Below are positions 1 through 64,000 of a stretch of 64,000 bases of DNA, in pieces. Position 1 is the first letter of the stretch. Each line of letters opens with the position of its first letter. The notes under the pieces are model-generated. The model saw only the letters and a list, made by a program, of their open reading frames with translations. It did not search any database and was not told where the DNA came from. The DNA lies in the NCBI GenBank assembly GCA_019057475.1, contig DXJO01000010.1, forward strand, positions 160,001 through 224,000, read 5' to 3'. This stretch comes from Candidatus Thorarchaeota archaeon (GTDB lineage: Archaea; Asgardarchaeota; Thorarchaeia; Thorarchaeales; Thorarchaeaceae). A program made the position numbers and the translations under genes.

Positions 1-2
1 CG

Positions 3-608
3 AAGTTCGCAAATCAACCAATATCTGAGGATGAGCTTCTTTCAGGGAAACTCGAACCGACGAATGAACCGTATGCAATTGCCAAGATCGCAGGAATCAA
101 GCTTTGCGATAGCTACCGGCGGCAGTATCAGGCCAACTTCATATCTGCCATGCCAACCAACTTGTATGGACCTAACGACAATTTCGATTTGGAAACGTCG
201 CATGTGCTTCCGGCCCTCATGCGCAAGATTCACGACGCAAAGGTCAATGAAGACGACACGGTAGTAGTATGGGGCTCAGGACAGCCAAGAAGAGAGTTCC
301 TATACATCGACGACTTAGCAGACGCTCTGCTATTCCTAATGGGGAACTACTCATCTGAGGGTCCTATAAACGTCGGCTGTGGCTTAGATATCTCAATACT
401 TGAGCTGACTCATCTTCTTATGGAGGTGATTAGCTATCAGGGATTGATTGAGTTCGACCAATCGAAGCCAGATGGCACACCTAGAAAGATGCTCGACACC
501 ACAAAGCTCGATAAGATTGGATGGCGACCGAAAGTGTCACTGAAAGAGGGGATTGAGCTGACATACAACTGGTTCCTAGACAACGTAGCAAAACACTTTG
601 GCCAATGA
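3..608 (+). CDS. fcl: GDP-L-fucose synthase (5'-truncated by window edge)
   Basis: Frame from nt 3 reads KFANQPISEDELLSGKLEPTNEPYAIAKIAGIKLC...AMPTNLYGPNDNF...SHVLPAL...WGSGQPRREFLY, with the YxxxK SDR motif and Fcl signature segments. Confidence 0.92.
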   Translation, partial: KFANQPISEDELLSGKLEPTNEPYAIAKIAGIKLCDSYRRQYQANFISAMPTNLYGPNDNFDLETSHVLPALMRKIHDAKVNEDDTVVVWGSGQPRREFLYIDDLADALLFLMGNYSSEGPINVGCGLDISILELTHLLMEVISYQGLIEFDQSKPDGTPRKMLDTTKLDKIGWRPKVSLKEGIELTYNWFLDNVAKHFGQ

Positions 609-647
609 ATGCACTTCAGGCGGCGATAGCCCATCCCTTTTCTTCAG

Positions 648-746
648 TCAATGGTGGCTGTGTTCTGGTAGGATGTTTCGCGTGTGGAACACACCTACAA
701 TGTTCGTTATTCCTTTAATGTTCCTAGTGCCAAAAAAGCGATATCC
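648..746 (-). pseudogene. Diverged orphan copy of the pyruvate kinase 3' end
   Basis: Minus strand 731-648 translates GTRNIKGITNIVGVFHTRNILPEHSHH*, versus the pyk C-terminus GTRNIEGKTNIVGVFHVRDLVE*. It is preceded by a frameshifted DIAF (pyk has DIVF). Confidence 0.85.
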
Positions 747-763
747 CTAACTGCCTGTCACCC

Positions 764-2263
764 TTACTCTACCAAGTCCCGAACATGGAATACGCCCACG
801 ATGTTTGTCTTCCCCTCGATATTTCTAGTGCCGGACGTGAAGACGATGTCCTTGTCCTTTGATATCAATCCCTGAGCATAAACCGCACGGACCGATTCCC
901 GCACCTGATCGTCCACGTACTCAATGTGCTTTCCATAGTGAACCGGATGAACTCCCCACAGAAGCCGAAGCCGCCTCATGACCCTTGGATCCAGTGTCAC
1001 CGCGTAGATATGGACTGGTGGACGGAACTTCGAAACCCACCTTGCTGTGAATCCCGACCTCGTCGCAGTGATGACGCCATCCACTTGGTCCGGAATCAAC
1101 GATACCGCGTTGTAGACAAGATTGCCAATGATTTCAACAATCATTCTCTTAGGCGACGTAATCTCAGCGGGATTCACGAGGGGCAATCGCGGTTCCACCC
1201 GCTTGATGATTCGGTTCATCATCTCCACGGCCGCGACCGGGTCAACACCGACGGCGGTTTCCCCGCTTAGCATGACTGCATCCGCCCAATCGAACACCGC
1301 ATTGGCCACATCGCTGACCTCCGCCCGCGTAGGCACTCTCTCGTGGGTCATCGACTCAAGCATATGAGTGGCGACAATCGCCGGTTTCGCCCAAGTATTC
1401 GCCTCACGTATCAGGTCCCTCTGGAGAATGGGTACGTCCTCGATTGGCACCTCAATGCCGAGGTCACCGCGAGCAATCATCACCCCATCCGAGTGCTCCA
1501 GAATTGCATGGTAGTTCTCGACCGCCAACTTGTGCTCTATCTTGCTTATCAACCCCGCATCGCTCGGACCATTGGACTTCAGGATGTTTCTTACGTTGAT
1601 AACGTCCCTGTGGTCAATGACAAAGGATAGAGCCACGAAATCCGGCTCAAGTTTCGCAGCCAAGTCAAGGTCCCTGCAGTCCTGTTCGGTCGGCACTCTA
1701 CAGGACAGCTCAATTCCCGGGATGTTCACGCCCTTTCGAGTTGATATCACTCCTCCGTGAATGACCTCCGTGACCACCTCGTCGCCCTGAATATACTTCA
1801 CCTGCAGTCTAACGATTCCATCATTGATTGCAATCATATCGCCTGGTTGAACGTCGTTGGGCAGCTCCTTGTGCGAGATTGAGACGCGCTTCTCATCTCC
1901 GATGAAGTCCTCGATTGATATGGTGAATTCCTGGCCACTCTCCAATTCCACCGGGGTTCTTAGTTCACCAATCCTAATCTTCGGGCCTTGAATATCAAAC
2001 ATGATTGGGATGGAGTCGTCCACAGAACGAATGGTCTTGAACGTCTTCTTAGCGGACGGATGGTCTTCGTGCGAGAGGTTGATTCTCGCGACATCCATTC
2101 CTGCTTCTACCATCTTGGCCAGCGTTTTTTTCGACCTAGACGCAGGGCCGATTGTGCAGACGATCTTGGTTCGAGTCTTATCGAATATCAAGGCTGAGCA
2201 CTCCGCTTGGGGCACTTCTTCGAGATAACGTTCTTCGGTCCTTATAACAAAAAGGTTTGCCAA
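764..2263 (-). CDS. pyk: Pyruvate kinase (true start probably ~20 codons downstream)
   Basis: TKIVCTIGPAS, ARINLSH, ISKIE, MIARGDLGIE, PTRAEVSDVANAV, DAVMLSGETA motifs. Confidence 0.97.
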   Translation of the reverse strand: MANLFVIRTEERYLEEVPQAECSALIFDKTRTKIVCTIGPASRSKKTLAKMVEAGMDVARINLSHEDHPSAKKTFKTIRSVDDSIPIMFDIQGPKIRIGELRTPVELESGQEFTISIEDFIGDEKRVSISHKELPNDVQPGDMIAINDGIVRLQVKYIQGDEVVTEVIHGGVISTRKGVNIPGIELSCRVPTEQDCRDLDLAAKLEPDFVALSFVIDHRDVINVRNILKSNGPSDAGLISKIEHKLAVENYHAILEHSDGVMIARGDLGIEVPIEDVPILQRDLIREANTWAKPAIVATHMLESMTHERVPTRAEVSDVANAVFDWADAVMLSGETAVGVDPVAAVEMMNRIIKRVEPRLPLVNPAEITSPKRMIVEIIGNLVYNAVSLIPDQVDGVITATRSGFTARWVSKFRPPVHIYAVTLDPRVMRRLRLLWGVHPVHYGKHIEYVDDQVRESVRAVYAQGLISKDKDIVFTSGTRNIEGKTNIVGVFHVRDLVE

Positions 2264-2390
2264 CCAGCGGACCAGACTGAGCCGATACAGATTCAGTTAT
2301 TTGGCACGTTTACATTGACTAAGACATAGCTCAGACGAAACACCATAAACCAGAACACCGGAATGGTTTCTGAAGGGTGGCGTGGCAATC

Positions 2391-3689
2391 ATGGTTGAGA
2401 TTAAGCAGATTAGGGCTACTGAGATACTGGATTCACGCGGTAACCCCACACTGATGACTAGGGTGACTCTATCCGATGGCACGATCGGTATCGCCAAGGT
2501 TCCCAGTGGCGCCTCCACAGGTGAACACGAGGCTGTGGAGCTCCGAGATGGGGGCAAGAGGTTCGGCGGCAAAGGCGTTCAGAAGGCAGTTGGAAATGTT
2601 AATGATGTGATTGCAACGGAATTGGCCTCGGCTGACCCGCTATCCCAGAGTGATATTGATGCCACACTCCTCAAGTTGGACCCAAGCACTGGGAAGAGTC
2701 AGTTGGGTGCTAACGCAATCCTTTCCGTATCCATGGCTACGGCAGTCGCCGCTTCTGCACACTTGGGTCTTGAACTCTTCCAGTACTTGAGCACTCGCGT
2801 TCTAGGTCGTAAACTCAAGTATCTTCAACCAGTCCCAATGTCCAATGTCATTAATGGAGGCACTCACGCAGGAAATGACCTGGCGATACAGGAGTTCATG
2901 ATCTTGCCAATAGGCGCTTCTGATATTCTTGAGAGCATCCGCTGCCTGAGCGAGGTCTACCAGACGCTTGGAAAGAGGATGATTAAGAAGTATGGTCGGA
3001 TGGCAAAGCATGTGGGTGATGAGGGAGGCTTCTGTGGCTTCGGACTCAAGAATACGCGGGTAGCATTCGAAGAGATTCTGGGTGCCATAGAGGCGGCTGG
3101 ATACTCCCCCGGCAGTGATGTGGTCCTAGGAATGGATGCCGCTGCCAGTGAGTTCTATCACGATGGCAGCTACACCATTGACGGCAAATCGGTGAATGCA
3201 GGCGAGCTACTGGACTTCTACATAGACTTGGAGAAGACATTCCCATTGGAAACAGTAGAAGATCCATTTGATGAGAATGCCTTCGATGACTTTGCTGAGT
3301 ACACGAAGAAGACCAAGATACAGGTTGTGACCGACGACCTAACTGTTTCAAATCCTGAGATTGTTAGCAGGGCAATAGCGGAGGGTGCTGGAAACGCTCT
3401 ACTATTGAAAGTGAACCAAATTGGAAGCGTTACTGAAGCCATTGAAGCCGCAATGGTTGCGAACAAAGCCGAGTGGCCCGTTGTTGTGAGTCATAGAAGC
3501 GGAGAAACTAGTGACACGTTCATTGCAGACCTTGCAGTTGCTCTCTCAACCGGTCAGCTAAAAACCGGTGGCCCGGCACGCAGTGATCGCGTTGCGAAGT
3601 ATAACAGACTCATTGAAATACACCACCTTTTGAATGGCGAATGCAGCTACCCAGGAAAGGATTTCATGACCGCCTGGAGGAGATTCTAG
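2391..3689 (+). CDS. eno: Enolase
   Basis: EILDSRGNPT, VPSGASTGEHEAVELRD, GDEGG, LLKVNQIG, VSHRSGET motifs. Confidence 0.98.
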   Translation: MVEIKQIRATEILDSRGNPTLMTRVTLSDGTIGIAKVPSGASTGEHEAVELRDGGKRFGGKGVQKAVGNVNDVIATELASADPLSQSDIDATLLKLDPSTGKSQLGANAILSVSMATAVAASAHLGLELFQYLSTRVLGRKLKYLQPVPMSNVINGGTHAGNDLAIQEFMILPIGASDILESIRCLSEVYQTLGKRMIKKYGRMAKHVGDEGGFCGFGLKNTRVAFEEILGAIEAAGYSPGSDVVLGMDAAASEFYHDGSYTIDGKSVNAGELLDFYIDLEKTFPLETVEDPFDENAFDDFAEYTKKTKIQVVTDDLTVSNPEIVSRAIAEGAGNALLLKVNQIGSVTEAIEAAMVANKAEWPVVVSHRSGETSDTFIADLAVALSTGQLKTGGPARSDRVAKYNRLIEIHHLLNGECSYPGKDFMTAWRRF

Positions 3690-3692
3690 CTA

Positions 3693-4934
3693 ATGGATCA
3701 GAAGCGCACAGCAATTCTGGTAGTGCTCGATGGACTTGGAGACCGCCCAGTGATTGAACTAGGAGGTCTCACACCGCTTCAAGCGGCAAAGACCCCGAAC
3801 TTGGACCAGCTTGCAGCTGAAGGGCAGACCGGTCTGATGTATGTGATATCACCCGGCGTCACTCCAGGAAGTGATGTAGCCCATCTGTTTCTGTTTGGAT
3901 ATGATCCTTTAACGCACTATCCGGGTAGAGGTGCCCTGGAAGTTCTCGGAACCGAGCTCCCATTCAAACCCGGTGACATTGGGTTTCGGGCGAACTTCGC
4001 CACAGTCGACTCGGACCTTACAGTCACGGACCGCCGAGCGGGCCGGAACATCACTCCTGAGGAAGGTCGCATTTTACAGAAGGCAATAGACGGTCTTGTG
4101 ATTGACGGAATTAAAGTGCATTTCACCCATACCGTACAACATCGTGGTGCTCTTGTTCTAGAGGGGAACGGTCTCTCTGACAAGATAACGTCTGTTGACC
4201 CCCGAGAAACTGGGCTCAAAATCCTTGAATCAAAGCCGCTTGAACCCAAAGCGAAGAAGACCGCAAAAGTCGTGAACAAGCTTGTTCAGATTGCTCATGA
4301 AAGACTTCGTGATTTGGAAGTGAACAAGAAGCGGGAGAAGAAGGGATTACTGCCAGCTAATGCACTTCTGCTGAGGGGTCCCGGTCAGCTCGATGTTGTG
4401 AAGACGCTGAAAGATCTTTGGGGTGTCAAGTCTGCCGTAATTGCTGGAGGTGCTCTCTACATTGGCACAGCCAAATACGTCGGAATGGAACATGTTCCGG
4501 TCGAGGGTCAGACTGGCACGATAGACACTAACTTCGATAACATCGCCGAGAAAGCAATCGAGTGCGTTGATTCGGGGTACGATTTCATCTTCGTCCACAT
4601 CAAAGCGACAGACAATGCGAGTCATGATCAGGATGCTAAGAAGAAGGTCCTCGCAATCGAGAGATCAGACGCGATGATTGGCAAGATTGTCGATGCGCTT
4701 CATGAAAGAGTCGTATTGATTGTCACTGCAGATCATTCCACGCCTATCGCTGTCGGAGAGCACACCTGTGACCCTGTCCCTGTGCTTCTCTGGAGTAGCT
4801 TCATCAGAGCGGACTCGGTACAGGCGTTCTCAGAGCTAGACGCCGCTAAGGGAGCGCTTCATAACTTTCGAGGTCTGAGTCTGCTACCACTCATGTTTGG
4901 TTACGCTGGCCTACTCGAGAAGGTTGGTGCGTAA
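3693..4934 (+). CDS. apgM: 2,3-bisphosphoglycerate-independent phosphoglycerate mutase, archaeal type
   Basis: LDGLGDRP, TPLQAAKTPNLD, PGSDVAHL, GRGALE, HIKATDNASHD, TADHSTP motifs; starts 3 nt after eno. Confidence 0.95.
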   Translation: MDQKRTAILVVLDGLGDRPVIELGGLTPLQAAKTPNLDQLAAEGQTGLMYVISPGVTPGSDVAHLFLFGYDPLTHYPGRGALEVLGTELPFKPGDIGFRANFATVDSDLTVTDRRAGRNITPEEGRILQKAIDGLVIDGIKVHFTHTVQHRGALVLEGNGLSDKITSVDPRETGLKILESKPLEPKAKKTAKVVNKLVQIAHERLRDLEVNKKREKKGLLPANALLLRGPGQLDVVKTLKDLWGVKSAVIAGGALYIGTAKYVGMEHVPVEGQTGTIDTNFDNIAEKAIECVDSGYDFIFVHIKATDNASHDQDAKKKVLAIERSDAMIGKIVDALHERVVLIVTADHSTPIAVGEHTCDPVPVLLWSSFIRADSVQAFSELDAAKGALHNFRGLSLLPLMFGYAGLLEKVGA

Positions 4935-4956
4935 GCGCTTATTAGACCGAGGCTTT

Positions 4957-6306
4957 TCAGGAGGTCTTCTGAACTCCTCGTTTGCCCACACATCTATACT
5001 CGAAGCCCTTGGAGGTAACAATTTCCTCATCGAACACATTCCGCCCATCAACGATGATTGGTGTTCGCATTATTTTCTTGACCTTATCCAAGTCCAAGGA
5101 GAAGTATTCAGCATGCTTGGTAACAAGCACGAGGCAGTCTGAATCCTTGGCTGCTTTCATGATGTCCCTCTCAATCTCAAGTGGTCCGAAATCCCACTCC
5201 CTCACAAAGGGGTCGTGGAGTCGCACCTCTGCTCCCTTCGCCTGTAATGAGGCAATCAGAGGAGCGGCAGGTGTGTTCCTCGTGTCATCTGAGTCCTCCA
5301 GATATGCGCCGCCCAAGACTGTTATTGTAGCACCACGAAAGGCCACCCCTTTGGCGTACAGCGCATTCTCAACAAGGTTCGCCATGTGTACTGGCATGTG
5401 ATCATTGATTCTCCGGGCCAGCGATATGAATTCAGGCTCTAGCTTCCAAGTCCCGTACTCGTATAGCCCATAACGCAAGAGCCACGGGTCCTTTGGAAGA
5501 CAATGTCCTCCAACACCTGCACCGGGGGTGTGCATCATCCTATCGTGCCGTTTGTTAATTGCATTGATTATCTTGTAGATATCAACACCCAGACTCTCGC
5601 ACACGAGCGCCATCTCATTTGCGAATGCAATATTCACGTCGCGATAGGCGTTTTCTATGGTCTTGGAAAGCTCCGCACTGAGAGTATCTAGGGTGGTGAT
5701 GTCCTCCTTGACTATCTTGGAATAGAGCTCTACTGCTCTCTCGGTGCTCCGGGGGGTGATTCCACCCACTACTCGAGGCATGTTAACAATGAACTCTATC
5801 AGTTTGCCAGGCATGACTCTCTCGTATGAGAAGGCTAGGTCGAAGTCCTTGCCACCCTTGAAGCCTGACTCCTTCTCGATAATTTCTTGCACAACATTCT
5901 CAGTGGTCCCCGGCGCAACTGTAGATTCCACAACCACAAGAGCTCCTTTCTTGAGGCGCATACCGATGTTCTTGCTAACTTCCCGGAGGGACACGTACTG
6001 AGGCATGTTCTGCTGGTCAGTGGGTGTCTGCACGTCGATTAGGATGATGTCTGCATCTTTGAGCACTTCGATGTCATCAGTGACCTTGAAGGTTCCCTTG
6101 GCCACAACTTTGGCAATCAGCTCATCCAGTCCCGGCTCATCACCCTCGAATGGGGACTTTCCACTATTCAGTACGTCTATTTTCCAGCCGGACCTCTTCG
6201 ATTTTCGCTGAAGTCCTGTGACTTGAATTCCCTCAACGTCAGCCAGTAGGGCCGCGCAGGGGATGCCAACATATCCCATCCCGACAACTACGATGTTCGT
6301 GACCAT
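4957..6306 (-). CDS. Nucleotide-sugar dehydrogenase (UDP-ManNAc/UDP-GlcNAc 6-dehydrogenase family), copy 1
   Basis: GMGYVG, VESTVAPGTT, ENAYRDVNIAFANE, PGAGVGGHCLPKD, DGRN motifs. Confidence 0.93.
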   Translation of the reverse strand: MVTNIVVVGMGYVGIPCAALLADVEGIQVTGLQRKSKRSGWKIDVLNSGKSPFEGDEPGLDELIAKVVAKGTFKVTDDIEVLKDADIILIDVQTPTDQQNMPQYVSLREVSKNIGMRLKKGALVVVESTVAPGTTENVVQEIIEKESGFKGGKDFDLAFSYERVMPGKLIEFIVNMPRVVGGITPRSTERAVELYSKIVKEDITTLDTLSAELSKTIENAYRDVNIAFANEMALVCESLGVDIYKIINAINKRHDRMMHTPGAGVGGHCLPKDPWLLRYGLYEYGTWKLEPEFISLARRINDHMPVHMANLVENALYAKGVAFRGATITVLGGAYLEDSDDTRNTPAAPLIASLQAKGAEVRLHDPFVREWDFGPLEIERDIMKAAKDSDCLVLVTKHAEYFSLDLDKVKKIMRTPIIVDGRNVFDEEIVTSKGFEYRCVGKRGVQKTS

Positions 6307-6461
6307 TAGAAGCTACCTTCCTCAATGTGAACCTAATGTCGTTCTTTCCGTGACAGAGGCCCCTTCTAGTTTGTTAAAAGGCTTGCTTTGAACCCGGAGT
6401 TGCACTGCGATTCATACAAGGCTATGCATCATCTGTAATGCCGGTCTAGGTGAGAGCGTGC

Positions 6462-7814
6462 TCATATGACGTGCTTGGCGCCAGACTTCCCGACGCAACG
6501 ATACTCGAATCCCTTGGACTCGACCTTCTCTCGGTCGAATACGTTTCGGCCGTCAACAATCGTCGGAGTTCTCATCGTGTTCTCCATCTTGTCAAGGTCA
6601 AGCGAGTAGTATTCCTTGTGTTTCGTGACTAGTACAAGACAGTCCGAACCTTCAGCAGCCTTCATAATGTCTCTCTCAATCTCCAAGCTATCAAAGTCCC
6701 ACTCCCTCACATGTGGATCATGCAGGCGCACTGTTGCTCCTTTGGCCTGAAGTGACGCAATTAGGGGCGCTGCTGGTGTGTTTCTTGTATCATCTGAGTT
6801 CTCGAGATACGCTGCACCCAAGACGGTGATTACTGAGCCGTGAAGCCGAACTCCTCTTGCGAGCAGTGCATTCTCCACCAAGTGTGACATGTGGATTGGC
6901 ATATGGTCGTTGATTCGCCTAGCCAAGGAGATAAATTCTGGCTCGACTTTGCTGGAGCCATACTCATGGAGTCCATGTCTCAGCAGCCATGTATCTTTTG
7001 GCAGACAATGTCCTCCAACTCCTGCGCCCGGAATGTGCATGTTTCTGCTGGCAAGCACATTAACCAGTTCAATAATTTCGTAGACATTCACTCCGAGGCT
7101 CTCGCAAACAAGCGCCATCTCATTTGCAAATGCAATGTTCACGTCGCGATAGGCGTTTTCTATGGTCTTGGAGAGTTCAGCCGTTAATACAGTTGTTTTG
7201 AAGATCTTCTTCTTTACAATCTTCGAATATATCTTAACGGCTCTATCAGTGCTTCGCGGAGTGATTCCACCCACTACTCGAGGCAGGTTAACGATGTTGT
7301 GGATGAGCTTTCCAGGCATCACTCGCTCATAGGAGAATGCCAGATCGAAGTCCTCGCCCGCCTTTAGACCTGACTTGTCTTCAATGATGACTTGAACTAT
7401 GTTCTGTGTCGTACCCGGTGCCACAGTCGATTCAACGACAACAAGAGTGCCCTTTTTCATGTGTTTGCCAATATTCTCGCTCACTTCACGCAAGGAGCGG
7501 TATTGGGGAGTATGTTTAGCATCAGTCGGAGTCTGAACATCAACCAGAATGACCTCTGCAGTTGAAAGCACATTGATGTCATCAGTCACTCTGAACGTTC
7601 CCTTTTTGACAACCTTTGCTACGAGCTCATCAAGGCCCGGCTCATCCCCTTCAAAAGGCGATTTTCCGCTGTTCAGTACATCTATTTTCCAGCCGGACCG
7701 CTTGGACTTCCTCTGCAGTCCCGTCACGTCAAACCCGTCAACATCAGCCAGTAGGGCCGCACAGGGTATTCCTACGTAACCCATTCCAATTACGACGATC
7801 TTTGTTGTCATCAA
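6462..7814 (-). CDS. Nucleotide-sugar dehydrogenase, copy 2 (tandem paralog)
   Basis: Same motifs; collinear and highly similar to 4957-6306. Confidence 0.93.
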   Translation of the reverse strand: MMTTKIVVIGMGYVGIPCAALLADVDGFDVTGLQRKSKRSGWKIDVLNSGKSPFEGDEPGLDELVAKVVKKGTFRVTDDINVLSTAEVILVDVQTPTDAKHTPQYRSLREVSENIGKHMKKGTLVVVESTVAPGTTQNIVQVIIEDKSGLKAGEDFDLAFSYERVMPGKLIHNIVNLPRVVGGITPRSTDRAVKIYSKIVKKKIFKTTVLTAELSKTIENAYRDVNIAFANEMALVCESLGVNVYEIIELVNVLASRNMHIPGAGVGGHCLPKDTWLLRHGLHEYGSSKVEPEFISLARRINDHMPIHMSHLVENALLARGVRLHGSVITVLGAAYLENSDDTRNTPAAPLIASLQAKGATVRLHDPHVREWDFDSLEIERDIMKAAEGSDCLVLVTKHKEYYSLDLDKMENTMRTPTIVDGRNVFDREKVESKGFEYRCVGKSGAKHVI

Positions 7815-7952
7815 TCAACGCCTCTCGCTTGAGTAATACACTGCCGAGTGCGTCTGCGCATTTAATTCACTAAAAAGGTTGTCTTCTTTTACGTGTCTTC
7901 TCTCCTTGTCGATAGTGCAGTTTCAGGGAGATGCCAGTCACGAATGGTGGAA

Positions 7953-8780
7953 TCATTCTACGTCTACCAGAGAAGCAATCCTCTCTATGGTTTCTTCGTA
8001 GATTGCATCGCTCTCGATTGTCAATTTGATTGCTCCCTCAGGACACTCTTCAACGCAGCGGCCACACCCTCTACATTCATCACTAATGACCGCCCTACCA
8101 TTTACAAGGGTGATGGCATCCACAAAGCACACATCATCCGTGCAGGTGCCACAGCCAGTGCACCCATCAGTCACACGCACGTTCACACCATCCATTCTGG
8201 CAATCTTGCGAGCTATCTGCGGGTTGAAATCAGGCAGTGCATTCCACAGGCAACAACACGGGCAGCAGTTACAAACCGTCAGGAGCTTACTCCCGGGTCC
8301 AATATTGAGCCACATAGTATCTAGCTTGTTCCTGCCTATCATCTGAACCAAGCCAGCGTCTTGGCATTTCCTCAAATGCTCGAACGCTTCTTCCTTTGTT
8401 ACCTCACGCCCCAGTTGGGGATTGATTCCCAGCACTGCTTCCCCAAGAAAGAGGCATCCAAGATCTATTGGATAGTCCTTGCATTGGTCGGAGTCGCGGC
8501 AAATGCACTTATTCATGATCCAGCAATGGCTGGCTTTTTCGATGAAGTGCTCCACAATCGTCGACGGCAGGATGGTATCTGTAGGTCGCTCAATGGACTT
8601 CCCCACATGGATAGACATCTTGACAACATTGTCCTTTGGAAGGTAGACGACACCATCCTCCTTGAACATCATGTTGTAGACTATTTTCCCCACACCCGGA
8701 ATACGGGTCACTTTTGCAATGATGCGTTTGTAGGCATATGCTTGCTTGAGCAATTCCACAAACCAAAGAGGATTAGCCAT
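7953..8780 (-). CDS. 4Fe-4S dicluster-containing protein
   Basis: [13 protein letters not shown], and two ferredoxin motifs (CTGCGTC...[13 protein letters not shown]). Start placed at MANPLW. Confidence 0.85.
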
Positions 8781-8906
8781 ACTGCTTGACCGACGTAGAG
8801 CAACTGATAATGGTTCCGAAAGCGAAAGGTATAATCTTGGTGTAACCGCACAAGACGATACTATCATATGGCTCCACGGTTATCATGCAGCAGTTGACGC
8901 GCTTGA

Positions 8907-11900
8907 TTGGTGGACCAAATGAAGCATGCTAAGATCCTATTCATTTTCATCATACTCACCCTGATTGCCATTACGGTCGCTAGCACCGCATACGGTTGGT
9001 TCCTCGGACAGAACATCTACCAGAGTACATACTCAGCCAAGGCCGGAGTCAACTTCTGGGACACTTGGACCTTGGAGAACAACATCTTCACGGCCTCATT
9101 GCTACTAACACTTCTGAGTGTCATAACCCTGCCGCAGCGATCAACATTTCTCTCTTTCATGTCAGCAATCTCGCAATCCGGGCCTGTAACCAAGCGCCTT
9201 GATATGACATCTGCGGTGATTTGGAGGCTGCTTGAGTTTGGCGGGTTTTTCGTATTCTACGTGTCGACAGGCGGCTATTCGTTGACCGGCCAGAATGTAG
9301 CATTTCTAATGATGTTGTTGGGCCATGGATCCATCTCAATCACATCCGCTGATGTAGGAACGCTCTTTTCACTACCCTTCGCGCCGGGAACCAGCTCTGA
9401 GTCGATAGTGAGTCTAGTTCCAGCGATGGAGGCATATCAGCTCTATCTTGGGCTCTTTGCTACTTTCTTGGTTCTCACCGGAGTCCGGCTTGTTCTGTCC
9501 GCCCTTACTAACATGATGAGCCACAATCGCGACATGTTTGTTGTGATTCCCAAGATTCTGCTAGCAGTTTCCATTGCGATCAGCCTTGAGATTCTGGGTG
9601 TACCCATGTGGACAGTAAACGCCGGAACATGGATGAGCTATATGGCCCTGATAGTATCGCTCTTCGCTAGCATAGCAGGCGCTGTGCTATTCTTGTTCCT
9701 CCGAGTTCATATGGGCGATGCACAGCAGCGCACAAGAAGCAAAATATCACAGCTGGAGGAAGATTTCGCCCGTTTTCAGGGAGAGTTGGTATCTCTTCGT
9801 AACGAATACGAGAGTGGCGACGTCACTCCCATTGATTATCGCAGGAGGGTCACCCTCCTAATGGAGGACCGAGCCCACATTGCCAAAGAGTTGGGTCATC
9901 TCAAGCTCGAGAGTCTAATTCCAATTAGGGACTCCCCTCGGAAATTCGGTTTCCTTGCAGTCATTCTTATTGCGATGGTCATTATCCTGCCTCTCACACA
10001 AGGTTTCTACTATGGTATTCAAATGGAAGGCGACAAGTACATCGATTGGAAATTCAACTACGAAACCCACAAGGAAATTACCATAACGAATTGGGCTGCA
10101 GGATTGGATGACATGGAATCGCTGACGCTAGACGATCTCACATTGAACGCAACGCCAGAGGGAGAGGTCGAGTTTCTCACGACAGTCCGACAATGGGATC
10201 AGGCTGCCAGCTTCCTACGTATGAAGAACCAGATTGGGACGAATTGGATGGAGCTGGCAGATTCTGACATCGTCTATCTCAGGGGGCATGAGTACTGGAT
10301 AGCACCCTTGACATTTGATTACAGCGCAACCAGGACTAGCTTCATCAATCAACACCTCATCTACACGCATACTGAGGGTCTTATCGTACTCGATGCTTAC
10401 AGTGGTGACGTAATCGAACAGGATTCCCTAGTCGCTCTATTGAACCGAAGCGAGTCCATCGACATCTACTACGGTGAGGGGCGCGGTTTCGGAGATGTCG
10501 TCTTCACAGATGTTTCCGGCTTTGAGGAGATAAACAATGCCACCTTTCAGGGAACGCCTGACTACAATCTTGCAGGTTTCGAGTCCACCTTCTACATGCT
10601 AGCCATGGGTCCGGATGCGTGGTCTTTCATGGGCCGAAACATGAGTATGTTGGTCCAGCGTGATGTACTCTCAAGAGTGCGGACCATTCTGTTGCAGGGG
10701 TTGACTGCTGATAGAGACCCCTACATTGTTGTTGACACAGCTGGGAATCTCCATTATGCGGTATCAATCTACATTGACTATCAACTTGCCACAGGTTATG
10801 CCAAGGAGAACTACATGCGGTTTCTGGGCGTTGTCCTTGTAGACATAGGCACAGGCGAGCTGGAGTTCTACAAGTCACCCACTGCAGAGGAATCATTCTT
10901 CATTGACAGAACATACATGGACTACTACGACTGGCAGGAAGCACCCCATTGGCTTCAGAGCCAGATGAAATGGCCAGAGGACCTTTATGAACGCCAGCTT
11001 GATGTGGCATATATCTATCACGTTGATGATGGTCTTGTCTGGCAAGCGGGTCAGGATTTCCACGAATCACCGGATAACTCTGACACACGATACATCATAA
11101 TGCGAATAGGTGGCGAAGACCGATTCGTCGCCATGCACAACAGTGAGTTTCTCGACTCTGCGGGACGGAACTTGGCTGGCATCTATGTGATGGGATGCGG
11201 TGACACTGACTTTGGCAAGCTGACTTTCTATAGTGCGGGAGAGCCAGGGTTCTCCACGCTGCTTGGTCCAACCGCGGCAGTTCAAGCGTTTGAAACGAAT
11301 GACGAGGTTCGGACTCAGCTGCAACTCTGGGGCAAGCACAGGTATGGCAATCGACTCCTCTATCATCTAGGCGGGGATCTATTCTTCGTAATCCCCGTGT
11401 TTCTCGAAGTGGAGTCATCCACAAACATTGTCATTGAGAAGTTGGGAGGGGTTGGCCTTGTGGACGCTGAGAGCGGTGAACAAGTAGAGTTGGGCAGTAG
11501 TGTAGTAGAGGCATACTACAAGATGTTTGGGCTTCTCAATCAGACCGCTGTGGAAGCAGGAGCCGTTGGCGTAGAGAGCGCAATCTTTGACCCCCTTACG
11601 ATAGATTCAGGCGCTTTCTCACAACTAGTATTGGGTCTTAGAAACAATGACAATGTGAGCAACGATCTATGGGTTGACATTGTGATTGTAGCCGGCAACT
11701 TCTCGGTTTCGTGGCATGGAAGCGAAGTCGCTCCAACAGTATATCCCTCGAATACCACATTCACATTGAGCATAGGTACAGTGGGTGCAGGTGATATCTA
11801 TGGCACCTCACCGTCGGTTACAGTCTATCTGCCTACCGGCTTGGTGCTTGGCCAGTATCTGGTTTATGTGATTCTGAGGACAGAGGAAGGAGTCGCTGAT

Positions 11901-11930
11901 CAGGTCAGCCTAATCCTGACAGTGACATGA
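8907..11930 (+). CDS. UPF0182-family membrane protein with large extracellular domain
   Basis: N-terminal TM helices, then VRQWD, HLIYTH, IYYGE, DPYIVV and YM motifs. Also a SHOCT-like insert and a C-terminal beta-rich domain. Confidence 0.75.
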   Translation: MVDQMKHAKILFIFIILTLIAITVASTAYGWFLGQNIYQSTYSAKAGVNFWDTWTLENNIFTASLLLTLLSVITLPQRSTFLSFMSAISQSGPVTKRLDMTSAVIWRLLEFGGFFVFYVSTGGYSLTGQNVAFLMMLLGHGSISITSADVGTLFSLPFAPGTSSESIVSLVPAMEAYQLYLGLFATFLVLTGVRLVLSALTNMMSHNRDMFVVIPKILLAVSIAISLEILGVPMWTVNAGTWMSYMALIVSLFASIAGAVLFLFLRVHMGDAQQRTRSKISQLEEDFARFQGELVSLRNEYESGDVTPIDYRRRVTLLMEDRAHIAKELGHLKLESLIPIRDSPRKFGFLAVILIAMVIILPLTQGFYYGIQMEGDKYIDWKFNYETHKEITITNWAAGLDDMESLTLDDLTLNATPEGEVEFLTTVRQWDQAASFLRMKNQIGTNWMELADSDIVYLRGHEYWIAPLTFDYSATRTSFINQHLIYTHTEGLIVLDAYSGDVIEQDSLVALLNRSESIDIYYGEGRGFGDVVFTDVSGFEEINNATFQGTPDYNLAGFESTFYMLAMGPDAWSFMGRNMSMLVQRDVLSRVRTILLQGLTADRDPYIVVDTAGNLHYAVSIYIDYQLATGYAKENYMRFLGVVLVDIGTGELEFYKSPTAEESFFIDRTYMDYYDWQEAPHWLQSQMKWPEDLYERQLDVAYIYHVDDGLVWQAGQDFHESPDNSDTRYIIMRIGGEDRFVAMHNSEFLDSAGRNLAGIYVMGCGDTDFGKLTFYSAGEPGFSTLLGPTAAVQAFETNDEVRTQLQLWGKHRYGNRLLYHLGGDLFFVIPVFLEVESSTNIVIEKLGGVGLVDAESGEQVELGSSVVEAYYKMFGLLNQTAVEAGAVGVESAIFDPLTIDSGAFSQLVLGLRNNDNVSNDLWVDIVIVAGNFSVSWHGSEVAPTVYPSNTTFTLSIGTVGAGDIYGTSPSVTVYLPTGLVLGQYLVYVILRTEEGVADQVSLILTVT

Positions 11931-11942
11931 CTCAGTCCAAGA

Positions 11943-12890
11943 CTACTGCATATGGTTTCGATACCAGTTGATAGTATGCTCCAGACCGGTTTCAAAGGGT
12001 ATCTCTGGTGTGAATCCAAGAACACTCTGGGCCCTTTCCATCGACCCTATGCTATGTCTGACATCACCTATCCTCGGGTCAACATGAATAATCTTCGATC
12101 CCTCGGAGGATGCCGCCTGATTGATTTTGTTTGCAATATCTAGTATTCGAATCAAGTCCAAACCGGACACATTGATGACTTCGCCATTCGCCTGTGGTGT
12201 TTTCCCTGCAAGGAATGTCCCCCTGGCTACATCGGTCACATAGACAAAACTTCGGGTCTGCTCACCATCCCCCTCCACAGCAATCGGTTCACTCCTGATT
12301 GCATGGTTTATGAAGATGGAAATCACTCCACTGTACTCGGAGTACGCCTGCCTGGGACCATAGACATTGAAGTACCTGAGGATGGTGGTTTCGATTCCGT
12401 ACGTTTCGCGAAACGCTTTCATATACTCCTCACCGGCAATCTTGGAAGCTGCATAGGGGCTAAGCGGATTTACGGGGGTTTCCTCTACTATCGGCATCTT
12501 CTCCGGATTTCCATACACGGCAGCACTAGAGCTAAACACGGCGCGACTGACATCCAATGCTCTCGCAATATCCAAAATGTTAACGATACCAGTCACGTTG
12601 TTTCTGTTGACCAGAATTGGATCTTCAATGGAGGCAGTCACGGAGGAGATGGCTGCAAGATGAAAAACTAGGCTGATGTCCGATGACAACTTCGACTTCA
12701 GGCTAGGACTGCAAACATCCGCCTCAATGAAACGGAATTCGGGATGTGATGAGAATGAAACCATATTGCCTTGGTTACCAGTTCTCATGTTGTCGATGCC
12801 AATGACACCACGTCCCTCTTCCAAGAGACACTCAACCAAATGGCTACCTATGAAGCCCGCACACCCAGTCACAAGTACTTTACCATCCAT
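11943..12890 (-). CDS. NAD-dependent nucleotide-sugar epimerase/dehydratase (GalE/WbpP-like SDR)
   Basis: VTGCAGFIGSHL, HLAA, SSSAAVYG, SPYAASK, RYFNVYGPRQ, GDGEQTRSFVYV. Confidence 0.92.
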   Translation of the reverse strand: MDGKVLVTGCAGFIGSHLVECLLEEGRGVIGIDNMRTGNQGNMVSFSSHPEFRFIEADVCSPSLKSKLSSDISLVFHLAAISSVTASIEDPILVNRNNVTGIVNILDIARALDVSRAVFSSSAAVYGNPEKMPIVEETPVNPLSPYAASKIAGEEYMKAFRETYGIETTILRYFNVYGPRQAYSEYSGVISIFINHAIRSEPIAVEGDGEQTRSFVYVTDVARGTFLAGKTPQANGEVINVSGLDLIRILDIANKINQAASSEGSKIIHVDPRIGDVRHSIGSMERAQSVLGFTPEIPFETGLEHTINWYRNHMQ

Positions 12891-13034
12891 CTCGGCAACC
12901 ACCAATGAAGCGATAACGCTACCGTCTTATCTCTTGCGTGTCACGCCGTCAGACTTATGAACCAAGCTCATTGCCTCGTATCAATCAACCGATTAACTGC
13001 TAGACGCGGGCAGGGATGTCTGATGATTTCACAA

Positions 13035-13140
13035 CCGTTCATTGTAAGTTGGACAAACTTTGACAGGGAGTCTTTGTCCTCCCAAGAGCGGCACTGGGAA
13101 TATACTCCTTGAGGTCATTTTCCTGTCATTCAACCTCAAG
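13035..13140 (-). ncRNA. Putative omegaRNA-like guide scaffold inside type A mini-element
   Basis: TATA-like CTTATATG (13168-13161). 8-bp hairpin CTTGAGGT/ACCTCAAG. Outer stem GGAGT/ACTCC encloses TCCCAG-TGCCGCTC-TTGGGA, whose loop is complementary to the terminal GAACGG(T). Confidence 0.55.
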
Positions 13141-13222
13141 AAACAGTGTCATGATTTGAGCATATAAGGTCGTATTCGAAAATGTCCAATATCATCCAAG
13201 TTTTGAGCAGCTGTCTGCAACC
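13035..13222 (-). mobile_element. IS607-like non-autonomous mini-element, type A (188 bp)
   Basis: On the minus strand it starts (G)GGTTGCAGACAGCTGCTCAAAACTTGGATGATATTGGACA and ends TGTCAAAGTTTGTCCAACTTACAATGAACGG. The last 30 nt before the final G match 27889-27918 with 2 mismatches. Removing it at the CC/GG core restores ATG ATT TCA CAA CCC TTT GAG. Confidence 0.85.
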
Positions 13223-13505
13223 CTTTGAGTTTATTCAGCTAATAGTCCTAATCCTGACCGTAGTCTTTTTTCTCTTGGCAATCGAGTACCGAAAGCTCTC
13301 ATTTGCAGTGATCGCATTCGCAATTGGCAATGGTTTCCTGAGCCTTACCTTCTTCGCCCTCGGTGCCCCCTTTGTGGCTGTCTTCAACTTCAGCATGTTC
13401 TCAGGCGCCATCGCAATCCTGTTTCTTGCTGCTATGAGTCTTGAGGCGCCAGCAGAGGAGGAATGTCCGGAGGATGATGATTATTGTGAGGTGAGTACCC
13501 AATGA
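13182..13505 (+). CDS. NuoJ-like subunit, N-terminal half (split J)
   Basis: Three TM helices, FFALGAPFVAVF...GAIAILFL; first gene of the J-K-L-M-N run. Its first 13 codons come from the mini-element left end. Confidence 0.75.
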   Translation: MSNIIQVLSSCLQPFEFIQLIVLILTVVFFLLAIEYRKLSFAVIAFAIGNGFLSLTFFALGAPFVAVFNFSMFSGAIAILFLAAMSLEAPAEEECPEDDDYCEVSTQ

Positions 13506-13768
13506 AACACAAGATTGCAGCAATCATGCTGTCAGTCATCATGGTACTCTTGATTGGCGTGCAACTCATGGACTTCACCGTTTTTTCCTTGAGCGCACCC
13601 ACAGAACCGCTTCTGAATCCCGCAGATTGGGATATCATAGGTCAAAGGGTTGGTGAGCTGATGTGGTCATACCGCGTGGTTGATGTGTTGATTCAGGTCA
13701 CATTGCTTCTTGCAGCAGTGATTGGTGCCTCAGCAATGTTTCGTTCAATGCGGAAGGAGGAGAACTAA
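13502..13768 (+). CDS. NuoJ-like subunit, C-terminal half
   Basis: IGQRVGELMWSYRVVDVLIQVTLLLAAVIGA resembles the NuoJ C-terminal segment; overlaps the upstream gene by 4 nt. Confidence 0.65.
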   Translation: MKHKIAAIMLSVIMVLLIGVQLMDFTVFSLSAPTEPLLNPADWDIIGQRVGELMWSYRVVDVLIQVTLLLAAVIGASAMFRSMRKEEN

Positions 13769-13769
13769 G

Positions 13770-14099
13770 ATGTTCGACATGCTTCAAATCTATCTCATCT
13801 TTGCTCTCATCCTCTACGTCTTGGGCATCTATACATTAGCCAGCGCTAGAAATATGGTCAAGCTCGTTATTGGCATCGAGATCTTGGTCGCGGCGGCAAA
13901 CTTGAACTTCCTTGCTCTGGCCGCGTTCACTGCGGGGCCGAATATTCTTGGACCAATCGACCCCACTGTACAGACCTTCGTTATTCTTTCTATCATAGTC
14001 GGTGGAGTAGTAGCAGCAGTGGCCATGAGCCTTATTGTCAACGCTTACCGCCACTACGGGACACTTGACATCCGTGAACTCAGGAGGTTGAGGGAATGA
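13770..14099 (+). CDS. nuoK: NuoK/MrpC-like subunit
   Basis: LGIYTLASARNMVKLVIGIEILVAAANLNF...YRHYGTLDIRELRRLRE. Confidence 0.85.
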   Translation: MFDMLQIYLIFALILYVLGIYTLASARNMVKLVIGIEILVAAANLNFLALAAFTAGPNILGPIDPTVQTFVILSIIVGGVVAAVAMSLIVNAYRHYGTLDIRELRRLRE

Positions 14100-16096
14100 T
14101 TCTGCCTCTAGAATTGTTAGGCTGGCTTGTGTTTGTAGTGCCAATAGCTGGTGCCCTCTTCACGCCTGTCTTCGGCAAGATTCACCCCACTCTAAGAGAA
14201 GTCATGGCAGTCCTTGTTGGTTTCATCACCGCCTTTCTTGCTCTTGATATGGTTCTGGACATGCTAATTAGCCCCACCTCAATCGATAACAACCTAATCA
14301 CTTGGGTGATAACGGCTGGAATTGAGGTGGAGTTTGGTGTCCTAATCGACCCTCTCAGTGTCCTGTTGGCCTGCATTGCAGGAGGCATTGGTTCACTAAT
14401 CATCCTCTTCAGCGTGGGATACATGACTGGCCATGATGCCGAAGGAAATGTAGTCAAGGACCCAAGCCTGACCCGGTACTACTTCTTCATGCAATTCTTC
14501 GTTGCAGGAATGATCCTCCTAGTAATGGCGAACAACATGCTCATGACCTTCATTGGCTGGGAAATCGTTGGAATGTGCAGCTACGCGCTCATAGGTTTCT
14601 GGCACAACCTAAAGGAACCCAGTCCGGTGCCGGAGTACAAGACGGAGGGCGAGTACAACGCCGCGAGCGGCATGAAGGCATTCATGGTCACGAGGGTTGG
14701 CGACATCGGCCTGCTTGCAGGAATTCTGCTTCTCTTCTTCATCACGGGCACTTTCAACTACACTGAGATGCTCCAAACCGACGCTTGGGCTGTGGGTCTA
14801 TTCCATCTGTTGCCCATTGTGGCGATACTGATCTTTGCCGGCCCAATTGGCAAGAGTGCGCAGTTCCCCCTTCATATATGGCTGCCAGAGGCGATGGCTG
14901 GACCTACGACGGTCAGTGCGCTCATTCATGCAGCAGCGATGGTTAAAGCGGGGGTCTATCTTGTCGCGAGAATCATCCCCATCTTCCTAGAGGTCATGCA
15001 GACCGTGCCAGAAATGATTGTGTTCTTCCAGACGGTCGCGGCCATTGGTGCGTTCACTGCATTCATGGCGGCCACGATGGCCCTCGTACAGGACGAAATC
15101 AAGAAGGTCCTAGCGTATTCCACGGTTTCACAACTAGGATACATGTTCATGGCGCTCGGTGCGACTGGTCTTGTAGCAGAGAGCGTTTCTGCATATGCCG
15201 CCGGAACTTTTCATCTACTTGCTCACGCTTTGTTCAAGGCTCTACTATTTCTCGCCGCTGGGTCCGTCTTACACGCAGTCCAGAGTAAGAAAATGAGCGA
15301 CATGGGCGGAATCAGAAAGGACATGAAGGTCACTTTTGCAGCATTTACGGTCGGAGCACTCTCATTGGCCGGGGTATTCCCGTTCGTTGGCTTCTGGTCG
15401 AAAGAGCTGATTTTCGAGGCGTTATGGCTTGGTGGGCAGTACATCATCTTCCTCATTGCCTTCATAACGGCCATCCTGACGGCGTTTTACACATTCAGAA
15501 TGGTTGGTATCACGTTCTTTGGCGAGAAGTCCGAGCATATCAAGAGTCTGGAGTCACATGGGCATCATATTCACGAAGCACCTCCAACAATGACGATACC
15601 CCTCATCATACTGGCGGTGCTTGCCGCAACTGGTGGCATCCTTGAGATTGTATTCTTCGGATACTTCTCAGGGCTTGAAACCGGCGCACTCACACACTTC
15701 GATTGGGCACATCTTGCACCGTTTGCTCTGGGGATAACTACGATATTCACAATCGCTGTGTGGCTTGTGGGTATCACTCCAGCATATCTCATCTATTGGA
15801 GGAACAAGTACGACCTGAGCAGGTTCAAAGATGGGTTCCTCTACAAGTTCCTGTGGAATCGATGGTACATCAACGCACTCTGGTACAGAATCTTCGTTGA
15901 TGGTTACCTATGGCTGAGCAATGCAATCCATGCTCGCGTGGAATCCGCGCTGTTGGCGTTCAGTGGCGCCTTGAGCGGTGGCATGGATGGCGTATCGCGT
16001 GGTTGGAGACGTACCATGACTGGTGTGCTCAATACCAATGTATTGGGCATGATGGTTGGTATCATCGCGTTTCTATTGATTCTGATATTCTTGTAG
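14096..16096 (+). CDS. nuoL: NADH-quinone oxidoreductase subunit L-like antiporter subunit
   Basis: GWEIVGMCSYALIGFW, KAFMVTRVGD, GKSAQFPLHIWLPEAMAGPTTVSALIHAAAMVKAG, KKVLAYSTVSQLGYM. Confidence 0.93.
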   Translation: MILPLELLGWLVFVVPIAGALFTPVFGKIHPTLREVMAVLVGFITAFLALDMVLDMLISPTSIDNNLITWVITAGIEVEFGVLIDPLSVLLACIAGGIGSLIILFSVGYMTGHDAEGNVVKDPSLTRYYFFMQFFVAGMILLVMANNMLMTFIGWEIVGMCSYALIGFWHNLKEPSPVPEYKTEGEYNAASGMKAFMVTRVGDIGLLAGILLLFFITGTFNYTEMLQTDAWAVGLFHLLPIVAILIFAGPIGKSAQFPLHIWLPEAMAGPTTVSALIHAAAMVKAGVYLVARIIPIFLEVMQTVPEMIVFFQTVAAIGAFTAFMAATMALVQDEIKKVLAYSTVSQLGYMFMALGATGLVAESVSAYAAGTFHLLAHALFKALLFLAAGSVLHAVQSKKMSDMGGIRKDMKVTFAAFTVGALSLAGVFPFVGFWSKELIFEALWLGGQYIIFLIAFITAILTAFYTFRMVGITFFGEKSEHIKSLESHGHHIHEAPPTMTIPLIILAVLAATGGILEIVFFGYFSGLETGALTHFDWAHLAPFALGITTIFTIAVWLVGITPAYLIYWRNKYDLSRFKDGFLYKFLWNRWYINALWYRIFVDGYLWLSNAIHARVESALLAFSGALSGGMDGVSRGWRRTMTGVLNTNVLGMMVGIIAFLLILIFL

Positions 16097-16108
16097 GAGG
16101 TTGGTGAG

Positions 16109-17644
16109 ATGCAAGGAATAATCGATATCCCCATCCCCTCACACGACCTGATGATTCTCACACTGCTCGGCCTCATCTTCGGTGGACTTCTTGTCATGCT
16201 TGCAGGAAAGTGGTCTGAGAAGGGCGCACAGGCACTTGCAAGTCTTGTTCTACTTGGTGGCCTTGCACTGAACGTATTTCTCCTACTCGGTCCTGAGGTG
16301 TGGAGTGGGGGCGAGGTTCTCTATGAGGTAGTCTGGCTTGGGTCCGCAGATTCCCCAATAATGAACATGGGTTTCAGAGGCGACGGTCTCAGTACACCTA
16401 TTGCCATTCTGGTTCTTGGCTTGGGCCTTTTCTCAATCCTCTTCTCGACGGTCTACATGAAGAATCTGAAGCAGCCTGGTCTGTACTACTCCTTAATGGT
16501 CTGGTTCGTCGCCGCCATGGTGGGGGTAATCTACGCAACGGACCTCATGCAGTTCTTCGTGTTCTACGAGCTGATGCTCATACCTGCTTTCGTCTTGGTA
16601 TACGTCTATGGAGTTTCAGAAGATCCTGTCAAGCGGTCGAAGAACGCCCTTCAGTTCTGGATATGGACTGCCGCAGGCGGGATTGTATCTCTCTTTGCGG
16701 TGTTCATGCTGTTCGGTTACGCTGGCACAATGAGCATCTCGACACTGACGTCAGCATCGATTCCTGTCGAGATTGCAAAGTTCATTGGAATCATCTTTCT
16801 CTTGGGATTCGGCATGAAGCTCGGGCTCGTGCCTTTGCACGTGTGGGCGCCTCCTGTCTATGGTGAAGCGCCCATCCCGGTGCTTATTCTCCTCAGTGGA
16901 GCCATGACCAAGACTGCTGCCTATGGTGTGATTAGAATCGTCATCCCCATTCTATCTGAGGGACTCCGCGGTTACGCCTCTGGTCTGATGGTGATATCTC
17001 TCATCACAATGTTCTACGGCGCAATGATGGCAATCTCCCAAAAGGATCTCAAGATGATGCTTGCTTACTCCAGCATAAGCCAGCTTGGATACTTGATGTT
17101 TGGATACTCGACCATGACCTCCATCGGTGTCAATGGTGCAGCATTCCAGCTGATCAATCACGGGATTCTGGCCAGTCTGACATTCTTCTGTGCGGGTGCC
17201 TTGAAGATGAAGACTGGAACAATGAAATTCGACAAGCTGGGGGGTCTTGCTCCCAAGATGCCCGTACTTGCCACAGTCTACATTATTGGCGCACTCGCTC
17301 TTGCTGGCACTCCACCGATGTCAGCATTCGTGGGCGAGTGGATGATATTCGCCGGTGCAGCTGAACGTACTGCATTGGCCGGAGTTGGCCAGCCATTTTA
17401 CTTGGTCATGACTGTTCTTGCTGTAGTGGCTACGGGTCTTACTGCAGCCTACTACCTCTGGTCCATTAGGCGTATTTTCTTCGGACAAGTTCCGGAAGGT
17501 ATGGAGGACGCCAGGGATTCACCGCGGTTAATCTTGGTAATCACAGGACTGATGGCATTCGTCGTTGTGATTCTAGGCGTTTGGCCATGGATGCTTTGGA
17601 GATTCATAGGTCCGGTTCTGACCGGAGTTGTAGGAGGCGGCTGA
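16109..17644 (+). CDS. nuoM: NADH-quinone oxidoreductase subunit M-like antiporter subunit
   Basis: FFVFYELMLIP, KLGLVPLHVW, LAYSSISQLG, NHG, LGGLAPKMP, FVGEW. Confidence 0.88.
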   Translation: MQGIIDIPIPSHDLMILTLLGLIFGGLLVMLAGKWSEKGAQALASLVLLGGLALNVFLLLGPEVWSGGEVLYEVVWLGSADSPIMNMGFRGDGLSTPIAILVLGLGLFSILFSTVYMKNLKQPGLYYSLMVWFVAAMVGVIYATDLMQFFVFYELMLIPAFVLVYVYGVSEDPVKRSKNALQFWIWTAAGGIVSLFAVFMLFGYAGTMSISTLTSASIPVEIAKFIGIIFLLGFGMKLGLVPLHVWAPPVYGEAPIPVLILLSGAMTKTAAYGVIRIVIPILSEGLRGYASGLMVISLITMFYGAMMAISQKDLKMMLAYSSISQLGYLMFGYSTMTSIGVNGAAFQLINHGILASLTFFCAGALKMKTGTMKFDKLGGLAPKMPVLATVYIIGALALAGTPPMSAFVGEWMIFAGAAERTALAGVGQPFYLVMTVLAVVATGLTAAYYLWSIRRIFFGQVPEGMEDARDSPRLILVITGLMAFVVVILGVWPWMLWRFIGPVLTGVVGGG

Positions 17645-17649
17645 GCTAG

Positions 17650-19209
17650 ATGCAGCTGGATTTCCTGTTCTCTCCTGAGTTTGCGACTGTGATGCCAGTA
17701 CTGATCCCAATCGTCTTTGCGATCTTGGTTGCAGTACTCTCCGAGGGGGTCCGCGTCGCCGTAAAGCGAGTCCCCAAAGGTCTCCCAGACGCTATTGCAG
17801 TCATAGGCTTCGCATTAGCCCTCGTGTACACGTACATGCTTGGAACCGAGGTTTGGGGCAACGGAGTGCACACATTCGTTTTCTCTTGGAGCGGCGGTAA
17901 TTACGTGATGGCCGCAGACGAGTTTTCCGTCTTGATGATGGGACTCTTCACATTCATGGGTCTTGTTGTTGCCTTGTACTCCGTGGGCTACATGAAAAAA
18001 GACACCGGCCTAGCTCAGTACTACATCCTGCTTCTGATCATGGTGGGCGCAATGAACGGAGTCGTGATTTCCACGGACCTGTTCACACTCTACATGTTCT
18101 ACGAGACCATGGGTGTTTGCAGTTTCATCCTTGTGGCTTTCAGAAGGACCTGGGAGGGTATCGAAGCCGCTATCAAGTACCTCATGATGTCTGCGATTGG
18201 GTCGACTCTAGTGCTTATGTCTGCTAGCTACCTTTACGGTCTAACTGGCACGCTCAACCTAGCTCTGATGTCACAGGCATTACAAGCACACCCCGAGAAT
18301 CCTCTTATTCCAATCCTCATTGCCCTACTCACTGCTGGGTTCGCTGTGAAGGGTGCTGTGGTTCCATTTGCAGCATGGCTTGCAGACGCTCATCCAGCGG
18401 CACCAAGTGGCATCAGCGCCATGTTGTCTGCTGTTGTGATCAAGGTTGGCATCTACGGTATCATTCGCATTAACACACTGTTGTTCCCAATTCACACCAT
18501 CTACTTCGACTGGCCGCTATTAATCTCAATCCTAGCCTTAGTGACAATGACCGCCGGCAACTTCTGGGCACTCACACAGAAGGACCTCAAGCGAATGCTG
18601 GCATACAGTTCGATAACTCAGATAGGCTTCATTCTCTTTGCATTCGGAACGGCCACACCATTTGGATATCAGTCCGGAACATTCTACATCGTCGTTCATG
18701 CTCTAACTAAGGGACTCCTATTCCTCTGCGCAGGAGCGTTCCTGCATGCAGTCGGCAGTCGTGATTTGGATGACCTCAAAGGAGTTGGCAAGATGATGCC
18801 TGTGACAGGTGCGTTCTTCGCAATTGGTGTGCTATCTCTCATGGGCATGCCGCCCTTGGCTGGCTTCTACGCGAAGTTCCTGATCCTCGCCGCTGGTGTC
18901 GATGCGGGAATCAACTTCACGGGCTATTACCTGTTGTTCACAGTCGTCGCCCTGTTCAATGCTCTGCTTGGCCTTGGCTACTACCTGAGGATGATAAAGA
19001 CAGTCTGGTTCGAGTCCATGTCCGAGAATGTCAGAAATGCCCATCGTGCTAGTTCTTCAGTCATCTTGGGGATGGGGATTCTTGCAGTCGCCCTTCTGGT
19101 CATAGGTGTGTATCCAGCTCCAATCTACAGTATCGCTGAGGCAGCAGGAACTGCCTTGTTGGACGTCGGTGGTTTCGTCACAGAGATTTTGAGCGCTGGA
19201 ACACCATGA
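17650..19209 (+). CDS. NuoN/MrpD-like antiporter subunit
   Basis: DLFTLYMFYE, EAAIKYL, KGAVVPFAAWLADAHPAAP, KRMLAYSSI, GMPPLAGFYAKF. Confidence 0.85.
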   Translation: MQLDFLFSPEFATVMPVLIPIVFAILVAVLSEGVRVAVKRVPKGLPDAIAVIGFALALVYTYMLGTEVWGNGVHTFVFSWSGGNYVMAADEFSVLMMGLFTFMGLVVALYSVGYMKKDTGLAQYYILLLIMVGAMNGVVISTDLFTLYMFYETMGVCSFILVAFRRTWEGIEAAIKYLMMSAIGSTLVLMSASYLYGLTGTLNLALMSQALQAHPENPLIPILIALLTAGFAVKGAVVPFAAWLADAHPAAPSGISAMLSAVVIKVGIYGIIRINTLLFPIHTIYFDWPLLISILALVTMTAGNFWALTQKDLKRMLAYSSITQIGFILFAFGTATPFGYQSGTFYIVVHALTKGLLFLCAGAFLHAVGSRDLDDLKGVGKMMPVTGAFFAIGVLSLMGMPPLAGFYAKFLILAAGVDAGINFTGYYLLFTVVALFNALLGLGYYLRMIKTVWFESMSENVRNAHRASSSVILGMGILAVALLVIGVYPAPIYSIAEAAGTALLDVGGFVTEILSAGTP

Positions 19210-19234
19210 ACTACTCTTTGAGTCGCAGCCATAG

Positions 19235-19858
19235 TCATCCTATCAATAACACAATGATTGACCTAATTACGAACGTGTAGACAAGATGCAAAATCGTAAC
19301 GAGGAACGAGGCAGCGATGAAGAGCAGTGCATTTGTTCGGGGCTCAGCATCTCTCTTCTTGATAGTCAGGAAGAAGAGCAAGAACAGGAATGATGCCCCA
19401 CCCCAACCGAATGGAACTATTGGCGGCATCTCGTACCAAACAGGTATTGCCTCAGGCGGCCATACCCACCAGCCGGTTTCAGGAGCCCCTGCTGCTATTT
19501 CTACGGGCAACGAGATGAACGCAGTGATGACTGCGGCAGTTAGCAGGATTGCCCAGAGATTATCTTTCCATTTTGGAGCAAATGCTTCAAGGATTCTGTT
19601 TCCAACCACCCAGCTTGCATAGAATGACACAGACCATCCAAACCACATCACCATCGGCGCCGCTCCAATGTAGAACGCATGATCTGGGTAGGAATACATG
19701 CCAGGCATTAGAGCAACAATGTTCTCGCGCACTACTCCAAAGATGAATCCTCCAATGAAGAAAGCGGCCGTTAGCCAATGTTCTCTATGCATCCAGCCAT
19801 GAATGAAGCACAGCAAAGATCCAATCATCACTGCAGCCGTCACTATCTCAGCTAGCAC
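19235..19858 (-). CDS. Membrane protein, possibly CruF/DUF422 (carotenoid hydratase-like) family
   Basis: About 7 TM helices with E...G.YSY...P....GW and WWVW...PP...FGW patterns. Confidence 0.5.
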   Translation of the reverse strand: MLAEIVTAAVMIGSLLCFIHGWMHREHWLTAAFFIGGFIFGVVRENIVALMPGMYSYPDHAFYIGAAPMVMWFGWSVSFYASWVVGNRILEAFAPKWKDNLWAILLTAAVITAFISLPVEIAAGAPETGWWVWPPEAIPVWYEMPPIVPFGWGGASFLFLLFFLTIKKRDAEPRTNALLFIAASFLVTILHLVYTFVIRSIIVLLIG

Positions 19859-20033
19859 TCTCTGACCTCCTTAGCTTCAAGACTGCAACAAGCCAAAGCA
19901 CTAACACCAGTGAGAGTGGCACTGCTGAAAGGGCCCGCATCGGGTCTCCAATTATGAACAGATTGACTCCCGTCATTGACAATATCACGCCCAATATCGC
20001 CAAGACTGGGAGAATGTCTTCATGAATCTCCAT
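19848..20033 (-). CDS. Small 2-TM hypothetical protein
   Basis: MEIHEDILPVLAILGVILS..., two hydrophobic segments; overlaps the start of the next gene. Confidence 0.6.
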   Translation of the reverse strand: MEIHEDILPVLAILGVILSMTGVNLFIIGDPMRALSAVPLSLVLVLWLVAVLKLRRSESAS

Positions 20034-20066
20034 GTGCAAGACACACCAGTTCTCCATTGATTGGGG

Positions 20067-20346
20067 GGCATGCAACAGCTGCCAAGAACTTGTACAATCC
20101 TGGACATTTTGTAGGTGTTTAAAACATACTGTTCAGGATTGAGTGGTGTGGATGTTCAATGCAGATTGCTAGGACCTCCATGCGATTTGGTCGCCGCCAG
20201 TTGGACGGAGACAGAAAACGCCTGTGGAGAGGACGTGAGACTTGTCGCAGATCCAGTAGGATCTGCAGAGCAGACCTCAATGAATCAGGAACCGAACATC
20301 AGTCAAGGACATTGCTGTCCAAGATTGTGCAAGTTTCGGGCAACGG
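20067..20346 (+). mobile_element. IS607-like non-autonomous mini-element, type B (280 bp), with tnpB 3'-end/omegaRNA remnant
   Basis: Left end (G)GGCATGCAACAGCTGCCAAGAACTTGTACAATCCTGGACA; right end TGTCCAAGATTGTGCAAGTTTCGGGCAACGG. A same-length inverted copy lies at 50387-50666. An internal frame reads DLVAASWTETENACGEDVRL...QTSMNQEPN. Confidence 0.88.
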
Positions 20347-20351
20347 CGAGT

Positions 20352-21449
20352 CTAAAGGTTTCCTGCTTCCTGGTTTCGTCGAGATTGGGCCGGTCTAATT
20401 AGCTCCCGAATCGTTATCGACATGAATAGCAGGAAACCAATCACGAAGAACGACAGATAACCAAGAACGCTTATGATAGCCGTGATGTCGGGGATGACTG
20501 CCCAGACTAGTATCAAGAGGATAAGCAAACCATACCATCGCTTCAAATCTTTCATTCCTAACAGCTTGGAGTCGGCGCTCGGAATGGACTTGGATTCATC
20601 GACTGGAGGACTTGCATAGATGAGCAATATCACAAAGGCGTAGATGAAGAGAGTAGCGATGATTGTTTCAATACCTGGAATGCGCTCAGGTAGGAGAGTC
20701 GGGAATGTGATTGCGTACAGGAGGACAACGTACGTGCCAGTCAGAGCCAGACCTTTCCTTCCCAATCTCAGTGATTGAATCGAGAACGACCCTCCTCCGC
20801 GCCTTTTGATAAGATAGTACGGGATTAGAATCAGGATAAGGCTGCCAAGCGCTGTAACCCCCGCCACGATGAAATTGTATCCTGAACTAACTGTCATAAA
20901 CAAGGACCCTATGATAAAGGCGTACAGGTATAACACTGAATTCCTTCGACTTCTCTGAAGGAATGAGGTGTGAGTCGGGAAGGTGGTTTCCATTCCCTCA
21001 TTAGACGTGTTGCCAGCTTGAGCTATAATCTGGAATACCAGAATCGGTAGGACGAATGCCATTACTGGGTGCCAGAACATGAGCAGCACGATGTTCTCAG
21101 CAACTGCAAACCCAAAGACCGTGCCAAGAAGAGGTGGATCAGTGAGGTATCCCACCCAGAGAACCTTTGTGACCCACGACTCATAGAGTCCGAATAATAT
21201 TCCCCAGAGATACAGTTGACCCACTGACGTTCTCTTGGATCTCATAGCAAGGTTTAGGAAGAGCAGAGTGTGTGACCAGTAGAGGGGCAGCGTGACAAAC
21301 CAGGCCCACTCGGTGATGAACCAAAGAATGGATGAGCCCGAGAACGCCTCGGCGAACACCATCGACAGGAAGCCGATAAGCACCAACTGAGCCCACCTTG
21401 AATCTGCTGGTTTCTCTGATTCTTGCATGCCCATCCAGATAATTGCCAC
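20352..21449 (-). CDS. Multi-pass membrane protein, hypothetical
   Basis: 365-aa ORF with about 10 TM segments. Confidence 0.75.
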   Translation of the reverse strand: MAIIWMGMQESEKPADSRWAQLVLIGFLSMVFAEAFSGSSILWFITEWAWFVTLPLYWSHTLLFLNLAMRSKRTSVGQLYLWGILFGLYESWVTKVLWVGYLTDPPLLGTVFGFAVAENIVLLMFWHPVMAFVLPILVFQIIAQAGNTSNEGMETTFPTHTSFLQRSRRNSVLYLYAFIIGSLFMTVSSGYNFIVAGVTALGSLILILIPYYLIKRRGGGSFSIQSLRLGRKGLALTGTYVVLLYAITFPTLLPERIPGIETIIATLFIYAFVILLIYASPPVDESKSIPSADSKLLGMKDLKRWYGLLILLILVWAVIPDITAIISVLGYLSFFVIGFLLFMSITIRELIRPAQSRRNQEAGNL

Positions 21450-21524
21450 GCGAATATCTCTTCCTAGAACGAGATGTATTCCAAAGAACTATATCACGTA
21501 CTGGGCGCTCCCGTGTGACCGGAG

Positions 21525-21812
21525 ATGCCTTACTACGTCTACATAATCGAAACAGGGACTGGCACTTACTACACTGGTCAGACTAATGATCTAAAACGAC
21601 GACTGAACGAGCATATGTCCGGGAATTCAAAGTCCGCAGCATACTTTCACATGCATCAGCCCAAGTACCTTGTATACGTGGAAGAATGCAACACCAGAGG
21701 TGATGCTCTTCGTCGTGAGCGTCAGATTAAACGAAATCGACGACTTAAGCTGTTCTTGGTCGGTGACCGACGAGATCTCCAAGGACTCGTGAATTCAGAG
21801 ACCATCTCCTAG
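21525..21812 (+). CDS. GIY-YIG nuclease family protein (UPF0213-like)
   Basis: YYVYII...YYTGQTNDLKRRLNEH...ALRRERQIK. Confidence 0.88.
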   Translation: MPYYVYIIETGTGTYYTGQTNDLKRRLNEHMSGNSKSAAYFHMHQPKYLVYVEECNTRGDALRRERQIKRNRRLKLFLVGDRRDLQGLVNSETIS

Positions 21813-21861
21813 GACCGATTAGTTTTCATATCCGGGACATGTTGTTAATGACTGGTGCGCA

Positions 21862-23385
21862 GTGATGACTGAAATAATCTTGGCGTTGGATGTCGGAACC
21901 ACCGGAGTGCGCTCTTTGGTCTTTGACACAGAGGGTGCAGTTCTCGCGCGAGCCTACAAAGAGTTCGAGAGTTCCTATCCCAAGCCCTCCTGGGTGGAGC
22001 AGAATGCGCAAACCTGGTGGGACACTGCCTGCGTAACAACCAAGCAATGCCTCAAAAACCCGGGTGTCAGCGCTGAGAGTATCTGTGGGTTGAGCGTGAC
22101 TAACCAACGTGAAACGGTCGTTCCAATCGACGATGCTGGTAATCCACTACGTAGTGCCATTGTGTGGCAGGACCGTCGAACTGTGCCCCAATGTAACTGG
22201 ATTCGAAATGTCATGTCGCCGGCTGATGTCTATTCAATCACTGGGCTCACCATTGATCCGTACTTCACCGCTCCCAAGATTCTCTGGATAAAGGAGAACG
22301 AGCCTGAGGTCTTCAGAAAGGCTTGGAAGTTTCTCTTGGTTCACGATTTCATGGTCTTCAAGCTCACTGGTAAAACAATTACTGACCATTCCAATGCAAG
22401 CAGAACGATGCTTTTCGACATCAAGAACGCAGGGTGGTCTGAAAAGATGCTCAACGCATTTGACATCCCGCGTGAGAAGCTCCCTGACCCTCTGCAGTCT
22501 GGTACCCCCGCAGGAGAAGTAACTGCGAAGGCAGCCAACGATTGTGGGCTTAAGGAAGGCACTCCTGTGGTTGCGGGAGGCGGAGACCAGCAGTGTGCGG
22601 CGCTAGGAGTGGGTGTGGTTCGCGAGGGCTCAATCAAGTCAACTACAGGAACAGGTACTTTCCTGCTTGCCTACTCTGACACTCCCAGATTCGATAGCAG
22701 AATACGCGTGCTCTGCAGCCGCCATGTTGTCCCGGGCGCCTTTGTTGTGGAGGCAAGCATGTTCACCACGGGCTCAGCTCTCAGGTGGTTTCGCGATAAC
22801 CTTGGTGCGGAGGAGTGCAATCTTGCCAAAGAGCGGGGCGTTGATCCCTATGAGGTCATGTCGGAAGGGGCGGGCGCGATTCCAGCTGGTTCTGAAGGTG
22901 TCATCCACCTGCCGCATTTCGCAGGGGCTGGTGCACCCTACTGGAATCCACACGCGCGTGGTGTGTTTGCCGGTCTTGCCCTTGGCCACACTAGAAAGCA
23001 TCTCATGCGATCTATCTTGGAGGGCGTTTCTTATGAGATTAGAACCAACCTCGAGATCATGAACGATATTGGGATTCCTGCCTCAGAGGTTCGCGTGACT
23101 GGAGGCGCTGCCAGAAGTCAAGTGTGGATGCAGATACAGGCAGATGTGCTTGGAATGCCAGTAATCCGAACCGAGATGGAAGAGGCTACCGCTCTAGGAG
23201 CCGCAATCCTTGCCTGCAAAGGGGTGGGTTTGTTTGACTCGATGGTAGCAGCCGCTGACAGCATGGTGAAACCATTGGATCCACTTAAACCGCAAGAAAC
23301 GAATCGCAACGTCTACGCCGAAGGATTTGCGCGGTTCAAGCAGCTCTATGCTTCAATATCCAACATCGAGTGGCCTAGCCATTAG
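21862..23385 (+). CDS. FGGY-family carbohydrate kinase (xylulokinase/glycerol kinase-like)
   Basis: LDVGTTG, TNQRET, AIVWQDRR, GGGDQQ, TGTG, GGAARS, TALGAA. Confidence 0.93.
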   Translation: MMTEIILALDVGTTGVRSLVFDTEGAVLARAYKEFESSYPKPSWVEQNAQTWWDTACVTTKQCLKNPGVSAESICGLSVTNQRETVVPIDDAGNPLRSAIVWQDRRTVPQCNWIRNVMSPADVYSITGLTIDPYFTAPKILWIKENEPEVFRKAWKFLLVHDFMVFKLTGKTITDHSNASRTMLFDIKNAGWSEKMLNAFDIPREKLPDPLQSGTPAGEVTAKAANDCGLKEGTPVVAGGGDQQCAALGVGVVREGSIKSTTGTGTFLLAYSDTPRFDSRIRVLCSRHVVPGAFVVEASMFTTGSALRWFRDNLGAEECNLAKERGVDPYEVMSEGAGAIPAGSEGVIHLPHFAGAGAPYWNPHARGVFAGLALGHTRKHLMRSILEGVSYEIRTNLEIMNDIGIPASEVRVTGGAARSQVWMQIQADVLGMPVIRTEMEEATALGAAILACKGVGLFDSMVAAADSMVKPLDPLKPQETNRNVYAEGFARFKQLYASISNIEWPSH

Positions 23386-23594
23386 GTCGAGTAGATAGCT
23401 AGCTTGTTACCCTTGTCCAAGACAAGTATCTTCACGTCTGGATCATTGGATATCCACTCGTCGACTGCAGCTTGTGGGTCCTCCGCCTTGTCCATGTGCG
23501 CTTTTTCTACGGTATCTATGTCGAGATTTGTGAACATCTGAATGCCTCAAAGGACTTCTAAGAGATCAGCGAATTTGTGCGCTTTGTGCTCGTA
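23382..23594 (-). pseudogene. Diverged orphan copy of the larA-family gene 3' end
   Basis: Translates YEHKAHKFADLLEVL*GIQMFTNLD...DEWISNDPDVKILVLDKGNKLAIYST*. Ungapped match to 24260-24472 with one in-frame stop. Confidence 0.92.
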
Positions 23595-23684
23595 GGTCAA
23601 AGGTAGTTCCCTACGTATAGTTATATCGCAGAATTGGTAAATAGACAATGCTTTCCTCAGATGCTTGATACAGAAGGTTATAGA

Positions 23685-24167
23685 ATGAGAGTTTCTGTCT
23701 TGGTTGGATCTCTGGTCATGTTATCCTTGCTAGCTCCCATGACCATTGTTGGTATTGAAAGTCTTGTAGGGATTGGACCACAAACCATGATGGAAGTTTA
23801 CTGGGTCTTCGTCTATGGTACCTATAATTATTCCAATCAGCAGTTTCATTTTCTTGAATTCTACGTATCAGTTTATGTGCTCATGTCACTACTCTGGGTC
23901 TGTATTGGATTGATAATCTCACATGCATTACTCTTTGACAAGTTTCCACAGTCATCAACGAAGGAAGCATGGGTCCTAGGTATGATAGCTCTGGGGGTTC
24001 AATTGACCTCTGCATTTATAGCTCCTCTGTTCCATTTGCAGCCCCCAACCATTCGGACTTTAGCATACTCCATTCCAATCCCCCTTCAGTCCATTTTGTT
24101 GCTTGTCTTTCTAGCATATGATTGGCGTAGTAGACGCCACAGACTACCCAACAATGATCGTTTCTGA
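23685..24167 (+). CDS. Hypothetical membrane protein (AT-richer), lying between the two larA 3' ends
   Basis: Four hydrophobic segments; visibly more AT-rich than its neighbours. Confidence 0.6.
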   Translation: MRVSVLVGSLVMLSLLAPMTIVGIESLVGIGPQTMMEVYWVFVYGTYNYSNQQFHFLEFYVSVYVLMSLLWVCIGLIISHALLFDKFPQSSTKEAWVLGMIALGVQLTSAFIAPLFHLQPPTIRTLAYSIPIPLQSILLLVFLAYDWRSRRHRLPNNDRF

Positions 24168-24259
24168 CACGACGTACAACGGTGGTTGGTGGAATGCATT
24201 CATCTTTGCCGCAAATATCGGGGAGCCGACTCCTTTGACTATCAAACGCCCAAGAAATC

Positions 24260-25546
24260 CTAGGTCGAGTAGATAGCTAGCTTGTTGCCCTTGTCCAAAA
24301 CAAGTATCTTCACGTCTGGGTCATTTGATATCCACTCATCGACCACAGCTTGTGGATTCTCCGTCTTGTCTAGGTGAGCCGATTCTACGGTTTCTCTATC
24401 GAGCTCTGTGAACATCTGAATGCTTGAGAGGTTTTTCAGAAGCTCAGCGAACTTGTACGCCTTGTGCTCGTACAGATGATATTTCCCGCTTATCGACTCT
24501 ATCACAGTGTCAAGTGGAGCAGTCAACTTGTTGTAGAAATTCTCCATTGCACTCTCAGGTGCTACACCATCTCTGCACTCAGCAAGAAACAGAATCTCTC
24601 CTCCTTCTGACACTGCATTCTTAGTGAGTTCAAGTGCTCTCTGGGCATGATACAGGCTCTTGTCTTGGGGGTAACCTCCTGGGGACACCACAATGCGTGG
24701 TCTGGCGGTTACAGTGAAGCTTGCCGTTTCATCGAGCACCTTAATGCCATCAGATATCACTGGCTCCATGCGGCCGGCGCCAGCCCACACTACTTTGTCG
24801 CCATTCGATACGGTTGAGAGAGTGAAGATCGTAGCACCCTTGGTTATCATCTCAGCCGCTTCTCTCATGTCATCCGCGAGTGGGTTGGTTCGCCTTGCTG
24901 GGTCTGGGTGGTATGGATGCGTTCCGAAGGTCGACTTGGGGTCAAGTGCCATTGAATGATTGGCTTCGATTGATGCAAACCCGCACACTCCTGGCAAGAA
25001 GTCCTTGAGAGCATTGGAGTATCCACTGAAGTAATGGGCCTTCATATCAGCAAGAGGAACGTACACATTGTGACCGACGGCAGCGGCGTTAACAATGACT
25101 GGCGTACCTCTGCTTGTTTTCCCCAAGTCAGCCATGTCCGGTTCTTGGCAATCATGAATCTTCACTTTGTAGTTCTCAAGCCCGGCATCAGCAGACGCTC
25201 GTTTGATCATGTCCACGATTTCTAGGTTCCCGGGGTGTTCTACTTCGTGTGACCCGGTTGTGACTATGTACTGGATTCTGTGTGCATACTTCAGTTTTGG
25301 GGCAACCGAGCTGAGGAGTGCCCAATGAGGCTCGTCTCTAGTATGGTCCTCCACCAAAACGCAGACACTCCTGCCCTTGACGATATCCGTCAGAGCGGGT
25401 CCGTATGGGTTCGCAAGGACCCTGTTGAGTTCCTCTAGACTATTTTCTGCAGTCCTGGCTTTCTTCGGCGCGACTGTTCCAGCGAGGTTCTTTTCAGGAA
25501 TCTGCAAGTCAACAGTTCCTTCGCCGTAATTTAGAGTCACTTTCAT
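24260..25546 (-). CDS. LarA-family (nickel-pincer-dependent racemase/epimerase, DUF2088) protein
   Basis: LNYG start, VEDHTR, TGSH, GKTSRGTPV, HYFSGYS...K..LPGV, SPGGYPQDKSLYHAQRAL. Confidence 0.88.
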   Translation of the reverse strand: MKVTLNYGEGTVDLQIPEKNLAGTVAPKKARTAENSLEELNRVLANPYGPALTDIVKGRSVCVLVEDHTRDEPHWALLSSVAPKLKYAHRIQYIVTTGSHEVEHPGNLEIVDMIKRASADAGLENYKVKIHDCQEPDMADLGKTSRGTPVIVNAAAVGHNVYVPLADMKAHYFSGYSNALKDFLPGVCGFASIEANHSMALDPKSTFGTHPYHPDPARRTNPLADDMREAAEMITKGATIFTLSTVSNGDKVVWAGAGRMEPVISDGIKVLDETASFTVTARPRIVVSPGGYPQDKSLYHAQRALELTKNAVSEGGEILFLAECRDGVAPESAMENFYNKLTAPLDTVIESISGKYHLYEHKAYKFAELLKNLSSIQMFTELDRETVESAHLDKTENPQAVVDEWISNDPDVKILVLDKGNKLAIYST

Positions 25547-25587
25547 CCTGGTTGCCTCAACAACTGGATGGAACAGTCTTTGAAAAG

Positions 25588-27919
25588 GGTTGCCAATAGC
25601 TCCAAGAATCTTGGACAGACTTGGACACTTATTAGATAGTCGTCTGATGAAACACTTTTTGTGGAGTTTGAATTCTATTGCTGTTAGCTATTATAGCCCT
25701 AATTCTGTATGAGTTAATATTCTTCATCTAGGACCACGTTTTGAGGTAGTGGTTGATGAAGTCAGAAAAGCGGCGTCGTCCCCGCTCGTGCAAGACACCC
25801 GAGGCATCGAAACAGAAGACAATGGACGCCAACTATTATGGCTCTTCATCAACTACTTACCTTGTAGAGTCCTTTGCCCTGAACTCCTGTCAACGCGAAG
25901 TAGCACGAAAGGGAAGGGGCAGAGAACCCGACCCCGCGTACAGACGAGACAGGGATAGTTGGACACAGCAGCTAGTCAGTGTAGCAAGAAAGTGTGGGAG
26001 AAAGGTCGACGACATAGACCTAGCGACTCTCACTCTACATTTTGATAACTATGTCAAGGTTGTCAATCTCATCCTCTCACGGATATACCGGACGGATGGC
26101 CGCGCACAGACACTTGGGGAATCACTCTCGAAGTATAGAGGCAGAGCTTACACTCTGCTAAGAGAGCAGAGAGACCTTTGCTATCAACACAATGATGAAT
26201 ACAAAGAACTAGTGTATGAACGACTTCATCGAAATGCGCTTGAGCATGCCGGCAGAACACTGTTGGCTGATTGGACGCGGAGGCAACTCTTCAATGCTGC
26301 GATCAATCTGCTTCACGGGTCACATGATGATGCTCTACGACTTCTGAGAAGAAAGAATATTCCCTCGGACTTGATTCGAAGATTGCGGGACAGTTGCAAT
26401 GCAGTGAAGAAGAATGGTTCCGGATATCATTACGCTCTTAGTGTTCTAAGGCAGATTCGTCTTACTCTTGATAGTCATATTCTAGATACTCTCAGTATCA
26501 AGATCAGTTGGCGTGGAAGACAGAGGAAGAAGGTGTCTTCCTTACTTGCAAAGGGGTCTCCAGACTTTCAGTATGTCGAGAACCTTGTAGAGAACGAGCT
26601 CCGGAGCTGGGCAAAGAATGGATACTCTTTCACCGTCCCGCAACTAAGAAGCCTCAGTCTTGATTTCAGCGCAAGCACTGAGAACTCCATAGGTCAGGGA
26701 TACTGGTTCACTATTGATTCAGAGAGAGAGAATGAGATCATGCTGCACCTTAAGCTTCCTCCGGGGATAGATGGAAGAGAACACAGTGATTCCCCCTACA
26801 AGTCAAAGACCCTGACCTTCAGATTCCTTGACTGGTTGCCAAGAGCTGCGGCAAAAGATGCTGATAAGGCAAACAGAGCTGAGGAGACCGGTGACTATCA
26901 TCGAGGTGACCAGTTGAGGTTCAGAGCTGCAAAGTTCTCAGACATGCATGAACAACTCATGAACACCATTCAGTTCCAGCAGGTGGTTCATAGACTATCA
27001 AGGCTGAAACAAAGGAAGAGGAGTGATTCTACAGAGATTGCAGACCTAGAAGCAAACGCCCAGAGACTCAAGAGCTCCCGACGGAGTGCTCCTCCAAGAC
27101 TTCTCTTGAGAGGGCAGAGGGTCATCCTCCAGATTCCCTTTCTCTCGCCCAACGGTACAGTGAGCTCCAGAGTCCTAGGAGAGAGAGAATACACGACCAA
27201 GGCAGGAGCTGATAGGGGATTAAGAGTACCAGTTGCCCTCTCGGTTGAGAAAGACACCGAGTATGTAGACCTGTACATATCAGTAGAGTCCCTCATTGCG
27301 AAGAGGATGACACTGAGGAAGAATGCGTCGGTCCTACAGTCAGAGGTGGACAGGAGAAGAAACAACTGGGAGCGAAAGCGGCCCGGACAGACTTATCCCC
27401 GGTTCCTCTTCAAGAAGATGAGGCATCTGGAAGCCACATGGAAGAAGGTACGTCGTCTCGACCGCGAGATTGCTCGCATTATTGCATCAAAGACAGTGTG
27501 GTTCTGTGAAGGCCATCGGGTGAAGAAGGTGTTCTTCGAGGACCTGCGGAGCTTCCAAGCTAAAGGTGGTCTTAGGGACCTGTCGTGGTCGCTGAATACG
27601 AACCTGTGGGGAAAGATCATCGACACGGTCAGATACATGCGAGAGTCTCTTGGTCACTCACCCTATAGTGTGTGGACTGTGAACCCGCGGTACACTAGCC
27701 AGACATGCCATGTCTGTGGCGAGAGAGGTGTCAGGGTTGAGAATGAAACCTCGAAGACAAAGAAGAAGGGAGGAGAGTACTTCTATTGCGAAAAGTGTGG
27801 TTCTCATTTTCACGCTGATATAAACGCAGCAAGAAACATAATTCATGTTCAACCAAGATCCAGTGCCGTTCCTGGACGGACAGCTTGATGTCCAAGTTTG
27901 TCCAAATTACAATGAACGA
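25588..27919 (+). mobile_element. IS607-like element carrying only a large tnpB-like gene (no tnpA)
   Basis: Left end (G)GGTTGCCAATAGCTCCAAGAATCTTGGACAGACTTGGACA and right end TGTCCAAGTTTGTCCAAATTACAATGAACG(A) align with the four mini-elements. Confidence 0.85.
25756..27888 (+). CDS. tnpB: Large TnpB/Cas12f-like RNA-guided RuvC nuclease (~710 aa)
   Basis: RuvC-I GADRG, RuvC-II FFEDL, VNPRYTSQTCHVCG...FYCEKCG zinc finger, RuvC-III HADINAARNI. Confidence 0.88.
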   Translation: MKSEKRRRPRSCKTPEASKQKTMDANYYGSSSTTYLVESFALNSCQREVARKGRGREPDPAYRRDRDSWTQQLVSVARKCGRKVDDIDLATLTLHFDNYVKVVNLILSRIYRTDGRAQTLGESLSKYRGRAYTLLREQRDLCYQHNDEYKELVYERLHRNALEHAGRTLLADWTRRQLFNAAINLLHGSHDDALRLLRRKNIPSDLIRRLRDSCNAVKKNGSGYHYALSVLRQIRLTLDSHILDTLSIKISWRGRQRKKVSSLLAKGSPDFQYVENLVENELRSWAKNGYSFTVPQLRSLSLDFSASTENSIGQGYWFTIDSERENEIMLHLKLPPGIDGREHSDSPYKSKTLTFRFLDWLPRAAAKDADKANRAEETGDYHRGDQLRFRAAKFSDMHEQLMNTIQFQQVVHRLSRLKQRKRSDSTEIADLEANAQRLKSSRRSAPPRLLLRGQRVILQIPFLSPNGTVSSRVLGEREYTTKAGADRGLRVPVALSVEKDTEYVDLYISVESLIAKRMTLRKNASVLQSEVDRRRNNWERKRPGQTYPRFLFKKMRHLEATWKKVRRLDREIARIIASKTVWFCEGHRVKKVFFEDLRSFQAKGGLRDLSWSLNTNLWGKIIDTVRYMRESLGHSPYSVWTVNPRYTSQTCHVCGERGVRVENETSKTKKKGGEYFYCEKCGSHFHADINAARNIIHVQPRSSAVPGRTA

Positions 27920-27981
27920 TATCAGTTTTGGTGTATCACTTGTGCAGAATGCTTATCCGTTCTTGATGTTACAGCAGAAGC

Positions 27982-28305
27982 ATGAGTGACCGCTATAGGG
28001 ATGGCACCTTCGCAGAAGCTGGGCGATGGTGTGCAGTCGCATCCGAACTCCCTTGTTCAGTCATAATCATGGTATTTATTGGACATCTTCTAGGTCAGAC
28101 CTGGTGGGGACTGCAGGGTGCAATGACCGGTGCTATGATTGGAGCGATTGTTGGCTTACTACTGGGCATGTACAGTGTCTACATCACGATTCAATACTAC
28201 GACAAGCTGGAAAAAGAGCGTCCAGTCATGCGGCCTTATCAGCCTCCACAGGAGGAGATTTACGAGGACGTTGAATTTCCCGACTACGAGAAACGTACTG
28301 AGTAG
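27982..28305 (+). CDS. Small 2-TM protein, AtpZ/AtpI-like
   Basis: ASEL...IGHLLG...IGAIVGLLLGMYSVY pattern; close to ATPase genes. Confidence 0.5.
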   Translation: MSDRYRDGTFAEAGRWCAVASELPCSVIIMVFIGHLLGQTWWGLQGAMTGAMIGAIVGLLLGMYSVYITIQYYDKLEKERPVMRPYQPPQEEIYEDVEFPDYEKRTE

Positions 28306-28884
28306 CTATTTCACGAAATCAGAGTCATCTGCGTCCAGTACTTCAACTATCAATCTGGTGGAAGTTCGTCCTATCAGTGCTACAATGATCTGAACTAGAA
28401 GAGAAATGAAGAACGCTCCTAGCGCATATCCGAATATTCGAAGAGAAATGGAAGTATGAGATGCAGCCCATGGTTCTAGGAACCACAGATCAACTAGATA
28501 CCAGGTGTAGACACCTGTGGCGAACATGGTCAATACAAGGAGTCCATAGATGAAGATGACTGCCTTGACCCTTGGTGCGTTCATTTTAACTTGCTCGAGG
28601 CCATGTCCAACCACTGCATTGCTAAGCCTCCTAGAAAACCTGAGAAAGACGCTAAAGGCAGCTAGAAAGACAATGAGTGTGATGATAGATAGAATCAACA
28701 ATAGCAAAATCTGAATTTCGGGAGCAATTATGTCTAGGAAGCCTCCAATGTACCAGGCTAAGACAGAACCCACCATCACAATTATCGATAGAATCTCCAC
28801 CACGAAAGTGATAGTCGCAGAACTCCTAAACATTCCTCCAATGTCGAATTGACCATTGTTAGCTTCATCCGTCATATGAACCAC
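28306..28884 (-). CDS. Hypothetical 4-TM membrane protein
   Basis: 192-aa ORF with four hydrophobic helices. Confidence 0.7.
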   Translation of the reverse strand: MVHMTDEANNGQFDIGGMFRSSATITFVVEILSIIVMVGSVLAWYIGGFLDIIAPEIQILLLLILSIITLIVFLAAFSVFLRFSRRLSNAVVGHGLEQVKMNAPRVKAVIFIYGLLVLTMFATGVYTWYLVDLWFLEPWAASHTSISLRIFGYALGAFFISLLVQIIVALIGRTSTRLIVEVLDADDSDFVK

Positions 28885-29071
28885 ACCTGATAGCTGCTAT
28901 CTTCTGGTTTTGAATCCTTCTAATACATCTCATCTGGTACTAGACACGGCGCGATATTCAAACACTCACCATAGGGAGTTTTAACTCGCTGAGATAGCTC
29001 GTCAGCTTTATATCAATCGCGTGGGGGAAGTCAAATAATCCCCTTAAGGCTAATAGTGGGGCGGGTTTGTC

Positions 29072-30139
29072 ATGAAGGCCTACAAGGCTGCGAAAGAATT
29101 CGGATTCGTCAATGCAAGAGTGAGAGGACAGCTGGCACGATCCCTCAATATTGCTGACTACGAACGACTCTTGCGCTCCAAAGACTACAAGAAGTTCATC
29201 GGAGCATTGAGAGGAACCCGCTACGGCCCAGTCATTAGCGCTGCTACCCCTGTGGAGCAGCCGAGTCCTGAGGAGTTGGCGCTGGTTTTGGCCGTTGACT
29301 ACGCTGATGTCAGTCATAGGCTCACCCGGTCTTTGTCTGGGAAGGTACGCCGCTTCGCTAATGCATATTCTTTGGTCTTCTTGACAGAAGGCCTGAAAAC
29401 TGTGATTCGCGGGAAGCATGTGGGGCTTGAGAAGAGCGAGATACTCTCCTTTGTGGTACCAACTTCCACTGCACAGTCAAAAATGTTTGCGCGGTTACTC
29501 AGGAAGGAGAATGTGGAGAAACTCATTGAAGACATCCCGATTCTGGATCTGAAGGTCGCACTTCTCACCAAACTCCCCGCTTACGAAGAGTTCGATTCCC
29601 CAGTACCGCTTGATGTGGCTCTTGAGGAGTGGTACCTGCGAAAGATTATGGACTCACTAGAAGAATTCTCTAGTGACGACAAGCAGAGGATAGTTCAGCT
29701 TCTTGAAGCACGTGTGGACTTGCGTAACACTATCATGATGTTGCGCGCATTGATTCTGGGTTTCAACCGACGTATGATCAATGCTTCAATAGTACGATTC
29801 ACCGAAGACTCGCAGGCATTCGGGGACTCGATAAGCCAACTTGACTCTTGGAGCGGAGTGTTGATGCAGCTCAGGAAAACCAAACATGCCGAGATGGCTA
29901 CTAGGCTCAGGCGGATATATACCAATACCCAAGACTTAGCAGAGATCGAGATGGTTGTGGAAGACTACCTTGCACAACAGATTAAAAAGCAACTTACTGG
30001 TTTCCCATTCCATCTTGGTACTGTGATTGGATTCTTCAACCTCAAATACCTTGAGATGCGAAACTTGATATCCATCGCAGTAGGACTCGAGAAAGGAGAG
30101 CCTGCCTCAATAATAAGACAGATGATTACTATATGGTGA
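29072..30139 (+). CDS. atpC: A/V-type ATP synthase subunit C (d)
   Basis: FVNARVRG...LL, LKTVIRGK, VDLRN..MLR, LKYLEMRNL..IAVG. Confidence 0.85.
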   Translation: MKAYKAAKEFGFVNARVRGQLARSLNIADYERLLRSKDYKKFIGALRGTRYGPVISAATPVEQPSPEELALVLAVDYADVSHRLTRSLSGKVRRFANAYSLVFLTEGLKTVIRGKHVGLEKSEILSFVVPTSTAQSKMFARLLRKENVEKLIEDIPILDLKVALLTKLPAYEEFDSPVPLDVALEEWYLRKIMDSLEEFSSDDKQRIVQLLEARVDLRNTIMMLRALILGFNRRMINASIVRFTEDSQAFGDSISQLDSWSGVLMQLRKTKHAEMATRLRRIYTNTQDLAEIEMVVEDYLAQQIKKQLTGFPFHLGTVIGFFNLKYLEMRNLISIAVGLEKGEPASIIRQMITIW

Positions 30140-30158
30140 TAATTGGAGGAAGCTAACA

Positions 30159-30560
30159 ATGAAAATCCACACCCTAAAAACCAGTCTTGCCTTACTAGTT
30201 GCCAGTGCACTAATCCTGTTTCTATCTTTGTCAGTACTTGCGTTTCTTGTTAAGGAGATGTACGCTGTCAGCGCATTGAGTATCATGCCGGGCCGTGACA
30301 TCAGGTTGCTGCAAACAACGGATAATACTCTGGCAATTATTGGTCTTGCGTTTGCTGCGGCAATCACCATGGGTACTGCTGGGGTTGGCGCAGCGCTGGG
30401 GATGGCGACGACTGGTGCAGCAGCTCTTGGAGCAATCACTGAGCGGCCGGAGCTTTTTGGCAAGACTGTACTGTATGTGGTGTTCATCGAGGCAGTCGCA
30501 ATCTACGGTTTCGTCATCGCATTCATGCTGGTCGGCTACATTCCATTACTGGTTGGATGA
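30159..30560 (+). CDS. atpK: A/V-type ATP synthase proteolipid subunit K (c)
   Basis: GAAALGAITERPELFGK...FIEAVAIYGFVIAF with the ion-binding Glu; N-terminal hydrophobic extension. Confidence 0.9.
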   Translation: MKIHTLKTSLALLVASALILFLSLSVLAFLVKEMYAVSALSIMPGRDIRLLQTTDNTLAIIGLAFAAAITMGTAGVGAALGMATTGAAALGAITERPELFGKTVLYVVFIEAVAIYGFVIAFMLVGYIPLLVG

Positions 30561-30615
30561 GGTTCCCCTGAAGATGCATCATCAGCCTCCAGTCACACAC
30601 ACACATTCACGGATA

Positions 30616-31245
30616 TTAGACTGACGTGCTAATGTTTTTGAAAAGAATAGATGAAATTAACTTCCTTATCTCGCTCATCATTCGATCTCTGCGACCCTCG
30701 AGAGTATTGTCCACCCATTTTGTACCATCTTTGTTTTTCACCATGACTCCTCCAGCGGAGCGGATTTTTTCCTTTGACAGTGAAACTCCGGTCTTGATTC
30801 CTGTACGCTTCGTAATTTCCCGGCTTATCTTTGTGAGGTCCAGCTGTGGGCTTTGACCCCAGGGCAGTATTAGCTCAACTTCTTCAACAGCAAGGGCTGA
30901 GCCGCCTTCAATGGCAAGACTAACCAACATGTTAGCATAGCCCTTTGTCTTGTGTTTTTCCGACAGAGATTCAATCGCCAGTTCTAGGACCTCAGTAATC
31001 AGAGCCTCTTTTGCCGCGAGGATTGTGTGCCTCACCGCCAATCTTGCGTTGGCATCTCGCTTCACAATATCTGCTCGAGATTGTATCTCAGCTTCAACCA
31101 TCATTGCAGCTCTGTTGGCCTTGCCTTTCTTCCTTGCGTCCAGAAGCTTTGTTTCACTCAGTTTCCTTGCATCTCTAACTATCTTGTCTTCTTTCTCGGT
31201 CGCCTTTGCCTCAATCATCTTGATGATAGATTGAACACCGCTCAT
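30616..31245 (-). CDS. atpE: A/V-type ATP synthase subunit E
   Basis: N-terminal coiled coil; GGVMVKNKDG..VDNTLEGR...I..ILF. Confidence 0.88.
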   Translation of the reverse strand: MSGVQSIIKMIEAKATEKEDKIVRDARKLSETKLLDARKKGKANRAAMMVEAEIQSRADIVKRDANARLAVRHTILAAKEALITEVLELAIESLSEKHKTKGYANMLVSLAIEGGSALAVEEVELILPWGQSPQLDLTKISREITKRTGIKTGVSLSKEKIRSAGGVMVKNKDGTKWVDNTLEGRRDRMMSEIRKLISSILFKNISTSV

Positions 31246-31249
31246 ATCT

Positions 31250-31570
31250 TTACTCCCCTCCAAGTATCATCTCTACCACCGCACGCACTGCAACAGGCTT
31301 TCTATCTATTGAGGCCTCCTGCATCTGAGCGATTATTTTATCAACCTTCTTCTGGAACTTGCGTTCCCTGGCAGCTCTCTTTTCCTCGTTTTCGTCTAAC
31401 CGGGCTTCAGCCGCCTTCTTCCCCTTGGCGTCACTGTTCTTCATTATCTTCTTGATACTACTCTCAGTCTGCTTCCGAATCTCTCTTGCATTGTCCTCCG
31501 CGGCGCGAATTCTGTCCTCTGCTGTTTCTTCTGCCTTACGAATCAAATCGATGTCTTGAGCCTTGGGCAT
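31250..31570 (-). CDS. A/V-type ATP synthase subunit H/G (peripheral stalk)
   Basis: MPKAQDIDLIRKAEETAEDRIRAAEDNAREI coiled coil, directly upstream of subunit E. Confidence 0.75.
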   Translation of the reverse strand: MPKAQDIDLIRKAEETAEDRIRAAEDNAREIRKQTESSIKKIMKNSDAKGKKAAEARLDENEEKRAARERKFQKKVDKIIAQMQEASIDRKPVAVRAVVEMILGGE

Positions 31571-31796
31571 AAAGTCTTTCCTCGCAACGTACTGTATCAG
31601 AAGTCCATAACTGGAATTCAAGATAAACATTAGCCTGCGCCGGCATGAATGATGTATTCGGTTCATTCGCGTGGTCATGGATAGTGAGTGGTTTACCCTT
31701 GATGTGGTTTCATAAGTCACAACGTTTATTTCTGGAGGACAAGCTTTGAGCCTTAAGGTGTCTGAACTGTTTGTTCTTCTATGACCCTCACTGACG

Positions 31797-33974
31797 GTGA
31801 TGTTGAATATGCGCCCCGAGAGTACGCTAGTTGCCAAGGTTGTTTCCCATCGCGACCTTGAGAGACAGGTCATTCTAGCTTTGGGGCAGTTCAGTCAGTT
31901 CGAATTCATCGATGTGCGGCTTCAAGCTGAGTTCATTGAAGTAAAAAAATCAGAAATAGAAGAAGACGTTCTTGATGCTCTTGAAAGGCTCTCCAAAGTA
32001 ATTGCTTTGCTCGGCATAGACCTGAGGAGGAGCAGTGGACAACGCATCGAGATTGACGATTCAACACTCGCAAAGTCACTTGACTTCGCCCTAAGCGTCT
32101 TGAACGCAGTCGAAACAGAAGTTCTGGAACACGACGAGCATGCAGCCTCTGATGTAGCCGAGATTGAACGGCATATGAGCATTAGAGACGTTGCGGAGTC
32201 GCTCAGACCACTGGGCCTTGACATGAGTCTCCTAGGAACCACAGAGTACACATTCAGAACAGCCGGAATAATTCCGTCGGGAAGATTATCTTTGCTCAAG
32301 TGGAGTCTGAGAGAGATCACCGAGAACGCTTTCGCATTCAGGTCACGTCCCCTTGAGAGGGGCGTTTCAGTTATCAGCGTTAGTGTGGCACTCGAGAACA
32401 AAGGAACCGTTCAAAGGATACTCTCCGCCATGGGTTTCGAAGAGGTGGATGTCTTCGAGGATGTGTCGGGACGCCCTGAGGAGATAGCTGCCCACGCCAT
32501 TCGTAGGATTGTTGAGCTTGAAGCGGAGCTCAAGAGGTTCCGCAAACGCAAGGCGTTCATAGCGAAAGAATGGCGAATGAAGATCTCAGCAGCTTGGGAA
32601 GTCCTCGACGTAGAGAAGAGCAGAATCGGCGTCAAGAACTACCTTGTCTACACCCCACAGTCCGTGAAGGTTTGGGGCTGGATTCCTGCAGGCTCTGAAC
32701 AACGCCTCACTACCCTTCTTCGTGAGAGGACAGATGAAACCGTACAGATATCCTTCGAGCAACCTGACTTCGCAGAACTGGAGTCACCAACATGCCTTAT
32801 CAACCCCCAAGTAATGAAACCTGCAGAAGAGATGGTCAAGGCCTACGGCACCCCATCCAGGCATGACCTGGACCCAACAAAAATTCTGTTCTTCTCCTTT
32901 CCTCTAATATTCGGGCTCATCTTTGCGGATGTAGGCCAGGGCTTCTTGATTCTGTTGATAGGGCTGGCGGCTTGGAGAGCCAAACAGAAAGGCAAGGAAT
33001 GGGGGGATATGCTGGGGTACCTACAGACAGGCGCAACAGGCCTGATTATGATGGGTTTCTGCTCGATGCTTGGTGGATTCCTCTTCGGGAGTTTCTTTGG
33101 TTCACATACTGTAATCGAGCCACTTTGGCCTATCTTCGCCCACACTCTTGAGAATGGAGACCCCAATCCATGGCGGCAAGCTCACATGCTCAAGCTCTCC
33201 ATTGAGATTGGCGCTGTTCAAATTTCCTTGGGAATCGTGTTGAATCTATACAACAGATTGCATCGCCGCGATTTCCGCCGGGCTATTGTGCCATTCTCCT
33301 TTCTGTGGCTCTATCTCGGATTCATCAACCTGCTTCTCTCTGTCAGTTACAATAATATCAATCAGTGGTTTAGTTCAACTGGCCATGTGAATCTCTGGAT
33401 ACCATTTGCCGGAATTGGCTTTGGCTCAGGAAACAACGGAATATATCCTCCACTACCTATCACTCCCATGATGTTCACCATAGCCGCTCTCTTCCTTCCT
33501 CTAGTCATAATGGGCGCGACCTCCTTGTTGTCGGGGGTTAAGGGTATGGTAGAGTTCATGGAGTACTCCCTCGGGATGGTTAGCCACACTGTGAGTTACG
33601 CCCGGATTTTCGCTTTGAACACCGTTCACGTTATCCTCAGCGGTGTCTTCTTCGATTTACTTCCTGGAATAATCGATATCCCGTTCTCAGCACTCACCAT
33701 ATTCGGAATTGTGATAATCCCAGATTTCTTTATGCACGACGGACATGCTGTTGCGCCCCATCTACCTCTGCTGGGTGCGATTGTTGGAACCATGATTGTT
33801 GGCATGCTCGAGGGTCTATTAGCTTTCATGCATACGCTACGGCTTCACTATGTCGAATGGTTCAGCAAGTTCTACCATGGCGATGGTATACCCTTCAAGC
33901 CATTTGTGACCAAACGAATTCACACCGTGTCCATAATGTCAGGGTCTGCTCGGTCTAATTATCCTATACCCTAG
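31797..33974 (+). CDS. atpI: A/V-type ATP synthase subunit I (a)
   Basis: WGWIP, YGTP..DLDPT, FGLIFADVGQG, SHTVSYARIFAL (essential Arg), HTLRLHYVEWFSKFY. Confidence 0.93.
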   Translation: MMLNMRPESTLVAKVVSHRDLERQVILALGQFSQFEFIDVRLQAEFIEVKKSEIEEDVLDALERLSKVIALLGIDLRRSSGQRIEIDDSTLAKSLDFALSVLNAVETEVLEHDEHAASDVAEIERHMSIRDVAESLRPLGLDMSLLGTTEYTFRTAGIIPSGRLSLLKWSLREITENAFAFRSRPLERGVSVISVSVALENKGTVQRILSAMGFEEVDVFEDVSGRPEEIAAHAIRRIVELEAELKRFRKRKAFIAKEWRMKISAAWEVLDVEKSRIGVKNYLVYTPQSVKVWGWIPAGSEQRLTTLLRERTDETVQISFEQPDFAELESPTCLINPQVMKPAEEMVKAYGTPSRHDLDPTKILFFSFPLIFGLIFADVGQGFLILLIGLAAWRAKQKGKEWGDMLGYLQTGATGLIMMGFCSMLGGFLFGSFFGSHTVIEPLWPIFAHTLENGDPNPWRQAHMLKLSIEIGAVQISLGIVLNLYNRLHRRDFRRAIVPFSFLWLYLGFINLLLSVSYNNINQWFSSTGHVNLWIPFAGIGFGSGNNGIYPPLPITPMMFTIAALFLPLVIMGATSLLSGVKGMVEFMEYSLGMVSHTVSYARIFALNTVHVILSGVFFDLLPGIIDIPFSALTIFGIVIIPDFFMHDGHAVAPHLPLLGAIVGTMIVGMLEGLLAFMHTLRLHYVEWFSKFYHGDGIPFKPFVTKRIHTVSIMSGSARSNYPIP

Positions 33975-33994
33975 CGATACGCGTGTGACCACCA

Positions 33995-36316
33995 CTACTC
34001 TCCTGCGCCGCCTAAGTACAAAATAGCGAGCTCAGCATCTTGTTTGAACATCGGGTCCTGATCCCGGCTGAGCCTTTGCTTGTTGTCCCATACACCCCTC
34101 GCCAGAAGATCAGTGGTCTTTGCCTTTGTTTCGACATTCTGTGCCGCTTGAGTGTCACCGGCCTGCTGGAATACTTGTGCGGCATAATTGTAATTGCCCA
34201 CTGCCTCTCTGAGCTGGTCACTTGCATTGGAGTAGTGCTTCTTTGCCTTGGTCTTCTCTCCCTTTCTATACAGGTACTCCGCCATGAAGTCGCTTTTTGC
34301 TCCTTCCATGCGCAACAGGTCTCCCCTGAACTTCATTACAACACCTTGGAGTTGCTTGACCTGGCCATCGACATTGTTCTTCTGACGAATCGATTCTATC
34401 TTCACACTGGCGAGCTCGTTTGCGGCGGACGTGAATGAAACTACTGCTTGCTTGATTTTCAGGATACTTTTGTCGTGAGCTTGAATGACCTCATCAAGGC
34501 TATCCTCGTCCTCGAACTCAGCAAGTTCATCAGCAAGTTTGACGATGGCATTATTCCTCTCAATCTGAGCCCTAAAAGCCCCCTGCTCGGATTGCTTAGC
34601 AAATACTTGGGCCTCGGATGCGAATGCAGTAGCCAAGGCTAACCTGCCAAGATCCATTAGTTCTTCAGCTGTTCCCATCTCTCCGATTACCTTGTAATAT
34701 GACGCGGCCTCCGCAGCGTGAAGATTCTCCAGGATTCGCGACATGATGAACTTAACGCCCTGCTGAAGCTGCGAGCTCAGCTGGAACTGGATGACGTATT
34801 TTACATTGTTGAGGATTGCGAGGGTCTTATTCCTCAGATTTCCCACTTCTTCATCTTCTGGTTCAACGCTCAACAGTATCCCCAGACTATCCAGTCCTTC
34901 ACGAATCGCCTCTAAGGACTCCGCTGGGTTGGTGCCCATGTGCTTCAGAGCCTCGTCCAGCGCTTTGTTCACATCCTTGATGAGCCCAGTTTTACGCAGG
35001 TCTTTGGCGAAATCGATCTGACTCTTGATGCTTCGGATGTTATCAGACTGCTTAAGGAGGTCTTTCACGAATAAGAAAGTCTTCAGGTTCTCGCTTATGG
35101 CGCCCGTCAGCTCTCTCGTCTTCGAGAGCTTTTCTGCTTTCTTCAGATCCTTGAGTATGTCCTTGAGGACTGTTATCGCCTCTTTCTTGTTGTTGACTAC
35201 TAGCAATTGTGATAGTTCCATGGATGAGGTTTCTGCCTCGCAGAAATGAGCTTGAGCCTTCTTGTGCTCCTTGTCGTTGCGAGACTGTGCTGCATTGGGC
35301 TGCAGTGAAACGACCCGTCCGAAACACTTCTCAGCCCGACCAAACGCATCTGACGCGGAAGTGTAGAGCTTGGCTGCATCTTCGAGATTTCCGGCTCTCA
35401 TCTGAGCGTTGGCGATATCATTGTAGGTCATCGCCAGGTATACCTCACTAAGGCCTGCAGTATTAGATTTCCACGCATCTAGGCTGGACATCTTCTGCTT
35501 GCTAACTGCCTTACTCTCTCTGAACAGCGGAATCGCTTCGTTGTACAGATCAGTAGCCTGCTCGAAGATGAAGGAGCTGAGGATGTCCCTCCAGATCAGC
35601 TCATCGAACGGATTGAACGCCTGTCTGAATGTGCTTTCTTGTCCAATTAAATCATTGAGGAATTCATCATAGAATTCCGCCTCCGCGCCTTTATTCTTAC
35701 CACGGAGCTCTGTAAGCTCCTTCTCTCCTGCATCTCCAGCTTCTCGTACAAGACTGTAGGCCTTGTGACCCAATGCTACTCTCCTAAGTTTCTGGGTGCC
35801 GTCCACCTTTGATGGGATTGCAGAGAACGGCTTCTCAAGCATTGTGTAGACAGCAGCCAAGTAGCGCGATGCTTCCTTTCCCTTTTGCTCGCTCTCTTGT
35901 TCAACAAACGGGCCACTTGCAGCACCAGCCTGGTGGAGCCATGCCATGACCTTTGCCATCCATACATCTGCCAAATTGCCCTGGTGCCGTAATGTACTGT
36001 CTTCGAGTGCTTCCTTGATTTGCTCCTTTGCTTCTCCTTCTGCAGCACGATATCGTTCTCTTAGGTATGTTATTTCAAAATCATCACTCATCATCTGTTC
36101 GCTGAACGTTGCTATCTCGTCATAGAGCTCAGTGAATGCATCGTGCATGAGAATTCGCTTTCTTTCGAGGGTCTCCTTATCATCGATATCAGTTAGTGCG
36201 AACTCTTTGACGCCGTCTTGCGCCAGGATATTCAGCTCGTACAACCTGCTAGTATGGACGGTCACATCATCTGTCAGGTCTTCTTCTTTTGAACGCTTGT
36301 TACTCAAAGAGAGCAC
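33995..36316 (-). CDS. Large all-helical (TPR/SNAP-like solenoid) hypothetical protein
   Basis: 773 aa, rich in Ala/Glu/Lys/Leu, with repeats such as AGNLEDAAKLYTSASDAF and AVGNYNYAAQVFQQAGD. Confidence 0.7.
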   Translation of the reverse strand: MLSLSNKRSKEEDLTDDVTVHTSRLYELNILAQDGVKEFALTDIDDKETLERKRILMHDAFTELYDEIATFSEQMMSDDFEITYLRERYRAAEGEAKEQIKEALEDSTLRHQGNLADVWMAKVMAWLHQAGAASGPFVEQESEQKGKEASRYLAAVYTMLEKPFSAIPSKVDGTQKLRRVALGHKAYSLVREAGDAGEKELTELRGKNKGAEAEFYDEFLNDLIGQESTFRQAFNPFDELIWRDILSSFIFEQATDLYNEAIPLFRESKAVSKQKMSSLDAWKSNTAGLSEVYLAMTYNDIANAQMRAGNLEDAAKLYTSASDAFGRAEKCFGRVVSLQPNAAQSRNDKEHKKAQAHFCEAETSSMELSQLLVVNNKKEAITVLKDILKDLKKAEKLSKTRELTGAISENLKTFLFVKDLLKQSDNIRSIKSQIDFAKDLRKTGLIKDVNKALDEALKHMGTNPAESLEAIREGLDSLGILLSVEPEDEEVGNLRNKTLAILNNVKYVIQFQLSSQLQQGVKFIMSRILENLHAAEAASYYKVIGEMGTAEELMDLGRLALATAFASEAQVFAKQSEQGAFRAQIERNNAIVKLADELAEFEDEDSLDEVIQAHDKSILKIKQAVVSFTSAANELASVKIESIRQKNNVDGQVKQLQGVVMKFRGDLLRMEGAKSDFMAEYLYRKGEKTKAKKHYSNASDQLREAVGNYNYAAQVFQQAGDTQAAQNVETKAKTTDLLARGVWDNKQRLSRDQDPMFKQDAELAILYLGGAGE

Positions 36317-36450
36317 CTTCAGGAAGCAGCTTTCCCTTTGACCAAGATATCTGCATCTATTAAGAGTACCTAAGCAGGACTCAAGAAATATGACTCAGAA
36401 GAGAGAATCACGCATCGATTCAGCCGATTTCGAACCTGCTAGATCATATT

Positions 36451-36831
36451 CTACTCTTCAGCTGGCCTGAACCTAATGCTTCGGCCATCTCTGAACTTGG
36501 CTAATCTTCCCTCTTCGACAAGCTGGTTCAACACCTCGCTGGTCCTGGACCTAGACTTTCCCCATTGTCTGGCAAGTTCAGCAGCTGTAAATCCTGAATC
36601 TGTACGCTGAATCAGGTCAACCAACTTCTCCCAGGCTACATCTCGTGCAATGCAACTTTCCTGGTTCGCGAAAACGTTGTATTGATTCGCATCCGTGGGC
36701 ATGGTCTTTCCTGGGGGGGTCTGTTTCAGTTTCGAGGCCAGTTCGTTCATAGTTTCATGAATCATCATTACGGTCTTTCTGAGCTCCTTGATTTCTTCCC
36801 GAAGCCCTACGATCTCATAGTTTTTCGACAC
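36451..36831 (-). CDS. Coiled-coil plus winged-helix DNA-binding protein
   Basis: FTAAELARQWGKSRSRTSEVLNQLVEEGRL..RDGR. Confidence 0.8.
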   Translation of the reverse strand: MSKNYEIVGLREEIKELRKTVMMIHETMNELASKLKQTPPGKTMPTDANQYNVFANQESCIARDVAWEKLVDLIQRTDSGFTAAELARQWGKSRSRTSEVLNQLVEEGRLAKFRDGRSIRFRPAEE

Positions 36832-36842
36832 TTGATTTCCCT

Positions 36843-37211
36843 CTACTTATTACGCCCTTTTCGAAACTCGAGGTAATTGCGTTTCTTCTTCTTCTCGAAG
36901 GTCTCCTTTGCTTCTTTGGATTCAAAATGAATCTCTTGAGTTGACGAGTATTCCGGACAATCCTCTGCAATCATTGAATTAGTGGCCGCATTAGCTTCCT
37001 CTTCAGCATCGGCGGAGAGCTCTTCACTATCTCCTGGGAGCGCATTCCGGTCATGCTCCTTCTGAATCACGTCAAGTGGCGAAGACCCAGTCTGGTCTAG
37101 TTCTGGCACCTCAATCTCGTCGTATTCTGTTTTCTTTGAATCTGTGACTTCTTCAGCCAAGATGTCCTTGGTCTTCTTTGCGTATGTTTTTCTCTTATGT
37201 TGGTAAACCAA
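36843..37211 (-). CDS. Acidic, probably disordered hypothetical protein
   Basis: Basic termini and a Glu/Asp-rich core; co-oriented with its neighbours. Confidence 0.55.
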   Translation of the reverse strand: MVYQHKRKTYAKKTKDILAEEVTDSKKTEYDEIEVPELDQTGSSPLDVIQKEHDRNALPGDSEELSADAEEEANAATNSMIAEDCPEYSSTQEIHFESKEAKETFEKKKKRNYLEFRKGRNK

Positions 37212-37293
37212 GGTATGCCACCAGCGTCGTCAACAACAATCAACAATTAACAACGTTTTGTTATAAGATTAGTTATGCGGACCTATAGCATTC

Positions 37294-38076
37294 TCAAGTG
37301 GAATCGGCAAGGGTTCTGGCAAAGGTCATGTACCCCGTGTGTGCGATCATCCATGTGGTTGGACGTGTCTTGTTCTCGCGCACCATGATCTCTCGCTCGA
37401 GTACTTCCAGAGTTCTAATCATGCCCCATTGTCTGCTTTCGCCCATAGCCTTGCAGGTCTTCATGACCTGTTCGATTGTGGGACTATAGCTCACAAGATA
37501 ATGGCTTGGCTTTAGTGCATTGTGAGCCGTATCAACAACCAACCAGGGGGTTGCTAGATCCAAGACCACCGCGTCAACCGCCTTCTCTTCGATGCCTTCG
37601 ATGATGTCCTTCAAATGCATAGTCACGTTGTCCAACGCATTGTGCCGCTTCAAGTTCTTCTCGGCTTGGATGTAATGATTCTCTCGGGCTTCGTATGTGT
37701 AGATATGGCCTTGCGGACCCACAGCTTTGGACAATATGTATGTGAGCGCACCAGATCCAGTTCCTGCCTCAACAACTCTGCATCCTGCAGATATCCCCGC
37801 TTCAATCAAGATTGTGCCTGCATCCTTTGGATAGATAATCTGAGTGTTTCGGCCCATCGAAATCTGAATGTCCGTTTGACTGGGCTTGTGGATTTGAAAG
37901 GTTTGACCCGAATGGCTCTCCACCTTGATACCGTAGGGACGACCGATGATATCATCGTATTTGATGATGCCCTTGTTGGAATGAAATTCCTCTCCTGCCT
38001 TGACCTTCCTTATCCAGTACCTCTTGGCATCCAAAAAGATGTAGATGTAACTGCCATCTTGAATCGGGTCCTGCAT
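37294..38076 (-). CDS. trmI: tRNA (adenine-N1)-methyltransferase
   Basis: TQIIYPKD, VVEAGTGSGALT, VLDLATPW, YSPTIEQ, HTGY. Confidence 0.93.
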   Translation of the reverse strand: MQDPIQDGSYIYIFLDAKRYWIRKVKAGEEFHSNKGIIKYDDIIGRPYGIKVESHSGQTFQIHKPSQTDIQISMGRNTQIIYPKDAGTILIEAGISAGCRVVEAGTGSGALTYILSKAVGPQGHIYTYEARENHYIQAEKNLKRHNALDNVTMHLKDIIEGIEEKAVDAVVLDLATPWLVVDTAHNALKPSHYLVSYSPTIEQVMKTCKAMGESRQWGMIRTLEVLEREIMVRENKTRPTTWMIAHTGYMTFARTLADST

Positions 38077-38191
38077 GAGCAATCAAATCACCTGCAGTCG
38101 TTTTGAGTGTTCCTGCTCTTGTCAGGTCGACTCGCGCCAGCCCACAAAGCTTTATCCGAAAACTCTTTGCTGGCCCAAGAGAGGGAGACCC

Positions 38192-40384
38192 TTGGACGAT
38201 AGTAGTAAGAAGCACGCCCCGGAGCGGACTCTGGATTCCGACACCTTGGAATCTGATCGTCCGATAGAACTTATTCCAAAGAATGTCCTTGAGTATCGAC
38301 CCCGAGTCAAAGATCCACCTGACCTGTTTGTGGATCTAAGTGTTGGCGTGGTTCTGGGCCGGTCCAACTCCTTTCACCGGAAATATCGAAATGCGGGTCT
38401 GGGAACGATTGGTGCAATCGCGGAAACCTCGGATGACATTCTTACCTCGCTGCTAGGAATGCCAGTAAATCTGGACATGGTGAGTCCGCATGTCATATTC
38501 GTTTCAGGGAAGAGGGGGTCAGGCAAGAGCTACACACTTGGAATCCTGGTTGAAGAGCTTGCCTCTGCGATGGAGCGCAAGGAAATCGAGGTCGCAACCG
38601 TTGTGATTGATACTGTCGACGTCTTCCGGCAAGCGGTTGAGCCAAATGTGGATCAAGATGCTCTCCTGAAAAAGTGGAACTTACAGTCCAGAGGATTTCC
38701 AGTGGCTGTTTTCATCCCGCTGAAAACGTACAACAGTCTTCCAGAGGAGGTCCGGATAAAAGCCCGTCTTCATCCATTGGCAATAAGCCCACGCGAGATT
38801 ACTGTGAGTGATTGGGGATATGTGCTTGAGAAGGGGGGTCAGCTCAGCACGGCAATGGAGAACCTCATCGGAGACCTCCTTGAGAGCATTCGTCGAGGGT
38901 ACGCTCTGGCGTCCGGTGAACACGTTGCATTGAAACGCAGCTTCAGCATCAGGGATATGGTGCAGTGCATAGAGTCGAATCCTTCCATCACTGAGCTCTA
39001 CAAGGCTTCAACAAGAATCGCAATGATTCAAAGGCTCAAGAGGGCCGCAAGACTAGGAGTCTTCCATCCTAGTGGAACAAGCGCTCAAGATCTTGCAGTA
39101 GCAGGCCAAACCACGATAATTGATGTAGCACCGCTTGGGTCTGATGCAGAGGTTGTCCTCGCGATTTTAACCAACATGCTCTGCAGACAGGTTTTGACAT
39201 ATAGAATGGCATGGACAGAAGAGGGGACAAGCGCACGAGAGGAGCTTCCTCCGACATGGTTAATCATCGATGAAGCTCATACACTGGTCCCAAAGGGCAG
39301 CGCGACTCCCGCGAAGGATGCTATTGTAGGCTATGCAAAGCTTGGGCGACGTTTCGGATGCAGCTTGGTCCTGTGTACACAACAACCCTCAGCAGTGGCT
39401 GACGAGGCGATATCTCAGGCTGACATCATTATCTCGCATTCACTTTCTCATGATAGTGATATTCGCGCGCTTCAGCAACGAGCTCCAGCAGTAATGCCCA
39501 ACATGTTCCGCGACAAGGTTTTCATCAGTAGTCTGCCGCGCGGCGTGGCACTGGTCTTTGACCAGAGCACAGAGAATAAGCGCGGATTCATCACTCAGAT
39601 TCGCCCTCGATTATCTCAGCACGGAGGCACAGACCGACTGTCCAGTCTCTTTGAAGCAGCCCGGCTGATGATTCCTGAGGGGATTCAAGAAGAGTCAGAT
39701 CTCCAGTGGGACTTAGAAGAAATCGCCGCCGAACCCGCAGGCGAATTGACTGAAGGGCTTTCAGAGGTTCCTCGTCCTCCACTTAAGCTAAGCAAGGAAG
39801 ACTGGAATATGCTTGATGATTGGATTCAGGAGTATATTCGGGTCCTCTTCGAGAGGGAGCGGCAGGAGTTCTCAATCACGGATGAACCCGCCCCAAGAGC
39901 CGCTGAGCCTACGATTGAACAGGAGCCTGAAGCAATACCTCACGTCATTGAACCTTCTATGGCCAGCGTGGACACTCAGGTAATCGATAGTTCAAAGGTG
40001 CGCGTTCGGCAATTCGGCCCTCTCTCGCCATCAGTGCTCTTGAAAGCAATTACAAGAAAGATACTCTACTCCAAGCAGCCACACAGGTATCTCTTCACTA
40101 AGGGTCCCTTCTATAGAGACACAATTCCGGTGCAAATTCAAGACATAACGCCGTCCGACTTGGTAGAATGGTTGGCCTCAGGCCTTGTATCAGCTGGCCT
40201 AACAATTGAGAAACTGAAGGATGATGACGAGATTACTTTCGTCATGTTCAGCAAAAATGGTGTGCGAGGTGTCTTCGCAACCGGAGTGAGTGGTTCAATA
40301 GTATGTTCGCCAGTTGTAATCGTAGGAACCAACCGTGCCGCAGTTCTTCAGATGGTTGACAAGATTCGAAGGGCGATGAGCTAG
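38192..40384 (+). CDS. HerA/DUF87-family P-loop ATPase with extended C-terminal domain
   Basis: Walker A GKRGSGKS, Walker B IIDEAH, arginine-finger LGRRFG, TQQP. Start placed at a TTG after GGGAG. Confidence 0.85.
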   Translation: MDDSSKKHAPERTLDSDTLESDRPIELIPKNVLEYRPRVKDPPDLFVDLSVGVVLGRSNSFHRKYRNAGLGTIGAIAETSDDILTSLLGMPVNLDMVSPHVIFVSGKRGSGKSYTLGILVEELASAMERKEIEVATVVIDTVDVFRQAVEPNVDQDALLKKWNLQSRGFPVAVFIPLKTYNSLPEEVRIKARLHPLAISPREITVSDWGYVLEKGGQLSTAMENLIGDLLESIRRGYALASGEHVALKRSFSIRDMVQCIESNPSITELYKASTRIAMIQRLKRAARLGVFHPSGTSAQDLAVAGQTTIIDVAPLGSDAEVVLAILTNMLCRQVLTYRMAWTEEGTSAREELPPTWLIIDEAHTLVPKGSATPAKDAIVGYAKLGRRFGCSLVLCTQQPSAVADEAISQADIIISHSLSHDSDIRALQQRAPAVMPNMFRDKVFISSLPRGVALVFDQSTENKRGFITQIRPRLSQHGGTDRLSSLFEAARLMIPEGIQEESDLQWDLEEIAAEPAGELTEGLSEVPRPPLKLSKEDWNMLDDWIQEYIRVLFERERQEFSITDEPAPRAAEPTIEQEPEAIPHVIEPSMASVDTQVIDSSKVRVRQFGPLSPSVLLKAITRKILYSKQPHRYLFTKGPFYRDTIPVQIQDITPSDLVEWLASGLVSAGLTIEKLKDDDEITFVMFSKNGVRGVFATGVSGSIVCSPVVIVGTNRAAVLQMVDKIRRAMS

Positions 40385-40484
40385 GCGAAAAGCTCTCACA
40401 ATTGCTCTGTCGGCGATTGCACGGTTGGAACCCTTACTATTAGCTTATAAGGTACAGTCGCAGTTTGCCGGCTTGGTGCAGAGC

Positions 40485-40841
40485 ATGACCAAATCCGACC
40501 TTCGCCCCCCTGTGAATCTTAAGTTAGCATCAATGGCAGATCTAGCCCGAATGCTGGTGTCTTGGTCCCAGAGAGACCGAGCGGCAAGCATGCTATACTT
40601 CGAGGACAAAGGAAAACACATCTACGGCACGCTCATTTCGAACCGCGGTTACTATGAGATGCAAGGAATCCCGCTGTGGGTCTACACCGAAGGTGAGTCC
40701 GCTCCTGCTGGGAATTTCTTGGCATACAGTACCCGCCCAAAGGAATCTGTTGAGTTTGTCGAATCTATTGAGTCCGAACCAAGGGTGGCTTACCTTCCGA
40801 TAATCACGCTGGCTGAGAAACTGGAGATACTGGACATATAG
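40485..40841 (+). CDS. Archaeal hypothetical protein
   Basis: MTKSDLRPPVNLKLASMADLARML...; TATA-like CTTATAAG about 35 nt upstream. Confidence 0.7.
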   Translation: MTKSDLRPPVNLKLASMADLARMLVSWSQRDRAASMLYFEDKGKHIYGTLISNRGYYEMQGIPLWVYTEGESAPAGNFLAYSTRPKESVEFVESIESEPRVAYLPIITLAEKLEILDI

Positions 40842-40865
40842 GCACGCTCCTCTTGATCTCTGAGC

Positions 40866-41306
40866 CTAGTCACGGTCCATCGTGGACCAGAATGTCGTGC
40901 GATTCTTCAACCATTGTCTGAAATCCTGAACTATCATCTCATGATCGAAGGCGAGCCGCTCCTCACGCAGGTCATTCACGTCATACCACTTGGTATCAGC
41001 CGCATCGTCCCCTCCCTGCAGTTGACCACCAACCATTTTCCCAACGAAGACTACTGACACAGTGTGGCCGCGAGGGTCTCTCTCTGGGTCACTGTAGACC
41101 CCCAATATCTCACTGAGGTCAATCGCCATTCCTGTTTCTTCTTGAATCTCTCTCCTGGCGGCCGCCTCCACCGTTTCGCCATACTCCACGAATCCGCCAG
41201 GCAATGCCCACTTACCTTGATGCGGAGGTTGTCCCCTTTTCACGAGCAGTATCTTGTTACCATCAACCACTACAACATCAACGGACAGTGCTGGGTTTCG
41301 ATGCAT
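40866..41306 (-). CDS. NUDIX hydrolase (ADP-ribose pyrophosphatase-like)
   Basis: Nudix box GGFVEYGETVEAAARREIQEETG; RDPRGH; LAFDH. Confidence 0.95.
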   Translation of the reverse strand: MHRNPALSVDVVVVDGNKILLVKRGQPPHQGKWALPGGFVEYGETVEAAARREIQEETGMAIDLSEILGVYSDPERDPRGHTVSVVFVGKMVGGQLQGGDDAADTKWYDVNDLREERLAFDHEMIVQDFRQWLKNRTTFWSTMDRD

Positions 41307-41307
41307 C

Positions 41308-42354
41308 TCAATACAGCTCCCTCGGTGATGCCCGCAGGAAATTGACTATGATGACTACAGCGAAGATTAGAAAGGCAAGCCAAATAATCAGGGTCTTGAC
41401 AGGCACCTCATACTCTTGAAGGAATGAGATTCCTTTGAAGAGCCCCTCCACAACGAGAAACATGCCTACGATGATGATGTTTGAGGTACCTCCCATCGTA
41501 CTTGTGTCTTCTACCTTGAGTCCTTTTCTTACTAGAATCATGATGACGACGATAATCAGGGAGATATTGTTGATGTAGCTGGTGAAAAGCCAGCTCATAT
41601 CGAAGAAGGGGATTGTGCCGAACGGGGTGGGAACTGGCGGCAACCACAGCGCTACGAAGATGAAGAAAAGCAGGAGTTCACCAATTCGAATCCACTTTGT
41701 CGGGGGCTTGGTATAGGATTCCCCGTAGACACCCTTGTCATATTCGCCGGCCGCATAGTACATGAAGTAAACAGGCGCCCCAAAGCTCAAGGCATTCACC
41801 AAGCTTTGTGCAACTCCATAGACCACATTGAACCAGAATGTCCTCCAATTGAGCAGAATAGACTCCCACACTTGCATATACATTGGCATGAAATTAAGCA
41901 ACACAAAGGTGGGAACGATACAGAGGATAATAGCAACCACCACCGCGAGAGCAGCTGCTGGTTTCCCTCCGCCAAGTCTACCTACTCCAACACCATAGAA
42001 GACATGTCCAGCCACCGCAAGGCCCCCAAGTATTGCTAGTGGCGCAGTCACCATTGGGAGGATAAAGAACATCAGCACGAATGATGCGTTGGTGCCATAG
42101 AAGAGTCGCCATCGCAAAGGCACGGCAGTGGTGCTCTCCTGCATTAGTTGAATGGTGTTTGCAAGCCTATAACGCCTGTAGTACAAGAGTGCTAACCACG
42201 GGACCGAGAAGACCGCTGGCGCAACGGCGTAGTGGAAAATCCAGTTATGAAGTGGGTCTGAAAACGGAGTCATCTGCGGTAGCAGGAAGACCAGCAATAG
42301 GAAGTACACTGGAGTGATCACTGCTATTGCGACTACTGTGATGCGGGTCATCAT
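41308..42354 (-). CDS. Multi-pass membrane protein, hypothetical
   Basis: About 9 TM segments. Confidence 0.7.
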   Translation of the reverse strand: MMTRITVVAIAVITPVYFLLLVFLLPQMTPFSDPLHNWIFHYAVAPAVFSVPWLALLYYRRYRLANTIQLMQESTTAVPLRWRLFYGTNASFVLMFFILPMVTAPLAILGGLAVAGHVFYGVGVGRLGGGKPAAALAVVVAIILCIVPTFVLLNFMPMYMQVWESILLNWRTFWFNVVYGVAQSLVNALSFGAPVYFMYYAAGEYDKGVYGESYTKPPTKWIRIGELLLFFIFVALWLPPVPTPFGTIPFFDMSWLFTSYINNISLIIVVIMILVRKGLKVEDTSTMGGTSNIIIVGMFLVVEGLFKGISFLQEYEVPVKTLIIWLAFLIFAVVIIVNFLRASPRELY

Positions 42355-42440
42355 CCAGTCTGATTTCACTTTACGTCGCCAGCAGCTCGTTATCATAATG
42401 TGTTATAAGTATGCTCGGCAGATAGTTTGGTCGTGGTGCT

Positions 42441-43232
42441 TTGGAATTGACTAGGCAATCATTCACAAGGAAGCTCTCGGCAGCCTCCTATGTTCGGAAG
42501 AGTCGGTTGATAGTTGGACTTGACCTGACTGCAGACATGGCAGTCAAACGCAGGGCCGAAAAAGACCGCCTTGAGAAAGAGGCGTTGCGAATCGTATCAC
42601 TGACTGCCGAGCATGCAGTTGCCTTCAAGTTCAATCGACAATTGGTCCTTCCTCTCGGCGTTTTCGACGGAGTCCCGAAGATTATAGACGCCATTCATGA
42701 CCTAGGCCTAACTGCCATAATGGACTGCAAGATAAACGATATTGGCAACACGAACTCGTGGATTGCTCGCTACTACTTTGAAGCCGGGTTCGATGCTGTG
42801 ATAGTGAATCCGCTTGTCGGCTGGGAGGGCGGGCTCGACTCAGTCTTTGAGATGGCCGAGGGCCAAGATAGAGGTGTCATAACGCTCTGCTACATGTCGC
42901 ATCCAGCAGCTGATGAGGGTTACGGGCTGTACGTGACCACTGAGAGGAAAAAGAAGGTACACGAGCCGCTATACATGACTTTTGCACAGCGCGCTAAGAA
43001 CTGGCACGCCGATGGTGTTATTGTAGGCGCAACATATCCTGAAAAGATAACTGAGGTTAGGAGTGTGCTTGGCTCTACCATTCCAATCATTAGTCCAGGC
43101 ATAGGTGCGCAGGGTGGCAGCGCACGGCAGGCAATCGAGGCCGGGGCATCCTATGTCATTGCCGCGAGGTCGATTGTGGAATCTGATGATCCGGCTGCAG
43201 TCGCTGCGAGCATCGCTGCAGAAACTCAATAA
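42441..43232 (+). CDS. pyrF: Orotidine-5'-phosphate decarboxylase
   Basis: IVGLD, DCKINDIGNT, VGATYP, SPGIGAQGG, ARSI. Confidence 0.93.
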   Translation: MELTRQSFTRKLSAASYVRKSRLIVGLDLTADMAVKRRAEKDRLEKEALRIVSLTAEHAVAFKFNRQLVLPLGVFDGVPKIIDAIHDLGLTAIMDCKINDIGNTNSWIARYYFEAGFDAVIVNPLVGWEGGLDSVFEMAEGQDRGVITLCYMSHPAADEGYGLYVTTERKKKVHEPLYMTFAQRAKNWHADGVIVGATYPEKITEVRSVLGSTIPIISPGIGAQGGSARQAIEAGASYVIAARSIVESDDPAAVAASIAAETQ

Positions 43233-43460
43233 AACACCGCCCTATCTCCGCAGACATCGTATCACTTCTTTGAGAATCTCACATTACGGTACACTGTTGT
43301 ACATTGTAGCCCGTAGGCGCTCACCAGAGATTGCAGCAAGCTCGAAATAAATATAGGCCGAGTAACTTCTGTTTTCAGTGGTGATGTACGCCTCTGTACA
43401 CGCTGCGCAACGACGGGGACAGGATGTACGTGACAATCAACAAACGTGGAGCCCTAACCG

Positions 43461-44732
43461 ATGGCCGATAACAAGAACAGGTATCAATTCGCAACATGGA
43501 CTTCCTTCATTGCGGAGTCCCAGATTAGAGCACTGCTGAAATACACTGTCAAATACTACTTTGCTGGTGGGAAACCGGGAATCATTCCAACTGATATTTT
43601 TGCAAAGATACTAGCTGACCTGAGTGAGCAGTATATCAAAGACCCCAAGATGGCCCTAGACGATCTCAACTACGGACCAACTGGTGGACAGCCTTGGTTC
43701 TTGAAGACCTTGGCGAAACGACTCCACGATGTTAGAGGAATCCATATAGACTGTGAATCAGAGTGGGAGTGCGTATCCATAACAAGCGGGTCACAACAGG
43801 CGCTCTACGCCATTCTTGATACCATGGTCGATCCTGGTGATGTCATAATCACACCTTCGCCAGCATATCTGGGTTTTCTGGTGCCCGCGGTAAAGCTTGG
43901 TGCGCGGGTCATTACAGTGCCCACGGATCTTGAAGGAATAATTCCGGAGTACGTTACAAAGGCAATCCAGTTGTCTGAAATCAAGTTTGGCAAGACTCCT
44001 GACATTCTCTATGTGGTCCCCGACTCGGATAATCCAAAGGGAACAACTCTACCTCAGAAGAGGCGTCAGGAACTCTTTGATACCTGCGAGAGTCACAACA
44101 TTCTGTTGCTTGAGGATTCAGCTTACGCTGAGATTCAGTTTAAGAAAACGCCCAAACCCATTAAGGTTCTCGACAAGGATAACTCGCGTATTGCGTATCT
44201 AGGCACTACAAGCAAGGAGGCCGCAGTGCTAAGAGTAGGATATTCTGTCCTGCCACCAAACGTTAGAGAAGAGGTGTTGAAGGACAAGGGCTATCTAGAC
44301 CTCTGCACATCTACTATGATTCAGCGCATATTGAACGAGTACTACATAAAGTACATCGATGAAGCTATGCGTGTGGGCATACCAAAATACAAGAAACGGT
44401 ACGAGGCGATGGCTACGGCCATTGACGAATCATTCCCCGCAGGGCAACGAACTGACCCAACGGGAGGATTCTTCATCTGGTGGCAGAGTGAGAACAAAGC
44501 GTTTGACAGTGGAGAGTTCCTGCAGAAGACGGCAATCCCCAACGACCTGCTCTACGTTCCTGGGAAGCCATTCTATCCAATCACTGGCTACGCGATTAAT
44601 GACAGTGGCAATGACCTTATTCCTAGTATGCCAGAGCTCAATACAATGCGTCTAGGCTTCTCATATGTGACGCCTGAGATTATTTCGGAGGGCGTATCCA
44701 AACTGGGCAAGCTTCTAACAAAAGAGCTCTAG
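43461..44732 (+). CDS. PLP-dependent class I aminotransferase (LysN/aromatic aminotransferase-like)
   Basis: YGPTGG, ITSGSQQAL, NPKGTT, EDSAY, GTTSK...LRVG, GGFFIW, MRLGFS. Confidence 0.9.
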   Translation: MADNKNRYQFATWTSFIAESQIRALLKYTVKYYFAGGKPGIIPTDIFAKILADLSEQYIKDPKMALDDLNYGPTGGQPWFLKTLAKRLHDVRGIHIDCESEWECVSITSGSQQALYAILDTMVDPGDVIITPSPAYLGFLVPAVKLGARVITVPTDLEGIIPEYVTKAIQLSEIKFGKTPDILYVVPDSDNPKGTTLPQKRRQELFDTCESHNILLLEDSAYAEIQFKKTPKPIKVLDKDNSRIAYLGTTSKEAAVLRVGYSVLPPNVREEVLKDKGYLDLCTSTMIQRILNEYYIKYIDEAMRVGIPKYKKRYEAMATAIDESFPAGQRTDPTGGFFIWWQSENKAFDSGEFLQKTAIPNDLLYVPGKPFYPITGYAINDSGNDLIPSMPELNTMRLGFSYVTPEIISEGVSKLGKLLTKEL

Positions 44733-44740
44733 CTTGTCGC

Positions 44741-46456
44741 TTACACTGAGAAGTTGAAGAAGAGAGTTGCGCCGTTCTTCATGTTCGGCACATATGCGCG
44801 ACGATAGGGTCCGAATAAATCATGAACACCTGAGTTGAGCATCCATTCAATCCAAGACCAGGACGCCTCTTGGCCAAGCTTGTTTTCAGCATATTGTCCA
44901 AACACCCAGCTCAAATAGCGCTCAACCTCAAGAATGGTAGCAAGGAGATCTTTCAGTTCATCGCCCTTTGCAGTCTTGCGCTGCCCTCTCAGGTCTTCCA
45001 GTGATACATTCAGCTCCTGATGACTCTCCAGTATCACACTCAGAAGAGACCGGATACTCTCGTTCATTTCATCATGTTTAGCCTTCTTTCTGAAGCGACC
45101 GATTGTCCCCAGCAAACGGAACATTTCTGGTTTGTGAAGCGGTGATAGGCCTTTTTCCTTCAATACTCCCGCAAGACTCTCGCTCCAAGGAGTATTGAAG
45201 TAGGCTCGCGGATACTTCAGAAATGCGGGGAAGGGCGCAGGCAGTGCTTTCGCAATTGGAATGACTTGTGCGTAATAGGCGGTTTCACCGCTTCCTCCCA
45301 CATGAGCGACGATGGGCAAGATCGTGTCGACAATCAATTGTCTGGAGTCAACTCTGGGTGATAGGTAACGTCCCACTTCACTAAGAAACGGTTCATCAGC
45401 CGATGTTTCAATCTCGACATTTTGACCGCACGATGGACATCTGCCTGTCAACACAGCCTCTGTGCCCTTCTCCTTGTACAATAGCTCGGTCCTACTCCTA
45501 TTGCATTCTTTCTCAGGGCACTCGTAGTAGAATGGCACATAGTTGAGCTTTCTAGATCCGGCGCCTGGTCTGAATCCGCTCTTCACAATGAGGTCTGTTG
45601 CTCTCTCGTGAGTCTTAAGGAAAACATCTCTTTGCTTCTTGGCCAATATGAATTCCATTCCCTCAACCATTAGATCTCGGAACACCTCATCTGATGCCGG
45701 GATAATCGGGATACCCAAGTTCCCCTCGATATTCAGAAGTCGACCAATTATTTTCTGAGCCCAATCGCCAAGGGTTCTGGAGTTGACAAATCCCCAACGT
45801 GTAATTGCCAGCGCCTGTTCGAGCCTTTCTTCAAAGAGTGTTCGCACAGGTTTGTCGAGGGGCTTGAGAAGGGGTCTATAGCTATGTCGAAGCTTCTCTT
45901 CAATCGCGTTGTACCATTCAATCTCAGGCAGAGGGAGAACGCTGACAGGCGAGTGCTTATAGCCTCTTGGTACAGGAATGCTCAGAAGATTGCCTTCGGG
46001 TCCCATGTTTGGAGTTCTGATATTGATCAGTTCTGATTGAACGATATCATAGTCTGCAACGAAGAAGACCGGAACGACATCGAGTCCTTGCTGAACACCA
46101 AAACTGCTGATTCGTTCTGCTGTGATTGCCTTGTTGAGAATGTATGCGGGGCCTCCCATTACTACACTCTGGTGAGCCGCTTCGACAACTCCATTACCGA
46201 GTCGTTTGATGTTCTCTTCCACACTGGGGGTCAAACATGCAAGCCCACGATTGGCCTTAATCAATGTCTTTCGGAGCAGTTTCATTCTCTCGTCGGTATG
46301 CCAGAGTCTATCCTTGTATTCCGCAAGTATCTTCGGAAACTCTGACACGATCTCTCCCATCGTGACGATTGGAGAACCATAAAGATCAGCTGCAAGACGC
46401 GACTGTGTGCCGCTCCAGATGAACTCCTGATAGATACTCGTCACACCGGGTTTCAA
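44741..46456 (-). CDS. bshC: BshC-like cysteine-adding enzyme of bacillithiol synthesis
   Basis: AHQ...GGPAYILNKAITA, VVPVFF..D.D, LSP.V..R, LP.VAHVGGSGETAYYAQ, PR; immediately downstream of bshA. Confidence 0.8.
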   Translation of the reverse strand: MKPGVTSIYQEFIWSGTQSRLAADLYGSPIVTMGEIVSEFPKILAEYKDRLWHTDERMKLLRKTLIKANRGLACLTPSVEENIKRLGNGVVEAAHQSVVMGGPAYILNKAITAERISSFGVQQGLDVVPVFFVADYDIVQSELINIRTPNMGPEGNLLSIPVPRGYKHSPVSVLPLPEIEWYNAIEEKLRHSYRPLLKPLDKPVRTLFEERLEQALAITRWGFVNSRTLGDWAQKIIGRLLNIEGNLGIPIIPASDEVFRDLMVEGMEFILAKKQRDVFLKTHERATDLIVKSGFRPGAGSRKLNYVPFYYECPEKECNRSRTELLYKEKGTEAVLTGRCPSCGQNVEIETSADEPFLSEVGRYLSPRVDSRQLIVDTILPIVAHVGGSGETAYYAQVIPIAKALPAPFPAFLKYPRAYFNTPWSESLAGVLKEKGLSPLHKPEMFRLLGTIGRFRKKAKHDEMNESIRSLLSVILESHQELNVSLEDLRGQRKTAKGDELKDLLATILEVERYLSWVFGQYAENKLGQEASWSWIEWMLNSGVHDLFGPYRRAYVPNMKNGATLFFNFSV

Positions 46457-46473
46457 GATACTCTCCTACCTTC

Positions 46474-47646
46474 CTATTTACTAATGACTTCCTCAAAGAT
46501 TTTTTCGTACTTGGGAACGATTGCCTTGGCTGCAAAGTGTTCCTCCACACGTTTTCTGCCGGCAGCAGACATCTGCTCCCTCATTTTCTCTTTGTCCAAG
46601 AGCTCGATGACTGCATCCGCGAACTCCTCGATTTCGAAGCCTTTGGTTACAATCCCATCCTTGCCGGGTCGAACCAGCTCTGGAATACCTCCTGCGGGAG
46701 TAGTGACCACTGGCAGACCGCACGACATAGACTCCAAGAGAACAAGTGGCATGCCTTCTAGCATCGAGTTGAGCAGGAATGCATCCGCAGAGCACATAAT
46801 CTCCAGCATGTTGCTCTTTATCCCCAGAAGATGAACATTATTGCAGAGGTCAAGTGCATCTATTCGTCTCTCAACCTCTATTCTTGTTGGACCATCGCCG
46901 GCAATCAGAAGACGGGTGTTCGGATGATGGTCGACAACTATCCGCATGATGTCAACCAGCTCGACGACTCGTTTCACCTTGCGGAAGTTTGACGCATGAA
47001 GCAGGACTATCTCTCCGGGATTAATCTCTTGGGCTTCTTCTGTACTCCTTACAGAAACGCAACCACTCTCAACTACCAGTTTGAAGTCGCTCTTTGGCGC
47101 GAATTTTTTCACGTCGATGAAGTTCGGTATCACATGTACTTCCCGTGTGATTCCCAATTCCCCGACTATCTTCTTCTTGAGGAACTCGGATACTGTTGTC
47201 ACGGCATCAGCGTTTTGAACGACATGTTCGACCACTGGCCTATAGGCAGGGTCCTGACCGAGTGAGTGCACATCTGAACCATGTAGAGTGACCACGTAGG
47301 GGATGCCACATATTTCCCGGGCCATGTAAGCTGACATTGCGTGTGGTATTGCGTAGTGTGAGTGAATAAGATCAAGCTTAGAATCCTTGGCCACCTTGAC
47401 TATCTTTGATGTCAATGCCATTGTATATGGTGGTCCCACATCCTTGAACAACGGGTAGTCAAAGCGGTCGACAAGGTCCACGTGGACCCCTCGCGTTTGC
47501 TCCCACATCAACGAGAACGGGCGCTCGTAGGTGATGAAGTGCATCACATGCCCTCGATGTGTCAAATGTTGTCCAAGGCGGGTTGCCAGATATCCGGACC
47601 CTCCCATCGAGGGATATAGATTCACACCAATGTTCAAGCGTGTCAC
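46474..47646 (-). CDS. bshA: BshA-like N-acetyl-alpha-D-glucosaminyl L-malate synthase (GT4)
   Basis: YPSMGGSG..AT.LG, HFITYERPF, YPLF..PPY..AL.SK, HSHYAIPHA, TLHGSD, HASNFRKVKRV. Confidence 0.88.
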   Translation of the reverse strand: MTRLNIGVNLYPSMGGSGYLATRLGQHLTHRGHVMHFITYERPFSLMWEQTRGVHVDLVDRFDYPLFKDVGPPYTMALTSKIVKVAKDSKLDLIHSHYAIPHAMSAYMAREICGIPYVVTLHGSDVHSLGQDPAYRPVVEHVVQNADAVTTVSEFLKKKIVGELGITREVHVIPNFIDVKKFAPKSDFKLVVESGCVSVRSTEEAQEINPGEIVLLHASNFRKVKRVVELVDIMRIVVDHHPNTRLLIAGDGPTRIEVERRIDALDLCNNVHLLGIKSNMLEIMCSADAFLLNSMLEGMPLVLLESMSCGLPVVTTPAGGIPELVRPGKDGIVTKGFEIEEFADAVIELLDKEKMREQMSAAGRKRVEEHFAAKAIVPKYEKIFEEVISK

Positions 47647-47750
47647 CTTTTCAGTAGGGTTGTCTTATGCCTGTGGGCCTCGTGGTTTGAGCGGTTCAAG
47701 ACTGACCAGCGGGCCAAAGCTTGATTAGACACCAACCTGAACACGAGGAT

Positions 47751-48419
47751 ATGAGTGATGCGGATGAGGCCTCCATGCTCGTTGTAGTTGCTCATCCTGA
47801 TGATGAGTGTCTTGGAGCGGGCGGCACAATCAGAAGACATGCGGAGCTCGGGGTTCCTGTGAGTGTTCTATGTCTCACTGGGAATGATGAGCGTAATGCC
47901 GAACTGAATAAGGCCTGCAAAACGCTTGGTGTGGCAGAGGTGCACACCAGTATGCGCGGCGACTTTGATGTTGACTGGTCACTCTCACATGAAATCGCTC
48001 AGACAATCCTCCGGACCCGACCCAGAATCATAATCACTCATTCTGTTGAGGACTACAACCGTAATCATAATCTCTGTGCGCAAATCGTAATGGAGGCAGT
48101 GGAATGGGCTTCCCACGTCACAATGTTTGATGATGCCCATAGGGTTGAGCGCATATACAACATGGAGATCAACTCCCTTCTTTCGCGTCCAAGCATCATG
48201 GTCGATGTTTCTGACTGCTACGATACTGCTGTACAAGCTCTTAAGCAGCACGAATCCCAGATGTCTAAGGCAAGCGGCTTTTACCCCAATTTATACGACG
48301 CCCGCACTCGCCTTCGTGGAGTGCAAGCTGCCTGTAACCGAGCTGAGGCCTTTGGTCTATCACCTTTAAGACATGCAGGCCCATTTTATCCTGTCAACAG
48401 CGTCCGAAGTTTGATCTAG
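47751..48419 (+). CDS. PIG-L family deacetylase, BshB-like
   Basis: VVAHPDDE.LGAGGTI, VDVS, ALKQHESQ, RG..A...AEAF; divergent from bshA. Confidence 0.8.
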   Translation: MSDADEASMLVVVAHPDDECLGAGGTIRRHAELGVPVSVLCLTGNDERNAELNKACKTLGVAEVHTSMRGDFDVDWSLSHEIAQTILRTRPRIIITHSVEDYNRNHNLCAQIVMEAVEWASHVTMFDDAHRVERIYNMEINSLLSRPSIMVDVSDCYDTAVQALKQHESQMSKASGFYPNLYDARTRLRGVQAACNRAEAFGLSPLRHAGPFYPVNSVRSLI

Positions 48420-48437
48420 CCTTTGGCAATCATTCTT

Positions 48438-48830
48438 CTACTGACCGGTAGCATCAGTTTTTCTTCTTCTAGCTGCAAGAAGGCTCTTCAACTCGCCCAT
48501 GAGCCCGCCTCCACCTCCAGTTGGTGGGGGTCGTGCTGAGGGCGCCTTGGCTATCGGGGCACTAGCCATATCGGGGGCAGCAGAAGCAGCAGCTGAGGCT
48601 GCTGACGGGGGCGCAACTCCGCGACTAGCTATTTGGTTGACCTTCGAATCGAGTCCGTCGAGTTTTGTTTCAAGGTCATATAGGCGCGTATCCAGGCCTC
48701 CTATCGCATCCACTAGCTTCTTTGTAATGGTGCTGACGACATCCCCTAGGGCTCGAAGCTTCTCTTCAGTGGGATCTTTGAGAGCCCATTCGAATTCTTC
48801 AAGGATGAAATCCTCGTCGTCACCAGACAT
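48438..48830 (-). CDS. Small coiled-coil + Ala/Pro linker + VASP-FAB/WASH-C-like motif protein
   Basis: Heptad LDTRLYDLETKLDGLDSKVNQI; RPPPT; GGGGGLMGELKSLLAARRRK. Confidence 0.7.
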   Translation of the reverse strand: MSGDDEDFILEEFEWALKDPTEEKLRALGDVVSTITKKLVDAIGGLDTRLYDLETKLDGLDSKVNQIASRGVAPPSAASAAASAAPDMASAPIAKAPSARPPPTGGGGGLMGELKSLLAARRRKTDATGQ

Positions 48831-48908
48831 ATAGCTTAAGCCCCTTTTTCTTGTGTGAGGTTAATAGTTTCGCTATAAACATTGTCTATATAGAAGCGCT
48901 TCATTGCA

Positions 48909-50285
48909 TCATAAAGACTCCACAATTCTCTCAACAGTGCCTTTTGCATCCAACATGATTGACTCAGCAATCTCTTGGGTCGGAGCCTCGCAGGTCACCC
49001 TAATGACTGGCTCTGTCCCTGAAGGCCTGACAAGCACCCAGCCCTCTTCGAGGAAAACACCAAGACCGTCAACGGTGAGAATATCCACAGTCTTCTTCAT
49101 GGCCTCAGGCAGCGCCTTGGCCAGCTCTTTCATGGCGGCTTCCTTCTTGTTGTTCGGACACTCCACTTTGGCTTTAAGGAGCGGATAGACTGGAATCTCT
49201 GACATCAAGTCCCCGAAGCTGCGTTTCGTTTTTGCCATCAGTTCGAGTACTTTGCATGATGTAAGAAATGGATCGGGCGCTTCGTGAAACTCCGGATGAA
49301 TGAATACACCACAGGCTTCACCGCCAAAGATGGCATTGGTTTCTTGCATTTTGATAGCCACCTGAATATCCCCTACTGGCGTCCTAACCGTTTCTCCACC
49401 AGCCGCTTTGACGGTTTCATCCAAGACTCTGGAACTGTCCACTGTGGTAACGATAATCTTGTTCTTGGAGTTCTTGAGAATGTGGCGTGCAATGAGTGCA
49501 ATAACTCTATCACCCCTCACAACCTCCCCGGACTCGGTCACAAAGACAACGCGATCAGCGTCCCCATCGTGGGCTATGCCAAAGTCCGCGCCGGTCTTCC
49601 TAATCAAGCTCACGAGGTCTCCAAGAGACTCCTCATCGGGCTCAGATCTTCTTCCTGGGAAATGGCCATCTGTCTGCCCGTTGATTGTCACCATCTTGCA
49701 TCCAAGCTCTCTCATCAGATATGGTGTAAGGACACAGCCTGCGCCGTTTCCCGGGTCAACGATAATCTTGAATTCCCTTGATTTTATGAGGTCTGCATCA
49801 CAGACAGCGAGAATCTCATTGATATGACGGTCAACAGCGGTTTCCAACTTCCTGTCGGTTCCCAGCTGGTTCCATTCAGCAATCTGAAATTCCTTGGAGT
49901 TGTAGATCTCCTCAAGGCGCGCCTCCTCTGCCTGCGTGTAGCCCATGCTTGACCTCGACCAGAACTTCAAGCCAGTGTACTCGGGTGGATTGTGAGACGC
50001 TGTTACCATGACGCCGGTGTCATAGCCGTGGTACTTTGTCATGAATGCCAGAGTTGGAGTGGGGATGAGACCTGCTCTGACAACATTCACTCCTGTTGAC
50101 ATTATTCCTGCCGCAAGGGAGTCCTCCACCATGGGGCTTGTGGTTCGTGCATCGTGAGCGAGAAGAACCGTTCCGCTGCCCAAGTATGTTCCGAGAGCTT
50201 TGCCTAGTTCAATGGCCATGTCCAGCTTGAACTCAGTACCGTAGATCTTTCTCACACCAGTTGTTCCGAAGAGATTTCCTGTCAT
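48909..50285 (-). CDS. glmM: Phosphoglucosamine mutase / phosphomannomutase
   Basis: LFGTTGVR, VTASHNP, HDGDADR, GGEACG, VRPSGTEP. Confidence 0.9.
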   Translation of the reverse strand: MTGNLFGTTGVRKIYGTEFKLDMAIELGKALGTYLGSGTVLLAHDARTTSPMVEDSLAAGIMSTGVNVVRAGLIPTPTLAFMTKYHGYDTGVMVTASHNPPEYTGLKFWSRSSMGYTQAEEARLEEIYNSKEFQIAEWNQLGTDRKLETAVDRHINEILAVCDADLIKSREFKIIVDPGNGAGCVLTPYLMRELGCKMVTINGQTDGHFPGRRSEPDEESLGDLVSLIRKTGADFGIAHDGDADRVVFVTESGEVVRGDRVIALIARHILKNSKNKIIVTTVDSSRVLDETVKAAGGETVRTPVGDIQVAIKMQETNAIFGGEACGVFIHPEFHEAPDPFLTSCKVLELMAKTKRSFGDLMSEIPVYPLLKAKVECPNNKKEAAMKELAKALPEAMKKTVDILTVDGLGVFLEEGWVLVRPSGTEPVIRVTCEAPTQEIAESIMLDAKGTVERIVESL

Positions 50286-50386
50286 CCTTCTCACAGTCCG
50301 CTCGAATACAGTAATAGAAAAAAAGGCTACCGACTATGACTTATGCAGTGAATATGTAACTACTTATTCGAGGTTGACCACGAATG

Positions 50387-50666
50387 CCGTTGCCAGAAAC
50401 TTGTACAATCCTGGACATCAATGTCCTTGACTGATGTTCGGTTCCTGATTCATTGAGGTCTGCTCTGCAGATCCTGCTGAATCTGCGACAAGTCTCACGT
50501 CCTCTCCACAGGCGTTTTCTGTCTCCATCCAACTGGCGGCGACCAAACTACATGGAGGCCCTAGCAATCAGCATTGAACATCCACACCACTCAATCCTGA
50601 ACAGTATGTTATAACCCCTTACAAAATGTTTAAGATTGTACAAGTTCTTAGCAGCTGTTGTATGCC
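50387..50666 (-). mobile_element. IS607-like mini-element type B (280 bp), second copy
   Basis: Reverse-complement copy of 20067-20346, bounded by CC/GG at both ends. Removal restores GAGGT-N9-ATG CCC TTC TTT AAG. Confidence 0.9.
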
Positions 50667-51456
50667 CTTCTTTAAGCACAATGGACTCAAACTCCACTAT
50701 GTTGATGAAGCACCCACAGAGCCTGCAGCGGCGAGACCAGCGCTTCTCTTTATCCATGGCGCTGGCGCTTCGCATATGCTTTGGACTCCTCAGGTCAAGC
50801 ATTTCAAACAGACCCACCGAGTCATCGCATTAAATCTATCAGGTCACGCGGAGTCAGAAGCCAAAGAGGAAGATCCCGAAATCGAAACTCAATTTGCTCC
50901 CGAGCTTGCATCGCTGATTCAACATCTATCTCTTGACATCTTTGTTCTGATTGGACATTCCATGGGCGGGGGCGTAGCCATGTCGTACGTCCTGCAAGAT
51001 GGAGTCCGCATGCCTCGAGCACTAGTTTTGGTGAGCACCTCTTCTGACCTTGACATGAGAAAGCGTGGCCCTGGCGTTGCAAAGGAAGCTATCGAGATTA
51101 ACCTGTTCCTTCTTCAGAGTGCGCTCAAGCGGGACAAATCAATTGAATATGAGCTAAAACGTGCGGGGGCCAAGGTGAGCCTGACCAACCCTTGGATAAT
51201 GCAGAGAGACCTTCGTGCCTGTGACCATTTCAACATCTCCGACAGAGTAGGGGAAATCACAATTCCTGCATTTGTAATCGTTGGCGAACACGATGACCTC
51301 ATCCCGCCCTCGATAGCCAAGCAGCTAGAGGAAGCCCTTCCGCGGGCTGATATCGCTGTCGTCAGAGGTGCAAATCATTCACCCATGATTGAACAACCTG
51401 AGGAGTTCAACGGGCTCCTTTCCAAGTTCCTGAAGTGGGTGGAGTCGAATCCATAG
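50662..51456 (+). CDS. Alpha/beta-fold hydrolase
   Basis: FIHGAG, GHSMGG nucleophile elbow, GEHD, NH. The ATG lies inside the mini-element left end. Confidence 0.92.
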   Translation: MPFFKHNGLKLHYVDEAPTEPAAARPALLFIHGAGASHMLWTPQVKHFKQTHRVIALNLSGHAESEAKEEDPEIETQFAPELASLIQHLSLDIFVLIGHSMGGGVAMSYVLQDGVRMPRALVLVSTSSDLDMRKRGPGVAKEAIEINLFLLQSALKRDKSIEYELKRAGAKVSLTNPWIMQRDLRACDHFNISDRVGEITIPAFVIVGEHDDLIPPSIAKQLEEALPRADIAVVRGANHSPMIEQPEEFNGLLSKFLKWVESNP

Positions 51457-51632
51457 CCCGTTGCTCTCCTCAATTGCCCGCATCTCATCACTCACACTAA
51501 CAGGGGCGTTTAACTCACGAAAGCTTATTAGTGCGCAGCAACCCTGTCCCTCCAAGATAGCTCCCTAGAAAGCCCCCGTGATGATTCCATTATAGTAGGG
51601 CTACACGGGATGAGCAAACGGCGGTCGAATAA

Positions 51633-52190
51633 ATGAGCAGCAGTACGTATGATTATCTGTTCAAGGTTGTTGTTCTGGGAGAAGGCGCCGTAGGAAAAAC
51701 AGCGATCGTAACGCGCTTCTCTCACGGTTTCTTCCGCACTGACTACAAGACGACAATCGGGTCTCAATTCGCCGTCAAGAACATCACCGTGACTAGGACT
51801 GATGGCTCAAAGGTTACGGTGAAGCTGCAAATTTGGGACGTGGCAGGTCAATCACGGTTCCAGATTCTGAGACCAATGTACTATCGCGGTTCAAGCGGCG
51901 GGATTCTTGTCTACGATGTGACTCGAAGAAGGACGTTCATGGTCCTTCAGGAATGGATGGATGAGCTTACAAAGGCTATCAACAAGGAGATTCCTTTAAT
52001 CCTCGTTGCCAATAAGACGGACCTGCCAGACCGCGTGGTGCAGCCCGCTGAGGGGCGCAAGTTCGCTGATGAGCACAATATGCCCTACCTTGAATCGTCA
52101 GCTAAGACGGGCGAGGGCATTGTTGATATATTCGCAAGGCTGGGCAAAACATTGGCACGGACTCGCGAAGAGCACTCAAGTCTGCAGTGA
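51633..52190 (+). CDS. Rab-like small GTPase
   Basis: YDYLFKVVVLGEGAVGKT, TIG, WDVAGQ, YYRG, NKTD, ESSAK; no C-terminal Cys. Confidence 0.95.
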   Translation: MSSSTYDYLFKVVVLGEGAVGKTAIVTRFSHGFFRTDYKTTIGSQFAVKNITVTRTDGSKVTVKLQIWDVAGQSRFQILRPMYYRGSSGGILVYDVTRRRTFMVLQEWMDELTKAINKEIPLILVANKTDLPDRVVQPAEGRKFADEHNMPYLESSAKTGEGIVDIFARLGKTLARTREEHSSLQ

Positions 52191-52288
52191 CCGGAATTCC
52201 AAGTGCAGGGTTTCTCCAAGAGCATACATCATTTCTGAGGTTTAGCAACTCATATCTGTGAGTGTGAAGCGTAGGAGCTGGGTATCCG

Positions 52289-52870
52289 ATGACGAAGCCT
52301 GATGAACACTACCCAGTGAACTTGTTTCCAGCACTTCAGTGGGCTCTTGATCTGTACTTCAAGAAGCATCCCAAGTACAGGGACCCGCCAATTGTGGAGG
52401 TCATCTTTCCCGCGGGCAGCCACAAGGTGCTCATGAAGACCCTTGGAGAACATGAGATTGTGTTTTGGATGTCAAAGAGGAAGCTCTACGTCAAGGCGAG
52501 ATGCTTGGCGGATAAAGAATGCAAGTTCAACGTTTCAAGGGTAAATGCTGATGATAGGGAAGCGCTCAAGACCATTAACTGGAAGAAGATTGACTCTCGC
52601 CAATTCTTCCAAATAATGCGCAAGTGGGTCATCAGACTTGACCTAGACTTCATCACCCTGATTCGTGCGCTGAATACGATTTGCGACACGCGCGTCAAGA
52701 TACCGCTAACAACTCAATACGGCCGGACTTTCGAAAAGTTTGACGATTACAGGCGCAATCGCTGGCCTGCAGACGCGACGCCGAATAATCCACCCAAGTT
52801 CATTGAGGAAGTCTTAGTGCGAGTGACCTTCTGGTTCATGACGGCTGCAACAGTAGGTGCACTTGTCTGA
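52289..52870 (+). CDS. Hypothetical protein
   Basis: 193-aa ORF with normal codon pattern and no motif recognised. Confidence 0.7.
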   Translation: MTKPDEHYPVNLFPALQWALDLYFKKHPKYRDPPIVEVIFPAGSHKVLMKTLGEHEIVFWMSKRKLYVKARCLADKECKFNVSRVNADDREALKTINWKKIDSRQFFQIMRKWVIRLDLDFITLIRALNTICDTRVKIPLTTQYGRTFEKFDDYRRNRWPADATPNNPPKFIEEVLVRVTFWFMTAATVGALV

Positions 52871-52969
52871 ACTGTGCTTGACAGTACGTACTGTGCACAC
52901 GCAAGGAACCAATCACAATTGCTAAAGCGCTGCTATTCTTCTCATGAATCATCAGGTGTATGCTTCAAG

Positions 52970-54100
52970 ATGCTCGTCGGTTTAGTTGTGAATCCGATTG
53001 CGGGAATGGGTGGGCGCGTCGGGCTAAAGGGCACAGACGGTGTTGTCGATGAGGCATTGAAGCTTGGTGCAGAACCCGTTGCGCCTGGCCGTGCCAAGGA
53101 GTTTCTGGAGTCACTCCTTCCCTTAGTTAGTTCAGATGTTCGAAAGATCGAGCTTGTTACTTGCCCGGATGCAATGGGCGCTGATTCTTCCCGCAAGATT
53201 GGAATCAATCATCAAATCGTTGATGTTCAGATTGGAGAACAAACCACTGCAGCTGACACGAAGGCTTGCATTCTGGCTCTGTATAAGGCTGGAGCACGAC
53301 TGATTGTGTTTGTTGGAGGGGATGGAACAGCAAGAGACATCTTTGACACTGTAGAGGAGAACGATCTCAACGACCTCATGATCCTGGGAGTTCCCTCTGG
53401 TGTTAAAATGTATAGCGGCATATTCGTCATTAACCCTCGGGATGCCGCTGACGTAATCCGCCTAGTATCTGAGGGCACTGCAACAATGGCTGAATTCGAG
53501 GTGATGGATGCTGACGAGGCGGCTTTCAGGGAAGACCGGTTTATCATCCGGCTCTATGGATACCTCCGGGGGCCCTCTGTGCCTGCAAGATTTCAAGGTG
53601 CAAAGCAAGCTAGTCCCGAAACTGTTGACGAGCACGAGGCACAAGAGGCTATTGCGAAGTATGTTGTAGAATCCATGACTCAAGATGGCACCTACATTCT
53701 TGGACCTGGTACTACAGTCAAGAATGTGGCTGACATGCTGGGCGTGAAGAAGACCACACTTGGTGTTGATGTCTACAGCGAAGGAACTATCTACAACGAT
53801 GTAAATGAAGAAAAAATCATGAGCATTGTCGAGGACTTCGGAAAAGTCTGGATCATCGTTTCGCCCATTGGCCATCAGGGAATGCTTTTTGGGCGCGGCA
53901 ATCAGCAGATCAGTCCAACAGTGATTCGACAGGTTGACCGTGATAAGATACTCATCATGTCAACTCCTGCTAAGCTCAGGGACATTGAGGGGGGCACGCT
54001 CAAGGTGGACACTGGAGATTCCAATGTGGATGACCTACTTCGCGGGTACATAAGAGTCATAACGGACTATAACGAGCTTAGAATGGTTGAGGTAGAATAG
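52970..54100 (+). CDS. ATP-NAD kinase family protein
   Basis: VNPIAGMGGRVGLKGTDG, GGDGTARD, GVKMYS, GRGNQQ, VDTGD. Confidence 0.88.
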   Translation: MLVGLVVNPIAGMGGRVGLKGTDGVVDEALKLGAEPVAPGRAKEFLESLLPLVSSDVRKIELVTCPDAMGADSSRKIGINHQIVDVQIGEQTTAADTKACILALYKAGARLIVFVGGDGTARDIFDTVEENDLNDLMILGVPSGVKMYSGIFVINPRDAADVIRLVSEGTATMAEFEVMDADEAAFREDRFIIRLYGYLRGPSVPARFQGAKQASPETVDEHEAQEAIAKYVVESMTQDGTYILGPGTTVKNVADMLGVKKTTLGVDVYSEGTIYNDVNEEKIMSIVEDFGKVWIIVSPIGHQGMLFGRGNQQISPTVIRQVDRDKILIMSTPAKLRDIEGGTLKVDTGDSNVDDLLRGYIRVITDYNELRMVEVE

Positions 54101-54155
54101 AAAGAATAATCAACCCCCTGTTGTCTGTTTTGCCGAAGGGCTCAAGCGAGGTGAA

Positions 54156-54890
54156 GTGATGATAGTTCTGATGACTGACTTCTCAGAGTCAGAGTATGCA
54201 GGTATGATGAAGGGAGTGATATACACAATTCATCCTAAGGCTAGAGTGGTAGACCTCACTCATGAGATATCACCTCAATCAGTGAGGGAGGGGGCGTGGG
54301 TTCTATTTCAAGGCTATCAATACTTCCCCAAGAAGACAACCTTCGTATGTGTGGTTGATCCTGGTGTCGGAACTGGACGCGATGCAGTCTTGGTTAGAAC
54401 CAAGAATTACATCTTCATCGGTCCCGATAACGGCTTGATGTACCCCTCCGCATACAAGGATGGCATCAAGGACGTGTTCAAGATTCAGATTGACCAGCCG
54501 GAGTTTACAACCTTTCACGGGCGAGAAATCTTCGCCAAGGTGGCTGCCTATGTGGCTAGCGGAGCCGGCGAGAAGTTTCTAGGGGAACGCAAATCAGATC
54601 TCGACGTCGTCCTGAGGTTTTGGCAGGAGGGACGCAGTGGAGAAGTAGTCCGCGTTGACCATTTTGGCAACATAATCACCAATCTGCCGCCGCTGGACAA
54701 GGATATGTATCATCTAAATTATCGGGCTCTAAATCGGGACATCACATGGGCTGGTACATACGGTGAAGGGCCTGAGTATGATATGTTTCTCGTCACTGGT
54801 AGCGCAGGCACGCTCGAGCTCTCAGTTAAGAATGGACGAGCCGTTGACCGCCTTCCGGCAAGGGTAGGCGACACTATTGTCATCAAGTAG
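54156..54890 (+). CDS. SAM hydroxide adenosyltransferase (DUF62, chlorinase/fluorinase family)
   Basis: MTDF, DLTHEI, VVDPGVGT.R, GPDNG, TFHGR, DHFGN, LELSV. Confidence 0.92.
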   Translation: MMIVLMTDFSESEYAGMMKGVIYTIHPKARVVDLTHEISPQSVREGAWVLFQGYQYFPKKTTFVCVVDPGVGTGRDAVLVRTKNYIFIGPDNGLMYPSAYKDGIKDVFKIQIDQPEFTTFHGREIFAKVAAYVASGAGEKFLGERKSDLDVVLRFWQEGRSGEVVRVDHFGNIITNLPPLDKDMYHLNYRALNRDITWAGTYGEGPEYDMFLVTGSAGTLELSVKNGRAVDRLPARVGDTIVIK

Positions 54891-55626
54891 ACATTGATGC
54901 GACGTGATACATGCACTCGTCCTCGGCACAGTCCGGGTTTGTTTCTGAATGAGCACAGGACTGAGGCTTGGGAACGGGACCGAGGTCAATGTTGTATTCA
55001 TTCTTGAGCATCTCAATCGCCGCAGTCAGTCCATAGTATGTAGCTCTCTTGCAGCATCGAATAAGCTCGTCTTGTGATAGATCTAGTGCAGCAGACGTTG
55101 TTCGGTGAGCTTGCAGTCTTGGGGTTGCACGTTTGGGTGTAGAATCCAGATACAGAGCTAAGGCAACCCCTGCACCCACACAAGCTCCGCAAGTACCTGC
55201 GTAGCCACAGAATCCGCCAGGAATCTTGGATCCTCTGCGAATTCCCTCAAGAATAACATCCTTAGTTATTGGCGACCCGTCGTGTCTGCTGATTCCTCTG
55301 CTTTTCATAACAATCAGTATCGCTGCGGGAACCAGACTATGATGCTCGGGACCATGGAACTTGAAGCTTGGATGGGTCATCGCTCGGTCCACGATCTCAA
55401 TTGGATCAATGCTAGTTTCTGTTTCCGTCAGGCGATTGAGAAAATCGAGGGCTTCCTCAGCATGACAAATATCGCAGACGAAATGACCTTCGGGGCAGTA
55501 TATGGGCGAGTATGTTGACATACCGCAGAATGTGCAGGTCTGCTCCTTCTCAGTTCCGCCGTAGATCAGAGTGGTACCACAGACAGTACATTCTGAAACA
55601 TGTTCGGTGTCGGCATTCCTGTTCAT
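54883..55626 (-). CDS. Cys-rich metal-binding protein (DUF5714-like)
   Basis: CTVC, CTFC, CPEGHFVCDICH, HGPEHH, PGGFCG..G.CGA, RCCKR, C...N..C...C. Confidence 0.75.
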   Translation of the reverse strand: MNRNADTEHVSECTVCGTTLIYGGTEKEQTCTFCGMSTYSPIYCPEGHFVCDICHAEEALDFLNRLTETETSIDPIEIVDRAMTHPSFKFHGPEHHSLVPAAILIVMKSRGISRHDGSPITKDVILEGIRRGSKIPGGFCGYAGTCGACVGAGVALALYLDSTPKRATPRLQAHRTTSAALDLSQDELIRCCKRATYYGLTAAIEMLKNEYNIDLGPVPKPQSCAHSETNPDCAEDECMYHVASMST

Positions 55627-55776
55627 CGAATCGCCTCTTGCTAGGTTCTCGATTTCCAGCTTGCTTTGATTACAGTTTCGATGGAGGACAGGGGGCGCTA
55701 GTGGTACGATATGTCGCCTCACAACGCTTAACTAGTAAAGCTTACCATATTCTAAAACTGGTTGGAAGTGTGCCTG

Positions 55777-56112
55777 ATGACAGTTGAACAGGCTAGGAGA
55801 GTGGCTCAGAAGCATTACGACCTGCTTCAGCAGGATGATATGGCCAAATGGGTGGACACCCTCACTAATGAAAACAAAAAAGTGGTGCTGACCAAAGGCA
55901 GCTCGCCCAGCATGTGGTGGGATCTAGGTCGGCGTTATTTCGAGCAATACGGCGTCCACTACAAGTTCAACCGCGTGGAAGAAAAGAAAGAGGACTACTG
56001 CAAGCTCTTCTTCACAAGGTATAACGCAGACGGTTCTGTGCGTGGAATGCCTGTGTCTATCCACTTGAGAAAGGTAGATGACAAGTGGAAAGTAGAGCAG
56101 GCATCCCACTGA
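55777..56112 (+). CDS. Hypothetical protein (NTF2-like fold possible)
   Basis: Helical N-terminus; ends LRKVDDKWKVE. Confidence 0.6.
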   Translation: MTVEQARRVAQKHYDLLQQDDMAKWVDTLTNENKKVVLTKGSSPSMWWDLGRRYFEQYGVHYKFNRVEEKKEDYCKLFFTRYNADGSVRGMPVSIHLRKVDDKWKVEQASH

Positions 56113-56160
56113 TTCCCCTACCGCAACAGACCTAAATACGCAGCGCACAACACCGCAACC

Positions 56161-57375
56161 ATGTCTCGGGTTGTTGTTCTAGGTGGCTGTGGAGTTGTCG
56201 GCTCTATTGCCGTTAAGACGCTGACATCAATCGGTGAGTTCGATGAGATAGTGGTTGCTGACCTCAACTACGAAGGAGCACAGACCTGCGTTTCCGAGAT
56301 TGGCGAAGGCTGTTTATCAGCGGTGATGGTGGATGCTTCTAATCCAGATTCCATAAAGGAGGCCATCAAGGGCTCAGATGTGGTGCTTAACTGCTGCGGC
56401 CCCTTCTACAAGCTTGGGCCTATTGTGCTAAAAGCTGTGATCGAATCTAGCATAAACTATGTCGACATCTGTGATGATTACGATGCCACCACGATTCTTC
56501 TTGCAATGGACAAGGCTGCGAAAAAGGCTGGCATCTCAGCACTTACTGGCCTGGGAAGCTCACCCGGTGTTGCGAATCTTCTTGCCAAGCTCTGCGCTGA
56601 CCAGATGCTGGATGAGGTCGAGTCAATTGACATTCTCCATGCTCATGGCGGCGAGCCCAAGGAGGGAGCGGCTGTTGTTGAGCATCGAATCCATAGCATG
56701 ACCTCTCCTATACCCATGTATCTGGATGGGAAGTTCGAAACAGTCGAATACTTTGGCGAGAGCGGACGGGCACTGGAGTTGGACGTTGATTTCCACCGCA
56801 TTGGCGTTTACAGATGCTATCCTTATCCGCATCCTGAAACGATAACGCTGCCCATCTATATCAAGTGTAAGCGTGTCACGAATCTGGGTTGTGTCATACC
56901 CACCCCGTACTATGACCTGATTAGAAACATTGCAAGGTTGGGAATCGTTGGTGAAGACCCGCTAGTTGTCAAGGGGACTGAAGTAATTCCTCTGGATTTC
57001 GCTATTGCCTACATACTGGAGCAGAGAGAGAAGATTCTGAAGGCGACAGATTTCGGGGTGCAGCGTGGCTGCCTTAAGATTATCATTAGGGGCACTGTTG
57101 ATGGGAGGTCGCATCGGTTCGACTTCTCAATGGCTTCTGTGGGCCAATCGATGGGAGAAGGTACGGGCATTCCCGCCGCCATTGGTGCAGTCCTCATGCA
57201 GCGTGGCAAAATCACCAAGAAAGGAGTTCTGCCTCCTGAGGGCTGTGTCAATCCGCTTGACTTCCTTCTAGTCATGAAAGACCAGCTCAAGCTCGAAAAG
57301 GTGAGTGGCGAGGGCTCCCCTCTCATCATCGAGTCAATAGACGCTGATGGCAATGTAGAGCAACTGGAGATTTAG
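56161..57375 (+). CDS. Saccharopine dehydrogenase-like oxidoreductase
   Basis: GGCGVVG, NCCGPFY, NYVDICDD, GLGSSPG, HPE..TLP, GVLPPE. Confidence 0.88.
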   Translation: MSRVVVLGGCGVVGSIAVKTLTSIGEFDEIVVADLNYEGAQTCVSEIGEGCLSAVMVDASNPDSIKEAIKGSDVVLNCCGPFYKLGPIVLKAVIESSINYVDICDDYDATTILLAMDKAAKKAGISALTGLGSSPGVANLLAKLCADQMLDEVESIDILHAHGGEPKEGAAVVEHRIHSMTSPIPMYLDGKFETVEYFGESGRALELDVDFHRIGVYRCYPYPHPETITLPIYIKCKRVTNLGCVIPTPYYDLIRNIARLGIVGEDPLVVKGTEVIPLDFAIAYILEQREKILKATDFGVQRGCLKIIIRGTVDGRSHRFDFSMASVGQSMGEGTGIPAAIGAVLMQRGKITKKGVLPPEGCVNPLDFLLVMKDQLKLEKVSGEGSPLIIESIDADGNVEQLEI

Positions 57376-57411
57376 TTCAGATAGCGAGAATGAGCGTCGG
57401 AGCTGTAGATT

Positions 57412-58461
57412 TTGGCAGATGACAGCATGCATCTTGGAGTTTGGGAGAAGTACCTCGCAGTCTGGGTCGCCCTCTGTATGGCCATTGGCCTCTTGCTGTC
57501 CCAAGCCTTCCCCGGTTTGAGCATAGCGATTAACAGCTGGCAGTACATGGGCATCTCAATACCTATTGGCATATGCCTGTTCCTCATGATTTACCCTGCC
57601 CTCTTGAATATCCAACTAACAGAGATTAGGAAAATCACCAGAGCACCCAAGCCTATAGTCCTCACTATCCTCTCCAACTGGATACTAGCCCCAATAGTTA
57701 CAGTGGTTCTAGCCAATATGTTCCTAGCAGGACATGATCAGCTCATAGTATCCCTGATACTGCTGGGGGCAAGCCCATGCACAGCTATGGTCCTAGTATG
57801 GGGCAAGATGGCTGAGGGCAACCAAGAGCAGAACCTCATCAACACCAGTCTGAACACCGTGACCATCATGATCTTGTACGTGCCCATCGTTACGCTACTG
57901 ACGGGCATTCAAAATATCCCGATCGATTGGATGATGCTCGTGATATCCGTGGTCGTGTTCATAGGCATCCCCATGGTCTTGGGCTACCTTTCAAAGAGAT
58001 ACCTTACCAGCACGCGGGGTGAGGAATGGTTCCAAGGCGTGTACCGACCAGCCGTGGGCAAGGTTTCAGTGATTGCCCTCCTGACGATACTTATCGTATT
58101 GTTTAGCCTGAATGGCAATGTCCTCATCCAGCATCCGGACCTCATACTGCTCGTTTCGATTCCCCTGCTATTAGGATTCTTCATAGTCGTTGGCATCAAT
58201 CTGCTGGTCACGAAGTTCGCTAGCCTCCGGTACGAGGAAGGCATAATTACCGTGATTATTGGTTCTTCAAGCCACTTCGAGATAGCCATCGCGACAGCCA
58301 TCGCCCTCTACGGGCTGGGCTCTCAAGCCGCTCTCGGCACCACGATGGGTCTCTTCTGGGAGGTCCCCATCATGCTAGGCTTGGTCTACCTTGGCAAAAG
58401 GCTCAACAAGAGAGGATTCTGGAATAAAGAAACGGTAGATTCCATTAGTACTATCTCTTAG
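57412..58461 (+). CDS. acr3: Acr3 arsenite efflux transporter
   Basis: EKYL..WV, MIYP, NW, PCTAMVLVW, SSHFEIAIATAI, EVP.M. Confidence 0.92.
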   Translation: MADDSMHLGVWEKYLAVWVALCMAIGLLLSQAFPGLSIAINSWQYMGISIPIGICLFLMIYPALLNIQLTEIRKITRAPKPIVLTILSNWILAPIVTVVLANMFLAGHDQLIVSLILLGASPCTAMVLVWGKMAEGNQEQNLINTSLNTVTIMILYVPIVTLLTGIQNIPIDWMMLVISVVVFIGIPMVLGYLSKRYLTSTRGEEWFQGVYRPAVGKVSVIALLTILIVLFSLNGNVLIQHPDLILLVSIPLLLGFFIVVGINLLVTKFASLRYEEGIITVIIGSSSHFEIAIATAIALYGLGSQAALGTTMGLFWEVPIMLGLVYLGKRLNKRGFWNKETVDSISTIS

Positions 58462-58500
58462 CCAAGAAGCTTTCCGCTTCAGGAACCGGGATGGCGTTTC

Positions 58501-58836
58501 TCAGGACGCTTTGACTTTCCTCAGGAGCTCGACAGCCTTGTCATCACCGTGTTTGACACGATAGGCGAGCACACCTGCTCTGATAATAGCGTTTTTCTGT
58601 CCCTCAGGATTATCGGGGTCATAGTGGCTGATGAATAACTTGCATGGAAAATCACTGCAGAGACCACAGTGATCCACTCCCTTTCCTTCATGGCATTTGT
58701 AGACCTTGCACCTACCCCACCAAGGCCTGCCTTGGGTTGCCGCACAGCCAAGACATGAATGTTCGTTTTCGCCTTTGTAAGAGGGGCAGTCGCTACATAA
58801 CGCTCCACATATGGAGAAGTGAACGTCGTTTCTCAT
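58501..58836 (-). CDS. DUF3795-like Cys-rich protein
   Basis: CGALCSDC, CLGC, C.VYKC, HCGLCSDFPC. Confidence 0.8.
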   Translation of the reverse strand: MRNDVHFSICGALCSDCPSYKGENEHSCLGCAATQGRPWWGRCKVYKCHEGKGVDHCGLCSDFPCKLFISHYDPDNPEGQKNAIIRAGVLAYRVKHGDDKAVELLRKVKAS

Positions 58837-58849
58837 GGCGGTTCTTCGT

Positions 58850-58895
58850 GAACGTGTTCAAATAAAATACGTGCTCTTCCTTAGAACACGTGTTC
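58850..58895. promoter_or_regulatory. Palindromic candidate operator between divergent genes
   Basis: Perfect 12-bp palindrome GAACACGTGTTC (58884-58895), related sites at 58850 and ~58867, and TATA-like TTTATA at ~58917. Confidence 0.4.
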
Positions 58896-58955
58896 CAAGA
58901 AGAGAGTGTTATCTTATTTATAGCGGATTCTCCACTGGTGATAAAGGGATAGGCA

Positions 58956-60536
58956 ATGACAGCCGACGAACGAGAGAGGAAGTATGTCCTAGCGGTGGAC
59001 CATGGCACTTCAGCCATGAAGGTAGCCCTCGCAAACATGAGTGGCGACATTCTCGCCTTTGAAACGGAAAAGACGCCTTTGTACCTCTTGGAAGGTGGTG
59101 GTGCAGAACAGGACCCAGATGAGTGGTGGGCAGCTCTTATCGCCTGTGCTAAGCGGATTGTTGACAGGAATATTGTTCCTGTCGATGACATTATTGCAGT
59201 CTGCAACTCGAGTCAATGGTCCGGTACTGTGGCTGTCGACGCGAATGGCAATCACCTCATGAATGCGATAATCTGGATGGACTCTCGAGGAGCTCCATAC
59301 ATCAGCAAGTACCTACGAGGGATTGTAAACATCCAAGGATACGGCATCTTGAACGTTCTCAAATGGATTCGCAAGACTGGGGGGATTCCCGCCAGCGCTG
59401 GCAAGGACCCAATCGCGCACATCTTGTTCCTGAAGCACGAGCGCCCGGAGATCTATGAAAAAACGCACGTGTTCCTGGAGCCAAAAGATTTCTTGAACCT
59501 GAAGTTCACTGGGAAATTCGCAGCCTCCTATGACTCCATCATGCTTCACTGGCTGGTGAATACCCAGGACATCTGGAATATCCATTACGATGAAGCGCTC
59601 ATCAAGAAATTACGCATAGATAGAAACAAATTACCCCCTTTGCAGAGTTCCATTGATGTACTTGGAGTTGTATCTGGGGACGTTGCAGACCTGATTGGTA
59701 TCAATCGAAACGTGCAGGTCGTAACGGGGTCTCCTGACCTTCAATCTGCTATGATTGGCTCGGGCGCAGTCAAGGATTACGAGGGTCATATCTACATTGG
59801 CACTAGTAGCTGGATACTCTGCCATGTACCTTTCAAGAAGACAGACATCTCCCACAACATGGCTTCAATTCCCTCTACGATTCCCGGCAGATATTTCGTT
59901 GTCAATGAGCAGGAGTCTGCGGGGGCATGCTTAACATTTCTAAGAGACAACATCTTCCACACCGACGACAAGACACGCTATGGCAATCCAGAGGTCTACA
60001 GGGAATTCGATAAGATAGTGGAAGGGGTACCCCCAGGAAGTAACAAGCTAATCTTCACTCCATGGTTGTACGGTGAGCGCACTCCTGTGGAGAATCACAC
60101 AGTACGTGGAGGATTTCACAATCTTTCTCTGCCGGTGGATCGGCCAAATATGATTCGGGCGGTGTTCGAGGGCATTGCTTACAATAGTCGATGGCTGCTG
60201 CAGCTTGTTGAGAAGTTCATTAAGAGGAAGATGGACCCGCTAAATATCATTGGGGGTGGAGCACAGTCCGACATCTGGTGCCAGATATATGCAGATGTCC
60301 TGAACAGGACCATCCGACAGGTCAAGGACCCGATATACGCAAATGCGAGAGGCGCTGCACTCATTGCATCAGTGGGCTTGGGGTACTGCACTTTCGACGA
60401 AATCTGTCATTTGGTCCAGTTCTCGAATGAGTTCAATCCGAATCCCGATAACAGGGCACTCTATGATGAACTCTTTGCTGAGTTTCTGCAGCTATACAAG
60501 AGCAATGAACAGATCTACAAGCGATTGAATGCGTGA
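58956..60536 (+). CDS. FGGY-family carbohydrate kinase
   Basis: VDHGTS, EQDP..WW, IIWMDSR, YIGTSSW, PWLYGERTP, GGGAQS. Confidence 0.92.
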   Translation: MTADERERKYVLAVDHGTSAMKVALANMSGDILAFETEKTPLYLLEGGGAEQDPDEWWAALIACAKRIVDRNIVPVDDIIAVCNSSQWSGTVAVDANGNHLMNAIIWMDSRGAPYISKYLRGIVNIQGYGILNVLKWIRKTGGIPASAGKDPIAHILFLKHERPEIYEKTHVFLEPKDFLNLKFTGKFAASYDSIMLHWLVNTQDIWNIHYDEALIKKLRIDRNKLPPLQSSIDVLGVVSGDVADLIGINRNVQVVTGSPDLQSAMIGSGAVKDYEGHIYIGTSSWILCHVPFKKTDISHNMASIPSTIPGRYFVVNEQESAGACLTFLRDNIFHTDDKTRYGNPEVYREFDKIVEGVPPGSNKLIFTPWLYGERTPVENHTVRGGFHNLSLPVDRPNMIRAVFEGIAYNSRWLLQLVEKFIKRKMDPLNIIGGGAQSDIWCQIYADVLNRTIRQVKDPIYANARGAALIASVGLGYCTFDEICHLVQFSNEFNPNPDNRALYDELFAEFLQLYKSNEQIYKRLNA

Positions 60537-60559
60537 CAGTAGAGCAAGTCACTGCCGGT

Positions 60560-61558
60560 CTACTCGCCATGGTATCTTCGTAGAACCCTTAGCGCACGCA
60601 GAGTGATCCACTTCGATGGCTTATGCTTAACCTCGATGTCACACAGCATTTTGCCATTGAAGCTGTCCTTGAGAAGCCACTTGCCATCCGCTGGACGATT
60701 CGCAATTACTAGGTCGATTGTGTCCTGCATTCTCTCATCATAGATTCCAAGACCAGTCAGCAAATCAAGAACCTCAAGAGCATCCGACTGGTAGAACATA
60801 GGGAATCCAAATCTCTTCCATCCCGCCTTGTCCTTGCGACTCCCATCCGGAGCGCGCAGATACTTGTAGATTCTGTTCTCCAAGATTATCTCCACCTCTT
60901 GGTCGATAATCTCTCTAATCCTCTTCGACCGTTTCTTCCTCGGGATAGAAGCAAGTCCCCTGAGAAGCTTGACTCCACCCATGTAGCAGTTCTCTGGGAA
61001 CACTCTTGATCTGTTAATAGGATAGGCTCTGCACTTCCAACCTCCAACATCATCAGAATGGTATTCGATCTGGAACTCAATCAATCGTTTCACTCTGGGG
61101 TCTTCAAGGTAGCCGAAGTGTATCATGAAGTAGAGAATATTGCCATCAAGACAGCATCCATCTTTGACAACACTGGCCCGACCCCGTTCGGTCTTTGGCG
61201 CCTCAGTCAGGAAGTGCCCAGAATCCCTTTGAAACCCAAAGATGGATTCAATGCCATGCTCAATGGCCTCGGTTCTCTTTGCACCCAATTCAGCCATAAT
61301 CAGAAGACTGTGTGTACTGGCAGTGTACTTGGGCAAGTACATGTTGTCTGCGCTACCCCAGTGGCCCTCTGATTTTTGCGCACTGAGAATTGTCTTCACG
61401 CAGGGCGACTTCATAATGGCTTTCTGAGCCGCAACTACGTCTGGATGGTCCCTATCCATGTCCTTGAGATGCTGCAATGCCCAGAAACGGATGCTTGGGT
61501 CAGAGGGCTCATGGAGCCAATCGATGACTCCCTCTTCAACGAACTCAACCCACTTCAT
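60560..61558 (-). CDS. Prenyltransferase/squalene-cyclase-like alpha/alpha toroid protein
   Basis: Q-x-x-x-G-x-W repeats (QKSEGHW, QRDSGHF, DVGGW, ADGKW), FGFPMFY..D.LE, KPSKWITLRAL. Confidence 0.7.
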   Translation of the reverse strand: MKWVEFVEEGVIDWLHEPSDPSIRFWALQHLKDMDRDHPDVVAAQKAIMKSPCVKTILSAQKSEGHWGSADNMYLPKYTASTHSLLIMAELGAKRTEAIEHGIESIFGFQRDSGHFLTEAPKTERGRASVVKDGCCLDGNILYFMIHFGYLEDPRVKRLIEFQIEYHSDDVGGWKCRAYPINRSRVFPENCYMGGVKLLRGLASIPRKKRSKRIREIIDQEVEIILENRIYKYLRAPDGSRKDKAGWKRFGFPMFYQSDALEVLDLLTGLGIYDERMQDTIDLVIANRPADGKWLLKDSFNGKMLCDIEVKHKPSKWITLRALRVLRRYHGE

Positions 61559-61591
61559 GTCCTAGCATAAAGTGGCTCTGAGCTATTAAGG

Positions 61592-61780
61592 GGTTGCAAA
61601 CAGCTGCTGTAAAGTTGGACATATCTGGACAATTCCATTGTGGGCTTTATATAGACCAATACGACATTGATCTCTGAGGAATATGACACACCTGTGAAGG
61701 TTCCTCACGGAGTAGTCCAGTGCCGTTTTCTGGACGTACTAGACTTCGGTGTCCAACTTCGTACAACTTACAATGAACGG
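61592..61780 (+). mobile_element. IS607-like mini-element type A (189 bp), second copy
   Basis: Left end (G)GGTTGCAAACAGCTGCTGTAAAGTTGGACATATCTGGACA; right end TGTCCAACTTCGTACAACTTACAATGAACGG; same internal layout as 13035-13222. Confidence 0.85.
61675..61780 (+). ncRNA. Putative omegaRNA-like guide scaffold
   Basis: TTTATATA at 61646. Hairpin TGAGGAA/TTCCTCA. GTCCAG-TGCCGTTTT-CTGGAC lies inside CGGAGT/ACTTCG, and the loop is complementary to the terminal AACGG(T). Confidence 0.55.
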
Positions 61781-61801
61781 TGCCCGTCCGAGATTCAGGT
61801 A

Positions 61802-63124
61802 TCATAGGTCAAAGCCTGTTCTGCCGCTGCCCCAGGATTCCATTGCTCGCTTGAGTTCCTCATGTTCCTTGGCGTATCTGCTGACAGGAATCCCCTGCAT
61901 CTTGGCGTCGATTGCCTGCCTGAATGCGACAGCACCTGCAGTTGAGCCGTCAGGATGAGCGTGAATTGCACCGCCAGACCCTATCACGATGTCTGGCCCG
62001 AGGTCGTCAACCACCTCTTCTACCATTCCTTGCGATATGCCTCCGCTGGGCATTGGAGCTGTCTGTTCGATATTATGTAGTGGCATAATCATGTCATGTG
62101 CCATAGCGAGGAATCGCTCTTTCAGAATGGGCGCTTTGCCATAGGGCGCCGGGAATACTGTGATATCAGAGCCACAGATGCGTGGAAGCTTCCCAATCAC
62201 GAGGTTAGTTGCAATCCCTGTGATTGGCGAGTACGATATTGCACCTGCTATGTCCATGTGTGCCAGGACTGGAACTTTGATTGAGGGATCTTCGCAGACG
62301 TGGCGAAACGCTGAATACCCTACGGCCATGAAGTTGATCATCAGGGCGTTCGCACCAAGTTCGATTGCTCTCTCTGCGTTCTCAAACAGTTTTGGGACAG
62401 AATCGGTGATATTCACGGTAAAGAGAGTCTTCTCACCCTTCTCCGAATCAGCTCGGTCAAGGGCTTCCATGAAGAGTGGAATTCTCTCCTCGATTGTGTT
62501 AAAGTGGGGATTCGCCAGGAGCTCGTCATCCTTGATGATGTCTGCGCCACCAACAGCGGCTTTGTAGCACAACTCCGCTCCCATCTTAGCACTCGTATAT
62601 ACACATGGTTTAATCATGTTGTTCAGAAGCGGTCTCTTCTTCACACCAAGCAATTTCCTGAGACCCCTTATTCCAAACCTGGGCCCCTTGAAACCCTTGA
62701 GCCAGCTTTTCGGAAACCGCATGTCAAGGACTTTGATTCTACCACCTAGTGAGATGTTCCCGACAACCGTGGAGAGGAGCATTGGTATCTGCTGCCCGAA
62801 GTTCTCCCATGGATAAGCAACCTGAATGATGTACTGTCGGCGCTCAGTATCCCTTGGATAGCTGTATTCGTATGCAGGGACCTCATAGATTCCGATGACC
62901 TTGGCAACATGCCTCTTGCGCACAGCCACAGTCTCGCCGGGAACCAGCGTCCAAGTTCCTGTGCTCTGTTCAACAGCGGCAGCATAGGCAACCTCTCTCA
63001 CGTCAATCATCGGCGGTAGACCAACGTAGTAAGTGGTTATGACGTATTTTTCCATCTCAATCGCATCAGGCAATGCGTCCGGCATTGCTTCAAGTGGCAG
63101 TCTATTCATCTCAATCAGTCCCAT
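61802..63124 (-). CDS. RuBisCO-like protein (form IV)
   Basis: EQSTGTW, GPRFGI.GLR, IKP, GADIIKDDE, PMPSGG, GGAIHAHPDG. It has AHMDIAGA in place of the form I-III HxHRAxH. Confidence 0.88.
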   Translation of the reverse strand: MGLIEMNRLPLEAMPDALPDAIEMEKYVITTYYVGLPPMIDVREVAYAAAVEQSTGTWTLVPGETVAVRKRHVAKVIGIYEVPAYEYSYPRDTERRQYIIQVAYPWENFGQQIPMLLSTVVGNISLGGRIKVLDMRFPKSWLKGFKGPRFGIRGLRKLLGVKKRPLLNNMIKPCVYTSAKMGAELCYKAAVGGADIIKDDELLANPHFNTIEERIPLFMEALDRADSEKGEKTLFTVNITDSVPKLFENAERAIELGANALMINFMAVGYSAFRHVCEDPSIKVPVLAHMDIAGAISYSPITGIATNLVIGKLPRICGSDITVFPAPYGKAPILKERFLAMAHDMIMPLHNIEQTAPMPSGGISQGMVEEVVDDLGPDIVIGSGGAIHAHPDGSTAGAVAFRQAIDAKMQGIPVSRYAKEHEELKRAMESWGSGRTGFDL

Positions 63125-63281
63125 TCTTTGTTGTGCTACCCTGCTTATTTCACTTTGGAAGATTGTTTTCCGCACTTCCCAGTTGAAGAAGCTTCAATCA
63201 TGATTCCTCTAGAGCTTGTTTTATCTGAAGATACGAAATTGTTATGATGTAGCATTCTCATAGAGTCGTAGGTGTAGGTGC

Positions 63282-64000
63282 ATGATTCCCATAGCAGAAG
63301 TAGCAGAACGAGCTGGTATACCAGCTGAATTCTTGGAACACTATGGCAAGTACATAGCCAAGATTGATCTTAACATTAAGAAGAATCTGGGTGAGCGAAA
63401 AGGAAAACTCATCCTTGTGACTGCAACCAATCCAACCCCTGCAGGTGAGGGTAAGACTACAAACTCGATTGGTTTATCGATGGCCCTCAACGCGATGGGG
63501 CATAATGCAGTTGTAGCACTGAGAGAGCCTTCTCTTGGGCCAGTTTTTGGTGTGAAGGGAGGCGCTGCTGGTGGCGGGATGTCTCGAGTTCTTCCATTCG
63601 AGCGAATAAATCTCCTATTCACCTCTGATTTCCCTGCGATATCTGCTGCGCACAATCTTCTCTCAGCCATGATTGACAATTACGCACATTATGATCACCA
63701 ACCGGAACTGGATATCAGGAGGATCTATTGGCCCCGTACTGTGGATATGAATGATCGAGCTCTCAGGAGAGTCATTATTGGGCTCGGCGGGCGGTTTGAC
63801 GGACTTCCACGTGAGGAGAGATTCATCATCACCGCAGCTTCCGAAATAATGGCAATTATGGCTCTTGCCAAAGATTACCCTGATTTGAAAGCACGATTGG
63901 GCAACATTCTCATTGGAAGAAGTCAGAGACTGAAGGAGATGTTCGCCCGAGACCTTCAGGCTGAAGGCGCAATGGCAGTACTGCTTCGTGATGCGCTCAA
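63282..64000 (+). CDS. fhs: Formate--tetrahydrofolate ligase (3'-truncated by window edge)
   Basis: Translates MIPIAEVAERAGI...YGKYIAKI...LVTATNPTPAGEGKTT...LREPSLGPVFGVKGGAAGGG. Confidence 0.96.
   Translation, partial: MIPIAEVAERAGIPAEFLEHYGKYIAKIDLNIKKNLGERKGKLILVTATNPTPAGEGKTTNSIGLSMALNAMGHNAVVALREPSLGPVFGVKGGAAGGGMSRVLPFERINLLFTSDFPAISAAHNLLSAMIDNYAHYDHQPELDIRRIYWPRTVDMNDRALRRVIIGLGGRFDGLPREERFIITAASEIMAIMALAKDYPDLKARLGNILIGRSQRLKEMFARDLQAEGAMAVLLRDAL

Follow-up and report, generated by a model that had tools for sequence, protein, structure and literature searches.

Five IS607-type elements and a giant TnpB

The window, that is, the whole 64,000-nt stretch of Thorarchaeota DNA analyzed here, holds between positions 13035 and 61780 five genuine IS607-type insertions (Table 1). 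Their positions, the ungapped left end of about 41 nt and the right end AACGG had been correctly recognized in the first-pass annotation; the nuclease-bearing copy ends in AACGA and the other four in AACGG. Subterminal TTG(G/T)ACA motifs, spaced by 10 nt and inverted, are present at both ends, which form an imperfect inverted repeat. When the genome was searched for the end motifs, as had been suggested, each end profile gave about 80 matches, compared with 0 in a shuffled genome.

Table 1. Coordinates of the elements and of the predicted RNA features within the window
Feature	Position	Strand	Remarks
A13 predicted scaffold	13034..13138	-	P1 13138/13117; loop TGACAGG pairing with CCTGTCA (13128/13067); P4 13109/13071; P2 hairpin 13098; tail pseudoknot; guide from ~13033
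A13 mini, putative stand-alone omegaRNA gene	13035..13223	-	GGG left end 13223-13221; AACGG right end 13039-13035
TATA-like box of A13	13161..13168	-	Register shared with A61; fixed distance to right end across genera
B-type mini	20066..20346	+	Internal deletion of ordinary IS607 tnpB element (C18:14981-13644)
tnpB-only element	25587..27919	+	Non-autonomous, IS607-type; giant tnpB as sole gene
Promoter-proximal self-target (putative)	25681..25699	+	Candidate TAM CTGTT, then 10/12 match to 5' guide
Giant TnpB, 711 aa	25753..27888	+	Likely start ATG 25756; RuvC D487/E596/D689; C4 zinc finger
Second scaffold copy in first tnpB codons	25770..25844	+	P2-like hairpin 25770-25785; tail 25819-25830
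Short cis omegaRNA scaffold	27859..27920	+	tnpB 3' end plus right end; P2, P3, tail pseudoknot 6/7 paired
Host DNA (~32 bp) adjoining right end of tnpB-only element	27919..27950		Inverted relative to empty site
B-type mini	50387..50667	-	93% identity to other B copy (20066..20346)
A61 mini, putative stand-alone omegaRNA gene	61591..61780	+	Ends as in other A-type minis
TATA box of A61	61646..61653	+	Predicted transcription start ~61675, placed by the usual archaeal TATA spacing
A61 predicted scaffold	61675..61781	+	P1 61675-82/61700-07; PK1 61685-89/61749-53; P4 61708-13/61743-48; P2 61716-35; P2-loop:tail pseudoknot with 61775-81; guide from 61782

The ~710-aa RuvC nuclease that had been reported was recovered as an ORF whose RuvC residues and C4 zinc finger are invariant in 55 homologues, and its dN/dS is about 0.19 (relative to 92% identical homologues). 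It is not the one nuclease of the genome, as had been assumed, since three full-length giants (contigs C42, C53 and C54) and two fragments are present. The modeled fold is TnpB/Cas12f-like with enlarged helical regions. Scores lie below the curated TnpB cutoffs (NF040570, 60.7 of 100; NF038280, 23.7 of 350), and the best matches are Cas12f/type V proteins (NF049972, 62.7 bits; Foldseek E value, 1e-8). Judged by its sequence, the giant represents a divergent TnpB clade.

The five elements do not form a single system, as first claimed, and the split of the minis into types A and B is new in this analysis. B minis, 280 bp long, derive by internal deletion from an ordinary IS607 element whose TnpB has ~400 aa; compared with such an element on contig C18, their ends are identical at 99/112 and 159/168 positions, and the A-RNA model gave no match to them. 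On these grounds, we ruled them out as guides for the giant's system.

Insertion sites and mobility

The proposed IS607-type GG-core mobility is supported by precise empty sites and by a cognate serine-recombinase gene (tnpA), located 66 to 73 nt after the common left end in about 20 loci. Empty sites in relatives read GGG/T (the slash marking the junction), are rejoined precisely and show no target-site duplication; gene-less minis are likewise inserted at (A)GGG/T sites with the target not duplicated. A precise empty allele exists in four congeneric genomes for the A13 site and in two for the A61 site, and the site of the plus-strand B mini is empty in two relatives. The tnpB-only element is a recent insertion, its site being empty in 5/5 congeneric genomes. 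The host DNA at its right flank is inverted, and the cis guide of this giant tnpB copy is not a continuation of the left-end target site. The window copies are non-autonomous, and we infer that TnpA, supplied in trans, catalyzes excision and insertion of the minis. Part of the right-end conservation may be due to TnpA DNA sites.

Predicted RNA of the A minis

A minis measure 188 to 190 bp, occur in 17 copies in this genome and have homologues across Thorarchaeota genera. The TATA-like box does stand in the same register in both A minis of the window, as had been claimed, but the fixed distance of 54 nt from the left end proved only local: across genera, it is the distance from the TATA box to the right end that is kept, with 41 of the 42 copies scored falling between 131 and 137 nt. 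Elements of other genera form length clusters of 179 to 180, 187 to 191, 207 to 211 and 219 to 220 bp, and these 10-bp steps are new in this analysis. In recent copies, divergence was 0.02 to 0.07 in the RNA region versus 0.15 at the left end. Tandem minis (genomes G024 and G008) were rejected as nascent arrays, being separate complete elements, and nearby mini pairs are separate insertions.

As noted previously, both A minis have, downstream of the TATA box, a structured region that matches the end of the nuclease gene in its 3' half. The predicted scaffold lies at the right end as expected, but instead of ending at the terminal GG it runs one base further, and this base pairs in the pseudoknot. 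The RNA model scored A13 at 93 bits and A61 at 107 bits; an Rfam search of the window gave no match. The mini RNA and the 3' end of the nuclease gene have a hairpin and a 7-bp pseudoknot in common, and the loop:tail pseudoknot is fully paired in 39 of 46 minis and recurs, with differing sequences, in most of the copies at the 3' and 5' ends of the gene. Three extra helices (P1, P4 and PK1), lacking in the ~62-nt cis scaffold of the window, are present in 40/46 minis versus 1/30 gene 3' ends. The covariation that the earlier proposal had called for was found across genera in P4 (11 and 7 two-sided changes), P2 (12 and 4) and PK1 (2), with controls that ignore phylogeny. On the MAFFT alignment, a wrong register left P1 with just 45% pairing; it pairs after re-registering, and re-anchored counts were used instead. 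This mini-specific fold is new in this analysis. The giant TnpB itself has a right-end scaffold with covarying 7-bp loop:tail pairing and a guide from the flank, as in OMEGA systems; PMC10097598 provides the point of comparison for a right-end scaffold with a 3' pseudoknot.

We consider it very unlikely that the A minis are ordinary MITEs, with RNA-like features that survive from an ancestor or reflect constraints on the DNA itself and are neither expressed nor used. Left-end promoters are normal, the B minis and those of genomes G002 and G011 are simple deletions, and the 5' part of the minis resembles the tnpB leader (GAGG then TGACAC), all consistent with MITEs. Nevertheless, two-sided changes occur in three helices found in no parent copy, and the TATA-to-end distance is fixed while the left spacer varies. 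Giants were detected in 31/40 genomes with high-scoring minis versus 10/47 without, although these genomes are kin and not independent. Promoter spacing, covariation and co-occurrence are the basis on which expression and trans function of the A minis are predicted, and the A13 scaffold is probably transcribed. Gene-less, mobile and retaining both ends and the scaffold, the A minis resemble known stand-alone omegaRNA elements. The proposal that each mini is an independent guide-RNA gene with its own promoter, serving the giant TnpB, is therefore supported for type A by the shared hairpin and pseudoknot, covariation and co-occurrence, and fails for type B, which is not the giant's.

A stricter version appears unlikely to us: the extended mini RNA would be the sole, or by far the better, guide for cutting by the giant TnpB, the short cis and 5' scaffolds would serve for binding or repression alone, and the nuclease gene and its guide genes would be separate by necessity. 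It would account for P1, P4 and PK1 being conserved with covariation across genera and missing from 29/30 gene 3' ends, and for many giant loci lacking a left end and some having degraded right ends; RNA-model matches occur in every giant-bearing genome, but these are not independent of the gene's own end. However, cis 3' copies retain the covarying pseudoknot, plain deletion minis that have only the short scaffold occur in two genomes, and in 10 genomes giants were found without any high-scoring mini.

Putative self-guide in the tnpB mRNA

The short guide of the second scaffold copy, starting at 25831, matches tnpB's own promoter, about 30 nt upstream of a TATA-like box at 25714. Across giants, the length of this match ranges from 11 to 16 nt, with 11.1/12 positions matched versus 7.8 for shuffled sequences, falling to 0/24 by position 17. 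The -4 position is T in self-targets (23/24) versus G in insertion sites. A literature search for TnpB guides directed to their own promoter found nothing specific.

Parent transposon and Cas1-like partner

The parent of these elements is an IS607 transposon of about 8.6 kb, comprising the left end, tnpA, a divergent gene of about 1800 aa, the ~710-aa tnpB and the right end; intact composite parents are present in genomes G008 and G003, and the system is restricted to Thorarchaeota. TnpA of the intact parent has an N-terminal HTH and matches NF033518 above the cutoff (175.6 bits). Its derivatives are tnpB-only copies, as in the window, and gene-less minis of 180 to 220 bp with the same ends. 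The ~1800-aa partner protein, which has no Pfam or NCBIfam match and only weak atlas matches, is predicted to carry Cas1 and PD-(D/E)XK folds: the top 12 structural matches are all Cas1 (best Z, 12.7; rmsd, 3.9; 177 aligned), and Foldseek gave Cas1 at an E value of about 0.02. Its gene adjoins the giant tnpB in about 19 loci and is missing from the window copy. A second TnpB family (570 to 600 aa), with a TCACTCA-like downstream motif, adjoins the same partner in this genome; these ~580-aa TnpBs were ruled out as the minis' nuclease, as the RNA model gives no match at their loci.

Discussion

The precise empty sites in relatives imply that mini guides are host flanking DNA, and therefore that the sole natural target of each guide is its own insertion site when unoccupied. 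This points to homing or retention in trans rather than to immunity, and we consider it probable, from the sequence patterns, that this IS607-family system uses mini guides to cut empty alleles in trans. Minis, moved by TnpA, would each be transcribed from their own promoter and loaded by the giant TnpB via the common P2 hairpin and tail pseudoknot; the complex would then cut the empty allele, and repair from the occupied chromosome copy would restore or spread the mini, as shown for CboIStron (bioRxiv 10.1101/2023.11.20.567912). The TAM is probably K-G-N-T, the element's own end having C at -4. The extra 5' helices may take the place of the cis copy's P3 and probably give a stable primary transcript, while the scaffold in the first codons would provide a short, non-cutting guide repressing the tnpB promoter. 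B minis may serve the same role for their separate ordinary TnpB.

Several observations count against homing. For one mini, a 15/16 match preceded by AGGGT lies at another location in its genome, nine mini-bearing genomes (83 to 94% complete; three rechecked by profile) yielded no giant, and no intact cognate tnpA was found in the assembled contigs of this genome. The differing -4 base counts against it as well, although we infer that the TAMs of self-targets and insertion sites can be reconciled.

The initial reading of the minis as a dispersed CRISPR array, in which insertions create immune guides against foreign DNA, is largely refuted and in our view extremely unlikely. Many different guides would indeed serve one nuclease family, and a Cas1-fold partner travels with it. 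However, all traceable flanks are host chromosome at sites empty in relatives, no perfect second target exists in the genome, and viral contigs yielded neither a full-length giant nor a mini motif. Insertions are, moreover, mostly intergenic (3/16 within ORFs versus 73% of random GGGT sites), and instead of a clustered repeat-spacer transcript there are dispersed copies that each possess separate ends and a TATA box. Mini guides thus most likely help elements to keep their chromosomal place.

It is also highly improbable that mini RNAs load TnpB but, instead of directing homing cuts, serve chiefly as decoys, as regulators that bind DNA or as guides of the Cas1-like partner in integration or toxicity. 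The giants' short repressive-type guide, the partner's Cas1 and PD-(D/E)XK folds and a near-perfect target persisting uncut on contig C40 would fit such roles. Yet the inserted flank has no upstream target motif and therefore offers no standing target, and the partner does not track the minis, with three genomes having the partner without minis and several the reverse.

If the unlikely stricter version were correct, the nuclease gene and the guide genes would move as separate units, accompanied by an mRNA guide that represses its own gene and by a partner with a Cas1 fold. Asgard archaea would then have taken their own route from TnpB to a multi-guide system resembling Cas12, one that needs no array. 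One TnpB family here has three natural scaffold versions, namely, a short cis scaffold, a promoter-targeting mRNA-leader copy and an extended stand-alone gene. Their comparison makes testable the role of stand-alone omegaRNAs, called unknown in PMC10691335, as well as the parts needed for cutting and guide length as a switch from cutting to repression.

With IS607 TnpA(S)-TnpB-omegaRNA elements (CboIStron, bioRxiv 10.1101/2023.11.20.567912; ends, PMC6188088), our system shares the serine recombinase, GG core, preferred GGG target without duplication, helically spaced end motifs, right-end scaffold and flank-derived guide. It differs in the size of TnpB (~710 rather than ~400 aa), the 1800-aa Cas1-like passenger, a cis scaffold of ~62 nt reaching one base past GG, the lack of an intron and the second scaffold at the mRNA 5' end.

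Stand-alone omegaRNAs and omegaRNA-bearing PATEs are already described as mobile, gene-less elements whose guide RNA acts in trans (PMC10691335; Meers et al., bioRxiv 10.1101/2023.03.14.532601); those have IS200/IS605 rather than IS607 ends, and the mini RNA adds to the parent's scaffold conserved 5' helices and a pseudoknot of its own, kept across genera. Large Asgard TnpBs adjoining a Cas1 homologue are also published (Cas1H-Asgard-1/-2 in PMC10691335, citing Makarova et al. 2020), and the TCACTCA-like motif given there matches our 570- to 600-aa family. The portion of that source at hand describes neither minis nor a self-guide and proposes aCas1 as the transposase, whereas the ends, GG core and dedicated serine recombinase argue for IS607 TnpA as the mover. 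We found no concrete scaffold or TAM prediction earlier than ours for a large aCas1-linked Asgard TnpB.

Cas12f/type V effectors are the best sequence and fold matches of the giant TnpB, yet it remains far below their family cutoffs, and its gene lies in a transposon with no CRISPR array adjoining. Finally, autorepression of Cas9 by tracr-L, through a short natural guide to the nuclease's own promoter, was reportedly described by Workman et al. in 2021, a study cited in PMC8730458; the putative self-guide is similar, with scaffold and guide here placed inside the first tnpB codons.

Results

Re-examination of the window confirmed the coordinates that the first-pass annotation had assigned to five elements. 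In the 3.3-Mb genome, the profiles of their left and right ends each matched at ~80 positions, and a shuffled genome gave no match. When the matches were paired over the whole genome, 17 A-type minis (187 to 190 bp) emerged, along with a few longer elements and ~30 B-type right ends. Another left-end type and numerous B ends were located at breaks at contig ends (C2, C9, C35, C52, C56, and others); unassembled repeats may be the place of an intact tnpA in this genome.

The five elements had been taken to form one system. End motifs are indeed common to A and B, since both are IS607-type, but the B minis do not belong with the giant TnpB. Contig C18 has a 1338-bp element that codes for an ordinary TnpB of ~400 aa, its catalytic motifs intact, and the B minis match that element over its first 112 bases and its last 168. 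A search with the A-RNA model detected no B minis. Judged from these matches, B minis are deletion derivatives of a C18-type element, retaining its promoter and RNA end.

Precise empty sites were present in congeneric genomes for both A minis, one B mini, and the giant, and six further minis, from relatives, had corresponding empty sites in the window's genome. Insertion occurred at GGG followed by T without target duplication; a GGG target without duplication is also IS607 behaviour (PMC6188088).

Coordinates of the elements and of neighbouring features
Feature	Sequence	Coordinates	Observation
Giant tnpB	window	25753-27888	
B minis	window	20066-20346; 50387-50667	280 bp
Giant's right flank	window	27919-27950	Host DNA (~32 bp) in the reverse orientation to that at the empty site, where the other strand has GAACGG, resembling a right end
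Duplicate of LarA-like gene's end	window	23383-23594; 24261-24472	212 bp, 84% identical, beside giant
UDP-glucose/GDP-mannose dehydrogenase genes	window	4957-7814	Tandem pair, ~70-85% identical in stretches
107-aa ORF	window	13182-13505	Starts at in-frame ATG in left end of mini A13, apparently inserted in 5' part of nuoJ-like gene
RuBisCO large-chain family gene	window	61802-63175	Adjoins mini A61
Paralogue of mini's flank	contig C40, same genome	402-468; 76521-76587	67 bp, unoccupied, with AGGGT; guide match 15/16
Locus L262	contig C42, same genome	98206-99239	Additional A-type left end, VapB-like antitoxin, and PIN-domain gene ahead of A mini; possible composite mini with toxin-antitoxin pair
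8.6-kb element (L006)	L006	670-700; 9289-9301	First 11 bases past GGG at left end equal host flank past right end; looks as if overwritten by target DNA

The 711-aa giant TnpB has a predicted TnpB/Cas12f-like fold and scored under every curated TnpB and Cas12 cutoff. Its RuvC triad and zinc finger were unchanged across 55 homologues, and its gene showed a dN/dS of ~0.19. Homologues of the nuclease came almost exclusively from Thorarchaeota. On contig C53, an 8.6-kb element between rpl37ae and a Brix gene, at a site empty in relatives, contains in order the same left end, a frameshifted IS607 tnpA, an 1822-aa gene on the opposite strand, giant tnpB, and the right end. Intact versions of this parent element were present in other genera; tnpA lay 66 to 73 nt past the left end in ~20 loci, and the large opposite-strand gene, the giant's partner, was head-to-head with the giant in ~19. 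Residues 1 to 230 of the partner are predicted to adopt a Cas1-like fold, and a PD-(D/E)XK-type domain comes after this region. A second TnpB family of 570 to 600 aa (L086 to L089, on C9, C18, C42, and C54) was head-to-head with the same partner in three of four loci and had a TCAC(T/A)CA-like motif downstream in all four, as in PMC10691335.

The A-RNA covariance model had no match in the other Asgard families sampled; within the class, 56 of 87 genomes gave hits. Giants were found in 31 of the 40 genomes with high-scoring minis versus 10 of the 47 without. Across genera, the mini's left spacer varied in steps of ~10 bp and the distance from TATA box to right end stayed at 131 to 137 nt; similar boxes also precede tRNA genes of this genome. 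The predicted transcription start coincides with the base that opens helix P1. In the predicted fold, P1 comes with a P1-loop pseudoknot (PK1), P4, and hairpin P2, whose loop pairs over 7 bp with the tail; this pairing takes in the first base past GG, a T or C in 62/62 flanks scored. Two-sided base changes were observed in P4, P2, and PK1, and no shuffle matched the observed covariation, in a control that ignores relatedness and with minis chosen partly by their P4 motif. In 39 recent copies, the RNA region had diverged less than the left end.

P2 and its loop:tail pseudoknot recur at the 3' ends of giant genes, where they show compensatory changes of their own, whereas P4 and PK1 occurred together in 40/46 minis versus 1/30 giant genes. 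Since the PK1 strand of minis is the one forming helix P3 in giant genes, the mini extension presumably replaces P3. Simple deletion minis bearing the short scaffold only were seen in two genomes.

A third scaffold copy was apparent as a covarying P2-like hairpin within the first codons of giant genes, its loop pairing with a tail downstream in 24 loci. The 12 bases after this tail matched the gene's own promoter at 11.1 of 12 positions (shuffled promoters, 7.8). That the match is over by position 16 (zero at 17), with T-G-N-T upstream of the self-target, suggests binding without cutting and a candidate TAM that has G(-3) and T(-1) in common with the GGGT insertion site; self-target and insertion site differ at -4, where the element's own end has C. 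In two giants, those of L006 and L047, the self-guide's DNA template is itself preceded by TGGT, which is TAM-like.

Discussion

Each mini takes its guide from the host DNA flanking it, so the empty allele is the guide's natural target. For an IS607 element, retention driven by TnpB following TnpA excision has been demonstrated (bioRxiv 10.1101/2023.11.20.567912), and PMC10691335 and bioRxiv 10.1101/2023.03.14.532601 already describe gene-less omegaRNA elements working in trans. Together, these points lead us to read the minis as, probably, homing elements that hitch-hike on TnpA as well as on TnpB. The minis had initially been likened to a dispersed CRISPR array, a reading that fails in the immune sense: their flanks are chromosomal, the genome held no perfect second target of the guides, and viral contigs, searched for full-length giants and the mini motif, yielded no family member.

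TnpB RNAs are usually trimmed out of mRNA (PMC10278001); as a primary transcript, mini RNA may require its extra 5' fold. We conclude that the system is real and coherent, a new IS607/TnpB variant with stand-alone omegaRNAs, and its three-scaffold anatomy is worth experimental study. The concept of stand-alone omegaRNAs is itself already known, and the arrangement of giant and Cas1-fold partner fits, as a likeness rather than a clade assignment, the aCas1-TnpB groups of PMC10691335.

Follow-up and report, generated by a model that had tools for sequence, protein, structure and literature searches.

What is a gene for a TnpB-like nuclease of 710 aa doing in an archaeal genome with neither a tnpA gene nor a CRISPR array beside it? 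The gene lies in a 64,000-nucleotide stretch of contig DXJO01000010.1 of a Candidatus Thorarchaeota archaeon (the window), for which a preliminary description, made from the letters alone, had proposed an expanded IS607-associated TnpB with a compact RNA. With a probability that we put at roughly 70%, the protein acts as the RNA-guided homing nuclease of an IS607-family element from Thorarchaeota, an element in which a giant partner gene, aCas1, is usually present as well, and the window copy is a deletion derivative of such an element.

The TnpB reading frame (Table 1) could be lengthened by one codon from an upstream TTG at 25753. Its catalytic motifs are GADRG (D486), FFEDL (E595), and HADINAA (D688), its zinc-finger cysteines are residues 651, 654, 678, and 681 (C4), and all seven of these residues are invariant in 106 of 106 homologs, so that the oversized protein with an intact triad is confirmed; the stretch before RuvC-I, estimated earlier at ~480 aa, counts 485 aa. 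In Pfam the protein matches Cas12f1-like_TNB (E 1e-15), while the NCBIfam Cas12f2 and TnpB models match the C-terminal third only and below cut-off (score 62.7 against 450 for Cas12f2). We collected 266 homologs, most of them 690-730 aa long and the named ones nearly all from Thorarchaeota, which specifies the Asgard origin that had been suspected. The family is present in 31 of the 59 genomes of the host's Thorarchaeota family and in none of the 191 other Asgard genomes searched. In a profile search of 1.8 billion proteins, relatives outside the family were matched by the RuvC/zinc-finger part only (E 1e-17 or weaker), and one of them adjoins an IS607 tnpA.

The gene sits in an IS607-type element of 2.3 kb whose internal part is gone. 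Judged against empty sites in five congeners, in which the flanks are joined and the element is absent, this element extends from 25590 to 27917. The junctions consist of a target G and a crossover dinucleotide, which is GG at the left end (25588-89) and GA at the right end (27918-19), with no target duplication; among the right ends of 142 family loci, 112 have GG and 24 have GA. Both transposon ends (25588-25627 and 27889-27919), which the preliminary description lacked, contain two 7-bp boxes 10 bp apart. These are the features of the IS607 family, in which a MerR-serine recombinase TnpA, GG termini, no duplication, a G-rich target, a right-end RNA, and a flank-derived guide have been described (PMC13565253). 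The empty sites, the GG/GA junction without duplication, and the position of tnpA directly behind the left end in full elements support IS607-type mobility, and with it the IS607 association first proposed. A 17-bp inverted match was considered as terminal inverted repeats of a DDE element and rejected; it consists of the sub-terminal boxes, 21 and 12 bp inside the ends, and there is no duplication.

No tnpA is found in the 64-kb window, and the only resolvases of the genome are on contigs C53 and C19. The absence of tnpA holds for the window copy because it is an internal-deletion derivative (junction at about 25655-25658), but not for the family, in which a MerR-HTH serine recombinase gene stands beside the left end at 17 of the 58 loci with at least 5.5 kb of upstream sequence (long loci, not dereplicated). 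At G006:C44 and G004:C158, the matching left end is followed by aCas1. A metagenomic relative, L121, occupies the same insertion site with its internal part kept and its right flank not inverted; therefore the window copy lost the part between left end and promoter later, and an inversion of ~36 bp replaced its guide. Judging from the sequence, the window's TnpB gene is an intact nuclease gene on a decaying non-autonomous element.

Table 1. Features of the window copy (positions within the window; residue numbers for protein domains).
Feature	Position	Strand	Basis or remarks
Target flank (purine-rich, then G) and GG crossover dinucleotide (25588-25589)	25584..25589	+	Empty sites in five congeners; left-junction logo, 46 ends
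IS607-type left end	25590..25657	+	Two 7-bp TnpA boxes 10 bp apart (25611-25627); matches left ends of G006:C44 and G004:C158
tnpB promoter TATA region, putative self-guide target	25681..25698	+	In most full elements the promoter is divergent from aCas1; window copy mismatched to the self-guide at 4 positions
TnpB ORF, 710 aa	25756-27888	+	Translation, motifs, AlphaFold model
Predicted second guide-RNA scaffold within codons 5-25	25769..25843	+	Stem 25769-25786, end 25829, guide 25830-25843
Right end and predicted omega-RNA scaffold, 61 nt	27859..27919	+	5-bp stem, loop pairs with 3' end (pseudoknot), second hairpin with TnpA boxes
Flank-derived guide region	27920..27955	+	Host segment of ~36 bp inverted relative to empty site
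TnpB domains	Disordered 1-87; REC 89-290; WED helical hairpin 361-441; RuvC-I D486; helices 511-586; RuvC-II E595; C4 zinc finger; RuvC-III D688		AlphaFold model

The insertion lies between two host genes, a divergent LarA-family nickel racemase gene (24260-25546) and a gene for a small membrane protein upstream of A-type ATPase genes (27982-28305). The genome contains four further copies or fragments of the TnpB family, and one locus on contig C53 (L003, G000 C53:670-9290) is a full 8.6-kb element with a left end, an apparently frameshifted tnpA (177 aa), a 1,822-aa aCas1, a 763-aa TnpB, and a right end. The genome also has mini-elements of 190-280 bp, at least 23 of them, whose ends are related to those of the TnpB elements. 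Four mini-elements with IS607-type ends lie in the window, at 13030-13225 (-), 20065-20345 (+), 50386-50668 (-), and 61590-61779 (+). A guide scaffold is retained in the ~190-bp class (22 of the genome's 59 right ends), and the ~280-bp class differs in its right-end sequence.

The right end also encodes a predicted guide RNA. In the family this unit measures 46-70 nt and consists of a 5-bp stem, a loop pairing with the last six bases, and a variable hairpin that includes the TnpA boxes; in the window it overlaps the last TnpB codons, and the GA junction breaks the last pseudoknot pair. Across 60 sequences, 96.9% of the cells are paired and 10 of 15 pairs show two-sided compensatory changes, a level reached in 0 of 500 shuffles, and slid controls gave 28-54%. 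The pattern occurs in 57 of 86 family genomes, and an Rfam search with the scaffold gave no match. This covariation, together with the sharp boundary to a variable guide, is as expected of a TnpB/OMEGA RNA and supports the compact RNA of the preliminary description, still as a predicted molecule. Typical TnpB RNAs exceed 100 nt, and the Thorarchaeota scaffold is far shorter. A longer omega-RNA reaching into the coding region was considered and dropped; conservation at synonymous sites stays level (0.40-0.52) until the last codons ahead of the stem, and mini-elements have only the last 60 nt in common. Because the host segment behind the right end is inverted, the guide of the window copy no longer matches the empty donor site. 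Compared with IS607-family TnpBs that use an omega-RNA (ISFba1, 8iaz; IS607 IStrons), the TnpA type, GG ends, lack of duplication, G-rich target, and right-end RNA are alike, whereas the Thorarchaeota protein is about 300 aa longer, its scaffold is only 46-70 nt, and its elements reach 8-9 kb with aCas1 (some with RadA) and carry a second guide inside the mRNA.

That second guide belongs to a predicted scaffold within codons 5-25 of tnpB, whose stem and pseudoknot, the same as at the right end, recur in 90 of 103 homologs, against an expectation of 8.4 when the ends are shuffled. The guide fits the TATA region of its own gene in 88 of 103 homologs, with no more than one mismatch across guide positions 2-12; the match fades past position 12-15, and control regions never matched as well. 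The window copy has 4 mismatches in 14, and both of its guides have decayed. Because short guides usually allow binding without cutting, TnpB likely represses itself through this ~12-nt guide in its own mRNA. TldR repressors are similar in that a short guide directs an RNA-guided protein to a promoter; here the guide lies within the reading frame of the nuclease itself, which keeps its catalytic residues. The self-guide targets read YTGN and the insertion sites RGGG, so that only a G at -2 is common to both; the TAM is uncertain and may be relaxed.

Is the additional length of the protein a step towards Cas12 or Fanzors? In the AlphaFold model (pLDDT 75.6, with residues 1-87 of low confidence), the surplus is made up of an enlarged helical REC domain (89-290), a helical hairpin in WED (361-441), and long helices after RuvC-I, in line with the growth by REC/WED insertions that had been suggested. 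The structural comparison proposed there was carried out, and residues 86-707 fit Cas12f, TnpB, and Fanzor2 structures as one continuous fold with the REC-WED-RuvC-zinc-finger architecture and D-E-D triad of TnpB/OMEGA nucleases. A chance fusion of the N-terminal half, absent from homologs, had been named as a possible objection; it is ruled out by the full-length conservation in homologs and by this continuous fold. The reading of TnpB as a Cas12 or Fanzor intermediate, or as a domesticated host gene, could appeal to the Cas12-like gain in size with a crRNA-sized pseudoknot scaffold, to AsCas12f as the top fold match (Z 17.2, rmsd 4.1, 269 aligned), and to the Cas1 domain in the partner protein. 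However, no CRISPR array or tandem scaffold was found at any family locus, no tandem array within 15-40 kb of the window's TnpB gene, as had already been remarked, and no repeated scaffold 3' of it; the family is confined to the Thorarchaeota-family genomes counted above, and domestication fits poorly with a site that is empty in five congeners. In Fanzors the RuvC-II glutamate stands six residues before the zinc finger (PMC13565253), and because E595 stands 56 residues before C651, the canonical RuvC-II position, the 710-aa TnpB is not Fanzor-like. The Fanzor part of this reading is largely refuted on sequence grounds, and the reading as a whole is very improbable. What stands of the suggested TnpB-to-Cas12 transition is a parallel, not a step towards Cas12, given the lack of arrays and the restriction to one Asgard family. 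The fold is common to Cas12f, the Cas12k of CASTs, and Fanzor2, and CASTs also have tRNA-directed partial guides, but the Thorarchaeota family has no CRISPR array and no Tn7 genes, and its active-site residues are intact.

The full 8-9-kb elements contain an ORF of 1,400-1,950 aa head to head with tnpB, and a MerR-resolvase tnpA can follow the left end; the giant gene is present at 42 of the 58 long loci and both genes at 12. Sequence searches with the giant protein gave no Pfam, PDB-sequence, or convincing Atlas match, and it was identified by folding only. In a model of its first 930 aa (pLDDT 89), residues 1-240 correspond to the Cas1 catalytic domain (Z 12.8 to A. fulgidus Cas1, rmsd 3.8, 198 aligned; Z 11.6 to casposase), with conserved residues of the Cas1 catalytic type (E74, H170, D177, and D180), and residues 589-870 adopt a RecA/KaiC fold (Z 11.6). 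Between the two parts lie invariant PD-(D/E)XK and Q-x-x-x-Y motifs, which we take to be of the RecB/Cas4 type. As modeled, the partner is aCas1, with a Cas1 domain, a Cas4-like nuclease, and a RecA-like fold. In the lineage closest to the window copy, aCas1 is in tandem with a RadA-like gene. At L011, L034, L043, L052, and L114, aCas1 (~1,430 aa) is followed or preceded in tandem by a RadA/Rad51-like gene and an ORF of 220-265 aa that belongs to no known family. TnpB and aCas1 distances correlate (Mantel rho 0.57, 0 of 2000 permutations), and swaps are visible. L092 and L147/L148 have the same tRNA-Lys site, close aCas1 proteins, and a common upstream HTH gene with TnpBs of different clades, indicating a module swap.

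The pairing of TnpB with aCas1 was flagged computationally in two Asgard groups (Cas1H-Asgard-1 and -2), flanked by repeats, and aCas1 was proposed as their transposase (Altae-Tran 2023, PMC10691335). Because this pairing was already flagged, the objection that the protein may fall inside a characterised clade proved partly right. A giant linked protein with a Cas1 catalytic domain stands beside TnpB in both the published groups and our family, although it is deleted from the window copy. The published groups have a conserved T opening the variable region, and our family resembles them in this, with T or C at the first guide position in 142 of 142 loci; the published GTTCACTCA motif follows a second, ~450-aa-core TnpB type in this genome, not the 710-aa type. 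Makarova 2020 is said to be a further source on the aCas1-associated TnpB of Asgard archaea. The second aCas1-linked type (~450-aa core and tail; L089 7192-8934, L090 7485-9281, and L091 8448-10124, on G000 C9, C18, and C42) has a rearranged RuvC-II, in which the glutamate has moved close to the zinc finger, on its N-terminal side, as in Fanzors (for L089, whose sequence was read), and is followed by a GTTCACTCA-like motif.

Whether aCas1 is itself the transposase of a casposon-like element, with tnpA incidental, is a fair question, since this was proposed for the Cas1H-Asgard groups (PMC10691335), its catalytic-type residues are conserved, it is commoner than tnpA (42 versus 17 long loci), and the closest lineage (92% identical) has moved without tnpA in cis. 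Against it stand the IS607-type ends and junctions, with boxes spaced by 10 bp and a tnpA that abuts the left end at some loci; aCas1 also accompanies an unrelated TnpB type, and a box search of its three loci found no IS607 ends. Casposons are marked by a family B polymerase, long terminal inverted repeats, and the 14-15-bp target duplications that casposases make, whereas the empty site here shows a GG/GA crossover without duplication, and no polymerase-sized extra ORF lies between left end and TnpB. A transposase role is unlikely in our judgment. Identity with aloposons, which have tandem 3,000-6,000-aa genes and a ParA cassette (PMC8813620), was ruled out; the partner is a single 1,400-1,950-aa protein. 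We lean weakly towards aCas1 as a helper of recombination at the break, ahead of a transposase or a writer of guides, while holding even this role to be doubtful.

What homing by such a nuclease may lead to is seen in relatives beside tRNA genes. Fifteen loci, including this genome's paralogue on C54, lie 42-180 bp from tRNA-Lys(CTT). A tnpA was detected at none of them, most have shortened right ends, and the guides copy the tRNA 5' end following its GGG. These elements belong to three separate TnpB clades. The 12 distinct guide/allele pairs have 3-6 mismatches to the linked allele (positions 2-14) and 0-2 to the best other allele; the mean mismatch to the linked allele is 3.92 versus 3.09 when permuted (p = 0.0005, which overstates the case because the pairs are not independent of each other). 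Among the 11 pairs that were checked, no guide differs at invariant tRNA positions, and the acceptor stems are all fully compensated. At tRNA nt 4-15, Lys(CTT) has a diversity of 1.88, about 7-10 times that of the control tRNAs Arg(CCT), with 0.26, and Val(CAC), with 0.19. Comparable cases were found at tRNA-Arg(TCG), at tRNA-His (at its 3' end, and also in its anticodon arm, with an intron splitting one linked allele there), and at tRNA-Ser and tRNA-Ile, with weaker self-avoidance in the last two; the guides linked to Ser (L197) and to a 3'-broken Ile (L326) have 1 mismatch to the neighbour tRNA in the first 13-14 nt. At L044 and L181, a tRNA-Leu-like 3' sequence directly after the right end suggests that the element inserted into a tRNA gene, which may be how tRNA-directed guides arose. 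Two decayed remnants also lie beside tRNA-Lys(CTT), a bare right end with a guide that has 2 mismatches to its own allele (L200) and a TnpB pseudogene fragment (L204), and at L067 and L124 a degenerate guide repeat lies 100-270 bp downstream in non-tRNA DNA.

Elements of three clades at 42-180 bp from a tRNA 3' end recall type V-K and I-F CASTs, which home beside tRNA genes using partial guides (PMC11656645), and TnpB with a mismatched guide might likewise bind the tRNA gene uncut and recruit aCas1 to integrate nearby. This is very unlikely, however, with a RuvC that is intact in 106 of 106 homologs, guides that fit their own allele less well than expected by chance and are mismatched near the seed, and widely varying distances between element and target; moreover, targeted binding would not drive tRNA recoding. 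The closest known behaviour, by analogy, is free-standing homing with marker exclusion by the T4 endonucleases SegB and SegG (PMC2988022). In both cases a nuclease gene lies beside its target, its own allele is spared, and spread would be by co-conversion, with cutting presumed for the Thorarchaeota elements; SegB also acts in a tRNA region. The Thorarchaeota case differs in being RNA-guided, chromosomal, and archaeal, and in a target within an essential tRNA gene that is recoded with compensatory changes.

The homing-element reading that we prefer would then work as follows. TnpA, a serine recombinase supplied in cis or in trans, would move the element into G-GG-Y sites without duplication. 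The enlarged TnpB would bind the 46-70-nt right-end pseudoknot RNA with about 14-17 nt of flank and, by comparison with IS607 and IS605 TnpB, cut empty alleles, whereupon gene conversion would restore or spread the element, with aCas1 perhaps aiding recombination at the break. With the ~12-nt guide encoded in its mRNA, TnpB would probably bind the TATA box uncut and thereby restrain the expression of its gene. In several lineages, the element has come to lie next to a tRNA gene, with a guide directed at other alleles of that tRNA and an allele of its own that is recoded with compensated stems or an intron, a pattern that points to free-standing homing with co-conversion. Some observations sit uneasily with this reading: aCas1 is kept more often than tnpA, the closest lineage occupies at least three sites with no tnpA in cis, the genome's only tnpA appears truncated, the targets of the self-guide follow YTGN rather than GGG, and the tRNA-Ser and tRNA-Ile guides differ from their neighbours at a single nucleotide. 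We more tentatively entertain, at somewhat less than even odds, a natural drive that cuts the rival allele and keeps the gene working, in which a self-repressing large TnpB with a crRNA-sized scaffold is repeatedly retargeted to essential tRNA genes, measurably speeds their evolution, and has a Cas1-Cas4-RecA-like partner that writes guides or recombines.

While the aCas1-TnpB pairing itself is known from the Cas1H-Asgard groups, the literature searched gave no description of the predicted 46-70-nt pseudoknot scaffold with strong covariation, of the putative coding-sequence scaffold with a ~12-nt guide to its own TATA region, of tRNA-Lys(CTT)-linked relatives whose guides appear to avoid their own recoded allele and match others, or of TnpB homing with tRNA allele avoidance. 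The aCas1-TnpB elements gain a testable anatomy, with exact ends, a candidate TAM, two guide scaffolds, and a three-domain partner, and their IS607-type ends and junctions challenge the published view of aCas1 as a transposase. The combination of a 46-61-nt scaffold with a 710-aa protein exemplifies independently the trend towards Cas12 in which the protein grows and the RNA shrinks, and it makes this TnpB a practical candidate for single-RNA editing. Sequence change in a core translation gene of Thorarchaeota may, as the tRNA-linked members suggest, be driven by a selfish RNA-guided nuclease.

What the first reader, a model, noticed from the sequence alone, without database searches (positions are those of the whole stretch)
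48438..48830. Candidate archaeal actin regulator: coiled coil + polyproline + VASP-FAB/WASH-C-like helix
Seen: acidic N-terminus, heptad coiled coil, Ala/Pro linker with PPP, and C-terminal GGGGGLMGELKSLLAARRRK. Known (recalled sequences, need confirming): the Ena/VASP F-actin-binding segment is GGGGLMEEMNAMLARRRK, and the WASH central helix is similar (GGDLMSDLFNKLVMRRK). Asgard archaea encode actin and profilin. The coiled coil is reminiscent of CCDC53/BRK1-type oligomerisation helices. Inference: a minimal oligomeric actin-binding, bundling or elongation factor, and potentially an unrecognised eukaryotic-signature protein.
Basis: partly seen in the sequence, partly recalled or inferred. Interest (0 to 1): 0.78.

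Follow-up and report, generated by a model that had tools for sequence, protein, structure and literature searches.

The report
Asgard coiled-coil tether, VASP-like tail
This real 130-residue Thorarchaeota protein belongs to an undescribed family found across Asgard archaea (a coiled-coil stalk, a floppy arm and a conserved end helix resembling the filament-binding motif of animal VASP), so it is a testable but unproven candidate for a missing archaeal actin tether or bundler.

Summary
It belongs to an unnamed, mostly single-copy family with a profile match in 131 of 151 sampled Asgard genomes. Conserved parts are an N-terminal helix, a heptad coiled coil and a C-terminal helix with a basic end. 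The PPP and poly-Gly are not conserved in Thorarchaeota.

Human VASP's F-actin-binding motif, taken from a paper, scores 19.2 bits on a tail profile built without Thorarchaeota (about 2e-7 per window). That is more than chance, but does not show homology. There is no EVH1 domain, G-actin-binding motif or C-terminal tetramer coil, and CCDC53 kinship failed its test.

The module also ends Arf/Rag-like GTPases (54 of 61 Lokiarchaeia), and there the gene follows a BAR-like gene. Against actin binding: the Ca. Lokiarchaeum ossiferum homologue is expressed but is not among proteins enriched in the published Lokiactin co-IP. The actin-complex prediction was not run.

Verdict: an oligomeric docking tether. 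Actin is the likeliest partner (about 45%), a membrane or GTPase partner next. I found no published description; this scan flagged the family before on other genomes.

The parts
48438..48830 (-). Whole gene, 130 aa (P0001), stand-alone member of an unnamed pan-Asgard family
48768..48830 (-). Residues 1-21: acidic, aromatic N-terminal helix and Asp-Pro hinge; F13 W15 A16 L17 D19 P20 invariant in Thorarchaeota
   Evidence: alignment A1; helix 3-18 in model
48621..48767 (-). Residues 22-70: long heptad coiled coil (d: L25 V32 L39 L46 L53 L60 I67; a: I43 L50 L57 V64); oligomerisation stalk, probably trimeric (inferred)
   Evidence: best PDB sequence hits are mostly trimeric coiled coils
48504..48620 (-). 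Residues 71-109: disordered Ala/Pro linker ending in PPP and Gly5; variable in length and sequence, strongly Pro-rich in Lokiarchaeia
   Evidence: pLDDT about 50
48522..48530 (-). PPP (101-103), possible weak profilin site; not conserved in Thorarchaeota
48459..48503 (-). Residues 110-124: conserved amphipathic docking helix with basic end (E113, L114, K115 nearly invariant across Asgard); VASP-FAB-like
48909..50294 (-). Upstream neighbour, archaeal phosphoglucosamine mutase (GlmM); syntenic in 30 of 30 Thorarchaeota loci, no functional link inferred
47721..48419 (+). Convergent downstream neighbour, BshB-like PIG-L deacetylase; syntenic in 30 of 30 Thorarchaeota loci, no functional link inferred

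Best explanation
A small multivalent docking adaptor for the actin cytoskeleton. The N-terminal helix and long coil assemble into a parallel oligomer, probably a trimer (coil shown by sequence and model; oligomer state inferred). Each chain carries a floppy arm of about 40 residues (disorder predicted) that ends in a conserved amphipathic helix with a basic end (shown). The inferred step is that this helix binds actin: the hydrophobic face at or near the barbed-end groove, the Arg/Lys cluster on the acidic filament surface. Several weak sites per oligomer would tether or bundle filaments, or hold their ends near the membrane. In lineages with long Pro tracts the arm may also recruit profilin-actin. 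The same module on Arf/Rag-like GTPases would let a switch protein dock on the same target or join the oligomer. It would work like a VASP reduced to its FAB motif plus an oligomeriser, without being a VASP.
For: (1) Tail conservation far exceeds that of the linker across Asgard lineages. (2) The published human VASP FAB motif scores 19.2 bits on a 14-column tail profile without Thorarchaeota, above all of about 870,000 background windows (maximum 15.9). That is about 2e-7 per window, or about 2 expected per human proteome, and about 19 with helix-rich composition. (3) Near-universal, mostly single-copy distribution in Asgard genomes, like actin (131/151 against 139/151). (4) The module is fused to Arf/Rag-like GTPases in 54 of 61 Lokiarchaeia of one family, with the tail retained. 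(5) In that family the gene directly follows a BAR-like gene. BAR proteins and an Arf were seen in the Lokiactin co-IP (PMC13716822). (6) Archaeal precedent: arcadin-2 uses a conserved C-terminal helix behind an unstructured linker to bind crenactin's hydrophobic groove (PMC5173319). (7) A tail copy lies in a protein encoded directly behind a two-domain gelsolin in one genome.
Against: The Ca. L. ossiferum homologue (inferred tag GNAMCCOK_02219) is in all 16 proteome samples at log2 18.5, above two proteins that were enriched (2DGel2 17.3, profilin-2 17.4). Yet it is absent from the stored rows of the Lokiactin co-IP table, which run from log2 ratio +10 to -1.06. There is no G-actin-binding or LKKT-type motif. 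PPP and GGGG are not conserved. Dictyostelium VASP's FAB differs substantially from the mammalian one (PMC3034019), so the mammalian sequence need not be ancestral. Sharing a range with actin says little, since both are pan-Asgard, and clear members were not found in some actin-bearing families (f8, f9).
Confidence: 0.45

Rival explanations
1. The same tether, but the tail docks on a non-actin protein of membrane remodelling or small-GTPase signalling (a BAR-like scaffold, a roadblock/longin regulator or an ESCRT accessory). The VASP likeness then reflects a common peptide-in-groove helix.
For: The only recurrent fusion partners found are Arf/Rag-like GTPases and a HEAT plus winged-helix protein. 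The conserved neighbour in Lokiarchaeia is BAR-like. The homologue is not enriched in the Lokiactin co-IP.
Against: The BAR-like neighbour was found only in Lokiarchaeia (0 of 26 Thorarchaeota) and the GTPase fusion was not found in this genome, while the tail is pan-Asgard, so the partner must be more widespread than either. No member has an ESCRT-III MIM1 pattern (0 of 35).
Confidence: 0.3
2. The tail is a membrane-targeting or polyanion-binding helix (like the MinD or FtsA membrane-targeting sequences, own knowledge), and the protein is an oligomeric membrane tether.
For: A C-terminal amphipathic helix with net positive charge in most members; fusion to Arf-type GTPases, which act on membranes.
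Against: Near-invariant E-L-K positions (35, 38 and 36 of 38) suggest a stereospecific protein partner. The hydrophobic moment is modest (0.28), and Thorarchaeota tails lack aromatic residues.
Confidence: 0.1
3. A true evolutionary forerunner of the Ena/VASP FAB motif or the WASP/WASH/WAVE central helix, with the coil ancestral to the BRK1/CCDC53/HSBP1 coils. This is a stronger form of the best explanation.
For: FAB score; 25 of 38 tails have the hydrophobic-x3-L-x3-hydrophobic-x2-R/K spacing of nucleation-promoting-factor central helices (pattern from own knowledge; count); coil, then Pro arm, then helix is the order seen in WAVE/WASH.
Against: The CCDC53 profile does not hit the family. HSBP1 hits reach only E 0.05-0.2, in 3 of 5 genomes, among many unrelated coils. 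No eukaryotic protein came up in sequence, atlas or PDB searches. A 14-residue motif cannot show descent.
Confidence: 0.08

Closest known systems
Ena/VASP EVH2 region (GAB 223-239, FAB 259-278, tetramerising coil 343-380 in human VASP; PMC10340426, PMC3034019)
   Same: Tail helix 12/20 identical to human FAB and significant at profile level; oligomerising coil and Pro-containing arm in one chain.
   Different: No EVH1 domain and no GAB; the coil is N-terminal and a canonical heptad, not a C-terminal right-handed tetramer; Pro tract short and variable in Thorarchaeota; binding untested.
WASP/WAVE/WASH nucleation-promoting factors (N-terminal coil, Pro-rich region, WH2, central helix, acidic tail; own knowledge)
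   Same: Order of coil, Pro arm and amphipathic helix ending in Arg; helix spacing in 25 of 38 tails.
   Different: No WH2/LKKT motif, no conserved acidic Trp motif (a Trp with acidic residues follows only in Hodarchaeales); this genome has one actin and no second actin-family match.
Arcadin-2 of Pyrobaculum calidifontis (PMC5173319)
   Same: Archaeal protein with a small conserved C-terminal helix behind a non-conserved linker that binds an actin homologue.
   Different: Arcadin-2 lies in the crenactin gene cluster and sequesters monomers at 31 nM. This gene is not linked to actin, and sequence kinship was not tested.
C-terminal extension of Lokiarchaeia Arf/RagA-like GTPases (about 400-500 aa)
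   Same: Same coil, linker and tail module (A2 profile up to 37 bits over positions 22-131).
   Different: Here the module stands alone; the GTPase fusion was not found in this genome. The extension is itself uncharacterised.
HSBP1 / BRK1 / CCDC53 small trimeric coils
   Same: Short helix followed by a long heptad coil of similar size.
   Different: No significant profile match.

Membership tests
Ena/VASP | N-terminal EVH1 domain | tested here: not met
   130 aa, all helical or disordered; no Pfam hit in any of 35 members
Ena/VASP | Central proline-rich region binding profilin | tested here: inconclusive
   PPP here; run of 3 or more in 16/36 Thorarchaeota; runs up to 5 and 12-18% Pro in Lokiarchaeia; binding not tested
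Ena/VASP | WH2-like G-actin-binding (GAB) motif | tested here: not met
   GAB scores negative on tail profiles; 0/35 have an LKKT-type motif
Ena/VASP | FAB motif (sequence) | tested here: met
   12/20 identity; 19.2 bits on non-Thorarchaeota profile, about 2e-7 per window
Ena/VASP | C-terminal right-handed tetramerisation coil | tested here: not met
   The coil is N-terminal with a heptad repeat; the chain ends 6 residues after the basic cluster
Ena/VASP | Binds, bundles or elongates actin | not testable with these tools
   Complex prediction was not folded; homologue not among enriched co-IP rows
WASP/WAVE/WASH | WH2 (V) motif before the central helix | tested here: not met
WASP/WAVE/WASH | Central amphipathic helix with terminal Arg | tested here: inconclusive
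   Spacing present in 25/38 tails, but the reference pattern is from memory
WASP/WAVE/WASH | Acidic tail with Trp, and an Arp2/3 target | tested here: not met
   No Trp after the helix in P0001; single actin-family match in the genome
CCDC53 (WASHC3) | Pfam PF10152 coil | tested here: not met
   No hit on the family gene in 5 genomes at E up to 1
HSBP1 | Pfam PF06825 coil | tested here: inconclusive
   E 0.05-0.2 in 3 of 5 genomes, below cut-off; 11 control genomes ring too
BRK1/HSPC300 | Sequence or profile match of the coil | not tested
ESCRT-III MIM1 carriers | (D/E)xxLxxRLxxL(K/R) C-terminal motif (own knowledge) | tested here: not met
   0 of 35
Arcadin-2 | Encoded in the actin gene cluster | tested here: not met
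   Actin is on contig C27, this gene on C42; no actin among neighbours in about 78 loci

The most novel reading that the evidence does not exclude
The family is the missing pan-Asgard actin elongation or bundling factor. Its tail binds actin as the VASP FAB motif or the NPF central helix does. It is coupled to membranes and signalling through GTPase-fused copies and BAR-like partners, copied by mobile elements, and is the archaeal source of that eukaryotic motif.
Probability: 0.15. Interest if true: 0.9.

Novelty: new variant of a known kind. Interest (0 to 1): 0.62.

Why it matters
Asgard archaea crawl with actin-filled protrusions, yet the known regulators are mainly profilins and gelsolins. 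Radler et al. 2026 (PMC13716822) contrast this with eukaryotes, which use formins and Ena/VASP. A small, expressed, near-universal Asgard protein with a multivalent FAB-like helix is a concrete and cheap candidate for the missing tether, bundler or elongator. It has no globular fold, so fold-based searches for eukaryotic signature proteins would miss it. If the partner is not actin, identifying it still reveals a conserved Asgard docking hub shared with small GTPases.

Tried and rejected
- Complex prediction of this genome's actin with the tail: the tool did not fold the pair because one chain looks eukaryotic.
- Pfam, NCBIfam, PDB sequence, Foldseek and ESM Atlas searches gave no named family, only generic coils.
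- Tail-only searches of longer proteins and the PDB gave nothing significant; the best natural hit was twinfilin-2 at E 0.25.
- Viral contigs gave no homologue.
- CCDC53 kinship rejected; HSBP1 at background level.
- The Arf enriched in the Lokiactin co-IP (38.1 kDa) is not a tail fusion: L. ossiferum has one tail match only.
- The BAR-like neighbour is not the paper's Bar1 or Bar2.
- A role in bacillithiol or GlmM metabolism rejected: those neighbours are confined to Thorarchaeia, apart from one GlmM-like gene near L109.
- One search used the wrong end of the GTPase by my slip and is void.
- Absence outside Asgard was not tested directly; all named hits are Asgard.

Full report
Observation. 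The ORF at 48438-48830 (-) encodes 130 residues. It has 143 close homologues, named as hypothetical proteins of Ca. Thorarchaeota; the window is part of a 96% complete genome. AlphaFold on a 35-sequence alignment gives helix 3-18, helix 22-70, a disordered stretch 71-109 and helix 110-128. The long helix has a clean heptad, with 11 of 14 a/d positions L/I/V, and its best PDB sequence hits are mostly trimeric coiled coils. No Pfam, NCBIfam, Foldseek or atlas family names it.

Family. A Thorarchaeota profile hit 285 of 400 Asgard genomes. A wider profile hit 131 of 151, mostly once, with about 94 strong full-length matches. I inspected members from Lokiarchaeia, Hodarchaeales, Ca. Borrarchaeum and several unnamed families; they keep the coil, the Pro-rich arm and the tail. 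Hits in families f8 and f9 were weak or absent, and the f8 hit I read is a different coil protein, so the family may be lost or diverged there. The pan-Asgard tail consensus is P-x-S-x-R-x-A-[LI]-M-x-E-L-K-x-L-[FL]-x-[KR]-R-[RK], with E, L and K in 35, 38 and 36 of 38 rows. In Thorarchaeota the front of this consensus is replaced by Gly-rich sequence. GGGG occurs in 6 of 36 homologues and a Pro run of three or more in 16 of 36, so these two features of this copy are incidental.

Is the VASP likeness more than chance? This copy was picked for its likeness, so I scored FAB on a 14-column profile built without Thorarchaeota and without the Gly run. It scores 19.2 bits, above all of about 870,000 background windows (maximum 15.9); the GAB motif scores negative. 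The exact tail probability is about 2e-7 per window, or about 2 chance hits per human proteome, and about 19 with helix-rich composition. The likeness is therefore notable, but 14 residues cannot separate descent from convergence, and Dictyostelium FAB differs substantially from the mammalian one (PMC3034019). CCDC53 does not match the coil, and HSBP1 matches only at background level.

Context. In Thorarchaeota the gene always lies between glmM and a bshB-like gene (30 of 30 loci); other lineages have other neighbours, so I infer no metabolic role. Three links point to membrane or cytoskeleton control. First, the whole module forms the C-terminus of an Arf/Rag-like GTPase found in 54 of 61 genomes of the main Lokiarchaeia family, and a second GTPase group carries the same tail. 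Second, in 24 of 25 sampled genomes of that family a 205-residue helical gene is present, and where both genes are on one contig it lies directly upstream. Its model (pLDDT 92) best matches BAR domains: arfaptin Z 13.2, rmsd 4.9, 186 aligned; SNX1 Z 12.0. Such Z values are common for helical bundles, so this is a likely, not certain, BAR. It was not found in Thorarchaeota. Third, one complete Lokiarchaeia genome has a tail copy inside a 705-residue protein encoded right behind a two-domain gelsolin; this is not conserved in three other genomes. This genome has one actin, gelsolins and a weak profilin match.

Experimental data. The Ca. L. ossiferum homologue directly follows NEF87_002200, whose mass matches GNAMCCOK_02218, so the homologue is most likely GNAMCCOK_02219. 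In the proteome table of Radler et al. (bioRxiv 10.1101/2025.11.30.690169) it is seen in 16 of 16 samples at mean log2 18.5, more than 2DGel2 or profilin-2, both of which were enriched with Lokiactin. It is absent from the stored co-IP rows, which reach down to log2 ratio -1.06, with 841 rows cut. So it is expressed but not enriched. The weight is moderate: the IP used cleared supernatant of stationary-phase cells, which may lose filament- or membrane-bound factors, and profilin-1 was not significantly enriched either. The actin-complex prediction was not run by the tool.

Mechanism. Shown: a coil, a flexible arm and a strongly conserved docking helix, reused as a portable module. Inferred: parallel oligomerisation, probably as a trimer, presents several helices, which bind one widely conserved Asgard partner. 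Actin is the best single guess (0.45), from the FAB score, the arcadin-2 precedent (PMC5173319) and the GTPase and BAR context. With no G-actin site, tethering or bundling is more likely than VASP-type processive elongation, except perhaps through profilin in Pro-rich lineages. A non-actin partner in membrane remodelling (0.30), direct membrane binding (0.10) and true ancestry of the eukaryotic motif (0.08) are the rivals.

Known or new. It is not an Ena/VASP, WASP-family or CCDC53 member by the tests above; it may work like the FAB-plus-oligomer part of VASP. The main texts of surveys of Asgard eukaryotic signature proteins (PMC12962969, PMC13734099, PMC10307638) do not mention VASP or WASH homologues, and the actin-evolution review PMC12050087 lists only profilins and gelsolin for Asgard. 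Subscription papers and most supplements were not searchable. This scan had flagged the family on other genomes, with split opinions on the motif. My tests side with 'better than chance', confirm the co-IP absence and the GTPase fusion, and do not reproduce the gelsolin or profilin fusions. Interest 0.62.

Noticed in passing
L070:10605-11021 (-), L070:9807-10016 (-); also G000:C43:12973-13251 and 9607-9693: A putative mobile element in this genome (integrase and AEP primase) carries a small RHH-like protein ending in a helix that matches the family tail (E 0.0005-0.016 per genome). There are five related pieces here and one good homologue in one other of 85 Thorarchaeota. The layout recalls ParR (RHH plus actin-groove helix); possibly mimicry, possibly chance.
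   Followed up: partly
L145:1489-2109 (-) = UYP46261.1 = GNAMCCOK_02568; L038:2206-2820 (+): Unannotated BAR-like 206-aa Lokiarchaeia protein among the 50 most intense in the L. ossiferum proteome (log2 22.0, actin 21.7), co-IP ratio 0.71 (adjusted P 0.053); not one of the paper's two BAR proteins.
   Followed up: partly
L116:2989-4215 (-), L122:1498-2691 (-), L167:1728-3164 (-): Two groups of Lokiarchaeia Arf/RagA-like GTPases with an N-terminal extension and this family's module or tail at the C-terminus; three tandem copies in one genome (L148).
   Followed up: partly
window 44741-48419: bshC-like, bshA and divergent bshB-like genes beside glmM: a bacillithiol-type cluster in an archaeon (BshA above cut-off; BshB and BshC below).
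   Followed up: partly
L053:1207-1785 (-), L111:2986-3591 (-): Hodarchaeales members end in Trp plus acidic residues right after the helix, reminiscent of a compressed central-acidic tail.
   Followed up: no
L041:85-973, L047:2809-3599; L061:1492-2721 (-): Tandem duplicates of the family gene in one Lokiarchaeia-related family, and a HEAT plus winged-helix protein ending in the full module.
   Followed up: no
L071:6344-6970 (+) (G000:C31:20343-20969): Another coil plus Pro/Glu-linker protein with a different C-terminal helical domain; weak match to the family profile, common across Asgard, probably the source of weak hits.
   Followed up: no
window 51633-52190 (+): Rab-like small GTPase 2.8 kb from the gene (Pfam Ras E 1e-49).
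   Followed up: no
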